In this document: piece after piece, positions 1 to 54,146 of the stretch | Numbering within the stretch: position 1 is the first letter of the stretch | Layout: each line of letters begins with the position of its first letter | Virus record (IMG/VR): IMGVR_UViG_3300032309_001150 | Location: 1 to 54,146 of that record | Length of the DNA stretch: 54,146 bases | DNA from: a virus | Taxonomy: Duplodnaviria; Caudoviricetes | Reading direction: 5' to 3' (one strand) | The notes under the pieces: generated by a model | What the model was told of the DNA's origin: nothing | Database searches by the model: none | What the model saw: the letters and a program-made list of their open reading frames with translations, nothing else | Position numbers and translations under genes: made by a program

Positions 1-24
1 CTGCGCCTCTGCTTGCGCTTTTGC
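1..24. repeat. 24-nt terminal direct repeat (identical to 54123-54146), circular assembly overlap
   Basis: ctgcgcctctgcttgcgcttttgc at both ends; it is also one unit of the AKAQAEAQ coding repeat. Confidence 0.9.
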
Positions 25-1347
25 TTGTGCCTCTGCTTGAGCTTTTGCTTGTGCATCGGATCTAGCTTTTGCCTCTTCCCGCTCTATGGCTTGTTGGGCT
101 TCCCAAGCGGCTTTGGAATAAGCATCTGCCTCTGCTTGTTTTCGAGCTTGTTCTGCTTTTTGCTCTTCGGCAACCATTTGCTTTGCTTGATTTACAGCCT
201 CATCGTTTATTTTCTGATTTAGTTCGGCTTCGGTTGTTTTGACGGCGGTATCGTATTTTTTGGCATTCTCATCAAACTCTTTCATAAGGCGGTTGTATTC
301 TTCGTTTTGCGCAACGAGATCCGCATCAGCCTTATCAGAGGCCGCTTTCAATTCGTTGACGCCAGTTACCCTTGCCGCTTCATCCCAAGTTTTTTGCGTG
401 CTCTCAAACTGCGCAACTCGTTTTTCGTAAGCCGCTTTGTAACCCTCTAAACTTGTATAGGCTTGCGCAACTTGCGCCTCGGTGTAACCGGGCGGAATTC
501 CTTGATACTTCTCAACCAGTTGCGACATTTGCTCCGCTTTTATATACGCATTGCGATAATTTTTTGCGTCATTTTCTAAAGCCAATGCTGACCTGTCTGC
601 GCTATCTGTTGCCCAACTAATTTTTTTCAAACCAGCGGCAAGGGCGGCTTTTGCGGAATCAGCAGTTTTTTGTATAGCTTGTAATGTTGTTGATTGCGTT
701 GTCAACTTATCAAAAGAAGTGCGCACCAAATTGCTTGCGTATGTAACAGCCGCCGCGCTTACAATTGCCTCACCAACAGGTTTGCCTTGCAAGATTGCAT
801 TGGTTGCGGCGCTGGTTGAGTTAGCAATAATTTTTGTAGATACAAGTTTGGGATCTAAACCATAGCCGCCTTGCGAAACTGGCTTGGTCAGTGTCGCCCC
901 AATGTACCCGCCAACAGCACCGCCAATTGCCGCCTTTGCAATTTGCTCTTTGGTTCCGCCGCTCAGCGCGGTCATGGCGGCGCTTCCAGAAGAACTGATG
1001 AGCACTTGCTTCCAAGTGCTTTGTGCGACGCCGGGCACGGTGTTCAAATAACCCATACCCAAATTCAAAACAGCCTTCTTCCAGTCACCTCCGTTGGCAA
1101 CGGTCACGATTGCTTGTGCCACGTTGTAGGGAACCCCCATAAACGTCAGCGCTAACGTCTCTAGCATTGGCAGGGGATTTTTCAACACCGCCTTTACTGA
1201 TGCGGCAACAGTGTCTGCCACACCCTTAATAATGTTGCCGACTTTTTTTACTGTTGTTACAACAGCTTGTCCAATTCCACTGACAACCTTACCAATAAAA
1301 TTGCCAACGCCACTGACGAATTTTTTTGCTTTGCTCCAAAAACTCAT
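1..1347 (-). CDS. 5' part of a ~796-aa putative internal virion/ejection protein that spans the circular join (continues 54122-53079); missing from the ORF track
   Basis: ATG at 1347 overlaps the upstream stop (ATGA). Frame is open to base 1: MSFWSKAKKFVSGVGNFIGKVVSGIG..., Gly/Ala-rich hydrophobic helices, then coiled coil ending in AKAQAEAQ repeats. In frame with 53079-53699 after joining the 24-nt terminal overlap. Confidence 0.75.
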   Translation of the reverse strand, partial: MSFWSKAKKFVSGVGNFIGKVVSGIGQAVVTTVKKVGNIIKGVADTVAASVKAVLKNPLPMLETLALTFMGVPYNVAQAIVTVANGGDWKKAVLNLGMGYLNTVPGVAQSTWKQVLISSSGSAAMTALSGGTKEQIAKAAIGGAVGGYIGATLTKPVSQGGYGLDPKLVSTKIIANSTSAATNAILQGKPVGEAIVSAAAVTYASNLVRTSFDKLTTQSTTLQAIQKTADSAKAALAAGLKKISWATDSADRSALALENDAKNYRNAYIKAEQMSQLVEKYQGIPPGYTEAQVAQAYTSLEGYKAAYEKRVAQFESTQKTWDEAARVTGVNELKAASDKADADLVAQNEEYNRLMKEFDENAKKYDTAVKTTEAELNQKINDEAVNQAKQMVAEEQKAEQARKQAEADAYSKAAWEAQQAIEREEAKARSDAQAKAQAEAQAKAQAEAQ

Positions 1348-1772
1348 GGTTGTTCTCCTTCGTCAGAAAGAAGGACGTGCAATTCTTTTTCTTCTTTACC
1401 CTTGTGGTTGTTGATTGATTCTCCAACATTCACAAGAAAGCCAGCCTCCTCTAACAACCGCACAGTCAACGGGTTGTCAGCATACGATTGAAAATGTTTG
1501 AATCCTGCCTTCTGAAGAGCCTTAGCAAATTCGACATACGCTTCTGCGCGAACGCGTGGAGGATCAATACTGAACACTGGGCCAGCGGCAACCGCTTGCT
1601 CTTTGTCGGCAATCTCGTAAAGCAAAAACGTATTGTTTGTTCTAAACGTGCGATAGTTTTCAGTGTCACGAATCATCTGGCTGATGGTGAGGTAGACGTG
1701 ATGCCAAGATCCAGAAAACATCTTGGTTGCGTTTGCACGCATGACAATGTCTTGGGTTGTTGCGCGTTTCAT
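1344..1772 (-). CDS. putative GNAT-fold protein preceding the ejection proteins
   Basis: C-terminal ADNPLTVRLLEEAGF resembles GNAT motif B; position between tail and internal virion genes. Confidence 0.45.
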   Translation of the reverse strand: MKRATTQDIVMRANATKMFSGSWHHVYLTISQMIRDTENYRTFRTNNTFLLYEIADKEQAVAAGPVFSIDPPRVRAEAYVEFAKALQKAGFKHFQSYADNPLTVRLLEEAGFLVNVGESINNHKGKEEKELHVLLSDEGEQP

Positions 1773-2029
1773 TCCGACCTCGGATTAACAGCGCCAACCA
1801 AGGCGGTCGCCCAAACTTCCCAGTCATCGTAGGATGATGTGCTGGGGATGGCTTCGTTGGTAAATACGTCGATGGCTATCAAGCCATTACCCCAAGCCCT
1901 CCAGTCAGTTGTGCTGTCTGGAATTGCAAGCTGATTGGCGGCGTACAGTTCACACATGAGAGACGCCCACGATTCGAACGTGTGGTTTCTGGGGTCGTAG
2001 ACCAAGCCAATTGGATTACTCGTAGCCAC
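1769..2029 (-). CDS. hypothetical Trp-rich virion-region protein
   Basis: 86 aa, overlaps both neighbours in the tail operon. Confidence 0.7.
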   Translation of the reverse strand: MATSNPIGLVYDPRNHTFESWASLMCELYAANQLAIPDSTTDWRAWGNGLIAIDVFTNEAIPSTSSYDDWEVWATALVGAVNPRSE

Positions 2030-4010
2030 GAACGTCTCCTATTGCTCCGCTTAGGAGCACTTTACCAAGTTGATAGTTACCGCCAGCAATGTTCGAAACA
2101 AACCGCAAACGCAATTCGCGGCGTTGTTCTTTCATGTCGATCTTGCCTGTTGTTGGCGAGAACTCGAATGCGTCAGAGATTTTGTCTTGGCCTTGCGCGT
2201 ATGGTCGGCCAATCACATACAGTTCCATAACGCCAGTTTGGATAAAGTCGGGCTCTACGCGCTCAAGACGCAACCATCTGTTTACGCCAACCATTGCAGG
2301 CTCTGATGGCCCGCCAGAAACCCATCCCAAATCAGATGTTTCAAAAAAACTTGATATGGCGTTGACGCTGGTGTCTTGTATGGAGTCAACACCAACCTCG
2401 TGTTGCCACAATGACGTAAACGTCATCACCTTGTTGATTGTGATTTGCAGGCCAGATCCTGCTGGTATTGTTGCGCTAAGTATGTCGCCAACCGTGTAGC
2501 CAGTTCCCCGATTGTTGATTGTGACACTGGTGACCGTTCCGCCAGCAACCACGATGGTGGCAGTTGCTCCAGATCCTGTTCCGCCAGTCAATGCTGTGTA
2601 AGTGTATGTTCCGTTGGTATACGAGGAGCCGCCAGCGGTTAACGTAATTAAATTGACGCCGCCAGAAGCATTTGTATCGTATCCCGCCAAAACGGGATAG
2701 GGAAATACTTGCGAAAAGTATCCCGCGCATCTTTGAGCGCCTAACGCTTGACCAGCGTCGTACCAACATTTTTCGCGCACGTTGTAAATGACCGCGTCGG
2801 TGCATTCTGTGGCTTGGCCTCGTGGGTAATACCACCAGATTTCACCGTACCTTGGCACTTTCATAGCAAAGACCTTTTGTCTCTGCGCATAGTTCAGATT
2901 GTCAAAAAAGTAGTTTTGGTTGAAGCTGTTTTGTATCTCTTGAACCGTACCAGCGTATGCCAAGAATCGGTCAATGCCACACCAGTAGTAGATGCCGTCA
3001 TACTCAATCACGCTTTGCGAGGACATGATTGAAGTTTGCGAGGAGATGATGTCATATCGCCAATAGAACGTGCTGGATGTTGCGCCGACGGTCACTGTTG
3101 TTGGTGTGTAGCTGACTCGGATCAATGAGTCCAGCGACCAAAATAATCCTGACGGCGCGTTAGATCCCCCGCGAACTGGCAGTCCTTTGACTATCTTTGT
3201 GCCTGTGATGTTGGTTGCGTTGGCCGTAACACCAACCCAGTCATTCAAATTACCGCCAGCAGAGTTGCGAATTAGGCCAAAGTTCCCATACACAAACAGG
3301 TAGGGATACAACATGACAGCGCCACCAGACACGCTGACGTTGTTATTGACAGTAAGCGTAATGCTTCCAGATCCAGTAGCGGCGGCAGACATCACAAAGG
3401 TGGTTGCGTTGGTAACAGATGCAACGGTTGCGCCAGATGGAATATTAGTCCCAGACAAAGTCTGTCCAATACCCATAAGCGCTGTTGAAGTCACCGTAAC
3501 AGTTGTCGTTGCGTTTATTGTGGCCGCCATCGTAAAAACGCCAACAGCGGACATCGTAGTACCCGACGTTGCGCCAAACAACACAGGCGTGTTTACACTG
3601 TTATCAATTGCGGTTAGGTTTTGACCGGGGTGCGCAATCAAGGTTTCCAACCCGTTACCGCCAGCGTCAAATACCGTGTCAAACTGCCATAAGTTGTTGT
3701 CGTTTGCGGTGAAGTTGGACAGGGTGAAATCAATAATACCTGCGCCAACGCCAAGCTGATTGATGGTCAGGCTTTGAACGCCGTCACTGTATCCGTTGTA
3801 AATAACATTGAAGGCGTTCCTTGGGCTAACAAAAAGGCCACGAGAGGGGCCCGCAAGCGAACTGGTGATCTGGTTATAGCCACCTATTTTTCTTGGCCGA
3901 CCACGTTGAAACCTAACCCATTGACCATCGGTGTAAAAGTTCATGTCAAACTTCGTCCCATCCCGCTGGATGCCGGGTTTGGTTTGGATCAAAAAGACCT
4001 TTTCGGTCAT
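2016..4010 (-). CDS. tail nozzle/tubular-type structural protein with inserted Gly/Thr-rich beta repeats
   Basis: 664 aa, beta-rich; WVRFQRGRPRKIGG N-terminus, EIWWYYP, inserted AGGSSY/NRGTGY repeats; tail context. Confidence 0.6.
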   Translation of the reverse strand: MTEKVFLIQTKPGIQRDGTKFDMNFYTDGQWVRFQRGRPRKIGGYNQITSSLAGPSRGLFVSPRNAFNVIYNGYSDGVQSLTINQLGVGAGIIDFTLSNFTANDNNLWQFDTVFDAGGNGLETLIAHPGQNLTAIDNSVNTPVLFGATSGTTMSAVGVFTMAATINATTTVTVTSTALMGIGQTLSGTNIPSGATVASVTNATTFVMSAAATGSGSITLTVNNNVSVSGGAVMLYPYLFVYGNFGLIRNSAGGNLNDWVGVTANATNITGTKIVKGLPVRGGSNAPSGLFWSLDSLIRVSYTPTTVTVGATSSTFYWRYDIISSQTSIMSSQSVIEYDGIYYWCGIDRFLAYAGTVQEIQNSFNQNYFFDNLNYAQRQKVFAMKVPRYGEIWWYYPRGQATECTDAVIYNVREKCWYDAGQALGAQRCAGYFSQVFPYPVLAGYDTNASGGVNLITLTAGGSSYTNGTYTYTALTGGTGSGATATIVVAGGTVTSVTINNRGTGYTVGDILSATIPAGSGLQITINKVMTFTSLWQHEVGVDSIQDTSVNAISSFFETSDLGWVSGGPSEPAMVGVNRWLRLERVEPDFIQTGVMELYVIGRPYAQGQDKISDAFEFSPTTGKIDMKEQRRELRLRFVSNIAGGNYQLGKVLLSGAIGDVRGYE

Positions 4011-5257
4011 TAGAAAGTTCCCCCGCTGACACCAGTAGTAAAGTTTCCTGAACCAGTAATAGCAAGGCCAGTGGCGGTTGTGTTGGAAATCAAGCTTCCA
4101 AGAATGGAGATACCAAGCTGGCCGCCGCCGGGGCGGTAAATGCCAGTGTTTGCTTCGGACGCAAAATACAGCGATGGGTTTGAGGCAGAGCCGTTGACCA
4201 TTGCAACTACAGAGCCGCCAACAGTTGTTGTGTTTGCATTAAAAAAGTTTGTGCCATCGCAAACTACGGTTGCTTGCGTGTTGCTGGGCACAGATACCGT
4301 TAGGCCAGTTGTCGTGCCAACAGTCAGGGTGTAAGCGCCCGTAGTCTGGTTGCTAATAACGTACAAGTTCACAACAGGCGGAAAATAAACCGTCACGTTG
4401 CCAGTCAATGCTCCCGTGTAAGACTGAATGGTGTTTGATGCCTCAGATGCGGTCAACGTGTATGTTCCGCTTACAACAGGCTTTGTCAGCGCGGTAAAGG
4501 TGAATTGAGTGCTGACGCCGTAACCAACGGTCACATAGGATGTGCCTGTGCAGATAATGAACGCCGAGTCTCCGGGGGCAAACAACTTTGCCGATGACGT
4601 TCCATCCAACAATTCACTGCTGGTAGTGCCCAACGACAGCGTGCCAGTGCCGTTGTTCTTCAGCAAAGCAAACCAGTTTGCGCCTAGCGTTGATGCCAAC
4701 GGCAAGGTAACCGTTCCAGCGCCACCAGATGTTGGCCACACCTGAACTTGCGCCCGATCTGCCGTAGTGAACGTATATCCATTTACCAGAGATATTGTCG
4801 GATGGCTTTGGTTGAGGGTCAAACCACTTGCAAGCAGGCCGTACCCAGCAAGGGTCGCCGCATCAGCGGATGATGTGCCAGCGCCAAATGTAAATACGCC
4901 CCAAACACCGTTGGTGGTGCTGTTGTTGGTTAGATAGATGTATTGGGCGGTTCCTGCGGCAACGGTGACAATTGTTGTGCCGCCTGTGGTCTGCACCGCC
5001 AGTGCAGTTGCGCCAGTGTTTCTGATGAGCGCGTCAGTTCCAACAGAAGCCTGCGAAGCTGGCGGCATTTTCAAAGCATAGGACGTCGAGGTCGTGGTGA
5101 CGTCCATGATGCGGGCGGCCACATTGTTTTCGTCCGAACCGTTTGCAGGCCAAACTAATTGCAAGCTTCCGGTGCTTGAAGTAAGCGCATAGGAAACGTA
5201 GCTGACGTCCGTTGGAACAACGACGTCGCCAGTGAATGGGGAGATGTATGAGGTCAT
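4010..5257 (-). CDS. tail structural protein
   Basis: 415 aa, Thr/Gly/Ser-rich beta protein between tail genes. Confidence 0.6.
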   Translation of the reverse strand: MTSYISPFTGDVVVPTDVSYVSYALTSSTGSLQLVWPANGSDENNVAARIMDVTTTSTSYALKMPPASQASVGTDALIRNTGATALAVQTTGGTTIVTVAAGTAQYIYLTNNSTTNGVWGVFTFGAGTSSADAATLAGYGLLASGLTLNQSHPTISLVNGYTFTTADRAQVQVWPTSGGAGTVTLPLASTLGANWFALLKNNGTGTLSLGTTSSELLDGTSSAKLFAPGDSAFIICTGTSYVTVGYGVSTQFTFTALTKPVVSGTYTLTASEASNTIQSYTGALTGNVTVYFPPVVNLYVISNQTTGAYTLTVGTTTGLTVSVPSNTQATVVCDGTNFFNANTTTVGGSVVAMVNGSASNPSLYFASEANTGIYRPGGGQLGISILGSLISNTTATGLAITGSGNFTTGVSGGTF

Positions 5258-5889
5258 GAGTCAAGTGCTACAGCTTGGCGGTCACCAACCCGCTGTTTAT
5301 CTTCTTCCTTCAAGGTGGTGACGATTTGCGTGTACTGTGCTTGCCACATTTGCATCCGCTCATCGTTCTTGAGGAAAGGCATAGCCTGCAACAAAGTCCC
5401 GTACAACATGGCCTGCGGCGCATATTGCGTGAACCAGTTTGTTTGGTTTGTTGAGTCCAAGGGTTGAACCCGCTCGTAATACACAACCTCCATGCTGTAG
5501 GCCGAATCAGGTGTTGGGGCGATCAACCAGTGGGTGTAATCGTAATCAGCGTAGTATTTTGGCGCGTCAGTCGCGGTTGTGCTGGGCCAATACTCACGCA
5601 GGTATTCGTACTTGCGCAAGAAAATTGGGGTACGCTCACCGTTGACAATCATGGTCATAGATACCGTTTTGTGCCATCTGGCTGGCTTTGGCAAAATAGA
5701 TTGGGTGGGAGTCAAGGTTACGGAGCCAACATTGATGTTGCCCAAAAACTTCAGTTCTGCGGCCAGCACCTGCTCGGCCAACATGATGAAGGTCGGGATG
5801 TAGGCAATTGTGGCGGCGTCAGTGCGCTCCAAGTAGGCTTCGACGCTGGAAACCAAATTGTCATAGGTCTGAGCCACTGCTGTTGTCAT
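5254..5889 (-). CDS. tail tubular/adaptor protein
   Basis: 211 aa; IPTFIMLAE, PKYYA, IAPTPD, LYGTLLQA motifs typical of podovirus adaptor-like proteins. Confidence 0.6.
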   Translation of the reverse strand: MTTAVAQTYDNLVSSVEAYLERTDAATIAYIPTFIMLAEQVLAAELKFLGNINVGSVTLTPTQSILPKPARWHKTVSMTMIVNGERTPIFLRKYEYLREYWPSTTATDAPKYYADYDYTHWLIAPTPDSAYSMEVVYYERVQPLDSTNQTNWFTQYAPQAMLYGTLLQAMPFLKNDERMQMWQAQYTQIVTTLKEEDKQRVGDRQAVALDS

Positions 5890-5908
5890 AACCCCTTGCC
5901 TTTCATGG

Positions 5909-5931
5909 AAAAAGCCCCCTGTTACGGGGGC
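5909..5931 (-). terminator. intrinsic terminator after the endolysin
   Basis: GCCCCC-6nt-GGGGGC hairpin followed by T5 on the minus strand. Confidence 0.65.
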
Positions 5932-5952
5932 ATTTTAGTTGTCAATTGGACT

Positions 5953-6381
5953 TTAGGCAAACGCTCTTGTGCCCTGCTTGTCAATAATTAGGGCCATATT
6001 GCGTGGCTCTGCGTCTTTGGTGTTGGGGATCGAGATGTGCGTCCAGCGGTCAAACTCGCGGATGACCTGATCGTAGGGTAATTCCGCGTTAATGATGGCG
6101 GTTACAACCTCGTTTGGGGTCATTCCTTTGACGCGGAAATCGCAGGCAGTCCCATGCCGATGCTGTGATCGGTCGCTTGAACCCACTGCACGGTTTACCT
6201 CCGCACTGCGAAACGCGCTATTTACGATGATCTCGCGGCCACCCAAGACCTCGCGAACTTGCTCCAAGAACTCAGCTAACCGAGTCAGATTTGCCAATTC
6301 GGCGTCGTTGGGCTCGTTGTCAAACTCACGGTGATCTGTGTGGGTAAGTTCCTCGAGGGTGAAGTGTTCGGACAAATTCAT
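5953..6381 (-). CDS. endolysin, peptidase M15A family (Zn D-Ala-D-Ala peptidase fold)
   Basis: LSEHFTLEEL, SAFRSAEVNRAVG, SQHRHGTACD, WTHIS zinc-ligand motifs. Confidence 0.9.
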   Translation of the reverse strand: MNLSEHFTLEELTHTDHREFDNEPNDAELANLTRLAEFLEQVREVLGGREIIVNSAFRSAEVNRAVGSSDRSQHRHGTACDFRVKGMTPNEVVTAIINAELPYDQVIREFDRWTHISIPNTKDAEPRNMALIIDKQGTRAFA

Positions 6382-6839
6382 TTGATGCCTTTCTGCGATT
6401 CAATCGCTTGGTTGTACAGGAATATGCAAGCATTCAGCTTGGAAATGGCGCGGTCGCCCTCCTCTGCTATTGCGAAAAGAGCTTTTCCAGCCTCTGGACT
6501 AAGTTCGGCTGATGCTTCTCCTCCACCACCTCCGCTGGGAGTGGTGGGATCTGCGGGGGCTGATATTGGGCAGGACGCTTTGAGGCGCAACCGCAAAGCG
6601 CCAGAGTCAATAGCAAGATCACGCTCCTTGGCGGCCAGTTTAGCTTTTTCATTTGTCTTCCTCAATGCGTTTGTGGTTGCAGTCAAGGCGTTGTCAAGCG
6701 CCTGTTCTTTGGCTCTAGCTTGGGTATTGAGACGGTCAATCTCAAGTTGCTGGGCTTCAGCTTCAACGTGCTTGCCGTAGTAATACCCGCCGCCAAAGGT
6801 CAGCAACAGGGTAATCAAGGCTGAAAATAGGCCCTTCAT
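6378..6839 (-). CDS. Rz: i-spanin (Rz-like)
   Basis: N-terminal TM helix, coiled coil, LRLRLKASC hinge, C-terminal helix; adjacent to the endolysin. Confidence 0.8.
   Translation of the reverse strand: MKGLFSALITLLLTFGGGYYYGKHVEAEAQQLEIDRLNTQARAKEQALDNALTATTNALRKTNEKAKLAAKERDLAIDSGALRLRLKASCPISAPADPTTPSGGGGGEASAELSPEAGKALFAIAEEGDRAISKLNACIFLYNQAIESQKGIK
6467..6652 (-). CDS. Rz1: o-spanin lipoprotein (Rz1-like) embedded in Rz in another frame
   Basis: signal peptide with lipobox LCGC and Pro-rich mature part, fully nested in Rz. Confidence 0.8.
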   Translation of the reverse strand: MKKLNWPPRSVILLLTLALCGCASKRPAQYQPPQIPPLPAEVVEEKHQPNLVQRLEKLFSQ

Positions 6840-7159
6840 GGCTTTGGCGGCTCGTCAATGTCGTTGGCTTCGGCCTTGGCTACCGCGTTGGCTACGGCTT
6901 TAATGCCTGACCGACCAGCCACACCACCCAGAACGCCCGTGATAAACACCATGATGGTGGAGATCTGTTGCGTGTAAACCTTGTCAATTGGAGCCATGCC
7001 TGCCATTGGCTGGGTGACGTAGGTCACCGAGTACAGGAATGCGGCAACCGACCCGAACAAGATCAAAACCAAAATGATGATAACAAAAGCCCAAACGCGG
7101 ACTTCAATTTCTTCTGCGGTCAGGCGGTTGTTTGTTTTGTAGGCAACGGTAGGCATCAC
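6836..7159 (-). CDS. putative holin (2 TM helices)
   Basis: 107 aa, two hydrophobic segments, charged C-terminus, in the lysis cassette. Confidence 0.6.
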   Translation of the reverse strand: MMPTVAYKTNNRLTAEEIEVRVWAFVIIILVLILFGSVAAFLYSVTYVTQPMAGMAPIDKVYTQQISTIMVFITGVLGGVAGRSGIKAVANAVAKAEANDIDEPPKP

Positions 7160-7350
7160 TTTTTCTCCTGTTCAGATTTTGTTAGTTGCTCTGGGCATGT
7201 GCCCGTGGCGGTGCAAATTGGAGGCTTGCACTCGGTGTTATTCCAGTTTGTTGGGTCTTGGCAAGGGTAGCGAAAACGGTCTTCGCACCCTGTCAAACAC
7301 AGGATTGTCAGCAAAAGAATCAGGCTCTTTGTCACGTTGCTTCCTTTCAA
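7156..7350 (-). CDS. small Cys-rich lipoprotein
   Basis: lipobox LTGC followed by four more Cys (YPCQDP, ECKPPIC, TGTCP). Confidence 0.7.
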   Translation of the reverse strand: MKGSNVTKSLILLLTILCLTGCEDRFRYPCQDPTNWNNTECKPPICTATGTCPEQLTKSEQEKK

Positions 7351-7606
7351 TCTGTCTTCTCAATCGTTCAAGCTTTTCGGTCTGCACCTTGACCTCATTT
7401 TTTGCATCCAGAATGTCCAAGTACAGCATGCCGCCCAAGGGTAGCAACAGGGCAATCAACACACAGCAAGCGATCCAGCCCAAGATTTCTTCCCCTATTT
7501 CTTGATGAACAGAAACCACATCCAGATGTACAGGAGGAATATTGCCGTTACTGCTAGGTACGCTTCTTTGAGCAGGAACTGTCTTCTTGCCTCCCTGCGT
7601 CGCCAT
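7238..7606 (-). CDS. membrane-anchored coiled-coil protein
   Basis: TM segment ILGWIACCVLIALLLPLGGMLYL then charged helix; overlaps both neighbours. Confidence 0.55.
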   Translation of the reverse strand: MATQGGKKTVPAQRSVPSSNGNIPPVHLDVVSVHQEIGEEILGWIACCVLIALLLPLGGMLYLDILDAKNEVKVQTEKLERLRRQIERKQRDKEPDSFADNPVFDRVRRPFSLPLPRPNKLE

Positions 7607-8172
7607 GCCTTGTACCTTTCTTTTGCCTCTTGGTCTTTTCTGGCTCCCTCTTGTTCCTTCATGATGGTGTCCCGCATCTTGAACACCTTGCTGTACAGCG
7701 CACCCATTTCAGGTGGGCTTTGGTACACCATCGTTTCCCTGATCGTCACTTCCAACGCCGCCATCTGATCCAACGCCATGACCCGCTTTAGCGCGGCTTC
7801 CATGTAATTTTGATTGGGGTCGTAGACGGTCTTTGACTTTTCTTCCTCTTCCCGTATGTGGTTTGCCAACTGTTCCTGAAGCCTGAAAAACTCGGTGAGG
7901 TGCTTGACCACGCCGACCATAATTTCAGTTTCATTGACAGCTACATACTTTTCCTTCTTTTTCGCCACAGGCTGGACTGCGTCTGATTTGGCGGGCTTGG
8001 CTCCGAAGAGCCGCCCCCAAAAAGACTGTACCTGCTGGGCATCTCCGACAATCTCATCAATCGTGGACTTGACCTCCATGAAGCTGGACTTGGCCTGCTT
8101 GTAGAGGTCGCATCCTTCCTTGATGGCGGCAACGCAGGCGTTGGCGGCAAAGAGAATGGTGATCGGGTCAAT
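7495..8172 (-). CDS. helical protein with C-terminal TM helix (start at ATT 8172 or ATG 8079)
   Basis: frame is open 31 codons upstream of the called ATG: IDPITILFAANACVAAIKEGCDLYKQAK; C-terminal hydrophobic helix. Confidence 0.65.
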   Translation of the reverse strand: MDPITILFAANACVAAIKEGCDLYKQAKSSFMEVKSTIDEIVGDAQQVQSFWGRLFGAKPAKSDAVQPVAKKKEKYVAVNETEIMVGVVKHLTEFFRLQEQLANHIREEEEKSKTVYDPNQNYMEAALKRVMALDQMAALEVTIRETMVYQSPPEMGALYSKVFKMRDTIMKEQEGARKDQEAKERYKAWRRREARRQFLLKEAYLAVTAIFLLYIWMWFLFIKK

Positions 8173-8367
8173 TTATAGCCCCAATAACTTCTTGGCGAAC
8201 TCGCCAGCAACGCCGGGGCCAAACAGCACGCACAGAATCACCGCGTACAGCAGATACTCAATCTTGGTCATGCGCTTGTCGCCGTCACGCAAAGATCGGT
8301 CGATACTGTTGTATCGCTCGGCGCAAACGGCTTCGTGCACGGCCAAATTGGTTTCAACGTCGCTCAT
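8173..8367 (-). CDS. small membrane protein (holin/antiholin-like)
   Basis: LAVHEAVCAERY coiled segment plus one C-terminal TM helix. Confidence 0.6.
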   Translation of the reverse strand: MSDVETNLAVHEAVCAERYNSIDRSLRDGDKRMTKIEYLLYAVILCVLFGPGVAGEFAKKLLGL

Positions 8368-8543
8368 GGTTGGGGCTCCTCAGCCGCTGATTGAGCCTGC
8401 TGGGCAAGCGCTTGCGCCTGCTGGACGTCAACGGCTTTTTGGATCATTGCCATCAACTGATAAACCTCTTGGTACGGGCGCGTGCCCAAGTAGCCAACGA
8501 TGTCGTTTGCGTTTTCTAGCGTGAACCAAACTTTTTCAATCAT
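8364..8543 (-). CDS. hypothetical protein, 59 aa (not in ORF track)
   Basis: MIEKVWFTLENANDIVGYLGTRPYQEVYQL...; fills the gap, ATGA overlap downstream. Confidence 0.7.
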   Translation of the reverse strand: MIEKVWFTLENANDIVGYLGTRPYQEVYQLMAMIQKAVDVQQAQALAQQAQSAAEEPQP

Positions 8544-8556
8544 GACAATTCCTTCG

Positions 8557-8988
8557 TTATTCCAATGTTGGCCATTGCGGGTTATCGACTATCGGGATCA
8601 AGTCAGCAACGGATTCGGCTTGCATTATTGCTGAAACCAACCGCTCGGCTTCTGCGCGGGCTTGGCTTCTTACAGCGACAATTTTTTCTGGAACCTCTTG
8701 GCCTGTGTCCATCTTTCGCAACAGCGCCCAATCTGTATCGCACAAAAAACCAGCCATTCTTGCTTTGGCTTGCCTGATAAAATATGGGCGCAATGTTTCG
8801 ATTGGTTTGTAAACGCCAACTTTTTCAAAAAAGCGAAAATCAAACGGCTCTGGGTCTGGCACTTCTGTGATGCCAACAGCATTTTTTTCTTCTAGCGATG
8901 TCAGTCGCAACCAGTTGGCAGGATACGATGTATCGCCAATTACAAAAGGTGTGTCAATATTTAATTGTTGCCCGTTCAACATGAACAT
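8557..8988 (-). CDS. tail fibre assembly chaperone-like protein
   Basis: YPANWLRL and LCDTDWALLR motifs directly downstream of the fibre gene. Confidence 0.65.
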   Translation of the reverse strand: MFMLNGQQLNIDTPFVIGDTSYPANWLRLTSLEEKNAVGITEVPDPEPFDFRFFEKVGVYKPIETLRPYFIRQAKARMAGFLCDTDWALLRKMDTGQEVPEKIVAVRSQARAEAERLVSAIMQAESVADLIPIVDNPQWPTLE

Positions 8989-8990
8989 TT

Positions 8991-11378
8991 TTATCTCCCA
9001 ATTGCGTATTTAGACGGAACAGAACCCCATGCCATATAAATTAGATTTGTGCCATTTGCGGTGTTTAAATTTTTGATCATACAACCTGTTGAAAGAAAAT
9101 AATACGCCATCCCACTGGAGGCAAAGTTTGTGTTTTTCCAAGTGTCAACATCTGCCGCATACCAATAATCAGTCACATTGTTGTAGGGATTATTAAAATT
9201 ATTATCAGCCGTGGTGGCTTGATAAAAAACATTTGATCTAGACCCAGCAAGAGCTTGTCTGTTAATAAAAATACATGGCGTGAACCCAAATGCAAACATG
9301 GTAGGGTTTGAACTGGTTAATATGTATGAAAAACTAGAGTATCCTTTTACGCTATTGAAACAATACATCTCGTATGCATTCGAAGCTATCAATGCGCTTG
9401 TGGCAAAATTTACAATAGTGCTTGAAGGCGTAGCGTTATTCCATATTGCAGATGTGGTTTGCGACCCCGGGCCATTGAAAGGAAAATATACCGTGTTTCC
9501 TAACCCTACATGGTAACAAAACCAATTACTTCCTGTAGCGCTAACGCTTCTCAGCATTATGAATTCTGGCGCACTATTTAAACCGTGGCCGACGGTAAAA
9601 GTGCCAGAAGCTGGCGATGTAAAAGTTACTATTGACGTGCCAAGCGAAGTATTTGCGCGTACAGAAGAACTTACAGTTCCGTTTGTATTTGTGGCCGATG
9701 AAGCATTTACAACAAATTGGACCGCCGCGTATACAGTTGTGTTGTTGTTGGCTTGAGTATCAGAGCCAAGACTGAAGCCATTTGAATTGAATGCTGTTAA
9801 CCCAGTTGCTTTTGTTGTTATCGCTGTAGTTGCGCTTAGATCTATAGCCTTGGTTACGCCCTGTTGAACGTCGTAAGCAACGCTGTTGAACGATGCGCTG
9901 TTTGGAAAAATCCAAACTATATCTGGTAACAAACCCGTTGATGTAAATGAATTTGAAGTGTTGTCAATGGATTGGGTGGCCGCAGTGCCTGTATAGTTAC
10001 TCATTCGTACATAATCCGTTCCAAGAACCACACTTGGCGTTGGCAGATTGGCCGTACAAATTGATTTGTATCCGCTAGGTATAGTCCATTTAAATGGGCG
10101 CTGTCCAGCGTTGTAAGTTATAGAAGAGCCAGACGACATTAAAAAAGAAACAAATATCCGTTGCCACGATGTAGCTGTAGCCGCTGGAACGGTAGCAACT
10201 GTAGTCCAATTGGTTCCGTCTGTCGTTCTCTCAAACAAGCGCGAAGAATTTGTAAAACGAAACCCGCCAAATGTTTGTACGCCACCCGCAGTAGTGGACA
10301 CATTAAAAAGTGCGGTGTAATTATCATTATAATCACCAAGCATAACATCGGTGTTTGTGCTGGGTGTTACAGGGCTTGGAACCTCCCAATAATAATCTCC
10401 GCCAGTTAAATCGTACAGGCCAACTTGCGTAGCATCAGCCCCAAATGAATTTGTCGATAAAGTTTTTGCTTTTGAAAAATTTCCACGATTGCCATCGCCC
10501 GCAAATCTTCCTGTCAAAGAATTAAACACATCGTAATTACCTCTGGCAATTCCATCCGACCCGATATACGGGGTAGGCGAATCATATAGTGGGCTTTGAT
10601 ATACGTCGTTAGTTAGAGTAAAAGATGCTGTCGTATAGTTGTTTCCATTGCCAGATGTGTCATTCCCTAGCGTGGATGTGCTGGTTGTATCTGTAAACTT
10701 ATAAAGCCCGCCATTAGCGCCATACGAGCCTGTGTACGCTTTTGGCGTCCATACACCAGTTGTTGCACTATATTCTCCAAACATTGTTAGAACTGTTGTA
10801 GAAACTTGATTTATGGTTCTTGTTGTTGTTGTCGGAACAACGCCGTCAAGAAAATGTAAATCGGTGAGAAGGTTTTCATACGTTGTGCCGGTTGAAATTC
10901 TGCCAACATATTGAACTGTCGTTCCGTTGTTAAAAAGGGGCACTGCATTTTGCACCCACGACCCACTGAGAGTGCCGGGGACAAGCCTTCCATTGACAAA
11001 TATTCTTAACCCTGCGGCGGCGGTTGCTTGGGTCGTATCCACAGCCACAACAACGTGAAACCAAACATTATCAATAAAAACAGGCGTTGTAGTAAAAGAA
11101 TTGCCGTTGTTAATGCGAATTACAAGTTCGCCAGTGCTTTGATGCAGAATGTAGTCATTAGTAGCCCCGGCTGTCAAAATATAAGTTGACGAAGACGTTG
11201 ATGTAGTTAAATTTACATCGACATTTTTATACCAAAAAGAAATCGTATATATTTTGTTGTTTGTGGGGGTGACGTTGGTTCTACTCATTGTCCCCTGAGT
11301 ACCAAAAGCCAGTGACCCAGCAATCAAATATTGCGACGTTTGGTTTTTGGTGATGAAAATATCTTTTGATGCAAACAT
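8991..11378 (-). CDS. tail fibre/receptor-binding protein with concanavalin A/LamG-like and SPRY-like domains
   Basis: YTISFWYK, WFHVVVAVDTTQ, DTSGNGNN, YYWEV, TVGHGLNSAPEFIM motifs; 795 aa. Confidence 0.75.
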   Translation of the reverse strand: MFASKDIFITKNQTSQYLIAGSLAFGTQGTMSRTNVTPTNNKIYTISFWYKNVDVNLTTSTSSSTYILTAGATNDYILHQSTGELVIRINNGNSFTTTPVFIDNVWFHVVVAVDTTQATAAAGLRIFVNGRLVPGTLSGSWVQNAVPLFNNGTTVQYVGRISTGTTYENLLTDLHFLDGVVPTTTTRTINQVSTTVLTMFGEYSATTGVWTPKAYTGSYGANGGLYKFTDTTSTSTLGNDTSGNGNNYTTASFTLTNDVYQSPLYDSPTPYIGSDGIARGNYDVFNSLTGRFAGDGNRGNFSKAKTLSTNSFGADATQVGLYDLTGGDYYWEVPSPVTPSTNTDVMLGDYNDNYTALFNVSTTAGGVQTFGGFRFTNSSRLFERTTDGTNWTTVATVPAATATSWQRIFVSFLMSSGSSITYNAGQRPFKWTIPSGYKSICTANLPTPSVVLGTDYVRMSNYTGTAATQSIDNTSNSFTSTGLLPDIVWIFPNSASFNSVAYDVQQGVTKAIDLSATTAITTKATGLTAFNSNGFSLGSDTQANNNTTVYAAVQFVVNASSATNTNGTVSSSVRANTSLGTSIVTFTSPASGTFTVGHGLNSAPEFIMLRSVSATGSNWFCYHVGLGNTVYFPFNGPGSQTTSAIWNNATPSSTIVNFATSALIASNAYEMYCFNSVKGYSSFSYILTSSNPTMFAFGFTPCIFINRQALAGSRSNVFYQATTADNNFNNPYNNVTDYWYAADVDTWKNTNFASSGMAYYFLSTGCMIKNLNTANGTNLIYMAWGSVPSKYAIGR

Positions 11379-12916
11379 TACGCGTACGCCTGTGCAATGT
11401 TGCCGTACCAGTTTGTGCCATCAGCAACGAACGACGCAATATCCCAGCGTGACGCGGTCGTGGTGAGTGTCGGAGCGGTTCCAGCGGGCCATTTCACGGA
11501 TGTGAATGTTCCTGTGAAGGAGCCAGCGCCAGTGCTGATGATCAGGATGAATGACTTGCCAGCTACGTTTGTAGGCATCGTAAACGTACAGTTGCCAGTC
11601 ATGGTCACGGTCTGCACAGTGCCGCTGGTCAAATCAAGAGTTTTAGATGTGCCTGAGTTACCAATAGCAACCACACTTTCAACATAGTTGGTGACGGTTG
11701 GATTGGTCAGCGTTTTGGCGGTTAGCGTCTGGGTTGACCCAAGATTCACCAGCGTGTCAGAAGCATTGGGGAACGTGTAACTGTTAGCGCCTGCGACTAC
11801 GAATGTTGATGCAAAGTTGCCGCTGATTGTGAGGGTGCTTGCCGCATTGTTTGCAACACCCGTACCACCGTTGGCAGGCCCCAGCGTGCCAGCCACGGTT
11901 ACCGCGCCAGTCGATGCTGTGTTTGGGGTTAACCCAGTCGTGCCAAATGTAATTGAAGCCACGCCGCTGGCCGCACCAGTTGCCCATTGCGGGGCTGTAC
12001 CCCCACCATTTACAGTCAAAACTTGTCCGGCAGTTCCGATACCGAGCTTTGTAAACGACGTTCCAGAGGAATAATAAATTAGATCGCCAGCGGTGTAGCT
12101 AGTTTGTCCAGTGCCGCCTTGGGTGGTGGGCAAGTTGGTTGGTATGGTTTGTTTGACGTAAATATTTCCCGATGCGTTCACATAGGTCACCACGCCAACT
12201 TGAACGACCAAGCCAGTTGGCGGCACTGTGTTCATCAGTTGACCAGCAGAGTATGGGCTGAGGTATAAGATCTGACCCACGGTGTAGGTACTGGTATTGA
12301 CGCCTTCAATGGTTCCATTGGATACAACATAACCAATCGCGCCGTTTGCAATAGCGCCCTCTGTCAAACCGATTACAGAAGAAGTTGATGTAGCATCCGC
12401 TCTGGCCAAAGCAATGTTGGGGTACGTCTGACCACTTGATGTGCCAGTAACGTAAACAGCAGAACCGTTTGGAATGCTTGATCCAGTGTTGTTGATAACC
12501 CTGAATTGAATATCCAACCCCATGTGAACAAGCCCGGTGCTAACGTCGTTGTAGTACGCCAAAGCCTTTTTGGCTGTGTCATAAAAAACGCGACCCTCTT
12601 GATATGAGGGCGCAGAAATTGCGGCATAGTCGGCGTAGTTGGCAATGCCTTGTGTGTTGGTGGACAGCTTTGTGCCGTCAAACGTCAAGTTTGCACTACC
12701 AGCATACGCGCCAGAGTTGTTGTAAATAACCTGACCGTTTGTGCCTGCAATACTGACAGCAAACTGAGAAACAGTTCCGCCCGAGTTTTTGTAAAACAAC
12801 TTTCCATCAGCGTAATTGATGGCCAACTCGCCAAACGCTAAATCGGCGGCCAATGGCACGTTGGTGGTCGTGCCACTGCTATATAGTTTTATTGGGGTGT
12901 AGCCTGCCTGTGCCAT
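11378..12916 (-). CDS. tail fibre protein
   Basis: GELAINYADGKLFYK N-terminus, GGTG repeats, C-terminal VKWPAGTAPTLTT. Confidence 0.75.
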   Translation of the reverse strand: MAQAGYTPIKLYSSGTTTNVPLAADLAFGELAINYADGKLFYKNSGGTVSQFAVSIAGTNGQVIYNNSGAYAGSANLTFDGTKLSTNTQGIANYADYAAISAPSYQEGRVFYDTAKKALAYYNDVSTGLVHMGLDIQFRVINNTGSSIPNGSAVYVTGTSSGQTYPNIALARADATSTSSVIGLTEGAIANGAIGYVVSNGTIEGVNTSTYTVGQILYLSPYSAGQLMNTVPPTGLVVQVGVVTYVNASGNIYVKQTIPTNLPTTQGGTGQTSYTAGDLIYYSSGTSFTKLGIGTAGQVLTVNGGGTAPQWATGAASGVASITFGTTGLTPNTASTGAVTVAGTLGPANGGTGVANNAASTLTISGNFASTFVVAGANSYTFPNASDTLVNLGSTQTLTAKTLTNPTVTNYVESVVAIGNSGTSKTLDLTSGTVQTVTMTGNCTFTMPTNVAGKSFILIISTGAGSFTGTFTSVKWPAGTAPTLTTTASRWDIASFVADGTNWYGNIAQAYA

Positions 12917-12925
12917 GGTCTTCCT

Positions 12926-13201
12926 TTACGTTGGGCCGTATTTGCCTTCGTACAGCGGCGATTGGTCGACCACACCGTTCAAGGTGTCGTCTGGCCGCGG
13001 GAATCGAAGGTTGATGCGTTCGGTCTGGCGGGCGGCGAGGCGGTAAGGATCAATGTTGTCCTTGCACCCTTGATCGCACACCCTCAGGCCGGGGAAATTG
13101 GTGTCTGGCGAAAGTTGAACCAGCATGCGCTTCATCTTGCATCGGTCGCAAACAGCTATTGCCAGCGACGTTTGACCTTCTGTGCTGAGTAATCTTGGCA
13201 T
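12926..13201 (-). CDS. small Cys-containing (putative Zn-binding) protein
   Basis: CDRC...CDQGC; ends RFPRPD. Confidence 0.65.
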   Translation of the reverse strand: MPRLLSTEGQTSLAIAVCDRCKMKRMLVQLSPDTNFPGLRVCDQGCKDNIDPYRLAARQTERINLRFPRPDDTLNGVVDQSPLYEGKYGPT

Positions 13202-13203
13202 GA

Positions 13204-14277
13204 TTACCTCGTATAAACAGAAATATTGGGAGCCCAGTAGATTGGCGATTTGTCGCGTTCTTCTTGCTCTGCTTCAAGCAAGAACTTGGCGGCTTGCGCG
13301 TCAAGATAGTTCATGCGGTCAGGCGCGACCCCGGGGAGTTCCATCGACATCCGATGCGCCAAATTCATGAGAACCGCCTCGTACCAACGCTGTGGGATCT
13401 CCACTTCGCCATAAAGCTGGCCAACGTCCATGATCTGGCGCGAATACCAGATTACGATTTGCACGAATGAGGTGTCTGGGGTTGGCCACACATAGATTGT
13501 GGGCAACGGAATTGTTCTATCGAACCAAAATTGATACGGCTGGTTGGCCGTGAAATTCTTGTTTGGTAAGTTGGTGTAGTCGTCGCGGTTCAGGCGCGAC
13601 ATTTCGATCTCTCGGCCATTTGTGCCGAAATACAGTTCCCGCAGACCAAGGGTGGTAGTGCTAGTGGCACGCATACGGTAATACCGTACGTTTGCGCCGG
13701 GGTCAACATCCTGCCACACCCATTGCCCATCAGTAACAGCAACAGAAGTGCCTGTGTACAAGGTCTTCCATGTCGATCCGTCGACAGATGACTCAAACAC
13801 ATAATTCCACGTCTGGCTACCGCCGCCAGCTATGTAGGGCATGAAGCCTATCGAACCAATGTAATTGGTTTGGCCTGCGCCGTAGTCAATTGAAATGTTG
13901 CCCGCTGGTGTTGTCTGCGCACAGTAGGTGGTAGTGTCCTCATCAAAGGCAAAGTCGACTGTTCCGCCAGCGGATGAGGCGTATGTCCCAGTTGGGCGCG
14001 TCATCGTTCTGTACAGCACGTTCAGGGCGTCCACAGAGCCTTGCGGCAGGCTGTAGATGTATTGGTCAGCAATCGTGCCCAGAACAACCTTGTTGATGGC
14101 CCAATACTGAATGCCGCGATTGGACAGGTGGCTCAAGAAAAAATACAGAGACTCGCGGGCGGATCTAACCTGTTCCGAGGTAAGTTCCTCGGCAAGTTTT
14201 CCGCACCGACGCGCCCCGTGGTCAATCAGGGTTTGGACGTCTATGACGGTAGCACCAACTGTTCCTGAGTAGGCCAT
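13204..14277 (-). CDS. head-tail adaptor with inserted discoidin/galactose-binding-like domain
   Basis: VRSARESL...LSNRGIQYW and YVWPTPD adaptor motifs flank AFDED...SSVDGSTW...RYYRMR. Confidence 0.6.
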   Translation of the reverse strand: MAYSGTVGATVIDVQTLIDHGARRCGKLAEELTSEQVRSARESLYFFLSHLSNRGIQYWAINKVVLGTIADQYIYSLPQGSVDALNVLYRTMTRPTGTYASSAGGTVDFAFDEDTTTYCAQTTPAGNISIDYGAGQTNYIGSIGFMPYIAGGGSQTWNYVFESSVDGSTWKTLYTGTSVAVTDGQWVWQDVDPGANVRYYRMRATSTTTLGLRELYFGTNGREIEMSRLNRDDYTNLPNKNFTANQPYQFWFDRTIPLPTIYVWPTPDTSFVQIVIWYSRQIMDVGQLYGEVEIPQRWYEAVLMNLAHRMSMELPGVAPDRMNYLDAQAAKFLLEAEQEERDKSPIYWAPNISVYTR

Positions 14278-14280
14278 TTT

Positions 14281-14484
14281 TTACCAGTCAGCGCAGGACG
14301 TATTCTTTTTTGTCGTAACCATTACGGTTGTTTTGCCGCCATCTTTCATCGGCTTTGCAGGCACTGTGTTCATTGGAACAACTGTCATTGGCATTGGTTT
14401 TGCCATCGGCTTTACCATTGGTTTTGGCATTGGCTTTGCAGGAGCTTTTGCATACATAGTTTTGGGCGCAAGTCGTGAACTCAT
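14281..14484 (-). CDS. small basic Pro/Met-rich protein
   Basis: KPM repeats, MKDGG motif; AGGAG RBS before ATG 14484. Confidence 0.55.
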   Translation of the reverse strand: MSSRLAPKTMYAKAPAKPMPKPMVKPMAKPMPMTVVPMNTVPAKPMKDGGKTTVMVTTKKNTSCADW

Positions 14485-14498
14485 GGTTTTTTCTCCTG

Positions 14499-14750
14499 TT
14501 ACCAGCCGGGGCAATCCCAGCGTTTTAATGATGCCTTTGCTCTTGGCGCATCCCCTTTGGAATGCTCAACCACACCGCTCATTCTGGCGCAGAAGGAATC
14601 CTTCCGTGCTCCGCCCTTTGGTTGCGGAGCTTTCAAATTGCTTCCAGTCTCGCGGTTGTATTTTGCCCGACCCTTGGCTGTTAATCCAGCACCTTTTTCG
14701 ACGGACAACTTTTCACCACGACCAACAGCAAGTGATGGATTTTTTGCCAT
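14499..14750 (-). CDS. small basic phage protein (DUF6321-like)
   Basis: GLTAKGRAKYNRETGSNLKAP...SFCARMSG...LKRW. Confidence 0.7.
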   Translation of the reverse strand: MAKNPSLAVGRGEKLSVEKGAGLTAKGRAKYNRETGSNLKAPQPKGGARKDSFCARMSGVVEHSKGDAPRAKASLKRWDCPGW

Positions 14751-14752
14751 GA

Positions 14753-15199
14753 TTACCAGCAGGATTTTTTGGCGGAACCGCCAGATTTCATTTTGGCTGT
14801 TTTGGCTGACTGCTTGAAGGCTTCAGCAGTTGGAGCGCCTTTTGAGCCCGGCTTACGCATGCGCTCACCAGAGCCTTCAGCGATTCGTTCACGTTTTGCA
14901 TTGATATTTTCATACAAGCCGCCGCCCTTCATTTTTTTGGTTGAAAATAATTTTTCCACAATTTTTATCCTCTCGGGTTTTGAGGTTGCTTGGCTGACAA
15001 TTTTTAAACGCTCTGGCTGGCTTTTACCTTCATCATAAAACCCAGCCTTTTTTAAAGATTGGACAACTCCGCCATCTTTCATTTTTTTATCAGCCTTGAC
15101 AAACTCTTTGCCAACCTTTTGAGGTACACCACCAAAGCCGCCCTTGGTGTGAGCGGCGGCTTCCATCAAACGATGTTGAGCAGGTGATTTGCTTGGCAT
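14753..15199 (-). CDS. basic protein of three short modules joined by MKxGG linkers
   Basis: likely start MPSKSPAQ at 15199; MKDGG, MKGGG, MKSGG. Confidence 0.7.
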   Translation of the reverse strand: MPSKSPAQHRLMEAAAHTKGGFGGVPQKVGKEFVKADKKMKDGGVVQSLKKAGFYDEGKSQPERLKIVSQATSKPERIKIVEKLFSTKKMKGGGLYENINAKRERIAEGSGERMRKPGSKGAPTAEAFKQSAKTAKMKSGGSAKKSCW

Positions 15200-15200
15200 G

Positions 15201-17867
15201 TTAAGCCTGCGCTTCTTTCCATGACAGACGAGCCTGAATGTTTGCCGCACCAGTTGTGGTTGCAACTACATACAGGACATCAGGGCCGTCAGGATACAAA
15301 CCAGCTTGCGTTGTTGGAACGGTATTGTTGACGCCGCCACCCAAGATTGAGTTGCCCAAATCGCGCACCTGAGTCAAGTCCAAGGTACTGATGCCAACTG
15401 GAACGTAAGTAGCCGCCAATGATTCGCCACCTGTAATCGTTGCGGACGTGCCTGTTGACCCGTTCACCGCAATTTGCGCCAAAGACGAGGTAAAGCCGCC
15501 TGCAAGTTGTTGTGGCGAAATAAACGAGGCTTGTGCGCCAGTTCCAGAAAACGCCGCCGCAAGACGACCGTTCAAAACCAAGTTAATCAAAACCGCTGAA
15601 GTCGACGCAATGATTGACACCGAGTCAAGTTGCAACTGCATGCGGTTGATGGTTTCTTTTAAGCCCAATGTATCGGTGGTTCCAGTATCTACTGATGGCG
15701 CAATACGGATTGCCATCAAGGCATAGGAACCAGCCACGGTAACCGCCAAAGGCGTGGTCATGCCGTAGTTGAAAATCAGCGATTTGTCGTCGTTGAATTG
15801 GCCGTCCATGATGACAGAAGAGCCCCAGTGCGAAATTGAAGGCACTGAGTCAGCCGTGGCGTATTCAACCGTTACAAACGCGGTTTGCGGGTTGGTTACT
15901 GAAAAGGCTGTAGCCGCCGCGCCACCAGTTACGCCACGAGTACAACCAGTCAGCGAGGTTGCTGTTTTTCCGGTGTACGTCACATACTCAACAATTCCAG
16001 CCGCGCCTGCCCCTGTGATTTTTGCCAACCCACTTAAGTTGAACAAGCTTGTGTCAGACACAGGAAGTGTGGTATCCCCTGCGCCAATCGACGCGGTCAA
16101 AAATGTTGTTGGGGTCAGACCAGAAGATTCGTAGTGCGACGGCAAGTTACCAGAACGCATGAAAGCTTCATATTGCAAATTATTATTTTGAACTTGATGG
16201 CAATACGTCACCGCTCCATCTTTTCCGCGCATACCCCAGCGAATTGAACCTGCGCCGTACCAAGAATAGTCGATGTACCACATCTGCATGCGCGTGAGGT
16301 CAAGCGTGTAGCCTGAAGGGCCTGTTCCATCCATTGGGTCAAACCAAGTAGATCGCGGATACACGGTGTCCGTGGTAATAGACATGATGTAGCCACCGTT
16401 TGGCGAGGAAGTTGCGTTGTAACTTGCGCCACGATATTCAGGCGAAATAGTTAGGGAGGTATCGCTGTCAATTGCAATCACACGATATGACTGACCTCGA
16501 ATGACGCAGAACTGGCCCGGTACAAACGACTGGGTAAAGTTGGTTCCAACTCCAGTGACGGTTCCGTTACCTTGCGTCACTTGCACATACCCTTGCGTTT
16601 GAACGGTGGAGTTCCGAACAACGGCGCTTAAAGTTTGCCCGTCAAATCTAAAAAATATGCCGTTTTGTTGGTCAAAAATACCAACAGAGTTTGAGGCTCC
16701 GTACCAGATGATTGGGTTGATACGAATATTGTTACCCCGTGCTGGTGATGAAGGAGGGGTGTCTATTACGGTAGTTTGGTAGGTAAACGTGGTTCTTGAA
16801 AATCCGCCCGTTAAAATTGTGAACGTGCCGTTGTATTGTGTTGGGGTGCATCCAGACACCGTAACAACTGCGCCAGCGGCAAGATTGTGAGGGGCTGATG
16901 TGGTGACCGTAACCGTGCGACCTGCGGCGGTCAACGTTGGTTGGAAAAGCGTTGGGCACAGTGATGATCCAGTAGAGAACTGGATGCCTTTGCCTGATTG
17001 GTAGCGGAAATAACGACGTGTCTGACGAATCAATTGCTGATTGGTAATCGTGCCGCCAGCAGAAAAGGCCACGCCACCATCAAACGGGCGGGATTCAACC
17101 CACCCAGCAGGTCGCATGAAAACATTTGATTGGCCAGCGCTGTTTGTTGGGCTTGTCACCGCAACGGCGGTGGTAAAAGTAAACGTGCTGGCAGTTGGGG
17201 TTGTAGCAACAATCCAAGCGCCGTTGACGTTTAAATCACCTGCAAAACCAGTCATGTAAACGTAGTCACCCAAGTTCAAGCCGTGTGGGTAGGTGGTCGT
17301 GCAAAGCGGGGTTGTGGTCGCGCTTGCGGTGATGCAGTTTGCGCCTACTCGAAAAGCGCAGTTGCTGTAAAAGTAGCCGGGGTACACATACGTTTTGCCG
17401 GGGTTAAATACGTTGGTTGTTGCCGTTGCATTAGCGTCAATTAGGAACGAAACAGATACGCCTGCGCTAACGGAAGAAACCAACCACCAACCATTGACGT
17501 TGGGGTTTGTTGCGCCAAAGATAAAAATTGGAGTTGTGTTTGCAACGTAAGCGGCAGTGCTTGCCATGAACACAGTGACAGTACGACTTCCGCTTGTTGT
17601 TTGAATGCCGTTAGATGAAGAGGCATTGTTGACAGTCGTTGAAATCTGGGGAATGTAATACGCGCCCTGACGATTGTTTTGCAAATTGATAGATTCCCAC
17701 TTGGTTGGCTGTTGACCATATTCAAAGTCGGTGTCGATCAAAGCTTGGGGTGTAGAAACGCGCAACTTGTCCACTGGATCGTATGCAGGGGAGCGCGAAG
17801 ACTGTTGCGTGCGCAACTGCTGATCTGTTTTTGTGTCGGGGCCTGTGTATGCAACGAGTTGTGACAT
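15201..17867 (-). CDS. large beta-rich virion structural protein (fibre/spike-like)
   Basis: 888 aa; repeated PHGL/PHNL...FTF/FTY beta modules, WYGAG motif. Confidence 0.6.
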   Translation of the reverse strand: MSQLVAYTGPDTKTDQQLRTQQSSRSPAYDPVDKLRVSTPQALIDTDFEYGQQPTKWESINLQNNRQGAYYIPQISTTVNNASSSNGIQTTSGSRTVTVFMASTAAYVANTTPIFIFGATNPNVNGWWLVSSVSAGVSVSFLIDANATATTNVFNPGKTYVYPGYFYSNCAFRVGANCITASATTTPLCTTTYPHGLNLGDYVYMTGFAGDLNVNGAWIVATTPTASTFTFTTAVAVTSPTNSAGQSNVFMRPAGWVESRPFDGGVAFSAGGTITNQQLIRQTRRYFRYQSGKGIQFSTGSSLCPTLFQPTLTAAGRTVTVTTSAPHNLAAGAVVTVSGCTPTQYNGTFTILTGGFSRTTFTYQTTVIDTPPSSPARGNNIRINPIIWYGASNSVGIFDQQNGIFFRFDGQTLSAVVRNSTVQTQGYVQVTQGNGTVTGVGTNFTQSFVPGQFCVIRGQSYRVIAIDSDTSLTISPEYRGASYNATSSPNGGYIMSITTDTVYPRSTWFDPMDGTGPSGYTLDLTRMQMWYIDYSWYGAGSIRWGMRGKDGAVTYCHQVQNNNLQYEAFMRSGNLPSHYESSGLTPTTFLTASIGAGDTTLPVSDTSLFNLSGLAKITGAGAAGIVEYVTYTGKTATSLTGCTRGVTGGAAATAFSVTNPQTAFVTVEYATADSVPSISHWGSSVIMDGQFNDDKSLIFNYGMTTPLAVTVAGSYALMAIRIAPSVDTGTTDTLGLKETINRMQLQLDSVSIIASTSAVLINLVLNGRLAAAFSGTGAQASFISPQQLAGGFTSSLAQIAVNGSTGTSATITGGESLAATYVPVGISTLDLTQVRDLGNSILGGGVNNTVPTTQAGLYPDGPDVLYVVATTTGAANIQARLSWKEAQA

Positions 17868-17885
17868 TTTTCACCTATTTTGAAG

Positions 17886-17908
17886 TCAAACGGGGGCCGT
17901 AGCCCCCG
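17886..17908 (-). terminator. possible terminator hairpin
   Basis: CGGGGGC-4nt-GCCCCCG with a short T tail. Confidence 0.5.
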
Positions 17909-17914
17909 CCAAGT

Positions 17915-19156
17915 TTAAACAAACTTTGGAGCCTTTTGGGGGCTATTCATCGTTTTCGGATACGTCAAGTTGCTTTCCAATTTTGCGTTTTTCATCTGTG
18001 ATGCATTTTCTGCATCCAGAGCATTTCGCAAAGCTTTGTTTTCAACTTTACCGCCCTTTTTGTACGTCCCGCTAAAATTCAGTTGAGTTTTAGGTTTTGG
18101 TACAGGCTGGTTTCCTTGTGGCATCGCGACGGGTTTGCCTGTGTTAACAGTTCCCCCCGTCGCGTAGTGCTTTTTTGAAGCACCGCCATTCTTGTAACCG
18201 CCAGCGTTGGACAAAGCAACACCGCCAGTAGCGGCGTTGAGCATGGCTACACCACCAGTTGCGTAACGGTTGTAGCTATCGTCCCTTCTAGCCGTGCTGA
18301 TTTTTTTTGATGGCGTTTCGGTGGTTTTGGTAAGGCTCCTGTCTTTCTCGGCTGGAACATCACCGCCATTTTTATAGCCGCCAGCATTACTCATTGCAAC
18401 GCCGCCCGTAGCCATTTTGCCGCCGTGTTTCAATGCCAGCTTAGTGCCCTTGCCGCCCTTGTGTTGCTGGGTGTCGTGTTGCTTGAAAGCTTTTTTGACC
18501 ATAGCCTTGTCTTGCGCCATGTCAACCTTGCCGCCGTCTTTTTTGTATTTTTGAAGATGACTAACCGCTGACGAAATTACATTTTTAACTGGCCCGGCTG
18601 ATTTTACGAGTGGCGTTGGTGTTCTCGGTGTTGGTGGTAGAGCTTTTGCAACTGACGAAATTACATTTCCAACTCGCCCGGCTGATGTTGGTGCTGGTGC
18701 TGGTGTTGGAGCTTTTGCAACTGACGAAATTACTTTTTTTGCGCCGCCCAATGCTTTTTTAAGGAAGCCGCCAAGTCCTTTTTTGACAACCTTGGTTTCG
18801 CCGCCTTCTTTCATGCCAGCCACACGCTGATTTACAACTACTTCTTTGGAGATTTTTGAAGCAGGCATTTTTCCCATTTTGGGGGAAGTTGTGACTTTTG
18901 AGGTCATCGACTTTTGTGCCTTCATGCGATCTCTCGCGGAGGGCTTGCCGGGTGACTTGACAGGTGCATTGACCGCAGGACGACCAACAAACGCAGGGGT
19001 TGATGCCAACATGCTCATCGCGCCGCCTTCAGCCATTTTTGTGTGGCCGTCGGCAGATCCGCCTTTTTTCATGTTGACGTGACCACCCTTTTTGAGCTTC
19101 AGAACAACTGAAGGCTCGGTAGTCTCCATTTTTACCATCGGTTTAAATTCAGCCAT
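17915..19156 (-). CDS. Lys/Gly-rich low-complexity protein with ~15 xxxGG motifs
   Basis: 413 aa; LKKGG, MKKGG, MAEGG, MKEGG, MATGG, YKNGG x2, YATGG x2, YKKGG and others. Confidence 0.75.
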   Translation of the reverse strand: MAEFKPMVKMETTEPSVVLKLKKGGHVNMKKGGSADGHTKMAEGGAMSMLASTPAFVGRPAVNAPVKSPGKPSARDRMKAQKSMTSKVTTSPKMGKMPASKISKEVVVNQRVAGMKEGGETKVVKKGLGGFLKKALGGAKKVISSVAKAPTPAPAPTSAGRVGNVISSVAKALPPTPRTPTPLVKSAGPVKNVISSAVSHLQKYKKDGGKVDMAQDKAMVKKAFKQHDTQQHKGGKGTKLALKHGGKMATGGVAMSNAGGYKNGGDVPAEKDRSLTKTTETPSKKISTARRDDSYNRYATGGVAMLNAATGGVALSNAGGYKNGGASKKHYATGGTVNTGKPVAMPQGNQPVPKPKTQLNFSGTYKKGGKVENKALRNALDAENASQMKNAKLESNLTYPKTMNSPQKAPKFV

Positions 19157-19167
19157 GTTTTTTCTCC

Positions 19168-20205
19168 TTAGGCTTGATCTGAGCCAAGCAAACCTGCACG
19201 AGTAGCGTTGGGGCCAACTTGTATAGCGGTCATACCCAAAGCAATTACCAGACGCTGAGTGCCGTCAGGGGTGGTGGTTGGCGCATAAGTGCCACGCACG
19301 TCAGGGGTAGTTGGAGCAGAAACACTTGAAGGAACCAAGTTCAATGCATTGGCAGTGTAAGAGCCAGTGGTTGTAACTCGCGTGTTTGCCAAGTAGTTGG
19401 CTTGCGTGGTGGCGATAGAGCCAGTTGTGGAAGAAGCATTTACCCAATAGTATGTGGTGTTCAAAGACACACCAACCAAAGAACCAAGGGAGCCCGTGAA
19501 GGAAACCAAAGTGCCGCTAGGAGGCGAGTAGGCAACGGTAAAGACGCCGGGAGCGGCAATCGTTAAAGCCGACACAGCTTGAGTGCTGTAGAAGGTTGTG
19601 CCACCGCCTAAGCCTTGCAATGCAGTACCTGTATCACGAGCCAACGTGTTGTGGGTGTGGGCGCTAATAAAGTAGGTCAAGTCGGTGAATTTTGCTGGCA
19701 GACCAAATATCTTTGTGGTTCCCACGCTGACGCCTGCGGCACTAGCGGCGGAGAATGTGCAAGATGCAACTTGGAAGAATGCCTTGCGTCCAGAGGTGGT
19801 TGTGGAGGCGACGTAAGCGATGATTTCGCTCATCGGTTGGCCGTAGTAGTCAAAACCAGTGATGGTCATGGAACCAGTTGTAACGCCAGCGGCTCCGACG
19901 GTGGTCAAAGCACGGGGGTAATCCAACTGAAGCACGATAGTGCCGTCAGAGCGGGTTACACGGGTTGCGGCGGTGGAGGTGGCAGACAGTTGTGTGCCAC
20001 TGTATGTGGTTGCGCCTGTTGAGGTTGTGGAGGCCAGAATGGCGGTTGTGCTTACGGCTACAGGAACGATGTCATACAAGTAGACACGTCCCATGGGGCC
20101 AAAGCCAAGATCCATTGGGGAGGGATTGCCGAGATTGCTGAAGGTGTTGTCTTCAACATAAGACTGGGCGGAACCCAGAAAGAGGTCGTCTGAAAATTGA
20201 GGCAT
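19168..20205 (-). CDS. virion structural protein (head fibre/decoration-like)
   Basis: 345 aa Thr/Ala/Gly-rich, immediately after the capsid gene. Confidence 0.6.
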   Translation of the reverse strand: MPQFSDDLFLGSAQSYVEDNTFSNLGNPSPMDLGFGPMGRVYLYDIVPVAVSTTAILASTTSTGATTYSGTQLSATSTAATRVTRSDGTIVLQLDYPRALTTVGAAGVTTGSMTITGFDYYGQPMSEIIAYVASTTTSGRKAFFQVASCTFSAASAAGVSVGTTKIFGLPAKFTDLTYFISAHTHNTLARDTGTALQGLGGGTTFYSTQAVSALTIAAPGVFTVAYSPPSGTLVSFTGSLGSLVGVSLNTTYYWVNASSTTGSIATTQANYLANTRVTTTGSYTANALNLVPSSVSAPTTPDVRGTYAPTTTPDGTQRLVIALGMTAIQVGPNATRAGLLGSDQA

Positions 20206-20238
20206 TTTGTCTGCTCCATGAAAAGTATGACAAGATTT

Positions 20239-20268
20239 AAAAAAGGGGCGGGGGTTTAATCCCGCCCC
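20239..20268 (-). terminator. intrinsic terminator after the major capsid gene
   Basis: GGGGCGGG-8nt-CCCGCCCC plus T6 on the minus strand. Confidence 0.8.
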
Positions 20269-20279
20269 GCTTTGCGTTT

Positions 20280-21194
20280 TTACACGCCGGGTGTGCCGTA
20301 CATAGCACGCCAGTCGGTGAAGCCAACGTCGTAACGCTCTGTCGCCTTGTAGCGCATTGAGTCGGTTTCGAAGTCGCCTTCCATAGTTTTTTCCAGCTTA
20401 CGACGCATCAAAAGCTTCATGCCTTCGGGAGCATCGGTCTGAACCCACCATGCGCTTGGGTTTGTCAAACGTGACAGCACTGCCGCGCCTTCGTCCAAAA
20501 GGCCGATTGCTTTGACAGGGTTAATGTCGTTGTTTGCTGTACCAGTGCGCAAAACGGATTTCAACAACACTTCGGATTGAAAAATGTTACCGGGGGCCAC
20601 CACCAATTGGCGGGGAACCAAGCGAATTTTCTTGCCGTTGTTGTCAACTGCTTGGCGAACTTGAATCAACATCTGTTCGAGGGATGTTTGGCTCAAGTTT
20701 GCGGCTGTAGCCAACAAGTTGCTGGTAGTGCCGTTCACGATGGGGTGAGCATTGGAGTTCAATTGAACGCCGTCGCCGCCTTGATACGCTGAGTTGAAAG
20801 CGCGGTTAAGCACGTTCGCAGACAGCGTTTCTTTGGTTTCAATCAGGGATTGAGCCAAGTGGCGGGCATACACGTTACCGATACGGATGTGGTCGCCGTC
20901 TTCCACCAACACTTTGGTCAACGCAAAGGCCAAGCCATACACGTTGTACACATAGCGTTTCAGGAACAGCACGCCGCCTTGTTGGTAGCTGACAGGTGAA
21001 CCGTCAGGCAACTGAGGAGCGGCCCCAAAACCGTAAAGAACGGGTTCTTCGTGGTAGTTACGGGGAATACCTTCTTGCTCACGAAAAACTCGTGACCATT
21101 CATCGGTACGTTGGTCATAGACTCCATCGAAGCATTCGTTGAGAATTGGTTCAACAATACTTCTAAAGTCCGTACTGCGCATTGGAGCGGCCAT
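20280..21194 (-). CDS. major capsid protein (Mu gpT-like HK97 fold)
   Basis: GFGAAP, DGVQLNSNAHP, PRQLVVAP, RYKATERY..G.TDWRAMYG; strong RBS and downstream terminator. Confidence 0.85.
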   Translation of the reverse strand: MAAPMRSTDFRSIVEPILNECFDGVYDQRTDEWSRVFREQEGIPRNYHEEPVLYGFGAAPQLPDGSPVSYQQGGVLFLKRYVYNVYGLAFALTKVLVEDGDHIRIGNVYARHLAQSLIETKETLSANVLNRAFNSAYQGGDGVQLNSNAHPIVNGTTSNLLATAANLSQTSLEQMLIQVRQAVDNNGKKIRLVPRQLVVAPGNIFQSEVLLKSVLRTGTANNDINPVKAIGLLDEGAAVLSRLTNPSAWWVQTDAPEGMKLLMRRKLEKTMEGDFETDSMRYKATERYDVGFTDWRAMYGTPGV

Positions 21195-21210
21195 AGTTCA
21201 CTCCTCCTTA

Positions 21211-21810
21211 TTAAGCGATAGCGTTGAATGTGCCGAAGAATTGTGAACGTGGGTTCACAACACGAACGATCACAAAAGGATCTCCCCATGCATTGTCTGC
21301 ATAGGGGGCAAGGTCTACAACGCGCATGTCACCGGGGTTGCCATTGCCGACGGCAGTGGAAACACCCAGACCAGTAGTTGACAGACCAGTGACGTTTGAA
21401 CCACTTGTCACCGTAAAACCAGCATTGGCGCTGAAGTTAAATTCATTGCCAATCGAGGTTTGGGCGATGGTTGCGTCGGTTTGAATTTCGTAAACGATGT
21501 TGTTGTCGTTGTAGAAATAAGCGATGCAAGAGCCCGTTTGGTAAGTTTGACCAGAGGGCCAGTAGTTGGAAACGCGACGACGTCCAGTGGTGTCGGTAAA
21601 TTCACAACCAGCGAAAGCACCCGCATAAACAGCACCAGCGGCGGCATTGATAATTGTGCCAGCACTGGGGTTATAGCGGACGGGTGCGCCTTTCAAGATG
21701 TCCGAGGTGTTGTACCCCGAAGCAATACCGTTGGCCAACGCCTGTGCACGATCCAAACCAGAAGGATGAAACGCAGGACGCAAGCCGAACGGAGCAGATG
21801 TTGCAGACAT
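21211..21810 (-). CDS. capsid-associated (decoration/cement-like) protein
   Basis: APFGLRP start, GAFAGCEFTD, VYEIQ; immediately upstream of the capsid gene. Confidence 0.6.
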   Translation of the reverse strand: MSATSAPFGLRPAFHPSGLDRAQALANGIASGYNTSDILKGAPVRYNPSAGTIINAAAGAVYAGAFAGCEFTDTTGRRRVSNYWPSGQTYQTGSCIAYFYNDNNIVYEIQTDATIAQTSIGNEFNFSANAGFTVTSGSNVTGLSTTGLGVSTAVGNGNPGDMRVVDLAPYADNAWGDPFVIVRVVNPRSQFFGTFNAIA

Positions 21811-21839
21811 AGTCTAACTCCTTGTTTGATGAAACAACC

Positions 21840-22403
21840 TTAACCAGCAAATACTGGTGTGGGGATCGGGGTGTCAATATTGTCCAAACCGTCGCCTTCA
21901 ACCTGTCCAAGCCTACGGCCTGAACTGTCTCGCCCTTGTTGCGCCTCTGCTTGCAAGCGAATCTTGTTCGCTTCTTCGAGTGGAGCCTCGTGGTGAAAGT
22001 GCGCCATGATCTCTTGGTAAAGTTCCATCGGAATCTTGAACAAAAGCATTTCGTTGCACGCGATAAAACCAGCATGCTCTCCAGCCTTTACGCGCCAATT
22101 TTCGAACCCGGGAATCTCCTCCACCTTGATGGGGACGTAACCGAGTCGCATGCGCTTGTCGATGCTGTCGTAGCCGTTGGTCGTTGATAACCAGCAAACG
22201 TGAAATCCCTTTAATTCAGGGACATTGGGCAATGCGCTTTGTGTCCATTCATCCTTCCACATTTTTTTACGCTCTTCGGATGAAAAGAACTTCTCCTCTG
22301 GGGCCTCACGATCTGAATCATGACTTGCGCGATTTTCGCGTCCACCAGCAGTAAGATTTTTTTTAAGACGTTTATCCATTTTTGTAACTCCTTGTTGACT
22401 CAA
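21840..22403 (-). CDS. head-module hypothetical protein
   Basis: 187 aa between scaffold and decoration genes. Confidence 0.7.
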   Translation of the reverse strand: MSQQGVTKMDKRLKKNLTAGGRENRASHDSDREAPEEKFFSSEERKKMWKDEWTQSALPNVPELKGFHVCWLSTTNGYDSIDKRMRLGYVPIKVEEIPGFENWRVKAGEHAGFIACNEMLLFKIPMELYQEIMAHFHHEAPLEEANKIRLQAEAQQGRDSSGRRLGQVEGDGLDNIDTPIPTPVFAG

Positions 22404-23365
22404 TAATTTTTGCCTTCGAGGGCGTAACGCTTGATCATTCGCGCCCTTTTTTCTGGGTCATCCCACAAACCCGCATCCTTCATTGCTTTCACCTTTTCGG
22501 GTGACAGCGTGATGGTATTTTTTCCACCACTTGAGGAAGCGCTTTCGCGGCCTGAGCCAGTGACAACATTCTTTGGTCTAGAAGTTCGTACTGGATTTTC
22601 GTCCATGTCGTCAGTATAGCGGTGTGGAACCACTCTTGACAAGCGTCTGTCAAGTTCTTGCCAATATTCCGCCGTTTTGGGGTCGTACCCTTCATCGGCC
22701 AAGATTTGATCCTCGTTCAAAGCGCGACGGGAATCAGCATCTCTGCCACTAGGGTCGTACCACGGGTTCTTGTTCATCCAGTTGGATGCATGCCGCTGAA
22801 GCACGGGGTCTGGAGCCTGAATGGTCTGCTGGCGCTGGGGAGCGACAGAGCGTTGCTTTAGGTTGGTCAGAGCCTCATGGTTCTTGCTGGACTCGATCAA
22901 CATCTCTTGGGCGCTGACCATCAGTTCGCCATTGCCAGTTTCGGCGGCTTCTTTGATCTTTTCTTTGGCAAAGATCACTCTGGCGACCTCGTCTTCGATC
23001 CGCTTGTCAAGGCGGGCCAATTCGGAGCCAAGGGTTTTGCGCTCTACAACCGACAGGCGCTCAAGCAATTGCTGGTTTTGACGCTCAAGCTGTTGAAGCT
23101 TAATGTCTTTCTCAACAGAAACTTGCTTGTGGTAGTCCTTGCGCATACGGCGCTTGGCTCGTTTGGCTTCACGGGCGGCCTCGGCAACGGGGTCAATAGA
23201 ACCAGTTGCTTGGATCTCAGCACGCTGTGCGGCCTGATCATCCTCGTCAGAGCCGATCTGTTCGACCTCTGGGGATGGAATACTTTGGGGCAGGTCAACA
23301 ACGGCTCCGCCGTCGGCGGCTTCTTGAATGACCATGACCTCTTGTTGGGTGTTTTCTGTGCTCAT
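22400..23365 (-). CDS. capsid scaffolding protein
   Basis: acidic N-terminus, long coiled coil, WMNKNPWY, C-terminal basic helix; position in head module. Confidence 0.65.
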   Translation of the reverse strand: MSTENTQQEVMVIQEAADGGAVVDLPQSIPSPEVEQIGSDEDDQAAQRAEIQATGSIDPVAEAAREAKRAKRRMRKDYHKQVSVEKDIKLQQLERQNQQLLERLSVVERKTLGSELARLDKRIEDEVARVIFAKEKIKEAAETGNGELMVSAQEMLIESSKNHEALTNLKQRSVAPQRQQTIQAPDPVLQRHASNWMNKNPWYDPSGRDADSRRALNEDQILADEGYDPKTAEYWQELDRRLSRVVPHRYTDDMDENPVRTSRPKNVVTGSGRESASSSGGKNTITLSPEKVKAMKDAGLWDDPEKRARMIKRYALEGKNY

Positions 23366-23796
23366 ATGAAGGCTTTCATCGCAAGTGGATCACCTGTAAT
23401 GGTTGCAATGACTTCGTGGTCATTCAGCACCATAAACAAAACCGGGTCTTCGTCCTTGGGTGCGCCGGGGATTGGAACCTCCCAGCGATCACCACCCCAT
23501 TTGGGTACGCGGATGTAATCACCCTCGGCACACCAAACGCCCTCAACCCACGGCTCCATCGAATCGCGTTTGCGAAACGCTAGAGGGCCAAGCGCTATGA
23601 CTTTGCCAACCATGTTCTGCCACTTTTCGGTTTCTCTGGTTTCTTCAACCAAAACAATCCCGCTTGCGGTTACTGTCTTCTTTGTGCGGCGCAATTGCAC
23701 CAAAACTCTTGCACCAAGTGGACGCGCTCCGGGGTCTACAACAGGAAATGCTTCCCGTAAATCAGCGGCATTACCCGCTACCGTGCTATCACTCAT
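23362..23796 (-). CDS. groES: co-chaperonin GroES (Cpn10)
   Basis: PLGARVLVQ, TASGIVL, GKVIALGP, LNDHEVIA motifs. Confidence 0.85.
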   Translation of the reverse strand: MSDSTVAGNAADLREAFPVVDPGARPLGARVLVQLRRTKKTVTASGIVLVEETRETEKWQNMVGKVIALGPLAFRKRDSMEPWVEGVWCAEGDYIRVPKWGGDRWEVPIPGAPKDEDPVLFMVLNDHEVIATITGDPLAMKAFI

Positions 23797-23971
23797 CGTC
23801 TTTTTCTTTCATAAGGTTATCAAGGATGTCCAAAGACTCCTGCAAGCCTGCGTACTGCCCCACCATTCGTTGGTACGATTCAAAGTTGATGGCATTGCCT
23901 TCAGTCAATGAATTTTGTATTTCGAACTGACGCGCTTTGACAGCGCTTATGAGGTCGTTGATGTAGCGCAT
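23789..23971 (-). CDS. hypothetical helical protein
   Basis: 60 aa, FESYQRMVGQYAGL; coupled to neighbours. Confidence 0.7.
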   Translation of the reverse strand: MRYINDLISAVKARQFEIQNSLTEGNAINFESYQRMVGQYAGLQESLDILDNLMKEKDDE

Positions 23972-24141
23972 TACTTGCTTTTGCCCTTGGACTGCTTCAT
24001 GGTGGACAGGCCACCGTTTTTCTTACCGCTGTCTGAATTCGCTGTAGATGCCTGCCCTTTTGTCACATCCTCGCCTGTTGCCAGACGATAGTGTTGACGT
24101 GTTGGGCCTGCGGGCGTGCCGGGGATTTTGTTAGTAGCCAT
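23971..24141 (-). CDS. small basic protein, 56 aa (not in ORF track)
   Basis: MATNKIPGTPAGPTRQHYRLATGE...KKNGGLSTMK; start overlaps the portal stop. Confidence 0.65.
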   Translation of the reverse strand: MATNKIPGTPAGPTRQHYRLATGEDVTKGQASTANSDSGKKNGGLSTMKQSKGKSK

Positions 24142-26621
24142 CAATCACTCCTGAGTTCGCGCTGTGCGCGTAGGTTAAGTTCCATTGCAGTTTTTTCCTG
24201 CTCGTTACGCAACTTCAATTCGTCTGCGGTGATGTCCGCAGTCTTCATGCGTTCTGTTGTAAGGTTGTCTTCGGCGTTCATTGCAACCTTGGTTTCCAAT
24301 TCTTTCTGCTTGTGCGCCATCTCCGCTTGATCGCGTGCGGCGCGGCGCTGTGTCTCTGCCATAGACGCCTGCAATACCGCTTGCGATTCGGCGTCCTGTT
24401 GCGGCTGTGGCTGGAACTGCTTCATCATCTCGCCAAGCTTTTGTAGGGCCGGAACAACCTGCGCAAACACCTGCTCGGTGTCGAGCTTGACGTGGTCCGA
24501 AGCCAGCGCAATGGCCTTGTCCAGCACTTGGGCATTTTTGTTTTCTTCGTACTTGCCAAGCTGGATCTTTGTGCCTGCGGTGACGTAGGTTTCCATTTGA
24601 TTCGTGTACCACAACGTCATGTGCTGTTTGATGTGTTCCAAAACCATAGGAATGTAGTTTTGGGCGATCAAAGGGTTTGATCCAAGGGTTGGGTCTAGCG
24701 CAAAGTTCAAGTGGGCTTGTATGTGCGCTAAATGGTCTTGGCGAGGGTAGGCAAAGGCAGGCTTGCCAAGTGTCATGGCCGCGTTTTCGTTGGCCGCATC
24801 CATTTCGGTGGCTTTGCTGGTGGCAGGCATCAATTCCGAGATGTTTGGCACTTTCATTTGCTTCAGGATGCGGTTTAGCACCGCGTTTTGATCAAATGCC
24901 TGTGGATAGGTCGACATCAACTGCAAAACTGCTTGGCTTTGGGCCATGCGCTGTGTTTCGCTAAAAATATGTGGGTCTGAAACAGGGACGATGTCGCCGT
25001 TTTTCTCAAAATCTTCTTTGCTGATCTGCAAATCCTCGACAATCTCGCCCTTGTCTTGGTCATCCAAATACCAGCGATTGATACGGCCCAAAACTTGTAA
25101 TACACGGCGCTGTGAGTCGTGCAAACGGGCGTGGATTGAACTGAAAACCTTGGCTCCCTGCTCAATCAGCGCCTGAGTTGTGCCAACTGGGGTGTTGGAG
25201 TTGACGTCGGCAATCTTTTCCTCGGACGTGCTGACCACGCCCTTGGCGGCCTTGTCCAACCAGCCTAGCAACTCAAACAAAACGGGACTTGGCGGGTTGA
25301 ATGGCATTGGCATGGCGATCTTGCGGATGTCGTCGATGCCGGGAGCCGCCTCAATTTCTGTGACTTGGGTGATTTCAGGGGTTTGCGTCTGCCCGCTGTT
25401 ACGTCCGCCCTTGAGCTTTAGCATTGTCAAGGAGTTGTTTACATGAGCGGTGTCCAGCAACGCACGCAAAGCACCTGTCAAGGCCGCGCTGAGGCCGCCA
25501 ATCAGGTGCGGCAGGCCGATGGCGTATGCGCCGCGCCACGGAATGAACTTGAACTCGACCAGCCAGTCCAGTTTGTTCATTTTCTTGTCGCCCGACTCCC
25601 AGTTACGGTACAAGCCAACGGTCTTGTTGGACGACTCGTCGATCATCAGGATGTACGGCGCGGTCTTGCCTTTGGCAAACTTGTCGTCTTCAACTTCCAG
25701 CCATGTGTAGATGTGGAACACGCGGCGCAGGCCGTCCTCGTTGTCCTGATACTGGCGACCTTCAATCTTGTTGCTGGCCTTCTCGGCTCCAGACTCTTCG
25801 GGCTCGGCGTTGGCACGCACCAAGTCGATGTCGCGGTACAGGCCAGACTCCACCCGTCGCTCAAATTCCCACTCGGTTATATCCTGTATCTCTGCTACAC
25901 GTTGCGATGTGTAAAAGTTGGCCGCCGCAAATGGCAACAGGATGTTGTCGATGGGAATGAACTCGGCGCAGGGACGGCCAAGGTTCTCGTCAAACCAGAT
26001 CTTCATGTACTGTGAGCCACCCAAAGGCAATTGAGTCAACAGTTGCTCTTGCTCGTCGCGGAATTCGGCGATCTGCTCTGTCAACTGCCAATTCATGTAG
26101 TCGCGCTTGCGCTCGGCTCGGTCGGTTTTCTCGTCAGTAACTTCGCCAAGCACCTTGATGCGCACGGGGCCGTCGGGCGGAAAAAGTTCCTTCATTGCGC
26201 TGGCGGCAAAGTCCACGCAGGCTTCAGCCATCACGGGGTGAACAACGCGGCTTGCGCCTTGGAACTGAGCGCCGCCGGGGGCGTCATCGCCCAAGCCAGT
26301 GCGGCGAATGCCGTCCTCGTACTGCTTGTCGCGCTTCTTGCGGGCTTCCTTGTCCTTTTCAACCAGATCCAAGTAACGGGTGGTGAACGAACTTAGGTCA
26401 ATCAGGTTGATGGATTCGGCCAAGTTTTCGTAGAAGTCGGTTTCATCCCGAGGGCCACGGAAATCATCAGGCATGGTGACAATAGCGCCGCCATCGGGGG
26501 TTTCTTCAATGTCCGACTCCTCGATGTCAGGCATTTCAACAGTTTCGCCCTGCTCTTCTGAGCCGCTTTGGGGGCCAATAAACCTGTTGTAATCTTGCTC
26601 AATGGGCATTTCGGTAGCCAT
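24141..26621 (-). CDS. portal protein
   Basis: 826 aa; GASRVVHPVMAEA, LPLGGSQYMKIWFD, PVGTTQALIEQG, IVPVSDP; between terminase and scaffold. Confidence 0.85.
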   Translation of the reverse strand: MATEMPIEQDYNRFIGPQSGSEEQGETVEMPDIEESDIEETPDGGAIVTMPDDFRGPRDETDFYENLAESINLIDLSSFTTRYLDLVEKDKEARKKRDKQYEDGIRRTGLGDDAPGGAQFQGASRVVHPVMAEACVDFAASAMKELFPPDGPVRIKVLGEVTDEKTDRAERKRDYMNWQLTEQIAEFRDEQEQLLTQLPLGGSQYMKIWFDENLGRPCAEFIPIDNILLPFAAANFYTSQRVAEIQDITEWEFERRVESGLYRDIDLVRANAEPEESGAEKASNKIEGRQYQDNEDGLRRVFHIYTWLEVEDDKFAKGKTAPYILMIDESSNKTVGLYRNWESGDKKMNKLDWLVEFKFIPWRGAYAIGLPHLIGGLSAALTGALRALLDTAHVNNSLTMLKLKGGRNSGQTQTPEITQVTEIEAAPGIDDIRKIAMPMPFNPPSPVLFELLGWLDKAAKGVVSTSEEKIADVNSNTPVGTTQALIEQGAKVFSSIHARLHDSQRRVLQVLGRINRWYLDDQDKGEIVEDLQISKEDFEKNGDIVPVSDPHIFSETQRMAQSQAVLQLMSTYPQAFDQNAVLNRILKQMKVPNISELMPATSKATEMDAANENAAMTLGKPAFAYPRQDHLAHIQAHLNFALDPTLGSNPLIAQNYIPMVLEHIKQHMTLWYTNQMETYVTAGTKIQLGKYEENKNAQVLDKAIALASDHVKLDTEQVFAQVVPALQKLGEMMKQFQPQPQQDAESQAVLQASMAETQRRAARDQAEMAHKQKELETKVAMNAEDNLTTERMKTADITADELKLRNEQEKTAMELNLRAQRELRSD

Positions 26622-26670
26622 GTTGTTTAATCCTGTGTTACATTTCGTCTATAGATGAAAGGTTTGTTCA

Positions 26671-26991
26671 ATGAATAAAAAGATTCCACTACACGATTAC
26701 TTCGAGGCATATCGGCCATTCAGTCGAGACGGAATTGATTGGTACGTCCTCAGCAATTTGAAGTTTGATCCCTATGTTATTTCCATTCATTCCGATGAAG
26801 TGTCTGCTCGTGATCATGCGCGTCGCCTCAACGCACTTTGGAGGGAAAGGTTCTATGGTAATCATCCAGCATACTTGCACGCTCCTTCTCAGCCTCGCGG
26901 TAAGTTGGGTAGCGCTTTCCTTCTGCGGAAGTTAAAAAATTTACTGGCTGGTACTCTACTTTTTCTCCGTTCCCGATTCCAATCACGTTAG
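26671..26991 (+). CDS. possible antisense hypothetical gene
   Basis: fills the 26622-26827 gap, GAAAGG RBS upstream; 3' half overlaps the convergent gene. Confidence 0.4.
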   Translation: MNKKIPLHDYFEAYRPFSRDGIDWYVLSNLKFDPYVISIHSDEVSARDHARRLNALWRERFYGNHPAYLHAPSQPRGKLGSAFLLRKLKNLLAGTLLFLRSRFQSR

Positions 26992-28570
26992 TTGGATAAT
27001 CGGCTCCGCGTGACCAAGGTTGCAGACCGCCCATTGGGGCGGCTTTGACGGAGCCGGGGATGCCTGACACGCTTTCAGGAAACATGAACTTTTCTAAGCC
27101 CTGTATTTTTCTACGCAACGCCTGTTGCTCTGCCGACATTGGTTTAGCGCCTGCGCCTTCATATTCTGACTTTGTCATGAACAGCCTGTCTTTTTCGTAG
27201 TCAGATTTTCCGTATTGGATTTTTGCATCTTTGCCAAGCACTTTTTTGGCCGCGCTTTGCGCATCAAGAAACTCTTGCGGGATTTTGCCCTTGGTAACAG
27301 CGTCGTAAGGAAATACCACAATACCACCTAGTTTTGGATTGTGGCTGATAGCCATGTCACTACCAAGCATCCTTGCAAGGTCAGCAATCTGCTCTTTAGT
27401 CAACCCATCTTTGGTTTTGATCAACATCGCCGATGCGTCCTTGATGTTGTTTGTCATCATGGGCAGGAAACGGTGGCCAGCCATCGCTTCTTGATTCAAA
27501 TCAACGCCCATTTGAGCCACCTGTTGGCGCAATTTTTTGTTGGCTTTTGGGCCTTCGTTAATATTGCCAGCCCTTGGCACATCAATAGCTTGCAAAGGGT
27601 TTAGTTCAAGCTCCCCCTTTGTATTGACATAAGTGCCTTGACCTTCTCTTGCCTTGGTTTTGCCAGTACCCAGCTTGGGGTTTGCCAGCAAAACGTCGTT
27701 CAAACCTTGCCTAAAGCCGTAGGACGTGCCTTGGCCAAGGTCAGGGGCCGTGGCCTCAACTGTAAATGTTGCTGGCGTGAATGGGCGGCGCACGTCGCTC
27801 ACAAGGGTGTTGGCTCCACTTTCCGCGACGCGGGGCAGGTTTTTGGCTCCCTTGACAACCTCTGGAACAGCTTTGGCGGCTTTGACCATTGCAAGCGGCC
27901 CGACTGGGTTGAGAGCAAATTCTGGAACCATGCCTAACAATGGAAATTGGTCCTTGCTTCCTTTTGAAGTGATTCCATACTTTTCGTACAAGTCCCTGAA
28001 TTGTTCGCCTCCCATGAATGGCTTTTCACTGGCATAGGGCTCGACGGTTGGGGGAACTAACTTGCCGCCCATGAGCGACTCGCGCTTGTAGCCACGCTTG
28101 TTTTGTTTTGCGGCTTGCTCTCGCAGGTAGTCGATTCCTTGCAAGCCAAAGTTTGCGATGTCAGATGCGCCACCAGCCATAGTGGCTATAGCGCTGTTTA
28201 TTGCGTAATCCTTGGCTCCACGAGGCGTGCCAAGAAGCCTAACTTCTTTGCCAGTTTGCTCGGACAATTTCTTTGCCATACGACGACGGAACTCAGCCTC
28301 GTCGTCTTCCACGTCGTAGCTTGGCGCACCCATTGGCTCAACGTAGCCACCATCTTCATAGCCGCGTTCTTCTTGCGCCTCTTGCTCGACCTGCATGTTT
28401 TGCTGGGGCTCAAGCTTGAACTCGTTGAGTTCGTCGCGTAACGCCAGCGCGGCAGGCGGGTAATCGTGCTCTGGAGCGTCTTCGTCAAACGCTTCAGGCT
28501 GGCCACCGTTGGCCAAGTGGTTTGCCAGCTTGGTGTGGCCCCACCCTTTAAGCAGTTCTAGATGTTGCAA
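26828..28570 (-). CDS. hypothetical protein with LANGG/YEDGG motifs
   Basis: 580-aa ORF, TTG start overlapping the upstream gene end. Confidence 0.7.
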   Translation of the reverse strand: MQHLELLKGWGHTKLANHLANGGQPEAFDEDAPEHDYPPAALALRDELNEFKLEPQQNMQVEQEAQEERGYEDGGYVEPMGAPSYDVEDDEAEFRRRMAKKLSEQTGKEVRLLGTPRGAKDYAINSAIATMAGGASDIANFGLQGIDYLREQAAKQNKRGYKRESLMGGKLVPPTVEPYASEKPFMGGEQFRDLYEKYGITSKGSKDQFPLLGMVPEFALNPVGPLAMVKAAKAVPEVVKGAKNLPRVAESGANTLVSDVRRPFTPATFTVEATAPDLGQGTSYGFRQGLNDVLLANPKLGTGKTKAREGQGTYVNTKGELELNPLQAIDVPRAGNINEGPKANKKLRQQVAQMGVDLNQEAMAGHRFLPMMTNNIKDASAMLIKTKDGLTKEQIADLARMLGSDMAISHNPKLGGIVVFPYDAVTKGKIPQEFLDAQSAAKKVLGKDAKIQYGKSDYEKDRLFMTKSEYEGAGAKPMSAEQQALRRKIQGLEKFMFPESVSGIPGSVKAAPMGGLQPWSRGADYPTNVIGIGNGEKVEYQPVNFLTSAEGKRYPTYREAEKERASMLDDYHRTFPSKVR

Positions 28571-31500
28571 TGAGTCCGCCTTTCTTTTCTGTCATTTCCG
28601 GCGTGTCCAAACGCCATGTCCCGATGTTGCCGATGTCTGATTTCACGGCGTTGGGGTTGTAGATGCCGAGGTTCTTGGTGTCAAGTTCCTTGGTGTAGTA
28701 GGCGTCATGGCCCAAATTTTTGATGGCCCTTTGCACCGTTGGATGCTCCATCTGCGTCCAGTTGGCAGAAAGTTCAGGGTCGGTCATTGCTTGCAATTGA
28801 CGGTCGATGTGGTCTTTGGGCAAGCCTGAATTTTTGTGCAGATACTGGCGCAAAGCTTCAACATGCTCAGGTTTATCGTAATCGAATGGGTTTTTCACCT
28901 GAACGCGCACTGGTATGACGTTGGCGTTGTCAACATGTTTGTCGGGGTCTGCAAACTTGGTGTCTGGGGTGCTGTACCTGCCATACGCTACATCGCTGAA
29001 TGGGTCCTTGAATTCCAACGCGCCGTGCGCAAAACCCGATGCAAAGGTGGGATCAGGCGTCACAAAGATTGAATCAGCCGTTGTCGGCGAAAACCGCGTG
29101 AAGTTGCGGCGCGTACCGTGGTACATGCGATCCTTCACCGCGCTCGGTTCCAAGAATGCGGCTTTGTTTGCGTCGGCCTGTTCGCGTGGCAGGATCTTGC
29201 GTGCGCCGTAAACTGGTTTGACCTGCTTGAGCCTGTCCGCGTAAGGGAATGCTGGCTCGACCTTGACGTTGGCGGGCGGGCGGGCAAGCTTGGCCGCCTT
29301 CTCTGCCGCCATCTCAGCACGCACCTCATCAGCCAGCGACATGACGGTCTTGGCCGCCTTGCCTGCGCGAAGTGATCCGCCCTTGTCCATGTGCGCAAGG
29401 CCGCCTTTGGCCTTACTCAGCTTCTTGCCCGGCACGTCAGAGCCTTTGGGCGCGACAAACAGCTTTTCGTAAACATCGTGCGGCTCACTGCGACCGATGC
29501 GCACCCTGCCGACCACCTCACCAACACCAAACAGGTCGCCACGGCTTCTTGGGCGTAGCGTTGGGTTAGCACCCGTGCCCGTGTTAAATAACTCCGTAGG
29601 GCTGGCGTATTCGGTAGCCAAGCCGTACTGGTGGCCAACGTCACCCTTCTCGATGGTGGCAATGAAGTTCAGGTCGTTCAGCAGTGGGTCCCCGCCCTCT
29701 GGCTTGAACAATCCCTTGCGTACTAAATTGCTTTTGGTGTACGAGCCTGTCTTGGGGTCAAGCACCTCAAGTCCTGACTGGCTTTTGGCTGACATCATGG
29801 GTCGATTGGTGGATGGGTCGATGACAACGCCCAAGTCTTCCACGATGCGCATGTCCAGCACCTCGCCAGTGCGCGGGTCGATGAACGCACCTGACAAAAA
29901 GTCCTCGCGTCTCTTGCCAGTTTTTTGCAAGATGCGCTCGACCAGCTTCTGTTGGTTGGGAAACTTGTCGGGTTGCAGAAACCAGCGGTTGGGCACTGGG
30001 ATGATGGGAGAGCGGCCCTCCTCGCCCATCTTGGCCACCATGCCACTGACTTGGCCATACTGCTTTTCCGCCGCCATCTCGGCCTTGACCTGCTCGGCAA
30101 TTTTGTTCAGCGCTCCAGCGCCCCTAGCGACACCGCCCTTGGCCATGCCATCCGGTTCATTGGGCGGTAGGTCGGCGGGCACGTTGTTGTCGTACAGCGC
30201 ACGGCGCATGACATCCACGTCCTTTTTTGGGATGTACTCTGGGATTTGGTAGCCTTTGCTCTTGAGCCACTCGGCTTCATAATCAGTGAGCACGTTCCTA
30301 CGGCGCTGAAGGCCAGCGTATGGCAAATCGTCAACATCAGACCATTTGCCAGTGTTCACAAGGTCATGCACCATAGGCTGGTACTTACCAATCACTGGCT
30401 CATCTTGCTTGCCCTTGATTTGAGCAATGCGAACTGGCGGATTTTTCATCGCCGCTACATCTTCACCCTCTGGCAAGTCAGCGGCGTAATTGCCCAACTC
30501 AAAGCCGCGCATGGGCTTAACTTCTACGGTGGCATGCGATTCACCCTTTGTATCACGCAACGAAAGAATGCGTTTATTTCCGCGCCACACGTCATCGCAA
30601 TAGGAACCAACGCAGTGCCCCATTACGTTACCCTCGTGCTCCAAGGCGGCTTGCATGTCGAGGTAGATAGGATTATGAATTGTGCTTTGGCCACTGGGAT
30701 CTGTGTACACCTCTCGGACTGGATCGTACGACCAGCCCTCTGGTAGCGGGGTGTCTTTGTTGGCGCTGATCTCCACCCACCTGTATCCTGTTGGATACTC
30801 TTTGTAGGTCTTGGTGGCCCTGTTGTTTTCCATGGCCCGCCTTGCGGCCTCTTCTTCGCGCACCCTTTTGTCGTTCACGCTCTTGACGGTGTCCGCAACG
30901 GTGACCTTGTTCAACTGATCGGGGCGAATCTCGTCGTTGTCCAGTCTTTGATAAACGTCTTCGACGAGGTCTTCAAAGCCCAACGGTTGTGAATTGCGTG
31001 GCCCGTAGGTAATTACCTGCTCTCCAGCAGGCAGATCCTTCATCCACGGGTTTTTCTCAATCATGTCCTTGTGAGGCGTGTACGAATGTATGGCATCGTC
31101 TGATAGCGTTTCCCACGCTTTGGCCTCGGGGCTTTCGCCCACACCCTCTACGGGCACGCCTACCCTCTTGCGCTTGGCCGTCACATATGGCGTTGCACGT
31201 TCAACATCACCTGTAAACCCTTTGAGGTGCGTGACACCTTTCTCGGCAAGCTTGCGCACCGGGTCGTTTCTCGTGCCCATCTGCTTTTTGATGTAGTTTT
31301 TCAGGTTGCTGTTGACCCACTGCCGTCTGGCCAAGCCTTTTTCCAACTCTTTGCTCAATAGTTCGACGCGGTCTGCGGCGGCTTTGTCGCCATCAGCGGC
31401 CCTTACGCGGTCACCGGCAATTGACTCTTCCAACATCTTTTGCGTGTTTGGCGAGAAGGCTTGCGTTTGTAAATCCCGCAACTCCGCATTCAAGTCTCCG

Positions 31501-32696
31501 CCCGCCCACTGGCCAGCGTCCTCGCGCATGATGGATGGCCTGCCAACTGGGGTCATCTTGCTGGCCCCGCGGGCTGATGGCATAGACCGCTCAACATCAT
31601 CGGCCATACCCTTGATGGCCTTGATACCACGCATGACGCCGCCTTTCGCCATGTGAGCCAATCCACCTTTGCGGTATCCGGCCTTTTGCATTCTGGTCAA
31701 CAGGTCTTCACTGAGCAATTGCGTCGGATCGTTTTTGGTGTAATCCATCTGCGTGATGTCGCGGCCCTTCTCCAACTCCTTGGCCGCCTTGAAGTCTTCG
31801 AACACAGAAGCGATGGGCGTGGGCAGGTAGTTCACATCCAGATCTTCGCCCGTGAGAATGATGGGGTAGTCGCTGTGTAAGTCGGGCCTGTCAATGACGT
31901 TGTCATCCAAACGGAACAGCCTGTTTCCCAAGTCCAGCGTGCGTGCCTGAGCCATGTTAGGGTCGAGGTTCTTCTGAAGCATCTGCTCCATCGGAACGGT
32001 TCGGCCCTTCTCGCCACCCACGCCACGCCCAGCAAAGATGTCGGCCATCAAAGCGCGTTGGTCGTACGTCTTGACCGCCTTGCGGAAGTTGCGCGAACCC
32101 AAGTCGATGCCGTTGGGAAAGATCAAGCGGCCATTGTTGTCGACCGTAGTGCTGGCCTTGTCACTCAGCTTCTGGATCTGCTCGGGTGACATCTTCTTGC
32201 GTTGGTTTGCAAAGATGTCTGCAAACTCGCTGAACATCGTGGAGTTGGACTTGTGTTGTTCAAGGCCGCCGACCGATGGCGTCCAGATCACCTTAGCGCC
32301 CTTGGGGACCTGCGCCTTGTTGCGGTTCAGGATGCGCGTTCCCATCTTCTTGTCGGTCACGCCAGCCACCGCCCGGGCCTTTGCGTACTCTGGATCAATC
32401 AGTTGGATGCCCGAGAAGCCGGGGCCGCCGAACTTACCCTTCGACAGATCGACCTGCATGCGGTCGTAAAAGATGGGCTTGATGTACGAACCCTCGTGCT
32501 GGCCGTACGCCTCCGACGCCTTGATGGGCGGCTTGCTGGCCTCTTTGGCTTTGCGCTGGGCCTCTAGCTGGAACTTGTCTAGCTTGGCGGCTCTCTCTGC
32601 GGCCATCTCAGCCCTGACCTCGTCAGCCAACGTCTTGAAAACCGCAGGAGCGCCTTCTGCGATTTCGTCGAGTGCTTTGTATTTAGACATGGTCAC
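28548..32696 (-). CDS. large polyvalent protein: four modules including PcfJ-like and ART-PolyVal-like ADP-ribosyltransferase domains
   Basis: LEHEGNVMGHCVGSY...ILSLRD...HATVEV (PcfJ-like); MYHGT...FVTPDP...KNPFDY...AVKSDIGNIGTW (ART-PolyVal-like). Confidence 0.7.
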   Translation of the reverse strand: MTMSKYKALDEIAEGAPAVFKTLADEVRAEMAAERAAKLDKFQLEAQRKAKEASKPPIKASEAYGQHEGSYIKPIFYDRMQVDLSKGKFGGPGFSGIQLIDPEYAKARAVAGVTDKKMGTRILNRNKAQVPKGAKVIWTPSVGGLEQHKSNSTMFSEFADIFANQRKKMSPEQIQKLSDKASTTVDNNGRLIFPNGIDLGSRNFRKAVKTYDQRALMADIFAGRGVGGEKGRTVPMEQMLQKNLDPNMAQARTLDLGNRLFRLDDNVIDRPDLHSDYPIILTGEDLDVNYLPTPIASVFEDFKAAKELEKGRDITQMDYTKNDPTQLLSEDLLTRMQKAGYRKGGLAHMAKGGVMRGIKAIKGMADDVERSMPSARGASKMTPVGRPSIMREDAGQWAGGDLNAELRDLQTQAFSPNTQKMLEESIAGDRVRAADGDKAAADRVELLSKELEKGLARRQWVNSNLKNYIKKQMGTRNDPVRKLAEKGVTHLKGFTGDVERATPYVTAKRKRVGVPVEGVGESPEAKAWETLSDDAIHSYTPHKDMIEKNPWMKDLPAGEQVITYGPRNSQPLGFEDLVEDVYQRLDNDEIRPDQLNKVTVADTVKSVNDKRVREEEAARRAMENNRATKTYKEYPTGYRWVEISANKDTPLPEGWSYDPVREVYTDPSGQSTIHNPIYLDMQAALEHEGNVMGHCVGSYCDDVWRGNKRILSLRDTKGESHATVEVKPMRGFELGNYAADLPEGEDVAAMKNPPVRIAQIKGKQDEPVIGKYQPMVHDLVNTGKWSDVDDLPYAGLQRRRNVLTDYEAEWLKSKGYQIPEYIPKKDVDVMRRALYDNNVPADLPPNEPDGMAKGGVARGAGALNKIAEQVKAEMAAEKQYGQVSGMVAKMGEEGRSPIIPVPNRWFLQPDKFPNQQKLVERILQKTGKRREDFLSGAFIDPRTGEVLDMRIVEDLGVVIDPSTNRPMMSAKSQSGLEVLDPKTGSYTKSNLVRKGLFKPEGGDPLLNDLNFIATIEKGDVGHQYGLATEYASPTELFNTGTGANPTLRPRSRGDLFGVGEVVGRVRIGRSEPHDVYEKLFVAPKGSDVPGKKLSKAKGGLAHMDKGGSLRAGKAAKTVMSLADEVRAEMAAEKAAKLARPPANVKVEPAFPYADRLKQVKPVYGARKILPREQADANKAAFLEPSAVKDRMYHGTRRNFTRFSPTTADSIFVTPDPTFASGFAHGALEFKDPFSDVAYGRYSTPDTKFADPDKHVDNANVIPVRVQVKNPFDYDKPEHVEALRQYLHKNSGLPKDHIDRQLQAMTDPELSANWTQMEHPTVQRAIKNLGHDAYYTKELDTKNLGIYNPNAVKSDIGNIGTWRLDTPEMTEKKGGLIATSRTA

Positions 32697-34111
32697 ACCG
32701 CATATGGGTTCACCCTCGCAGGTTGGGGGTCGTACAGATCGTCGTCATCATACCTTGGCGCTGGGTCGATGTCGAGCCAGCCTTGATCCTTCAGCATGCG
32801 GATAGCCTGCGTGGCGGTGTCGACGTAGTCGTCGTGGAGCGAGTCAGGGAAGGAACAGATCTGGCTCAGGAACCCTTCGGCCCAGTTCTTCACCATGCCG
32901 GGGCGCGACTCGCTCTCGGGTAGCCACACACGGCCAGCGGCAAAGACAGCGGCGGCGATCTGGAGCCTCTGCATCTTATCGGCCCGCCCGGGGTTGTAGG
33001 CACGCACAGGCAGGTTAGCGCGGCCCAGTTCTTGGATCAAGGATATGCCAGCCGCCTTGTCCTCGATCAGCAAGATGTCGGGCTTCTTGGCCTTCTTGCC
33101 CTCGCCGTAGCTGTTCTGGAACTCCTCGATCACCCGGGGCTTGAGGTCGGGGAAGCTGAGGTGGTCGGCCCATGCGTCGATCAGCAGGACAGACATGGGG
33201 CCGTCCAGCGGCTTGAATACGCCCCACACCGTGCAGGCGGTCGGGTCGTTGTGGGTCTTCTCGCTGAAGGCGCAGTCCAGCGACATGACGATGTACTCAA
33301 AGTCGGGGAACGGGTTGTCCAGTCCGTCCTTGGTCTTGGCTGGCCATAGTTCGAACATGGATCGGCTGATGACCTTGCCGTCCTCCAGATCCACCAGTTC
33401 GCCCATGACCTCTTGGTCGTACAGCTTGGTTCCCTTGTATTGCTCCAACTGCTTGGCGAAGCTTGGGGCCAAGTTCTTCATGTTGGCGTAGGTGCTGGCG
33501 CGGTCGATCACCACGTCCTCACCCTCGCGGCCCACTAGATCAATGATCAGGTCCTTGGGCTTGGGCGTGGTGGTGGCGATCACCCTCGGCTGTTTGCCAA
33601 GGCGCAGGCCAAACATCATCATGTCCCACGCCTCCTGCGGGTACTGGAAGGCGGCCAACTCGTCTGCCCAGCACCAGTGGAACTGCGGGCCACGCAGGCG
33701 CTCGTAGCTGTCCGCGCTGATGCCGCGGATGCTGGAGCCGTTGACCATCTCAATCACATGATCCTGCTTGTTATAACTAAGTACTAACTCTTTGGGGATG
33801 TTGGCCAGCAGGCCGGATGCACCCTCGAAGCAGGTGAACTTCACGTCACTGCTGGTGGGGGCTAGAACGAGCCCACGGGACTTAGGGTGCGTCCAGCACC
33901 ACCACCATAGGGTTTGGCTCCCGGCGTGGCTTTTGCCCGCTCCACGGCCTGCCAGCAGTAACCAGACGGTCCAATCCATCTTGAGGTCGGGCGGGATCTG
34001 GTAGGCGTGGGCGCTGTTGACCCACTCTAAGTGCTTGATGATGGCCAGCCGCTCCAGTTCTGGCTGGGCCTCGAACTCCCGCGCCGTCTCGGTGTCAAGC
34101 AGATCCAGCAC
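32693..34111 (-). CDS. terL: terminase large subunit
   Basis: Walker A AGRGAGKS, LRGPQFHWCWADE Walker B, ATTTP, nuclease motifs SLDCA and HDDYVD. Confidence 0.95.
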   Translation of the reverse strand: MLDLLDTETAREFEAQPELERLAIIKHLEWVNSAHAYQIPPDLKMDWTVWLLLAGRGAGKSHAGSQTLWWWCWTHPKSRGLVLAPTSSDVKFTCFEGASGLLANIPKELVLSYNKQDHVIEMVNGSSIRGISADSYERLRGPQFHWCWADELAAFQYPQEAWDMMMFGLRLGKQPRVIATTTPKPKDLIIDLVGREGEDVVIDRASTYANMKNLAPSFAKQLEQYKGTKLYDQEVMGELVDLEDGKVISRSMFELWPAKTKDGLDNPFPDFEYIVMSLDCAFSEKTHNDPTACTVWGVFKPLDGPMSVLLIDAWADHLSFPDLKPRVIEEFQNSYGEGKKAKKPDILLIEDKAAGISLIQELGRANLPVRAYNPGRADKMQRLQIAAAVFAAGRVWLPESESRPGMVKNWAEGFLSQICSFPDSLHDDYVDTATQAIRMLKDQGWLDIDPAPRYDDDDLYDPQPARVNPYAV

Positions 34112-34682
34112 GGGTTTTCAATTCAGCGTTGCGGATCAATTCAAACAGGCGGCTCGGTCCTACGTCCTCGGTGGTGATGGGAGCCCCACCCTTCACGCCC
34201 TCGATGGCCACGCGGTCACCGTACTTGGTGGGGTGGAACTTGGCCAACAGCTTCAGGCGCGTCTCGATCTGTAGCTTGCGGTGGCCCAGCATGTCCTCGA
34301 CGGTGGTGGACGCGCCCTTGTCGGTAACGGTCTGAATCTTCCCAAACTGGGGCGTGTCAGCAATCAGCAAGCATTCTTCGGCCAGCGCGTCGTAGCCAAT
34401 ATCGCGTGCGCGTGCGATGGATGCGGAAAGACCGACCCCCTTAGTACCCAAAGCATCGTCTCTGGCCATCCAGTCGTAGACAGTACGCCAAGCGGGGAAT
34501 CCTTCGTTGTCTCTGCATATCTTGCGTAGTGGGATGCCATCGGATAGTTGTTCGCAGATCTTGCGGGCGATCTCGGGGTTGTACTTTGACGGGCGTCCTG
34601 TGGGTTTCGGAGCCGTGGGCTTCTTTGCGGCCACTTTGCGTGGCTTCGCGGCTTTGGAAGGTTTAGCGGTCGTTTCAGGCAT
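34095..34682 (-). CDS. terS: terminase small subunit (Sf6/P22-like)
   Basis: GRPSKYNPEIARKICEQLSDGIPLRKIC...RKLQIETRLKLLAK..P.KYGD. Confidence 0.9.
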   Translation of the reverse strand: MPETTAKPSKAAKPRKVAAKKPTAPKPTGRPSKYNPEIARKICEQLSDGIPLRKICRDNEGFPAWRTVYDWMARDDALGTKGVGLSASIARARDIGYDALAEECLLIADTPQFGKIQTVTDKGASTTVEDMLGHRKLQIETRLKLLAKFHPTKYGDRVAIEGVKGGAPITTEDVGPSRLFELIRNAELKTRAGSA

Positions 34683-34770
34683 GATCCCTATTCCGTTTGG
34701 GTTGCAATGGCGCTGAGTGTATTCGCTTTTTTTGCACTAATCCCTGCTCTAACAGGGAAGTTTTCGACAA

Positions 34771-35001
34771 CTAAGTCTCAACAGCCTTGATTTTATTCGA
34801 CTTTTCCTTCTTGTGCAAGAACATTTGGCGCTCACGGATGGCGTCGATCTCCGCCCACAGCTTGATGCCATACGGGTGGGTAGCCTCGTAGCCACCGACC
34901 TTCAGGGTTTCGTAACAGTCGTTCAACGCCCGTTGAAGTTCCGTTGGACCGTAGTTGACCAAACGCATGCGGGCCTGCTCGATGAAGTGCTGGTGGTTCA
35001 T
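34771..35001 (-). CDS. hypothetical protein
   Basis: 76 aa, coupled ORF. Confidence 0.65.
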   Translation of the reverse strand: MNHQHFIEQARMRLVNYGPTELQRALNDCYETLKVGGYEATHPYGIKLWAEIDAIRERQMFLHKKEKSNKIKAVET

Positions 35002-35162
35002 GCGGCCTCCTGCTTGGTGCGCTTAACGTCCTGCTCTAGGCGCTCGATAAACTCAACCAAGGCGTTGAGGTCGGCAAGCTTGGTGGCAAAGGCTTCACCC
35101 ACAAAAGTGAGGGCAAAGTCGATGCCGCCATCAAAGCCCTCCCTGTAGTCTTTGTTCGACAT
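34998..35162 (-). CDS. hypothetical protein, 54 aa (not in ORF track)
   Basis: MSNKDYREGFDGGIDFAL...; GGAGG RBS, ATGA overlap. Confidence 0.6.
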   Translation of the reverse strand: MSNKDYREGFDGGIDFALTFVGEAFATKLADLNALVEFIERLEQDVKRTKQEAA

Positions 35163-35165
35163 GGC

Positions 35166-35390
35166 TTACGCCTCCTGCAAATTGCGCTCGTAGGCGCGGA
35201 CGGCCTCTTTGAGCTTGATTGTGGTGATGACCGAGGCAAAGTTGCCCGCCTTGGTGTAACCGATGCCCGCAGGCGCGGTGGCCTTCTGGATGGTGTACGA
35301 GTGACCAGTGTCAAACGTGTAGTAGGTCCCACCGTCCACCTCGTGCGTGCCGTAGCGCACGGTGTAGGTGTTTTTGTCTATAACTTTCAT
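35166..35390 (-). CDS. hypothetical protein
   Basis: 74 aa preceded by the conserved AACAGCGAAGGA leader. Confidence 0.7.
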   Translation of the reverse strand: MKVIDKNTYTVRYGTHEVDGGTYYTFDTGHSYTIQKATAPAGIGYTKAGNFASVITTIKLKEAVRAYERNLQEA

Positions 35391-35435
35391 GCTATCTCCT
35401 TCGCTGTTGGTTGGGGCCGAGGCCCCGGTGGTTGA

Positions 35436-35825
35436 TTAAGCTTCGAGTCTATCGGCAAAGGCACGCTCGGCCTCTTCACCGCGGTTAATGTAGGCGTCTG
35501 AGCCATACACGGGCGCATCTTCGTACCAATGAGCGGCGTCAAGAATGTAACCGTTTTCGAGGGCGTAGTTTACGCGGGCGGCCAATCTCATGGCGCGACC
35601 AAAAGCCACATCGCGCTTATCTTCGAAATGAATCCAGTTGTCGTCCTCAGAAACGACTTGGCGCTCTACGCTGTTGAAAAACACGTTGTGACGAAAGCGC
35701 AGACCGTAATCGTTGGACACCGTCACAAAATAACGGTCTGCTGTAAAGATCTCGCCATCTTCGGTGCGGCCCGCGTTGTAAACGTCGGCTACCACTTCGG
35801 CTGTGAATGTGAACGGGTTTGTCAT
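35436..35825 (-). CDS. hypothetical protein
   Basis: 129 aa preceded by the full promoter/RBS cassette. Confidence 0.75.
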   Translation of the reverse strand: MTNPFTFTAEVVADVYNAGRTEDGEIFTADRYFVTVSNDYGLRFRHNVFFNSVERQVVSEDDNWIHFEDKRDVAFGRAMRLAARVNYALENGYILDAAHWYEDAPVYGSDAYINRGEEAERAFADRLEA

Positions 35826-35831
35826 TTTGAA

Positions 35832-35901
35832 TCCTTCGCTGTTGGTTGTTAAATTGTCCTAAGACCCTACTATAACGGATCTAAAACCGTATCGGTTGAC
35901 A
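35832..35901 (-). promoter_or_regulatory. early promoter/RBS cassette copy
   Basis: TGTCAACCGATACGGTT-N7-CGTTATAGTAGGGTCTTAGGACA...AACAGCGAAGGA. Confidence 0.75.
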
Positions 35902-35943
35902 CGGGTTGACAAAAAAACAAAAATATTTTCGGCAACAAGTAGC

Positions 35944-35963
35944 GGGGGGGTCAAAACCCCCCC
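35944..35963. terminator. hairpin downstream of the DUF932 gene
   Basis: G7-TCAAAA-C7 inverted repeat. Confidence 0.45.
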
Positions 35964-35979
35964 ACCTTTTGCGCTTGAC

Positions 35980-36834
35980 TTACGCGGCGACAAGTTCCTC
36001 CACGTCAATCACGTTTTGCTTCAGGTTGGCAAAGCCGTCAGCCAACTGCCACAGGGCGCGGTTCAGCTTGACGTTTTCGCTCACGCCACCCACAGCGCGG
36101 GTAGTCAGGCGGCGGCCAGTCTTGGCGCGGCCATGTACGCCACCCTTAACCAAAGACTCTTGGACGCGGTTGAAGGTCGTCCACAGGTCGTTTTTGCGGT
36201 CGTCCCAGCGGTTGGGGACCAGCACACGTTCAGCGGTCACAGGCGCTTGGTCTTGCTCCCAGCGCAGGGACAGGGCCGTGTTAGCAAACAGGCGCTGTTC
36301 GTCTTCGTTCAGGCCGATGGACTTGAAAGTCTCCACGCGCTCTTGGGCAATTTGCAGGTCGTCCAGAATGCGGGTTGCGCCCTCAATCACGTTGTCCACC
36401 ACGTCGCCGCTGTGGCGCACGCGGATGTCGTTGGTCACGTCACCAGCGATCAGGCCGTTGTTGCAAACGAAGCGGAAAAAGCCTGACAGCAATTGGTAGC
36501 TGGAGGAACCGTCGTGGCTGTTCAACAGAATGATCTCGCCCACTTCGCCGTCGCCTTCGATGGCGTCAGCGTGGCGCAAACGAACCAAATGCTTGGTGTG
36601 TTCGCGCTTGCCAGCGTCACGCACGCGGGTCTGGCGCACTTCGTAGGGCTGGAAGCCCTCGCGGCGCAAACCGTCAATGACGTTGATGGTGGGGATGAAT
36701 GTGTAACGGTCGCCGCGTGACTCGTGGGCCTCGCTTGCCACCACGCTGGGGGCGTAGTAGGCGATCTGCTCGTTGGTCAAAGGCACGTTGGAACGGTGGC
36801 CAGAGAACGGGTTGGATTTGCTAAAACGGTACAT
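35980..36834 (-). CDS. DUF932 (DUF945) family protein
   Basis: HESRGDRYTFIPT, REHTKHLVRLR, ILLNSHDGSSSYQL, FRFVCNNGL, DLWTTFNRVQE. Confidence 0.9.
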   Translation of the reverse strand: MYRFSKSNPFSGHRSNVPLTNEQIAYYAPSVVASEAHESRGDRYTFIPTINVIDGLRREGFQPYEVRQTRVRDAGKREHTKHLVRLRHADAIEGDGEVGEIILLNSHDGSSSYQLLSGFFRFVCNNGLIAGDVTNDIRVRHSGDVVDNVIEGATRILDDLQIAQERVETFKSIGLNEDEQRLFANTALSLRWEQDQAPVTAERVLVPNRWDDRKNDLWTTFNRVQESLVKGGVHGRAKTGRRLTTRAVGGVSENVKLNRALWQLADGFANLKQNVIDVEELVAA

Positions 36835-36841
36835 TTTGATT

Positions 36842-36917
36842 TCCTTCGCTGTTAAAAAAATTTTGGTTTGTGTCCGAAGACCCTAATACAACGTGACACA
36901 AACCGATTCGGTTGACA
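36842..36917 (-). promoter_or_regulatory. early promoter/RBS cassette copy
   Basis: TGTCAACCGAATCGGTT-N7-CGTTGTATTAGGGTCTTCGGACA...AACAGCGAAGGA. Confidence 0.75.
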
Positions 36918-36922
36918 TCATT

Positions 36923-37312
36923 TCAAACTTTTTTTGACCCTCGTTTGAAATCTTGCATGTACTGGACGAATTCGGCCAGTGTGCCCTTTTCCTCGCGCAC
37001 CCAGTATTCGGCCTCGTGCACGATGTAGTCGCACCCGTGGTCAAAGCCCGCGTGGTAGCTGGTGTCGGTTAACTCGGCCAAGGCCGACTTGGTTGGCTCG
37101 TCAGCTTCGCAGTGCTGGTGCACGCCGATGAACTTCTCAAACAGGCCGTCCAAGCTTTCGAAGGTGGTGGGCATCTTCAGTTGTTGCTTGGTCTGGCAGT
37201 GTTTGCACACCATACTGTTGCCCTCCAGCACCAAATGCTCGGTGTACTTTTGATCGGCCATCAAGGCTTGAATGTCTTGGTTGACGCGGCGGTTGAATTC
37301 GCTTTTCTCCAT
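36923..37312 (-). CDS. hypothetical protein with putative Zn ribbon
   Basis: CKHC...HQHC. Confidence 0.65.
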   Translation of the reverse strand: MEKSEFNRRVNQDIQALMADQKYTEHLVLEGNSMVCKHCQTKQQLKMPTTFESLDGLFEKFIGVHQHCEADEPTKSALAELTDTSYHAGFDHGCDYIVHEAEYWVREEKGTLAEFVQYMQDFKRGSKKV

Positions 37313-37315
37313 GAT

Positions 37316-37618
37316 TTACTCCAGTGGGCTAGAAGATGCCACGATGGTCGTGGACAGGATGGTCTTGTACGCATTAAGCGCTTCTTTGGTCAGGCTGGTG
37401 TCCGCGTACAGCTTGTCGTAATCAAAAGCGCGGTCGGTGCGCGATGTGATTTTGACGGCGTACTTTGTGCCGACGTAGACTTTTTTGCCATCTGGCAACG
37501 TTGCCAAATCTTTGATTTGGTCTTTGATTTGCTTCGACTGTTCGGTCAAAGCTTTAATGCGGGCGTCGATGTCGCCCAGTGTGTCGACCAAGGTAATGAT
37601 AGACAGATCGTTGTTCAT
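37316..37618 (-). CDS. hypothetical coiled-coil protein
   Basis: start MNNDL after the AACAGCGAAGGA leader; LVDTLGDIDARIKAL helix. Confidence 0.7.
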   Translation of the reverse strand: MNNDLSIITLVDTLGDIDARIKALTEQSKQIKDQIKDLATLPDGKKVYVGTKYAVKITSRTDRAFDYDKLYADTSLTKEALNAYKTILSTTIVASSSPLE

Positions 37619-37625
37619 TTCGCTT

Positions 37626-37699
37626 TCCTTCGCTGTTGTTGATGAGTTTGTAGTGTAACCTACGATTACACAACGCCACAATAGCGGCGTTGGTTGACA
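37626..37699 (-). promoter_or_regulatory. divergent copy of the early cassette
   Basis: TGTCAACC-N16-CGTT and AACAGCGAAGGA are retained. Confidence 0.6.
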
Positions 37700-37705
37700 A
37701 GTATA

Positions 37706-38011
37706 TCAAGAAATTTTGTTGTTTTCTTCCAACTTTAACAAATGCAGGGTTTCGGCCAGCAGATCGGCCTCGTTGTAGCCCCAATGTTTGGGGAATCCCT
37801 TGGTTCCAAGGCCGTGCAGGCCCGTCTTGCCCCTGTGATGCTCTGGGCATAGTGGGATGACGTCCATGTGGCTTGCACGCCTTCCTGCCCCCGTTCCCGC
37901 CCTTGGGTGGTGCAATTCAGCGGGCGTGCCCGGGTAGCCCATCCTGCGGCACACCGCGCACCCCAGTTCGGCCACCGCCATCATGTGCTTCTTCTCCGCA
38001 ATTGTGGTCAT
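37706..38011 (-). CDS. Ref-like (RecA-dependent) HNH nuclease
   Basis: VAELGCAVC, AELHH, IPLCPEHHRG. Confidence 0.8.
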   Translation of the reverse strand: MTTIAEKKHMMAVAELGCAVCRRMGYPGTPAELHHPRAGTGAGRRASHMDVIPLCPEHHRGKTGLHGLGTKGFPKHWGYNEADLLAETLHLLKLEENNKIS

Positions 38012-38150
38012 GGCCTTTGGCCTCCGTTTTTTTCAACCAGACTTGGCCGCACCCGGTGCATCGGTATGCGGTTCGCTCGTCGATGATGGTGCGCTTGTCG
38101 TGGTGGCCGCCCACCGATCTGCCGTAGAACGTGCGCACCACCTCGATCAT
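37917..38150 (-). CDS. small Zn-finger-like protein
   Basis: YRCTGCGQVW...H.H. Confidence 0.5.
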   Translation of the reverse strand: MIEVVRTFYGRSVGGHHDKRTIIDERTAYRCTGCGQVWLKKTEAKGHDHNCGEEAHDGGGRTGVRGVPQDGLPGHAR

Positions 38151-38305
38151 TGCTTTTTAAGCAAATTGCTTCGAATGCTGTCAGCAAGCACCTGACGGAG
38201 CCATACCGAGCCACCAAGGCGCTTGAACTCGTCTTTGTAGGCCTTGGTGACCCGCACGGTGATCACAACAGCAGAACTGGTTAGTTCACTTTTGGGTCGC
38301 GGCAT
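38147..38305 (-). CDS. ribbon-helix-helix-like protein, 52 aa (not in ORF track)
   Basis: MPRPKSELTSSAVVITVRVTKAYKDEFKRLGGSVWLRQVL. Confidence 0.55.
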   Translation of the reverse strand: MPRPKSELTSSAVVITVRVTKAYKDEFKRLGGSVWLRQVLADSIRSNLLKKQ

Positions 38306-38501
38306 CTTGTTCCTTACGCTTATCCACCATCTCGTACAGCTTCTTTTCTAGCGCGTCAATCATCACATGGGCTGGGCCGATCTTGGCAATGGCCTCTTCC
38401 ATCTGGCGCTCCATCTCTTTGGCCAAAACATACAGGTGGCTCATGCGGTAGCCAATCAAACCCGTTACAACGCCCGCACAAAAATATAAAAAATCACTCA
38501 T
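38286..38501 (-). CDS. small membrane-anchored protein
   Basis: N-terminal hydrophobic helix, GAGG RBS. Confidence 0.6.
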   Translation of the reverse strand: MSDFLYFCAGVVTGLIGYRMSHLYVLAKEMERQMEEAIAKIGPAHVMIDALEKKLYEMVDKRKEQDAATQK

Positions 38502-38511
38502 GGTTTTTCCT

Positions 38512-38634
38512 CTATTTGTAAACCGCTATTATTTCTCCGCCAAATTGTTTTTGAATGTCTTTGGCGTGGTTTTCTGTCCAAAAAAATTTGGGTTCGTGTT
38601 GGTCCTTTATCCAAACAAATCCAAACGGCTTCAT
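38512..38634 (-). CDS. hypothetical protein, 40 aa (not in ORF track)
   Basis: MKPFGFVWIKDQHEPKFFW...; ATGA coupling. Confidence 0.5.
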   Translation of the reverse strand: MKPFGFVWIKDQHEPKFFWTENHAKDIQKQFGGEIIAVYK

Positions 38635-38777
38635 GGTTTTTCCTTGTGCTCTGCCTCAAGTTCACGCAAGTCCATTGCGACGTCCGCCACGCCATGCCAA
38701 TCGCATCGGGCAATCATCACATGCAGGTACTCAATCAAAATTTCGCGCTGTGTTTCGTAGTCGGTGTAATCAGTCAT
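38631..38777 (-). CDS. hypothetical protein, 48 aa (not in ORF track)
   Basis: MTDYTDYETQREILIEYL...DWHGVADVAMDLRELEA; GGAG RBS, ATGA coupling. Confidence 0.6.
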   Translation of the reverse strand: MTDYTDYETQREILIEYLHVMIARCDWHGVADVAMDLRELEAEHKEKP

Positions 38778-38992
38778 GTATTCTTCTCCTTCAGTTTGGC
38801 TTCAATGGCATCTGCAAACCTCACCCAAAACGGCTTGCTGTCAACAATCTGTTTGACTTGGTCATAAACAAAAGATTGCTCATCCGCGGTCAGCCCTACC
38901 CATGTGCGCTGTGGTGACCAGCCAAGTGAGGTTGCAATTCTGGTTGCCGCTGACTTGTCAATAACAGGCTCTTGGCTTTCCAACTCTGTCAT
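38774..38992 (-). CDS. hypothetical protein
   Basis: WVGLT...FADAIEAKLKEKN motif common in small phage genes. Confidence 0.65.
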   Translation of the reverse strand: MTELESQEPVIDKSAATRIATSLGWSPQRTWVGLTADEQSFVYDQVKQIVDSKPFWVRFADAIEAKLKEKNT

Positions 38993-39294
38993 GCTTCCCT
39001 CGCTTCCAACATTGCGTCTGCCATTGCATATGCGCGACTGGCGACTATTTCTCTTTCAATTTGGTTCCAGTAAAAGTACTCTTGATCTGTATTCAAATCG
39101 TGTTTGACCATGCGCATTGCAACCTCAATTGAAGCCGCCGCAAAGTAATCACGCAAGGTCATGCCTGTCATGTCCGTTCGATGTGGATTTGGAAAAGCTT
39201 TTTCAGCTTTTATTGCCGCTGTCACGGCTTCCTTCCTCTGCTTGGCTTGTCGCTCAATCTCGTTGAACGCTTCGTCTTCTGGGTCAAGAATCAT
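38989..39294 (-). CDS. hypothetical protein (GMTLRDYFAA family)
   Basis: AFP...GMTLRDYFAA...AYAMADAMLEAR. Confidence 0.7.
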   Translation of the reverse strand: MILDPEDEAFNEIERQAKQRKEAVTAAIKAEKAFPNPHRTDMTGMTLRDYFAAASIEVAMRMVKHDLNTDQEYFYWNQIEREIVASRAYAMADAMLEAREA

Positions 39295-39491
39295 GCTTGT
39301 TCTCCTCTGGCTCTGATTTCTTCTGCCACTTTGTCGGTTATTTCAAGATTCCAACTAAATGCAACTTGAGCACAGGCTTCACGTTCTTTGGCGGCTACAA
39401 GGTTGGCAAAGCGTACAAGCCCCTCTTGATTAAAATTTAATCCATTGATGGTGTTTTCTATTGCCATCTCAATGATTTCATCTTGAGTCAT
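39291..39491 (-). CDS. hypothetical protein (EREACA family)
   Basis: MTQDEIIEMA...RFANLVAAKEREACA...IRARG. Confidence 0.65.
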   Translation of the reverse strand: MTQDEIIEMAIENTINGLNFNQEGLVRFANLVAAKEREACAQVAFSWNLEITDKVAEEIRARGEQA

Positions 39492-39612
39492 CTCTATCTC
39501 CCTTCTGCATTCTTTCAATCACATACAAAAAGACTGCGACACATACGCCGCCAAGGCCAAAGCCAATGAACAACGTAGCGATCAGTGCAAATACATCCCA
39601 AGCCATGTTCAT
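39478..39612 (-). CDS. small TM protein
   Basis: MNMAWDVFALIATLFIGFGLGGVCVAVFLYV. Confidence 0.5.
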   Translation of the reverse strand: MNMAWDVFALIATLFIGFGLGGVCVAVFLYVIERMQKGDRDDSR

Positions 39613-39941
39613 ACAGTCACCCTCACTTCCTGTCGAGCATTGGCTTGCTCGGTGCGCCAGATCTCGACGCGCAACTCGGCGGCCTTCATGTCCCAACGTA
39701 ATTTTTCTTCAATCATCACCGCCTCTTTGAGGCCGTCGATAAACAACCTGTATTCCTCATGCGCGTATGCTTCGCGCTCTTGCGCGGCAATTACCTTCTC
39801 GCCGCTTTCTTTCATCAATCGAGCCTTCAGCGACTTGCTGTAATACTCAAGCGCGGTCCTGTCCGCTTTTGCTTGCGCGTAGTGCTTGCCGTATCTCAGT
39901 ATGTAATCAACGGCTTCGTGTGGATCTCGTTCTTCGCTCAT
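39609..39941 (-). CDS. hypothetical helical protein
   Basis: 110 aa, AQEREAYAHEEY...EIWRTEQAN; coupled to rusA. Confidence 0.7.
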   Translation of the reverse strand: MSEERDPHEAVDYILRYGKHYAQAKADRTALEYYSKSLKARLMKESGEKVIAAQEREAYAHEEYRLFIDGLKEAVMIEEKLRWDMKAAELRVEIWRTEQANARQEVRVTV

Positions 39942-40390
39942 GCTTTCGCTCCTATAAATTGTTGAACACTGTCAGCTTCCCAAATGCGGACCTTTAACAT
40001 CCCTCCTTTTTCTTGCGCCCAAAAAATTCTCAGATCGACAATCTGGCTGTCGTCCTTGTAAACACCCGCATGCGTCAACGCATCCAGCGTGGCCTTCAAT
40101 AAATTGTCCAGATCACGCACGCGGTTATCTGGCCGCCATGCTTCGATCTCCACCACAAGTTTGCCTGTGTGCGTTGCGGCCTTGCGCTGAATCATCATCT
40201 GCGCCAGCACGGCCTCACGGTATGCGCGGCCCTCTTGGCTGATCAACACGCGGCCTGCCACGCTTCGCCAGTAGCGGTTAACGCTTGGTGGCCAAGGCAA
40301 CACGATTTCATCTTTGCTTTGCACGCTCCGCCTCCATTCTTTTAACCAGATCAGCACTTGCTCCAATTCCTCGACGCTTATCAATGTCAC
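39938..40390 (-). CDS. rusA: RusA Holliday junction resolvase (true start may be near 40325)
   Basis: LPWPPSVNRYW, RDLDNLLKATLDAL, DDSQI. Confidence 0.9.
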   Translation of the reverse strand: MTLISVEELEQVLIWLKEWRRSVQSKDEIVLPWPPSVNRYWRSVAGRVLISQEGRAYREAVLAQMMIQRKAATHTGKLVVEIEAWRPDNRVRDLDNLLKATLDALTHAGVYKDDSQIVDLRIFWAQEKGGMLKVRIWEADSVQQFIGAKA

Positions 40391-40592
40391 GCTTTACTCC
40401 TTCCCACCATAATTGCGCGTTGTCTAACCCGACCTCGCCAATCTTCTGTTCCCTCCTCTTCATCCACTCCCTCGCTTCGCACTGGCGCATGTGTTCCACA
40501 GTCTCCGGTGATATAGAGACATTCGATGGTGCAAGCCTCGGAGTAGGAATGGCCTTCACGGATTTTGTCGAGGATTTTGGTGGCTTCTTCAT
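40308..40592 (-). CDS. hypothetical protein (start uncertain)
   Basis: HMRQCEAREW...WW...RRG; overlaps neighbours. Confidence 0.5.
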   Translation of the reverse strand: MKKPPKSSTKSVKAIPTPRLAPSNVSISPETVEHMRQCEAREWMKRREQKIGEVGLDNAQLWWEGVKRDIDKRRGIGASADLVKRMEAERAKQR

Positions 40593-40620
40593 AGGTCAAC
40601 TCAATAAGGGCCATGATCAT
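40387..40620 (-). CDS. hypothetical protein
   Basis: TYEEATKILDKIREG...LYITGD. Confidence 0.45.
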   Translation of the reverse strand: MIMALIELTYEEATKILDKIREGHSYSEACTIECLYITGDCGTHAPVRSEGVDEEEGTEDWRGRVRQRAIMVGRSKA

Positions 40621-40843
40621 CGACCTCGGTGAACGGTTTGACAGGCGGGTGGTTGAACACCACCTTGCCGGGTATTTTGGTCAGGCCGTAGTCGGGCTCC
40701 TTTCCCCACGCATGCTCGGAACACTTGCGCCAGCCCATGTTGACCGACCACCGCTTGCCGCACCCAGCCACTTGGCACATCAGGGACTTGCCCTCGTTGG
40801 CATCCATGTCGAACTTGTCCAATTTTGGTTTTTCGAATGTCAT
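40601..40843 (-). CDS. small Zn-finger-like protein
   Basis: CQVAGC...CSEH. Confidence 0.6.
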   Translation of the reverse strand: MTFEKPKLDKFDMDANEGKSLMCQVAGCGKRWSVNMGWRKCSEHAWGKEPDYGLTKIPGKVVFNHPPVKPFTEVDDHGPY

Positions 40844-41583
40844 TTGTTGTACTTCCCATCAATGATTTTTTGAAAATTGGTCGCGTTGACCACCCACTCC
40901 AGATCTGGAACCCACACCCGGCCCTTAGTTTCGAAGCCTTTTGCCAAGGTTGTGTCATCGGCAATGTAGGCAAAAAAGCTTTCCCACCACTTCAGACCGT
41001 CAGAAACGGTTCTATATCCATTTTTTGAAAAAGGTGAGGGTTTGGATGCCTGCACCCATCTTTGCCGCATATTGGCCTGTCTGGAGCCCTCCCAGACCCG
41101 TGGTTGTGGCAGGTGCGGGAGCTTGGCCAACCAAAGCTTCAAAATTTCTTGGTGCGGGCAGGTTGGAAACGCAGTTTCCGACAAAGAAGCTTTAGCTTCT
41201 TTAATTTGGTTATTGGTTATTGGTTCATGGTTATTGGTTGGTTGAACGTCCGTTGAACGGGCGTTGCTCCTGCGTTCAGCAGATGCTTTGCCAGCGCGGG
41301 ACGCTTGGTCAACTTTCGCCTTGTAATGCTGGATTTCGTTCAACACGCGATCGCACACCCAACCCTCGCCGTAGCGATTGAAAAACTCGGCCAGCACGTC
41401 GCTGACTACGGCGGCGTGGTCGCGCAAACGGATCAGCCTCGCAATTTCTGCGGCTTCAAGCGGCAATGGTTTTTCGTGGAGATAGCACCAATCGAGCATC
41501 CGGCGGTAGGCTAAATCTTCAATTGGATCGAGGTGCGCTGTGTGGGACTGGTAGTCGCCAATATTGAACTGGTAGTAGTGCAT
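40840..41583 (-). CDS. YdaU/DUF1376 family replication initiator-like protein
   Basis: MHYYQFNIGDYQSHTAHL..EDLAYRRMLDWCY.HEKPL; C-terminal DLEWVV...FQKIIDGKY. Confidence 0.85.
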   Translation of the reverse strand: MHYYQFNIGDYQSHTAHLDPIEDLAYRRMLDWCYLHEKPLPLEAAEIARLIRLRDHAAVVSDVLAEFFNRYGEGWVCDRVLNEIQHYKAKVDQASRAGKASAERRSNARSTDVQPTNNHEPITNNQIKEAKASLSETAFPTCPHQEILKLWLAKLPHLPQPRVWEGSRQANMRQRWVQASKPSPFSKNGYRTVSDGLKWWESFFAYIADDTTLAKGFETKGRVWVPDLEWVVNATNFQKIIDGKYNK

Positions 41584-41605
41584 CGGAACCTTACTTCATT
41601 GGTCA

Positions 41606-41674
41606 TCTTCACATGAGAAACCTCGGCAGGACGGTGAAGAATCGTCTTTTCGGGAGCTACCCTAGCCGTGTTTC
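41606..41674 (-). ncRNA. putative structured leader RNA upstream of the initiator gene
   Basis: nested stems GAAAC/GTTTC, CGGC.AGG/CCTGCCG, GACG/CGTC; loop TCTTCAC complementary to downstream GTGAAGA. Confidence 0.5.
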
Positions 41675-41676
41675 GA

Positions 41677-41685
41677 ACTATATCA
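41677..41685 (-). promoter_or_regulatory. extended -10 promoter element
   Basis: TGATATAGT just upstream of the structured leader. Confidence 0.5.
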
Positions 41686-41697
41686 TAACGTAATACG

Positions 41698-42027
41698 CTA
41701 CGACTTGGTTGACTTGGGCCTGCCGCCCTTTTGGCCAACTTGGCGGTTGATTGACACCTGATGCAGGCGCTTCATCAGGTCGCGGTCGATCACATCGCTG
41801 TGCCATGAGTTGTCCTCGCTGTTGAGCTTGAAGAACATCATCAGGGCCTTGGTGACCACCTTCCAATCCATGCCGATTGCGTCTGCAATATCAGCTTGGT
41901 CATTGAACAACGGCTTCTCGTTCAGGTAGTACAGATCAACCATCCTGCGAAGCGCCAGATCCTCAAGATCACTTATGCCGTCGGTCTTGTCGTAGTGTTT
42001 TTCGATGTCAAATTTGTACCACCTCAC
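41698..42027 (-). CDS. second, short YdaU/DUF1376 family protein
   Basis: MRWYKFDI...EDLALRRMVDLYYLNEKPL...GQKGGRPK. Confidence 0.8.
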   Translation of the reverse strand: MRWYKFDIEKHYDKTDGISDLEDLALRRMVDLYYLNEKPLFNDQADIADAIGMDWKVVTKALMMFFKLNSEDNSWHSDVIDRDLMKRLHQVSINRQVGQKGGRPKSTKS

Positions 42028-42233
42028 TTGACGCCTCCAAAAAGATCTGGCCGCAAATCGCGTCTTTTGATTTCACGCAATGTCAAACGCTCAATTTTAC
42101 AAGCCAACTCTGCCGAACACTGCACACGACCACTGATGACCAAAGAGAGCCAAGTGCGAGTGATACCTAGATTGCTTGCCATCATGGCTTTTGACCCTCT
42201 CGGTTTGTTTTTGAAATACTGTTCCCATGTCAT
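42024..42233 (-). CDS. Cro/YdaS-like HTH regulator
   Basis: KAMMASNLGITRTWLSLVISGR...IERLT...DLRPDLF; GGAG RBS before ATG 42233. Confidence 0.85.
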   Translation of the reverse strand: MTWEQYFKNKPRGSKAMMASNLGITRTWLSLVISGRVQCSAELACKIERLTLREIKRRDLRPDLFGGVK

Positions 42234-42269
42234 TATTTTTCTCCTATACTCCAAAATTATTGTAACTCA

Positions 42270-42297
42270 TGTCAACCGATTCGTTTAACGTCCCGTT
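42270..42297 (+). promoter_or_regulatory. early promoter motif at the divergence point
   Basis: TGTCAACCGATTCGTTT-N7-CGTT. Confidence 0.6.
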
Positions 42298-42339
42298 AAA
42301 CATGGCACAATAAGCGAATCATTTTTTTGGAAGCGAATC

Positions 42340-42498
42340 ATGCACAACGACAAAGACCGCGAAGACGCAGAGCGCCTGCAACGGGCGTTGCTTGAGACAG
42401 AAAACGATTCCCCTACATGGTTATCCGACATTGCGGCGGTTGTTTTAATTTTGCTGTTTGTCGCTATTGGCTTTGTGCTGGCGGAGTTCATCAAATGA
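42340..42498 (+). CDS. small TM protein, 52 aa (not in ORF track)
   Basis: MHNDKDRE...WLSDIAAVVLILLFVAIGFVLAEFIK. Confidence 0.55.
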   Translation: MHNDKDREDAERLQRALLETENDSPTWLSDIAAVVLILLFVAIGFVLAEFIK

Positions 42499-42686
42499 CC
42501 GACGACAAAGATTTAATCGAGCTTTGTGCCGACCGAATGCGCATGCTTGAGGAGGCCCTGCAACGGGCTGAGACAGGCGTCGCTACCCCCGAGGATTGGG
42601 TGTTTATTCGCATGGAATGCGGTATGCCCATGACTCATTTTTCAACTACAAAACTAGGAAAAAATCATGAGCTTGACAGCGTCTGA
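42495..42686 (+). CDS. hypothetical protein
   Basis: MTDDKDLIELCADRMRMLEEAL...; ATGA coupling. Confidence 0.6.
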   Translation: MTDDKDLIELCADRMRMLEEALQRAETGVATPEDWVFIRMECGMPMTHFSTTKLGKNHELDSV

Positions 42687-43320
42687 CAGCGGCGGTGGTG
42701 GAAGTTTCACCCCAGTTCCACCCGGTATGCACCTTGGGCGGTGCTACCGAATCATTGACCTTGGCACACAAGACACCGAATACAAGGGTGTCAAGGGCCA
42801 GCAACGTAAGGTGATGTTGCAATTTGAAGTGCACGGCGAAGACGACAGTGGTGCGCCATTGGCGACCTCCAAGGGTGAGCCAATGTCCATCAGCAAGAAC
42901 TACACCCTCAGTCTCAGCGAAAAGGCCACTCTACGGGGTGATTTGCAAGCTTGGCGAGGCCGCGCATTTACCCCGGATGAGTTGCGTGGGTTTGATCTTG
43001 AGAAGGTGCTTGGCGCTTGGGCCATGCTGGCAGTTGCCAAAAACATTGGACAGGACGGGAAAGAGTACACCAACATCATGAACATCAACCCTGTGCCCAA
43101 GGTGCTGAAGGACACACTGCCGATTGGGTACAACAAGTTGCACATGTTCTCCACCGCAAACCCTGACATGGAGTTGTTCGAGACTTTCAGCAACAGCCTC
43201 AAGGCCAAGATTGAAAAGTCCCCCGAGTGGCAAGACCGTGGAGCCTCAACTAAAGCCAAAGCCAAAGAACAAAAGGCTGTTTCGGGGTTTGACGACATGG
43301 ACGACGACATTCCGTTCTGA
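42667..43320 (+). CDS. single-stranded DNA-binding-like protein
   Basis: beta-rich core (RCYRIIDLGTQ) and acidic C-terminal tail DDMDDDIPF. Confidence 0.7.
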   Translation: MSLTASDSGGGGSFTPVPPGMHLGRCYRIIDLGTQDTEYKGVKGQQRKVMLQFEVHGEDDSGAPLATSKGEPMSISKNYTLSLSEKATLRGDLQAWRGRAFTPDELRGFDLEKVLGAWAMLAVAKNIGQDGKEYTNIMNINPVPKVLKDTLPIGYNKLHMFSTANPDMELFETFSNSLKAKIEKSPEWQDRGASTKAKAKEQKAVSGFDDMDDDIPF

Positions 43321-43322
43321 TT

Positions 43323-43679
43323 ATGAAACACCCTTACGACATCTTCACTTTGGATTTGTTTGGACGGTTTTTTGGCACAACCAAGAAAAAAATGGTGCGC
43401 CGAAAAGATCCAGACACCAGTCACAAAGCCGCCGAAAAGGTGGACTCTGCATCTCTGGAGCGCATGGTTTATGAGGTCATTGCGCAATTTCCAAATGGGT
43501 GCATATCTGATGACGTTGTGATGGCGTTGCCGGGCTACGGGGTGCAGACCCTTACGCCTCGGTTTTCGCCCTTACTCAAGAAGGGTTTCATTGTCGACAC
43601 TGGCGAACGCCGTACTGGCAAAGCAGGAAGACAACAGCGCGTAATGAAAGTAATTAAATCAGTAAAGGAACAGGCATGA
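43323..43679 (+). CDS. winged-helix DNA-binding-like protein
   Basis: RRKDPDTSH.AA, LTPRFSPLLKKGFIVDTGERR. Confidence 0.6.
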   Translation: MKHPYDIFTLDLFGRFFGTTKKKMVRRKDPDTSHKAAEKVDSASLERMVYEVIAQFPNGCISDDVVMALPGYGVQTLTPRFSPLLKKGFIVDTGERRTGKAGRQQRVMKVIKSVKEQA

Positions 43680-44032
43680 CAAACATTGAACAAAAAACAT
43701 TGGACAAGGCAGTTACTCTTTTGAACGCTTTGAAGATTCAATTTCACATCGTTGACCGTGACGGAAAGAAGCACGGAAACATGCAGGTTGCGCCCCCAAA
43801 AAAAACTCGAAAACCATCAATGTATAAGCATGGCGAACGAACCGAATACATTACCAAGCATTTGAAGGGTATGGAGGTTGGTGATGTTAAAGTTGTCCCC
43901 TTTGGCGACTACCCTCCAGAGATGTTGACGTCTAACGTGTCAAGTTGGTGTTGCAACAGGCTTGGCGCTGGCGGAGCGGAAGTTACGGCCAATAAAGAGG
44001 CAAAACGCATTGAAGTTTTGCGCACCAAGTAA
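43676..44032 (+). CDS. hypothetical protein
   Basis: 118 aa, coupled ORF. Confidence 0.65.
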   Translation: MTNIEQKTLDKAVTLLNALKIQFHIVDRDGKKHGNMQVAPPKKTRKPSMYKHGERTEYITKHLKGMEVGDVKVVPFGDYPPEMLTSNVSSWCCNRLGAGGAEVTANKEAKRIEVLRTK

Positions 44033-44039
44033 GGACCCC

Positions 44040-44816
44040 ATGACTATTGAAGCTAAAGAGCCACGCGCCAGCGAATCAAACCATTGGTACACCCGCGAGG
44101 GTGTGCCTATGTACACCGTGGAGTCCCTGAAGGGCGGCCAACGCAATACCACCTTGCGGGATGCCCGTAAGCTAAACCTTGTCCCCAGCGTCACCACGGT
44201 GCTAAATGTGGCCGCCAAGCCTGCATTGACGCAGTGGCTGTTGAATCAGGTGCTGTTGGCCGCGTTGACGCTTCCTCGGCGCGACTTGGAGCCAGAGGAT
44301 CAATACATTGCGCGGATTTTGGACGACAGCAAAGAGCAGGGTCGATCTGCCGCCGACGCTGGTACAGACATTCATGCGTCAATCCAAGGGTTTTATGAGG
44401 GCAAGACCCTGCTTGACGAGACGCACCGCGAACACGTTACTGGCTGTGATGTGCGTTTGCATGAGGCGTTTGGGCTTCAGTCTTGGGTGGCCGAAAAGGC
44501 TTTCTCCCACGAGCTTGGCTTTGGTGGCAAGTGTGACCTGCACTGTGTTGAAGGCGATGGCATCGTGGCCGACATCAAGACCAAGGAGTTTGACGACCCT
44601 AAAAAGGTAGAGGGCTACGACGAGCATTTGATGCAGTTGTCAGCCTACCGCGTTGGCCTTGGCATTCCAAATGCGCGGTGCGCAAACGTGTTTGTCAGCC
44701 GTAGTGTCAAGGGGCTGGTGGTGGTCAAAGAATGGAGCCAAGAGGATCTGGCGCGGGGCTGGGACATGTTCCAGCACCTGCTGGCCTTCTGGCAGTTAAA
44801 AAACAAACATAAGTAA
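44040..44816 (+). CDS. PD-(D/E)XK (Cas4/RecB-like) exonuclease
   Basis: VPSVTTVL, GTDIH, E...FGGKCDL...DIKT, QLSAY. Confidence 0.85.
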   Translation: MTIEAKEPRASESNHWYTREGVPMYTVESLKGGQRNTTLRDARKLNLVPSVTTVLNVAAKPALTQWLLNQVLLAALTLPRRDLEPEDQYIARILDDSKEQGRSAADAGTDIHASIQGFYEGKTLLDETHREHVTGCDVRLHEAFGLQSWVAEKAFSHELGFGGKCDLHCVEGDGIVADIKTKEFDDPKKVEGYDEHLMQLSAYRVGLGIPNARCANVFVSRSVKGLVVVKEWSQEDLARGWDMFQHLLAFWQLKNKHK

Positions 44817-44821
44817 TTAAA

Positions 44822-45061
44822 ATGTTAACAGAAAGCAAAATCCGAGAAATATTTTTTCATAGTGGCCACCCCCGACCGGGGGCTGTATTGGCGATGGACA
44901 TTGACTACGTTCAGTTTGCTGAAAATGTAGAGAAGGTGGTTGAGTACGAAAAGGCGGAGGCCGCCTATCGCGATGTCATCTCCGAAGCAAAGAGACTCAA
45001 TGAAAATATTGGGCGCGAGTTGGAGGAGTGGGCCAAAGAAAGATTGAAAAAATATTCTTAA
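44822..45061 (+). CDS. hypothetical protein
   Basis: 79-aa ORF following the exonuclease. Confidence 0.6.
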   Translation: MLTESKIREIFFHSGHPRPGAVLAMDIDYVQFAENVEKVVEYEKAEAAYRDVISEAKRLNENIGRELEEWAKERLKKYS

Positions 45062-45064
45062 CCC

Positions 45065-45130
45065 TGTCAACCGATTCGGTTCCTAGCGCGTTATAGTATG
45101 GTCTTAGGACATTTTATCAACAGCGAAGGA
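45065..45130 (+). promoter_or_regulatory. early promoter/RBS cassette copy (plus strand)
   Basis: TGTCAACCGATTCGGTT-N7-CGTTATAGTATGGTCTTAGGACA...AACAGCGAAGGA. Confidence 0.75.
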
Positions 45131-45136
45131 ATTGAA

Positions 45137-45403
45137 ATGAGAGCAATTATCAAATCGGCACTGAAGATTCACGAGTTGGCTTACGACTTGGAAAACATTG
45201 CATTGGATGACAAGAAGAAAGTCGAGGACTACACCGACTCAGAAATCTTGCACGAAGCAAAGCACGTTCTTGGTTTGTTCCTAGACGAAACCAACCCTCA
45301 CTGGAACAACGAAGACTTGCGTGGTGAGAATGGGCCAGAGCGACAACTGTGGGCGCGTGGCGAAGTCCGCAAACTGAATGCTTTTATTAAAAAGTACAAC
45401 TAA
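45137..45403 (+). CDS. hypothetical protein
   Basis: start MRAIIK directly after the cassette RBS. Confidence 0.7.
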   Translation: MRAIIKSALKIHELAYDLENIALDDKKKVEDYTDSEILHEAKHVLGLFLDETNPHWNNEDLRGENGPERQLWARGEVRKLNAFIKKYN

Positions 45404-45427
45404 AAAAAAGCCCCACCGAAGTGGGGC
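45402..45427 (-). terminator. intrinsic terminator ending the late region
   Basis: GCCCCAC-TTCG-GTGGGGC plus T8 on the minus strand, between convergent genes. Confidence 0.85.
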
Positions 45428-45445
45428 GAAGGAGCAGGCAACTGC

Positions 45446-47326
45446 TTACCCATGATACCGCCCGTAGGCATCCTTCGTGATTCCGCTTACGGGCGGCTTG
45501 TTATTTGATGACACCCTGTTCAGACCCCCCGCCGTTGCTTGTGGCGCAGGCGTTGGTTTAGGTGCTTGGGCACGCTTCTTGGCGTAGTCTGATTGCAAGT
45601 AGGCATCCACCACCGCCACGGCCAACCCGCCAGTGATGCCAATCCCCTTCAGGGCGGCTGTAATTGGGGTGGCAGGGGGCAACATAGCCAAGACACCCGC
45701 GAGAGCCTCCACGCCCGATAGAACGGCTCCTGATCGGTCGCCACTATTCCAGCGCTCTGATGCCTCGTTGACAGCCAGCGGTACGGCGGCTCCAGACAGT
45801 GTACCAAGGGTCTTGCCCGCTACCTTGCCCGCAAACACGCCCACCTTACCAAACCCCGTTGGGGCTTTTGCTCTGGCGCGTTCCAGCGCCTCTTGGGCGG
45901 CTTGGGTTGCGCCCTCAGCGTTGGTGATGCTTTCCGACGCTCTAGCGGCGTTTCTAAGCCTGTTCTTTTCGGACGCCTCCAGCAAACGCTGTTGTGCGGC
46001 CAGTTCATCCTGTGCGGCTTGAGCCTTTTGCTGGGCGTACAGGGCGTTGCGCTGGGCGCGTTGTTCGTCGGCAAGGCGTTGGACTTCGCGCTCCTTGGCA
46101 AGGTCTGATGGCAGGGCGAGTTGACCGGGGGCGGGTTCTGTCAGCCTGTAGTTGGACAGGCCCATGCCCGCCAGCTTTTGCTTGGCCGCTGTGTTCTGGT
46201 TAATGATCGCTTGGCCACCCTTCGGGTTGTTGGCCCGCATGTTCTCGGCCTCCATGCGTTGGGCCAAAGGTACGTCATCGCCACCCATAGAAGCCGTCCA
46301 CTTTTGCGCACCGCTCATCTCTGGCGGTTTGAACTTGGCAACCTCCGCATTGGTCTGCTCAATCAAGCGCCGCATCTGCTGGAACTTGGCCTCGCGGGCT
46401 TTTACCTGATCCAGAATCTCTCGCTGGGTTTGCTCAAGGGCGCTGGACGTCTTGGTGGCGGCTCCTCTGGCAATGCCCTCTTGGGTTTTGGCGGCCTTGA
46501 ATGCCTCTTGCGCGTCTTGGAACTTGTTGGTCTGTCTGTCCAGCGTGTCTTTGCCGTACTTGCCAAGCAAAGCGCCAGCGGTCGCACCAGAAGCCACTGC
46601 ACCAGCCAATTCAGGGTTTTCGTTGATCTTGCCAGCGGCGTCTGCAACCGCGCCCATAGCCCTGTCGCCAAGGCTTGGTTCAGCAGGTGGTTGGCCACCT
46701 TGCTCTGTTTCGGTTGCGTCGGGTTGACTCATCACGTCACCGGGATCAATTTCGCCAAACGGCGATGGTGCTTCTTGCGGCGCTTGTTGCGGCGCTTGTT
46801 GCGGCACATCCGATCTGTTGATGAGAGTTTCGCCTTCAAAAACAGGAATCTCGCCAAACTGATTGGGCTGGTCGCTGACTGGTTGCAAGTATCCCGGCGC
46901 ATCGGTGTTTCGAATAGCGTCAATTTTTTCTAAGTAGTTGCGCGTTTCGGGGCGTAGCATCGAAAAGTCTTCGCCCTTTTCCACAAATTGTCTGGCTCGT
47001 TCTGTCCTACCGTTGTAAGCGGCCAAAGCGGCGCGAGTATTTCCGTTAAACTTGTCCAAGTTGTCGCGCAATATCTTGATGCCAGCCTCAATGTTTTTTT
47101 CGGTGTCGTGCAATTCTCTGGTTTCGTACCCGTAAGCCTTGCCCGTTGTTGGCATGACCTGCATGGGGCCAATTGCGCCAGCGCTTGAAAGGCCCTTGGG
47201 TTTGAAGCCGTTCTCAGTCCACGCCACTGCAAGCGCCAACTCGGGGTCGATGTTGGCTTCGCGGGCTTTTTCCGCGACCATTTGGGCAACCTTTATTTGC
47301 TGTTCGCTCAGTTTGCCAAAGTCCAT
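45446..47326 (-). CDS. ejection protein with N-terminal SLT lytic transglycosylase
   Basis: AVAWTEN (catalytic Glu), GAIGPMQVMP, ALAAYNG, ETRNY; coiled coil and hydrophobic C-terminal helices. Confidence 0.85.
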   Translation of the reverse strand: MDFGKLSEQQIKVAQMVAEKAREANIDPELALAVAWTENGFKPKGLSSAGAIGPMQVMPTTGKAYGYETRELHDTEKNIEAGIKILRDNLDKFNGNTRAALAAYNGRTERARQFVEKGEDFSMLRPETRNYLEKIDAIRNTDAPGYLQPVSDQPNQFGEIPVFEGETLINRSDVPQQAPQQAPQEAPSPFGEIDPGDVMSQPDATETEQGGQPPAEPSLGDRAMGAVADAAGKINENPELAGAVASGATAGALLGKYGKDTLDRQTNKFQDAQEAFKAAKTQEGIARGAATKTSSALEQTQREILDQVKAREAKFQQMRRLIEQTNAEVAKFKPPEMSGAQKWTASMGGDDVPLAQRMEAENMRANNPKGGQAIINQNTAAKQKLAGMGLSNYRLTEPAPGQLALPSDLAKEREVQRLADEQRAQRNALYAQQKAQAAQDELAAQQRLLEASEKNRLRNAARASESITNAEGATQAAQEALERARAKAPTGFGKVGVFAGKVAGKTLGTLSGAAVPLAVNEASERWNSGDRSGAVLSGVEALAGVLAMLPPATPITAALKGIGITGGLAVAVVDAYLQSDYAKKRAQAPKPTPAPQATAGGLNRVSSNNKPPVSGITKDAYGRYHG

Positions 47327-49086
47327 TACGAGCCTGCTTTCTGTTTGCTTTCCATAATGCGCCGCTCAAGTGGACCGGGTGTATAGGGTGCAGGGGCGAC
47401 CTTTGGCGTGCGTGAGCCGGGGCTGGGTGGAGTTTTGGGTGGCGCAGACTCACCCTTGGTGGGAAAATAAGTATCAAACAGCGCATTCATGTGCTTGTCG
47501 TAAGCCTCAAACAATTTTGTGTACTCAGGATCGGTTTGGACAAAATCTTGGAACGTGCCTGTTGGATTGTTTTTCTCGAACTTGTAGAACTCTTCCGCAA
47601 TTCGCATGTCGTACCTAGCCCGCGCCTCAACCACTTTTGCTTTCATTGCAATTGATTTTGGAGTGTCAGACGCGGAGCCAACTAAATTTGTAACGAGGCG
47701 GCGCTCGGCATCAGACACTTGGCCTTGTCCCTTGTAATACTGCTGTGAAGCCATGAGTTGCAAGATGGACTGAGATTGCGCATACATCTCAACGGCTCGA
47801 ATCTCTTGGTTGGTAATGTTTGGCTTTGCAAGGCGGAGCGCAGATTCGAGTCCGGGGAAAGAGATTTGACTGCCGCCAACATTCATGCCCTCGGTGACAG
47901 CTACAGCAAATGCGTTCAGCACACCGGGGTTTTTCAAAAGGCCAAAACCTCCTTGGGTGTTTTTGTTTGTAGCAAGCTTGTACATAGAATCTGCGGCCTG
48001 AACGGTTGTTTGCCCGATTCTTTGTTTATCGTAAACAGATTTGCGAACTTCCTTGTTTTCTTCCATGCGGTTTTCAAGCGCCATCTCTTTGCTTTTGCTT
48101 TCTAATGCCGCCGTTGAAGGGTCGCGAAAGTTTTTAAATGTAGGCTTGCCGTCTTGGCCAACCTGCCCTCGCGTTACGCCGCCAATACCGTTTGATGCCG
48201 CCCAATTTGCGGTTGCTTCATCTTTTTGCTCTTCGGTTGCATTCTTGCGCGTCATATCGTCCATGAGCTTGTCGTACTCTTGCGACTGATTCTTGGTCAT
48301 GTCAACCTTGCCTAGCACGCGAACAGGGCGGGAAATAGGCATTTCAAAACGAGTCACCCACTTGCCAGACATGGTGTCGTAAATACCCTCTGCGGTCACC
48401 ATCTGCGCTTTGCGCTGGACCTCTGAAAGCTTGGTCAAGTGTTCGCCAAGGGATGGGCTGATTGCAGACATCAGGGCTATGTCTTTGTCCGTAACTGGCC
48501 GCATGCGATCTGCTGGTGGTAAGTCTTCTACGGGCGGTGACACGGGCGTAGCAGAGCTTGCCATTGCGGCTGATGGAACCTTTGCGGGCGCGGCTCTAGC
48601 GGGTGCGGCAGGCATGGCAGGCGCGGAAGCTGGTTGTTGAATGCCACCTAAGCCACGGCCAGAGGCAATGTTTAGCATGGCCTGCTGGTTCAAACTTTCT
48701 TGGTTCAGCGCTTGGCGCTTTTGCGCTAGTTCAAGCTGATCCTTTTCGATGTCGTATTGACGCTGGTTCTCAGACTGTTGCGCTTTACCAAATGCGCCCG
48801 CGATACGGCCAAGACCTTGGATGCCGCTACCAGTTGACGAGGGGGTTGAGGCCGCCTGCGCAACGTCCAGCCACATTTGATTGACTGGGGGTTTTTTCCG
48901 TCGCTCCAACGATTCGCTTAATTTGGCAATTTGCGCGTCGAGCAATTTGCGATTATCACGCGACTGTTGGAACAGCGCCGAAATATTATCAATGGGCTGT
49001 TGCTGTTGAACCTCTTCGTCTTGCGGTGGCGTTTCTTGTGTTTGAGCGACTTGGTTTAAACCGCCAACTTCAGTTGTTTCATCCAT
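47326..49086 (-). CDS. putative ejection/DNA-transfer protein
   Basis: 586 aa helical; KGQGQVSDAERR motif; context. Confidence 0.6.
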   Translation of the reverse strand: MDETTEVGGLNQVAQTQETPPQDEEVQQQQPIDNISALFQQSRDNRKLLDAQIAKLSESLERRKKPPVNQMWLDVAQAASTPSSTGSGIQGLGRIAGAFGKAQQSENQRQYDIEKDQLELAQKRQALNQESLNQQAMLNIASGRGLGGIQQPASAPAMPAAPARAAPAKVPSAAMASSATPVSPPVEDLPPADRMRPVTDKDIALMSAISPSLGEHLTKLSEVQRKAQMVTAEGIYDTMSGKWVTRFEMPISRPVRVLGKVDMTKNQSQEYDKLMDDMTRKNATEEQKDEATANWAASNGIGGVTRGQVGQDGKPTFKNFRDPSTAALESKSKEMALENRMEENKEVRKSVYDKQRIGQTTVQAADSMYKLATNKNTQGGFGLLKNPGVLNAFAVAVTEGMNVGGSQISFPGLESALRLAKPNITNQEIRAVEMYAQSQSILQLMASQQYYKGQGQVSDAERRLVTNLVGSASDTPKSIAMKAKVVEARARYDMRIAEEFYKFEKNNPTGTFQDFVQTDPEYTKLFEAYDKHMNALFDTYFPTKGESAPPKTPPSPGSRTPKVAPAPYTPGPLERRIMESKQKAGS

Positions 49087-49089
49087 TTT

Positions 49090-50070
49090 TTACCCCAGTT
49101 GGTTGCCTTCAGCATCAAAAAAATTGCCGTCTTCGTCGTAGTAGACAGCACCCTCTGGAATCTGTGACGCGGAGTCTTGAAATACTGATCCGCCTACGGC
49201 TCTTTGAACTGGTTGCTTGTTCAACATTGAAGTCAAACTTGTCATGTCGCCAGTTTCCAAGGCTTTATAAATCGCATACATGGTTGCAATCTCTTCCAAG
49301 CCACTCAAACCATATTGGCCAGCTTGGCCGGGCTTTGTAGTAATTTCCGTAGTTCCAGTAGGCGCTTGCATGCCTGCCGTCAACGACGCAAATTGTTTGG
49401 CCTGCTCCATTGGATAGTTGAGCCTGTCTTGCTCATTTTTTTGTTGGACAGCGCCAAGGTCTTGCATGGTTTTCAGGCCCGAAGTGCCAATTTGATTTTG
49501 GACTTGACCTGTTTGAGTAAGCGATTGGCCAGCTTGAACGCCGCGAGTTAAGTCGTTTTGGGCGGCTGTCATGGCGTCTTTGTAGCCACTGCTCAACGCG
49601 CCATATTGTTGGCCAGTCAACGCGGCCTGCATGTCAGCCAATGTTTGACCGCCCTGTTGCGCGGCCCGTTGAGATCCAAAGTTTCCAGAACCAACCGTCG
49701 CGGCTTCAAACGCACCCATGTTTTGCATGTAGTTTTTGTTTGCAAGTCGAGCCATTTCCTCCACCACATTTTTGGTGTAAGGATTCATGTAGTTTTCAAC
49801 AATCTGGTTTGCGCCCGTGTAGCCTGCTTGCGTCAGTAGATCTTGCGCAGTGCCTGTGCTACCAGAGCCAGCAAATCCCGCCTTTGGGGCCATGTTTATG
49901 GCCTGTTGCTGGAGAGGCGACAGACCAGCTACGCCACCCTGTTGGACGGCGTTTTTGCCAAGGTTGATGGCGTCCTGTTGGAAATCCGTCAGGTACTGAG
50001 GAAGAGTATTCTGTTTCTGTGACGTTTCGGTCAGGCTTGGTAACGGATCACCTTGCAAAAAATCAGCCAT
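49090..50070 (-). CDS. putative ejection/pilot protein
   Basis: Gln/Gly/Ala-rich; LSPLQQQA, YMNPY, GNFGSQR. Confidence 0.6.
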   Translation of the reverse strand: MADFLQGDPLPSLTETSQKQNTLPQYLTDFQQDAINLGKNAVQQGGVAGLSPLQQQAINMAPKAGFAGSGSTGTAQDLLTQAGYTGANQIVENYMNPYTKNVVEEMARLANKNYMQNMGAFEAATVGSGNFGSQRAAQQGGQTLADMQAALTGQQYGALSSGYKDAMTAAQNDLTRGVQAGQSLTQTGQVQNQIGTSGLKTMQDLGAVQQKNEQDRLNYPMEQAKQFASLTAGMQAPTGTTEITTKPGQAGQYGLSGLEEIATMYAIYKALETGDMTSLTSMLNKQPVQRAVGGSVFQDSASQIPEGAVYYDEDGNFFDAEGNQLG

Positions 50071-53065
50071 TTTGCGCTTCCTTCAAGTAAGCCAACGGCG
50101 ATTTAGCCTTTGGTGGAATTTTGCCAACGTGCGCAGATCGTTTGTGTTCGCGGATCTGTTCCCTAAATTTGTCCAAAACTTTAGCGCCAGCTTTGTTAGA
50201 ACCGTTACCCAAAGCGGCCACAACATCCGAGTCAAAGACGTATTCACCGTCGGCCAGCATGGCGGGGATGTCGTCGCTTTGACCGTCACCAGCACCGCGC
50301 ACATACGCACCTTGACGGTAATCATGACGGCCTTGAACCAATGGTACGCCAGACACGGGGTGAGGCATGCCGCCAGTGTTCATGGCTTGACCGCCTTCGT
50401 CCATCATATTCTCGCCGCGAACGCCAAGAATTTCCAGAGGATCTTGCGGTTTTCCGTAGGTGTAATAAGGTGATGCAGGATTGGGCATCTTTGGATTGGG
50501 TTGACTTAAACCGCCGACAGCAAAAGGCTCGGCAGTTTGCATATCCTCAGCGTAAGGCATAGAGGAATTCATGTCGCCCGCATCTGATTCAGCGCCGAGA
50601 TCCGCGCTTGTTTCGGGGGCCATCTGCCTGCTGTTGCCGCCCAAGCCGCCCATAGTTGGTTGCGCCATTTCTTGCTCAGGGTCTTCGTATTCCATTTCGT
50701 AGCCGGGAACGCCAAGATTTGTGTACAGGTCACTTTCTTCTTGCGGCGTGTACTGTTGCAAATTAGGTTGTGATGGCGTGACGACACGCGCTGGCCCCAT
50801 ACCAAAGTTAGTTGTTCTTGGCGCAATGCTTGGCATGGTCACGGTTGGGGCTTTGTAGCTTGATCTGTCCTTACTAGCGGTGCTCATCAAAGAGGCAATC
50901 ATGGCCGCCGTCAAACCAGTTTTTTGCACTTGAGGGTCTGACAAAAAGGCTTTCAATTGGTCGCCAGCTTTTTGTAATGGCGATCTTGTTGACGTTGCTG
51001 TTGGCGTTGCTGTTGGTGTTGTTGTTGGTGTTGTTGTGCCAGTTGTGTTCGCATACGCAGGTGTATCCGTCTGCGAGGAAGTTCCTCCCGTGTAACCAGA
51101 TGAAGTATTGTTGACGGTTTCATCAAACACATCTGCGGCGCGATAAAGAACGCCGTTTTTGTAAATGTTTCCACTCTGATCCTCGGTGTACTCATCTTCT
51201 GCCGCACGGTAGAGGACGCCGTTTAGGTAAAGGTTTCCACTTGAGTCTTCGGTGTATACATCCTCTTCCGGCTTTTCTGCCGCACGATAAAGCACGCCGT
51301 TTTTGTATACGTTTCCACTTGCGTCCTCGGTGTAAATGTCTTCTTCTGGGGTGCTATCCACAGCAAATGATGGGTCAGAGACATCCATCTGTGGGCTTGT
51401 GTATTTCGTGTAGTCTGGATTTGCAAAGACGTCACCGCCCTCTTCGAATCTTGGTAATCCACCTTTTTTCATGGTCGTAAGACCTCCGTGCTTGTAATCC
51501 ATATCTTCGTCTGGATTTGTGTTGTACCTTGGATCAACATAAGAATCTCGGCTGTCGAAGTCGTAAGTTGGGTAATCAATAACTGGATCAGGGCCATAGT
51601 CGTAAATTGGATTTGATTGTTCTGCGGCTGACACCAATTCAAATGTTCCATTGGGGTTGACCAACCACACGTTACCCGCTTGATCCGTGGTTTGATACGG
51701 CTGTATAGTTTCTTCGGGCTTAGGTGGCTCAACATAGTCGTAAACGGGGTTTGAAGGCTTCTCTGCGGCCTTGATTAAATTAAATGATCCGTCAGGGTTT
51801 ACTTGCCACACGTTGCCCGCATCGTCTGTGGCTTCGTACGAAGAGACGGTTTTTTCTGGCGTGGGTTCTGGTGTTGGCTCTGCGTAGTCGTAGACAGGAT
51901 TTTCGGTGGTGTCAACAGCGTCAGGAATCGGATTTCCAAAGGCATCTACAAGGGTGAGACTACCATCAGCGCCTTGGCTCCAATAATTTCCAGCTTCATC
52001 TTGAAGAATTTCAGGGGGCGCATTTTTGCTTGCTTCGGCCAGCGGAGACTCTTTGACTGGCTCTGGCGCTACAGGCGCTACGGGTGCAGGCGCAGGGATA
52101 GAGATGGGAATGATTGGCGTTGGGCTGGGTGAGGCTTCATTTCTTGCGGTCGAGCTTGCTTGAGCCAACGGTGATTCAATGACTGGCGCTTCGTTTATTG
52201 GCGCAACAGGAGTTGGTTCAGCAACGCTTGGCGCTGGAGTTGGTTCGGGTTGGCTGACTTGCGCCAAAGGTGATGGTGCTGGTGGCTCACCGTAATCGTA
52301 AACAGGATTGGGGGGCTCACCGTAATCGTAGACAGGGTTTTCTTCAACGGGAGGTTCGCCGTAGTCATAAACAGGATTGGGCGGTTCAACGTAGTCGTAG
52401 ACGGGGTTTTTTTCCGCAGGCACTTCGCCAATGTCGTAAACGGGGTTTGTCACCGGGGGAGGTGCAACTGGCGGCGCAACTGGCTCTTCTGGCTTTTCTG
52501 CCGCCCGATAAAGCACGCCGTTTTTGAAGACATTGCCAAGCGAGTCTTCGGTGTATTCGTCTTCTTTTGGTGGCGCTATGACCGACGTAGGCGGTTTGGG
52601 GGCTACGGGTGTTGTTGGTGTTGTTGGCTTTGCTGGAGTTGCAGGCGTAGTCGGTTTTTTGTCCGGAATCACCGAGTTGATAACCGAGGTGATGGCTTTG
52701 CCAGCAAGCGCGGCGGCGGCGGCATCTGTGGCCGCATTTGTTATTGCGTCGCCTTTTGAAGATCCGCTTGATGCGCTCGATGACGTTGGGGTGGTCTGCG
52801 TAGCAGTGCCAGATCCTGAAGACGTAATTGGTTTTGCCGACTCCGCTGGAACCACCACCGAGGTTACGGGCGGTGTAGTTGTGTCGGTTGTTGTTGGTAC
52901 TGATAGGGTTGTGGGGATAGTAGGGTCAGGGCTTGCAGGCTCTGTGGGAGCGGTCGATCCTCCAGAAGCTGGAACAGTTGGCTTCGAAATAACGCTGGTC
53001 AGTTTGCGCTTGGGCTTTAAAAACAGCGTGTTTCGTTTTTTCTGGAGGTTTGTAATATTGACCAT
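50063..53065 (-). CDS. 1000-aa repeat-rich virion protein with tape-measure-like C-terminal domain
   Basis: Pro/Thr-rich, NPVYDY and YTEDxxGN repeats; C-terminal GAGDGQSDDIPAMLADGEYV. Confidence 0.7.
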   Translation of the reverse strand: MVNITNLQKKRNTLFLKPKRKLTSVISKPTVPASGGSTAPTEPASPDPTIPTTLSVPTTTDTTTPPVTSVVVPAESAKPITSSGSGTATQTTPTSSSASSGSSKGDAITNAATDAAAAALAGKAITSVINSVIPDKKPTTPATPAKPTTPTTPVAPKPPTSVIAPPKEDEYTEDSLGNVFKNGVLYRAAEKPEEPVAPPVAPPPVTNPVYDIGEVPAEKNPVYDYVEPPNPVYDYGEPPVEENPVYDYGEPPNPVYDYGEPPAPSPLAQVSQPEPTPAPSVAEPTPVAPINEAPVIESPLAQASSTARNEASPSPTPIIPISIPAPAPVAPVAPEPVKESPLAEASKNAPPEILQDEAGNYWSQGADGSLTLVDAFGNPIPDAVDTTENPVYDYAEPTPEPTPEKTVSSYEATDDAGNVWQVNPDGSFNLIKAAEKPSNPVYDYVEPPKPEETIQPYQTTDQAGNVWLVNPNGTFELVSAAEQSNPIYDYGPDPVIDYPTYDFDSRDSYVDPRYNTNPDEDMDYKHGGLTTMKKGGLPRFEEGGDVFANPDYTKYTSPQMDVSDPSFAVDSTPEEDIYTEDASGNVYKNGVLYRAAEKPEEDVYTEDSSGNLYLNGVLYRAAEDEYTEDQSGNIYKNGVLYRAADVFDETVNNTSSGYTGGTSSQTDTPAYANTTGTTTPTTTPTATPTATSTRSPLQKAGDQLKAFLSDPQVQKTGLTAAMIASLMSTASKDRSSYKAPTVTMPSIAPRTTNFGMGPARVVTPSQPNLQQYTPQEESDLYTNLGVPGYEMEYEDPEQEMAQPTMGGLGGNSRQMAPETSADLGAESDAGDMNSSMPYAEDMQTAEPFAVGGLSQPNPKMPNPASPYYTYGKPQDPLEILGVRGENMMDEGGQAMNTGGMPHPVSGVPLVQGRHDYRQGAYVRGAGDGQSDDIPAMLADGEYVFDSDVVAALGNGSNKAGAKVLDKFREQIREHKRSAHVGKIPPKAKSPLAYLKEAQNG

Positions 53066-53078
53066 TTTTTTCTTTCGA

Positions 53079-54146
53079 TCAAGTCGGGGCTGGTTGCTCT
53101 AATTTTGGTACTGGCTTCAAAGCCCCAACTGGTGCTTTTGGTGCTGGCTTTAGATTGCCGACAGGCGCTATTGGTGTTTTTGTTGGCGCAACAGTTATCG
53201 GTTGCGTGGTTGTTGGCGGCGTCAGTGTGGTTGGCGCTGGCACCACCACTGAAGTTAATGTTGTTGGCGCAACAGGTTCTGTAACTGTTGCTGATATTGT
53301 AGGAATTGTCGTGGTTTCTTTTGTCGGATTGACTGGCTTGAGCGTGCCCACTGGCGCGACTGGCGGCGTATCTTTGATTGCAGTCAATCCTCCAACTGGC
53401 GCTTCTGATTTTGGCGTTACAGGGATTGGCGTTTCTTTTGGTTTTAATGTGCCCACTGGTGCTGTTGGTTTTGGATTCAAATTGCCAACAGGCGCTTTTG
53501 GCGGCACTGGTTTTTTGGGCGCTGGCCTTGGTGGCGGAGGCGGCGGTTTAGGCGTCAACTCCTGTTTGATGGCGGCGTTGGTTGCCGTGGTCAAAGTATC
53601 GGCAATTACTTTGCCAATAACCGTTTGCTTCAATGGTGGCTCAGGCGCTGGTGCAGGCGCAGGGGTTGGCTCTGGCGCAGGTGCTGGCGCGGCATACACT
53701 GGGGTCTTAGTTTCAGACGAAGTTTTTCCTGTGTAAGACGATGAATCTGATGCAGGCGTAGGTGTAGGTGCGGGCGGCGGTGTGGGTGTTGGCGCAGGTT
53801 TGGGCTCAGGTTTGGGTTCAAAGATTGGAGGAGGGGCTGGCTCAAAGATCGGCGCGGGGGTGGGGGTGGGCGCGACATACGCTGGAGTTGGCGTGGAAGA
53901 GGACGTAGATCCCGTGTAAGACGATGAGGGTGAGGCGGGCGCTGGCGCAGGTGTCGGTGCTGGTGTCGGTGCTGGAGCAGGAGCAGGGGTAGGAGCAGGA
54001 GGTGGCTTTGGCGCTGGCGGCGGCGCTTTTGGTAAAGCGGCATCAAATGCGGCCTTGTCTTTGGCGGCTTGATCTTGGGCCGCTTTCTGTGCGTCCGCTC
54101 GAGCCTTTTCTTGAGCTACCCTCTGCGCCTCTGCTTGCGCTTTTGC
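53079..54146 (-). CDS. 3' part of the join-spanning ejection-type protein; Pro/Ala/Thr-rich tail
   Basis: frame open from the end of the window to TGA at 53079; PAPTP and APVGxLKP repeats. Confidence 0.75.
   Translation of the reverse strand, partial: AKAQAEAQRVAQEKARADAQKAAQDQAAKDKAAFDAALPKAPPPAPKPPPAPTPAPAPAPTPAPTPAPAPASPSSSYTGSTSSSTPTPAYVAPTPTPAPIFEPAPPPIFEPKPEPKPAPTPTPPPAPTPTPASDSSSYTGKTSSETKTPVYAAPAPAPEPTPAPAPAPEPPLKQTVIGKVIADTLTTATNAAIKQELTPKPPPPPPRPAPKKPVPPKAPVGNLNPKPTAPVGTLKPKETPIPVTPKSEAPVGGLTAIKDTPPVAPVGTLKPVNPTKETTTIPTISATVTEPVAPTTLTSVVVPAPTTLTPPTTTQPITVAPTKTPIAPVGNLKPAPKAPVGALKPVPKLEQPAPT

Follow-up and report, generated by a model that had tools for sequence, protein, structure and literature searches.

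Among the late proteins encoded by the phage genome examined here, a short double-glycine sequence recurs so often that one has to ask whether it is a signal, and if so, what it signals. The window, by which we mean the whole stretch of DNA analysed, is a complete virus record of 54,146 bp with a 24-bp terminal repeat. Here we show that a limited set of late proteins shares a conserved short linear motif, Phi-[K/A]-x-G-G(-x-[V/A]), in which Phi stands for M, Y, F or L; it is located in connectors predicted to be disordered and in short tails at the C-terminus. It is real, yet narrower than first claimed.

Occurrence of the motif in the window

Scanning the 70 ORFs of the window with the strict pattern [MFYLK][AKE]xGG, which is that of the initial annotation, returned 28 matches in place of the roughly 35 copies claimed there. 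Several of the copies that had been listed (YRKGG, MDKGG, EKKGG, MDEGG, MNTGG and RAVGG) fall outside the pattern as stated. The 413-aa protein holds 13 of the matches, the 1000-aa protein four, the 170-aa ORF and the 1382-aa protein three each and the 580-aa protein two, while single copies are found in the 77-aa ORF, the 57-aa ORF and an early 76-aa ORF (34771-35001). The 77- and 57-aa ORFs had earlier been named as 67- and 56-aa proteins. The RAVGG of the 326-aa protein is a non-match, and this protein contains three GG against 4.6 expected. The coordinates are collected in Table 1.

Table 1. Motif-bearing genes, junctions and tails in the window.
Feature	Position	Strand	Description
77-aa ORF (67 aa by internal ATG)	14281..14514	-	Pro/Lys/Met-rich; MKDGG precedes C-terminal tail
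83-aa protein	14499..14750	-	third mini-domain; own ORF here, fused behind MKxGG in most relatives
148-aa small basic protein	14753..15199	-	mini-domains parted by MKDGG and MKGGG; MKSGG, then short C-terminal tail
413-aa Lys/Gly-rich, predicted-disordered repeat protein	17915..19156	-	main motif carrier; 13 strict copies, 18 GG in all
LTAGG in conserved 187-aa head-module protein	22341..22355	-	near N-terminus; outside strict pattern
57-aa ORF after portal gene	23971..24144	-	ends KKNGG plus basic tail; weak member
580-aa protein	26828..28570	-	between polyvalent and portal genes; two strict copies near N-terminus (LANGG, YEDGG)
1382-aa polyvalent protein	28548..32696	-	four modules: A (1-345), B (354-850, PcfJ-like), C (856-1094), D (1108-1369, ART-PolyVal)
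C-terminal tail of 1382-aa protein	28551..28589	-	EKKGG plus 8 residues
Junction C/D of 1382-aa protein	29376..29414	-	KAKGG...MDKGG, two copies 8 residues apart
Junction B/C of 1382-aa protein	30132..30146	-	MAKGG
Junction A/B of 1382-aa protein	31638..31676	-	YRKGG...MAKGG, two copies 8 residues apart
1000-aa Pro/Thr-rich repeat protein with tape-measure-type C-terminal domain	50063..53065	-	four strict and two loose copies
C-terminal tape-measure-type domain of 1000-aa protein	50066..50368	-	GDGQSDDIPAMLADGEYV...
Double copy in 1000-aa protein	50369..50404	-	MDEGG, MNTGG at N-terminal edge of conserved C-terminal domain
Triple copy in 1000-aa protein	51434..51496	-	YKHGG, MKKGG, FEEGG; 8-residue spacing, between two repeat regions

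Within-protein residue shuffles gave 5.3±2.3 matches and none of 500 reached 28, so that the proposed enrichment over shuffled sequence is borne out; with the 413-aa protein excluded, 15 matches stand against 4.9±2.2 expected, and again 0 of 500 shuffles reach that number. A stricter null of 500 shuffles keeping every GG pair intact raises the expectation to 12.0±3.5, and 28 is still never reached. Under this null the excess without the 413-aa protein is not significant (15 against 10.2±3.3), because 49 of the 500 shuffles reach it. Protein by protein, only the 413-aa (0/500), 1000-aa (p=0.002) and 148/170-aa (p=0.024) proteins stand out within the window; the values for the others are p=0.10 for the 1382-aa protein, p=0.19 for the 580-aa protein and about 0.1 for the single-copy ORFs. 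As the pattern was defined after viewing the data, these window p-values are optimistic. The earlier count of at least eight proteins was generous: three are individually significant here, and three more are backed by conservation in relatives.

The capsid, portal, terminase and fibre ORFs of the window contain no strict match, in keeping with what had been noted, and in 1576 ORFs from related loci the same classes carry 0.00-0.04 copies per 100 aa. The corresponding densities are 2.95 for the 413-aa family, 1.0-1.2 for the small proteins, 0.63 for the 1000-aa family and 0.29 for the polyvalent proteins. The idea of one signal marking the late proteins holds in so far as non-homologous proteins share the motif at their joints and tails, but it does not extend to all putative ejection proteins, as the strict-pattern scan found no copy in those of 326, 586 and 626 aa.

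Conservation among related phages

Across hundreds of related phages the motif is kept at joints and tails. In 120 polyvalent relatives we counted 522 copies against 162±11 expected with GG pairs kept, these being related sequences and not independent samples, and in the 102 more distant of them 458 against 143±11. Phi occupies position -3 in 59% of copies and K/A position -2 in 65%, with V/A/K/M/I at +2. The motif GG codons vary synonymously, which argues for selection at the protein level. Paired copies keep a fixed spacing of 5 or 8 residues, and the C-terminal tails that follow the motif fall into a few conserved classes common to otherwise different proteins.

The motif also marks the places where these proteins come apart. 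A motif copy is no more than 10 aa away from 28% of 341 HSP ends, compared with 6% for random positions. A check proposed earlier was whether domain swaps in related genomes break at the motif, and this is what we see: homology blocks end there and modules are reordered or split. Gene fission and fusion at the motif occur among the relatives, and the separate pieces still carry it at their C-terminus. It is exactly at the motif that modules change order, are gained or lost, or come to be encoded by genes of their own.

The polyvalent protein, whose gene lies between those of the terminase large subunit (32693-34111) and the portal (24141-26621), illustrates this. Its Pfam matches are PcfJ (6.3e-07) and ART-PolyVal (6.6e-06, below the Pfam cut-off of 31.2 bits). 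Homology to relatives breaks at residues ~345, ~851, ~1107-1109 and ~1376, delimiting four independently shuffled blocks that occur in other orders among the relatives. The placement in linkers or at termini that had been claimed is confirmed, with all six copies, strict or loose, at the three junctions and in the C-terminal tail. In 76 of the 120 polyvalent relatives the last motif lies at most 25 aa from the C-terminus and is followed by a short tail; at a C-terminus, where the separate pieces retain copies as well, a mere linker would be superfluous. In relatives of the neighbouring 580-aa protein, MKAGG takes the place of LANGG.

The small proteins behave alike. Among relatives of the 148-aa protein, mini-domains are fused, dropped or added exactly at the motif, and the split-off protein keeps its own Cys/Trp tail, as the fused form does. 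Started at an upstream TTG, this protein becomes the 170-aa ORF; relatives use the ATG that gives 148 aa. It matches phrog_16759 at residues 23-63 and phrog_16028 at residues 115-160. At the position of the 57-aa ORF, some relatives have ORFs ending in K-x-x-GG-L-S..KK and others do not. In the 187-aa head-module protein, for which no fold assignment was obtained, L17 never varies across 30 sequences, and the conservation of G20 reaches at least 90%.

The 413-aa protein has 447 tblastn-confirmed relatives in IMG/VR. GG columns are invariant in this family at residues 24-25, 118-119, 245-246, 319-320, 324-325, 334-335 and 368-369, while the lengths between them vary. The protein is predicted to be disordered (AF2 mean pLDDT 52.5; ESM Atlas model pLDDT 0.39). 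No Pfam family matches at E<=0.01, and hence neither does the KGG stress-protein repeat (PF10685), which had been considered as a candidate.

For the 1000-aa protein the Pfam scan likewise gave no family, so that its membership among the tape-measure proteins rests on PHROGs and on motif architecture. Residues 913-971 match phrog_6090, "tail length tape measure protein" (E=2.4e-06). The C-terminal domain is found in 9305 cluster representatives at E<=1e-3 and recurs in proteins that are annotated as tape measures in phages grown in culture. A motif copy lies at most 50 aa upstream of it in 125 of 142 representatives of 50%-identity clusters, with a spacing peak at 30-34 aa, and a copy at fixed spacing precedes it in 68 of 72 ORFs. 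In the window protein, MDEGG/MNTGG is followed by IPAMLADGEYVF, which fits P-A-x-[LV]-x-x-G-E-[FY]-V near the C-terminus; in tape-measure proteins of Nitrincola and Caulobacter, too, Phi-x-x-GG precedes this segment. The gene heads a block ending with a lytic transglycosylase protein, and the genes after it are ordered as in Caulobacter phage GB2A, the last of them encoding a lytic tail protein.

Possible functions

Our best reading, put forward tentatively, is that the motif is a recognition site through which internal or ejected proteins would be matured by proteolysis. It would be recognised during virion assembly or infection, and a cut there would separate the modules and trim the C-terminal tails. 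The fused forms would then be polyproteins, and the 413-aa protein would give rise to some dozen short basic peptides. Speaking for this reading are the enrichment, the restriction to certain families, the conserved context and invariant GG columns, the predicted disorder, the breaks and gene splits at the motif, the copies kept at C-termini, the constant distance to the tape-measure domain, the lambda gpH cut in a Gly-rich region with the same motif, and the processing into units proposed for polyvalent proteins. The enzyme could be one of the host or an unrecognised one of the phage, as might be imagined for the cut that converts lambda gpH to gpH*. Pfam scans of 52 window proteins (9 + 43) returned an M15 endolysin-type enzyme as the only peptidase, although remote homologues could escape such scans, and HExxH occurs neither in the 1382-aa protein nor in any other late protein. 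Some relatives of the 1382-aa protein contain a HEMQH string, read by sequence and not by profile. Against cleavage, peptides of 5-40 aa, an unusual outcome, would remain if the 413-aa protein were cut at its 13-18 sites. We also counted against it the outcome of the Pfam scans for a protease, the missing fold assignment of the 187-aa head-module protein, the non-independence of the related sequences, the non-significance, in the window alone and under the strict null, of the signal outside three proteins, and the T5 tape-measure protein, which according to PMC10038345 is cut after Arg and not after GG.

Somewhat less probable, but a live rival, is that the motif is never cut and serves for docking or loading, as a strand-like peptide flanked by glycines that would bind a virion component such as portal, scaffold, capsid interior, tail hub or DNA. 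Avidity would then come from the presence of several copies, and C-terminal copies with their tails would act as incorporation signals. Cleavage has no need of copies paired at 5- or 8-residue spacing, whereas docking at several points would profit from them. The disordered setting, the conservation of hydrophobic residues at -3 and +2, and the C-terminal copy and tail on every separate polypeptide, with few tail classes and with the Cys/Trp tail of the split-off 148-aa protein, fit it too, as does the outcome of the protease search. Furthermore, PMC12617516 places lambda gpH residues 818-849 on the hub protein gpI; by sequence, this stretch includes MRDGG. Docking alone, however, offers no explanation for a motif at every polyvalent module boundary or for the free order of the modules.

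We consider it less likely still, though also a live rival, that the motif is a passive connector, a helix cap or hinge that lets modules fold or thread independently and whose similar flanks ease recombinational swapping, with no specific recognition. Its location at domain boundaries in disordered stretches, the extensive reshuffling there, and the fact that neither an enzyme (Pfam, 52 window proteins) nor a partner was found are what one would expect of such an element. Yet the motif is kept at C-termini where nothing follows, its side chains are conserved at -3, -2 and +2, and the 413-aa protein bears its 13-18 copies without folded domains to join. Moreover, a 15-nt copy with synonymous codon variation is a poor substrate for homologous recombination.

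Finally, it is most improbable that the motif merely reflects the Lys/Gly-rich composition and the tandem repeats of a single protein, other proteins matching by chance. This would agree with the strict-null result without the 413-aa protein, with the after-the-fact pattern and with the individual chance levels of the 326-, 57- and 580-aa proteins, but is largely refuted by the comparative data, namely by positions conserved across relatives at 30-60% identity, by the excess in the 120 polyvalent relatives and in the more distant 102 of them, by the clustering of HSP ends at the motif and by its constant distance ahead of the tape-measure C-terminal domain among the 50%-identity cluster representatives.

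Comparison with known systems

Gly-Gly at P2-P1 separates precursor units in the adenovirus protease, ASFV pS273R, ubiquitin-like protease and C39 double-glycine leader peptidase systems, and the window motif resembles them in combining Gly-Gly with an upstream hydrophobic residue. The parallel with adenovirus and ASFV that had been drawn holds to this extent, but not in register: in the consensus of the adenovirus, ASFV and ubiquitin-type systems P4 is hydrophobic, as in (M/I/L)-x-G-G for adenain, whereas here the hydrophobic residue stands at P5, three positions before the first Gly, and P4 is K/A in 65% of copies. Processing of the clan CE (adenain/ULP) type is thus not supported by the motif, nor by the Pfam scans of 52 window proteins, which gave no clan CE peptidase. 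A C39 double-glycine leader is N-terminal, 15-30 aa long, ends in GG and goes with a C39 peptidase/ABC exporter; the window copies are internal or C-terminal, and the Pfam scans of 52 window proteins listed no C39 family, which speaks against this candidate too. Alike in logic are the T4 capsid-targeting sequences, short peptides on otherwise unrelated cargo that are removed after incorporation. These are N-terminal, end in L/I-x-E and are removed by the T4-encoded prohead protease gp21, in contrast to the window motif, for which the scans of 52 proteins found no protease.

The 1382-aa protein shares with the polyvalent proteins of Iyer et al. 2017 the combination of unrelated effector-type domains (ART-PolyVal, PcfJ-like), the location among virion genes and the many domain combinations of its relatives. 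Processing of polyvalent proteins into units has been proposed and attributed to a zincin-like peptidase domain in PMC5512222, the main text of which has 0 occurrences of "glycine" and "linker". This domain (MPTase) is frequent, but not universal, in polyvalent proteins, and the 1382-aa protein has no HExxH.

Another close counterpart is lambda gpH. As the initial annotation had stated, it contains FATGG and YATGG, and they bracket the GEFV segment (FATGG - PAGIVHRGEFVF - YATGG), with Phi-x-x-GG ahead of P-A-x-[LV]-x-x-G-E-[FY]-V as in the 1000-aa protein; Phi-x-x-GG also follows this segment in lambda, Nitrincola 1M3-16 and Caulobacter GB2A. In tape-measure proteins, lambda gpH among them, the motif brackets this GE(F/Y)V module at the C-terminus; direct similarity between the 1000-aa protein and gpH is at the motif level only (blastp E=1.5 over 16 aa). 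According to PMC12617516, the cut of gpH into gpH* and gpHC falls in the Gly-rich C-terminal region, with neither its site nor its enzyme given as known. The window phage differs from lambda in its matches to SU10-type adaptors (two proteins), with no tail-tube gene assigned, and in the reach of its motif, which extends well outside the tape-measure-like protein.

Results and Discussion

The motif considered here reads Phi-x-x-GG (Phi = M, Y, F or L). Its strict pattern, [MFYLK][AKE]xGG, matched 28 times in the 70 ORFs that we scanned, fewer than the about 35 copies counted in the initial annotation, seven of whose listed copies lie outside its own pattern; the 326-aa protein no longer counts as a carrier, since its RAVGG does not match. 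No strict copy lies in the capsid, portal or terminase proteins or in any fibre protein, in keeping with the few or none noted initially for capsid, terminase and fibres. When residues were shuffled within each protein, 5.3 ± 2.3 copies were expected and 28 were reached in 0 of 500 shuffles; with the Lys/Gly-rich 413-aa repeat protein left out, 15 copies stood against 4.9 ± 2.2 (reached in 0 of 500). Because some carriers are enriched in GG as such, a stricter null was used in which the GG pairs were kept intact. It gave 12.0 ± 3.5 expected copies for the whole set (28 reached in 0 of 500) and 10.2 ± 3.3 for the set without the 413-aa protein, whose 15 copies were reached in 49 of 500 shuffles. 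The proposed enrichment over shuffled sequence thus holds for the whole set, but not for the set without the 413-aa protein once GG pairs are kept. Under this null, only the 413-aa protein (13 copies against 1.8), the tape-measure-like 1000-aa protein (4 against 0.55, p = 0.002) and the 170-aa ORF of a small basic protein (3 against 0.67, p = 0.024) are significant; the 1382-aa polyvalent protein (p = 0.10), the 580-aa protein (p = 0.19) and the single-copy proteins are not significant individually. We conclude that the motif inside the window is real, but is carried there by three proteins; it is the conservation in relatives which settles the matter.

The genome is complete at 54,146 bp with a terminal repeat of 24 bp, almost all genes lie on the minus strand, and the window holds no tRNA genes. 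Two of its proteins match Pfam SU10_adaptor. The head-module genes, portal to capsid, span 20280-26621. The gene of MW202545.1 in the position matching that of the 144-aa Cpn10-like gene bears the same annotation. Full-length relatives of the 888-aa protein (~39% identity) are found in T4-like cyanophages, unlike the phage class of the remaining structural module. The 796-aa protein begins with a hydrophobic, Gly/Ala-rich N-terminus, followed by a long Ala/Gln/Lys/Glu coiled-coil-like stretch and then by repeats rich in Pro and Thr, in which an APVG-x-LKP unit recurs.

Table. Genes and modules assigned in the window.
Feature	Position	Strand	Assignment or remark
Small terminase	34095-34682		phrog_1482
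Large terminase	32693-34111		Pfam Terminase_6N, 8.9e-24
1382-aa polyvalent protein	28548-32696	-	PcfJ-like and ART-PolyVal matches (Pfam)
Module B	30147-31637	-	part of 1382-aa protein
Module C	29415-30131	-	part of 1382-aa protein
580-aa protein			no matches
Portal	24141-26621		phrog_1216
144-aa protein	23362-23796	-	GroES/Cpn10-like; in head module between portal and scaffold-type genes
321-aa protein	22400-23365	-	coiled-coil, scaffold-type
187-aa protein	21840-22403	-	conserved head-module protein
199-aa protein			conserved
304-aa capsid protein			PHROG head families; syntenic MW202545.1 gene annotated major capsid
345-aa protein
413-aa protein	17915-19156	-	Lys/Gly-rich
888-aa virion protein	15201-17867	-	fibre-like; common to cyanomyoviruses at ~39% identity
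Three small basic ORFs	14281-15265	-
796-aa gene	1-1347 joined with 53079-54122	-	spans the record ends
1000-aa protein	50063-53065	-	tape-measure-like
Block of 1000-, 326-, 586- and 626-aa proteins			626-aa: SLT transglycosylase domain
Tail, fibre and lysis genes			also assigned

Motif density was measured on 1576 ORFs of related loci as copies per 100 aa. It amounts to 2.95 in the 413-aa family, 1.02 and 1.22 in the small-protein families, 0.63 in the 1000-aa, 0.29 in the polyvalent and 0.23 in the 580-aa family, with 0.00-0.04 in the capsid, portal, terminase, 345-, 199-, 187-aa and fibre families and 0.05 in unassigned ORFs. The 413-aa family counts 447 tblastn-confirmed relatives in IMG/VR; 80 were kept, and the 66 distinct ORFs drawn from them (209-571 aa) carry 7-16 strict copies apiece. 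In a 40-sequence alignment the invariant columns are the GG pairs (24-25, 118-119, 245-246, 319-320, 324-325, 334-335 and 368-369), and the stretches separating them differ in length and sequence. Of the copies in this family, 59% have Y, M, F or L at position -3 and 65% have K or A at -2, followed by K, T or A at -1, GG, and V, A, K, M or I at +2; GG in the control families lacks a comparable flanking context. Met at -3 is not the relic of a start codon, as Y, F and L are equally common. The motif codons vary synonymously (GGC, GGT, GGA; AAA, AAG), so the constraint acts on the protein, and an origin at the DNA level (slippery heptamer, recombination site) is ruled out. For the 413-aa protein, the ESM Atlas model reaches a pLDDT of 0.39 and a pTM of 0.15. 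AlphaFold2, run with the 40-sequence alignment, gave a mean pLDDT of 52.5 and a pTM of 0.21, and 219 of the 413 residues fell below 50; the model contains five isolated helices only, the motif-rich stretches 20-51 and 244-341 being mostly below 50, and lends no support to a structured Gly-rich repeat. Because the carrier regions are predicted to be disordered, the motif behaves like a short linear motif rather than a piece of some folded repeat. In the phage collection the 413-aa protein has a single match, an uncultured record. Most relatives of the family end in GG-x-x-Cys with the Cys last (loci L003-L082); the window copy does not.

The 1382-aa polyvalent protein is built from modules A (1-345), B (354-850, PcfJ-like), C (856-1094) and D (1108-1369, ART-PolyVal). 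It aligns blockwise with 20 related polyvalent loci, and the block ends at ~345, ~851, ~1107-1109 and ~1376 coincide exactly with its six strict or loose copies (341-345, 349-353, 851-855, 1095-1099, 1103-1107 and 1370-1374), which bears out the expected tie between motif positions and domain boundaries. In the relatives, modules A-D are reordered, recombined and interspersed with other modules: the order is D, C, B, A in locus L102, C then B in L091 and C then A in L094. Among the best 120 of 226 module-B matches (E ≤ 1e-5) the motif count is 522, where residue shuffles give 74 ± 8 and shuffles that preserve GG pairs 162 ± 11; the 102 more distant of these proteins hold 458 copies against 143 ± 11 (GG pairs preserved). 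HSP ends lie at most 10 residues from a copy in 28% of cases (n = 341) compared with 6% for random positions, with a Mann-Whitney p of 2e-21 that overstates independence because the sequences are kin. Module C retains 76-79% identity in most relatives and 65% in one, with flanking modules at ~30%, and does so whatever modules adjoin; searches of Pfam, PHROGs and cultured phages gave no match to it, and it might be the part needed for incorporation. Across 119 sequences, the near-invariant residues of module B (E693, H699, C700, C705, D720, E724, H726, K766, K768, Y777 and D783) suggest a putative metal site or active site. A helix-like segment rich in Ala and Glu (ADEVRAEMAAE..AAKL type) is repeated at ~23-40, ~866-880 and ~1121-1138, that is, at the N-terminus of the 1382-aa protein and directly after two motif junctions.

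Most relatives of the small basic proteins are single proteins of three mini-domains with joints K-F-K-GG and M-K-x-GG, and the loss or gain of a mini-domain always falls at a motif copy. The window encodes the third mini-domain as an 83-aa ORF of its own, split off exactly at the motif. Module exchange and gene fission both occur at the motif. Mini-domains also occur singly, as small ORFs of marine and freshwater phages, including one record classed as Inoviridae; such an ORF lies just past a head-tail connector gene in one of three records inspected, and these free-standing forms are not proven virion proteins. As ~50-aa ORFs they are seen in T7-like cyanophages, pelagiphages, roseophages and others (S-RIP2, Limnohabitans DC33 and BUCT555, loci L104-L106), with N-termini within a few residues of the GG position in the fused forms. 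The small basic proteins of the window and of loci L003-L082 end in Cys/Trp tails (…SCW, …SCADW, …DCPGW) and several polyvalent relatives in …KSC-x-CHD; a C-terminal Cys signal recurs across small, 413-aa-type and polyvalent proteins.

The C-terminus of the 1000-aa protein matches a tape-measure PHROG. Its last 120 residues match 9305 cluster representatives at E ≤ 1e-3 and 3411 at 1e-10, and the domain is C-terminal in almost all of them; because the tagged domain is this common, any function found would apply widely. From 326 IMG/VR relatives, 72 distinct ORFs were kept, and 68 of them carry hydrophobic-x-x-GG at least once within 75 residues upstream of the D-x-I-P-A...GEYV segment. In the 150 best representatives, a copy lies within 50 residues upstream in 125 of 142 evaluable proteins with a sharp spacing peak at 30-34 residues, a fixed position before the tape-measure C-terminal domain. 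The domain is also present in annotated tape-measure proteins of cultured phages: Nitrincola 1M3-16 has FATGG, then a GEFV segment, then FSTGG, and Caulobacter GB2A has MARGG, then a GEYV segment, then YMDGG three residues before the end. The downstream genes of GB2A resemble the 326/586/626 block of the window by size, and both end in a lytic tail protein. Residues 200-640 of the 1000-aa protein contain several internal repeat families (NPVYDYGEPP-type; YTED-x-x-GN-x-Y-x-NGVLYRAAE) between long Pro/Thr-rich stretches.

The copies ascribed to gpH, the tape-measure protein of lambda, were confirmed: FATGG (733-737) and, after PAGIVHRGEFVF, YATGG (778-782). A further copy in gpH is MRDGG (842-846). 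Passages of PMC12617516 report that gpH is cut in its Gly-rich C-terminal region, the precise site and catalysis not being known, and that residues 818-849 sit on the hub protein gpI. A cut directly after FATGG would free 116 residues, about the size given in these passages. T5 is not a GG precedent, as a passage of PMC10038345 places its tape-measure cut after R1127.

A search for proteases in the window (Pfam, 52 proteins; PHROGs, 29 proteins) found no prohead or other protease apart from an M15 endolysin-type peptidase. The 321-aa protein was discarded as a candidate because it reads as a coiled-coil scaffold-type protein. In its family, 15 relative ORFs carry M-A-x-GG around positions 30-62 (AADGG near 16-20 in the window), and all members have GG directly ahead of the conserved C-terminal ~40 residues. 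Judged by its sequence, the 187-aa protein looks enzyme-like; 30 sequences give a mean column identity of 71% and invariant H68, C70, S73, D79, C116, N117, E118 and H137-H138. It also has a conserved L-x-A-G-G-R near the N-terminus. Its AlphaFold2 model (mean pLDDT 64.6) and the fold searches assign no fold: Foldseek against the PDB returned no match at E ≤ 0.001, and the best VIA-align wide hit (Z 4.9) covers the helical part only. The 321-, 345- and 413-aa proteins gave nothing below E = 0.1 against PDB sequences.

The motif is thus conserved in predicted-disordered connectors and tails of a specific late-protein set and is retained at C-termini. The initial annotation had read it as one signal for proteins that are packaged, cleaved or ejected; the motif with its conservation at joints and tails stands, while no protease was found and the hydrophobic residue sits at P5. 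As to what reads the motif, we tentatively favour a putative proteolytic maturation site. This reading draws on the polyprotein-like architecture, on small P2-P1 residues set in a conserved context that extends further, on the expectation in passages of PMC5512222 that polyvalent proteins are processed and, by analogy, on lambda, where a cut in such a region without a known enzyme may serve as precedent. Against it stand the lack of a protease in the window and the 187-aa candidate that gave no fold. Docking without cleavage is somewhat less likely: junctions in the relatives usually consist of a pair of copies spaced by 8 residues, GG-to-GG spacings of 5 and 8 residues form peaks in the 120 polyvalent relatives (84 and 73 cases, compared with 11 and 13 after shuffling), and this pairing, together with many copies in one protein, suits multivalent docking at least equally well. 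That the motif is only a passive connector appears improbable in view of its C-terminal copies. In locus L100, where the polyvalent gene is split, every separate ORF ends with a copy and a short basic tail; the last copy lies within 25 residues of the C-terminus in 76 of the 120 polyvalent relatives (median 16), and the tails behind it form a few conserved classes that recur after unrelated last domains. Likewise, a K-x-x-GG-L-S/T-like tail closes the 57-aa ORF that follows the portal gene, as it does some of the ORFs in the matching position in relatives. A hinge is superfluous where nothing follows, so these copies point to recognition. The comparative data largely exclude chance or composition alone, an account that deserves hardly any credence.

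Conclusion

A five-residue tag that delimits exchangeable modules would offer a rule for parsing large mosaic polyvalent proteins, a handle for cargo engineering and a concrete, cheap test of the old lambda question of where and how gpH is cut. One may speculate, with considerable doubt, that Phi-x-x-GG is the recognition code of one common putative maturation mechanism for lambda-type tape-measure proteins (with the gpH to gpH* cut), for tape-measure-like ejection proteins in short-tailed phages and for polyvalent effectors carried in the head. If so, the fused genes would be true polyproteins, the 413-aa protein would be the precursor of about a dozen short basic peptides travelling with the DNA, and gpH would be cut at or beside FATGG, residues 733-737.

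On the prevailing view, the polyvalent and ejected proteins of phages enter the host and undergo processing, but we know of no common junction signal described for them. Among the matches listed for the motif pentapeptides there was no phage-protein study, and searches on Gly-Gly prohead proteases and on DUF3008 in phages found no papers. In the main text of PMC5512222 the words "glycine" and "linker" do not occur; its FTP domain alignments might show a junction motif. We class the motif among the signals for junctions and processing in virion precursor proteins. A hydrophobic residue stands at P4 in the adenovirus, ASFV, ubiquitin-like and C39 systems, whereas in the window it is at P5; from this position and the lack of a matching peptidase family in Pfam we conclude that the motif is not a member of these systems, though it could work alike. 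The closest known relative of its arrangement is the C-terminal module of lambda-type tape-measure proteins; in the literature covered, we did not find the motif that flanks this module singled out.
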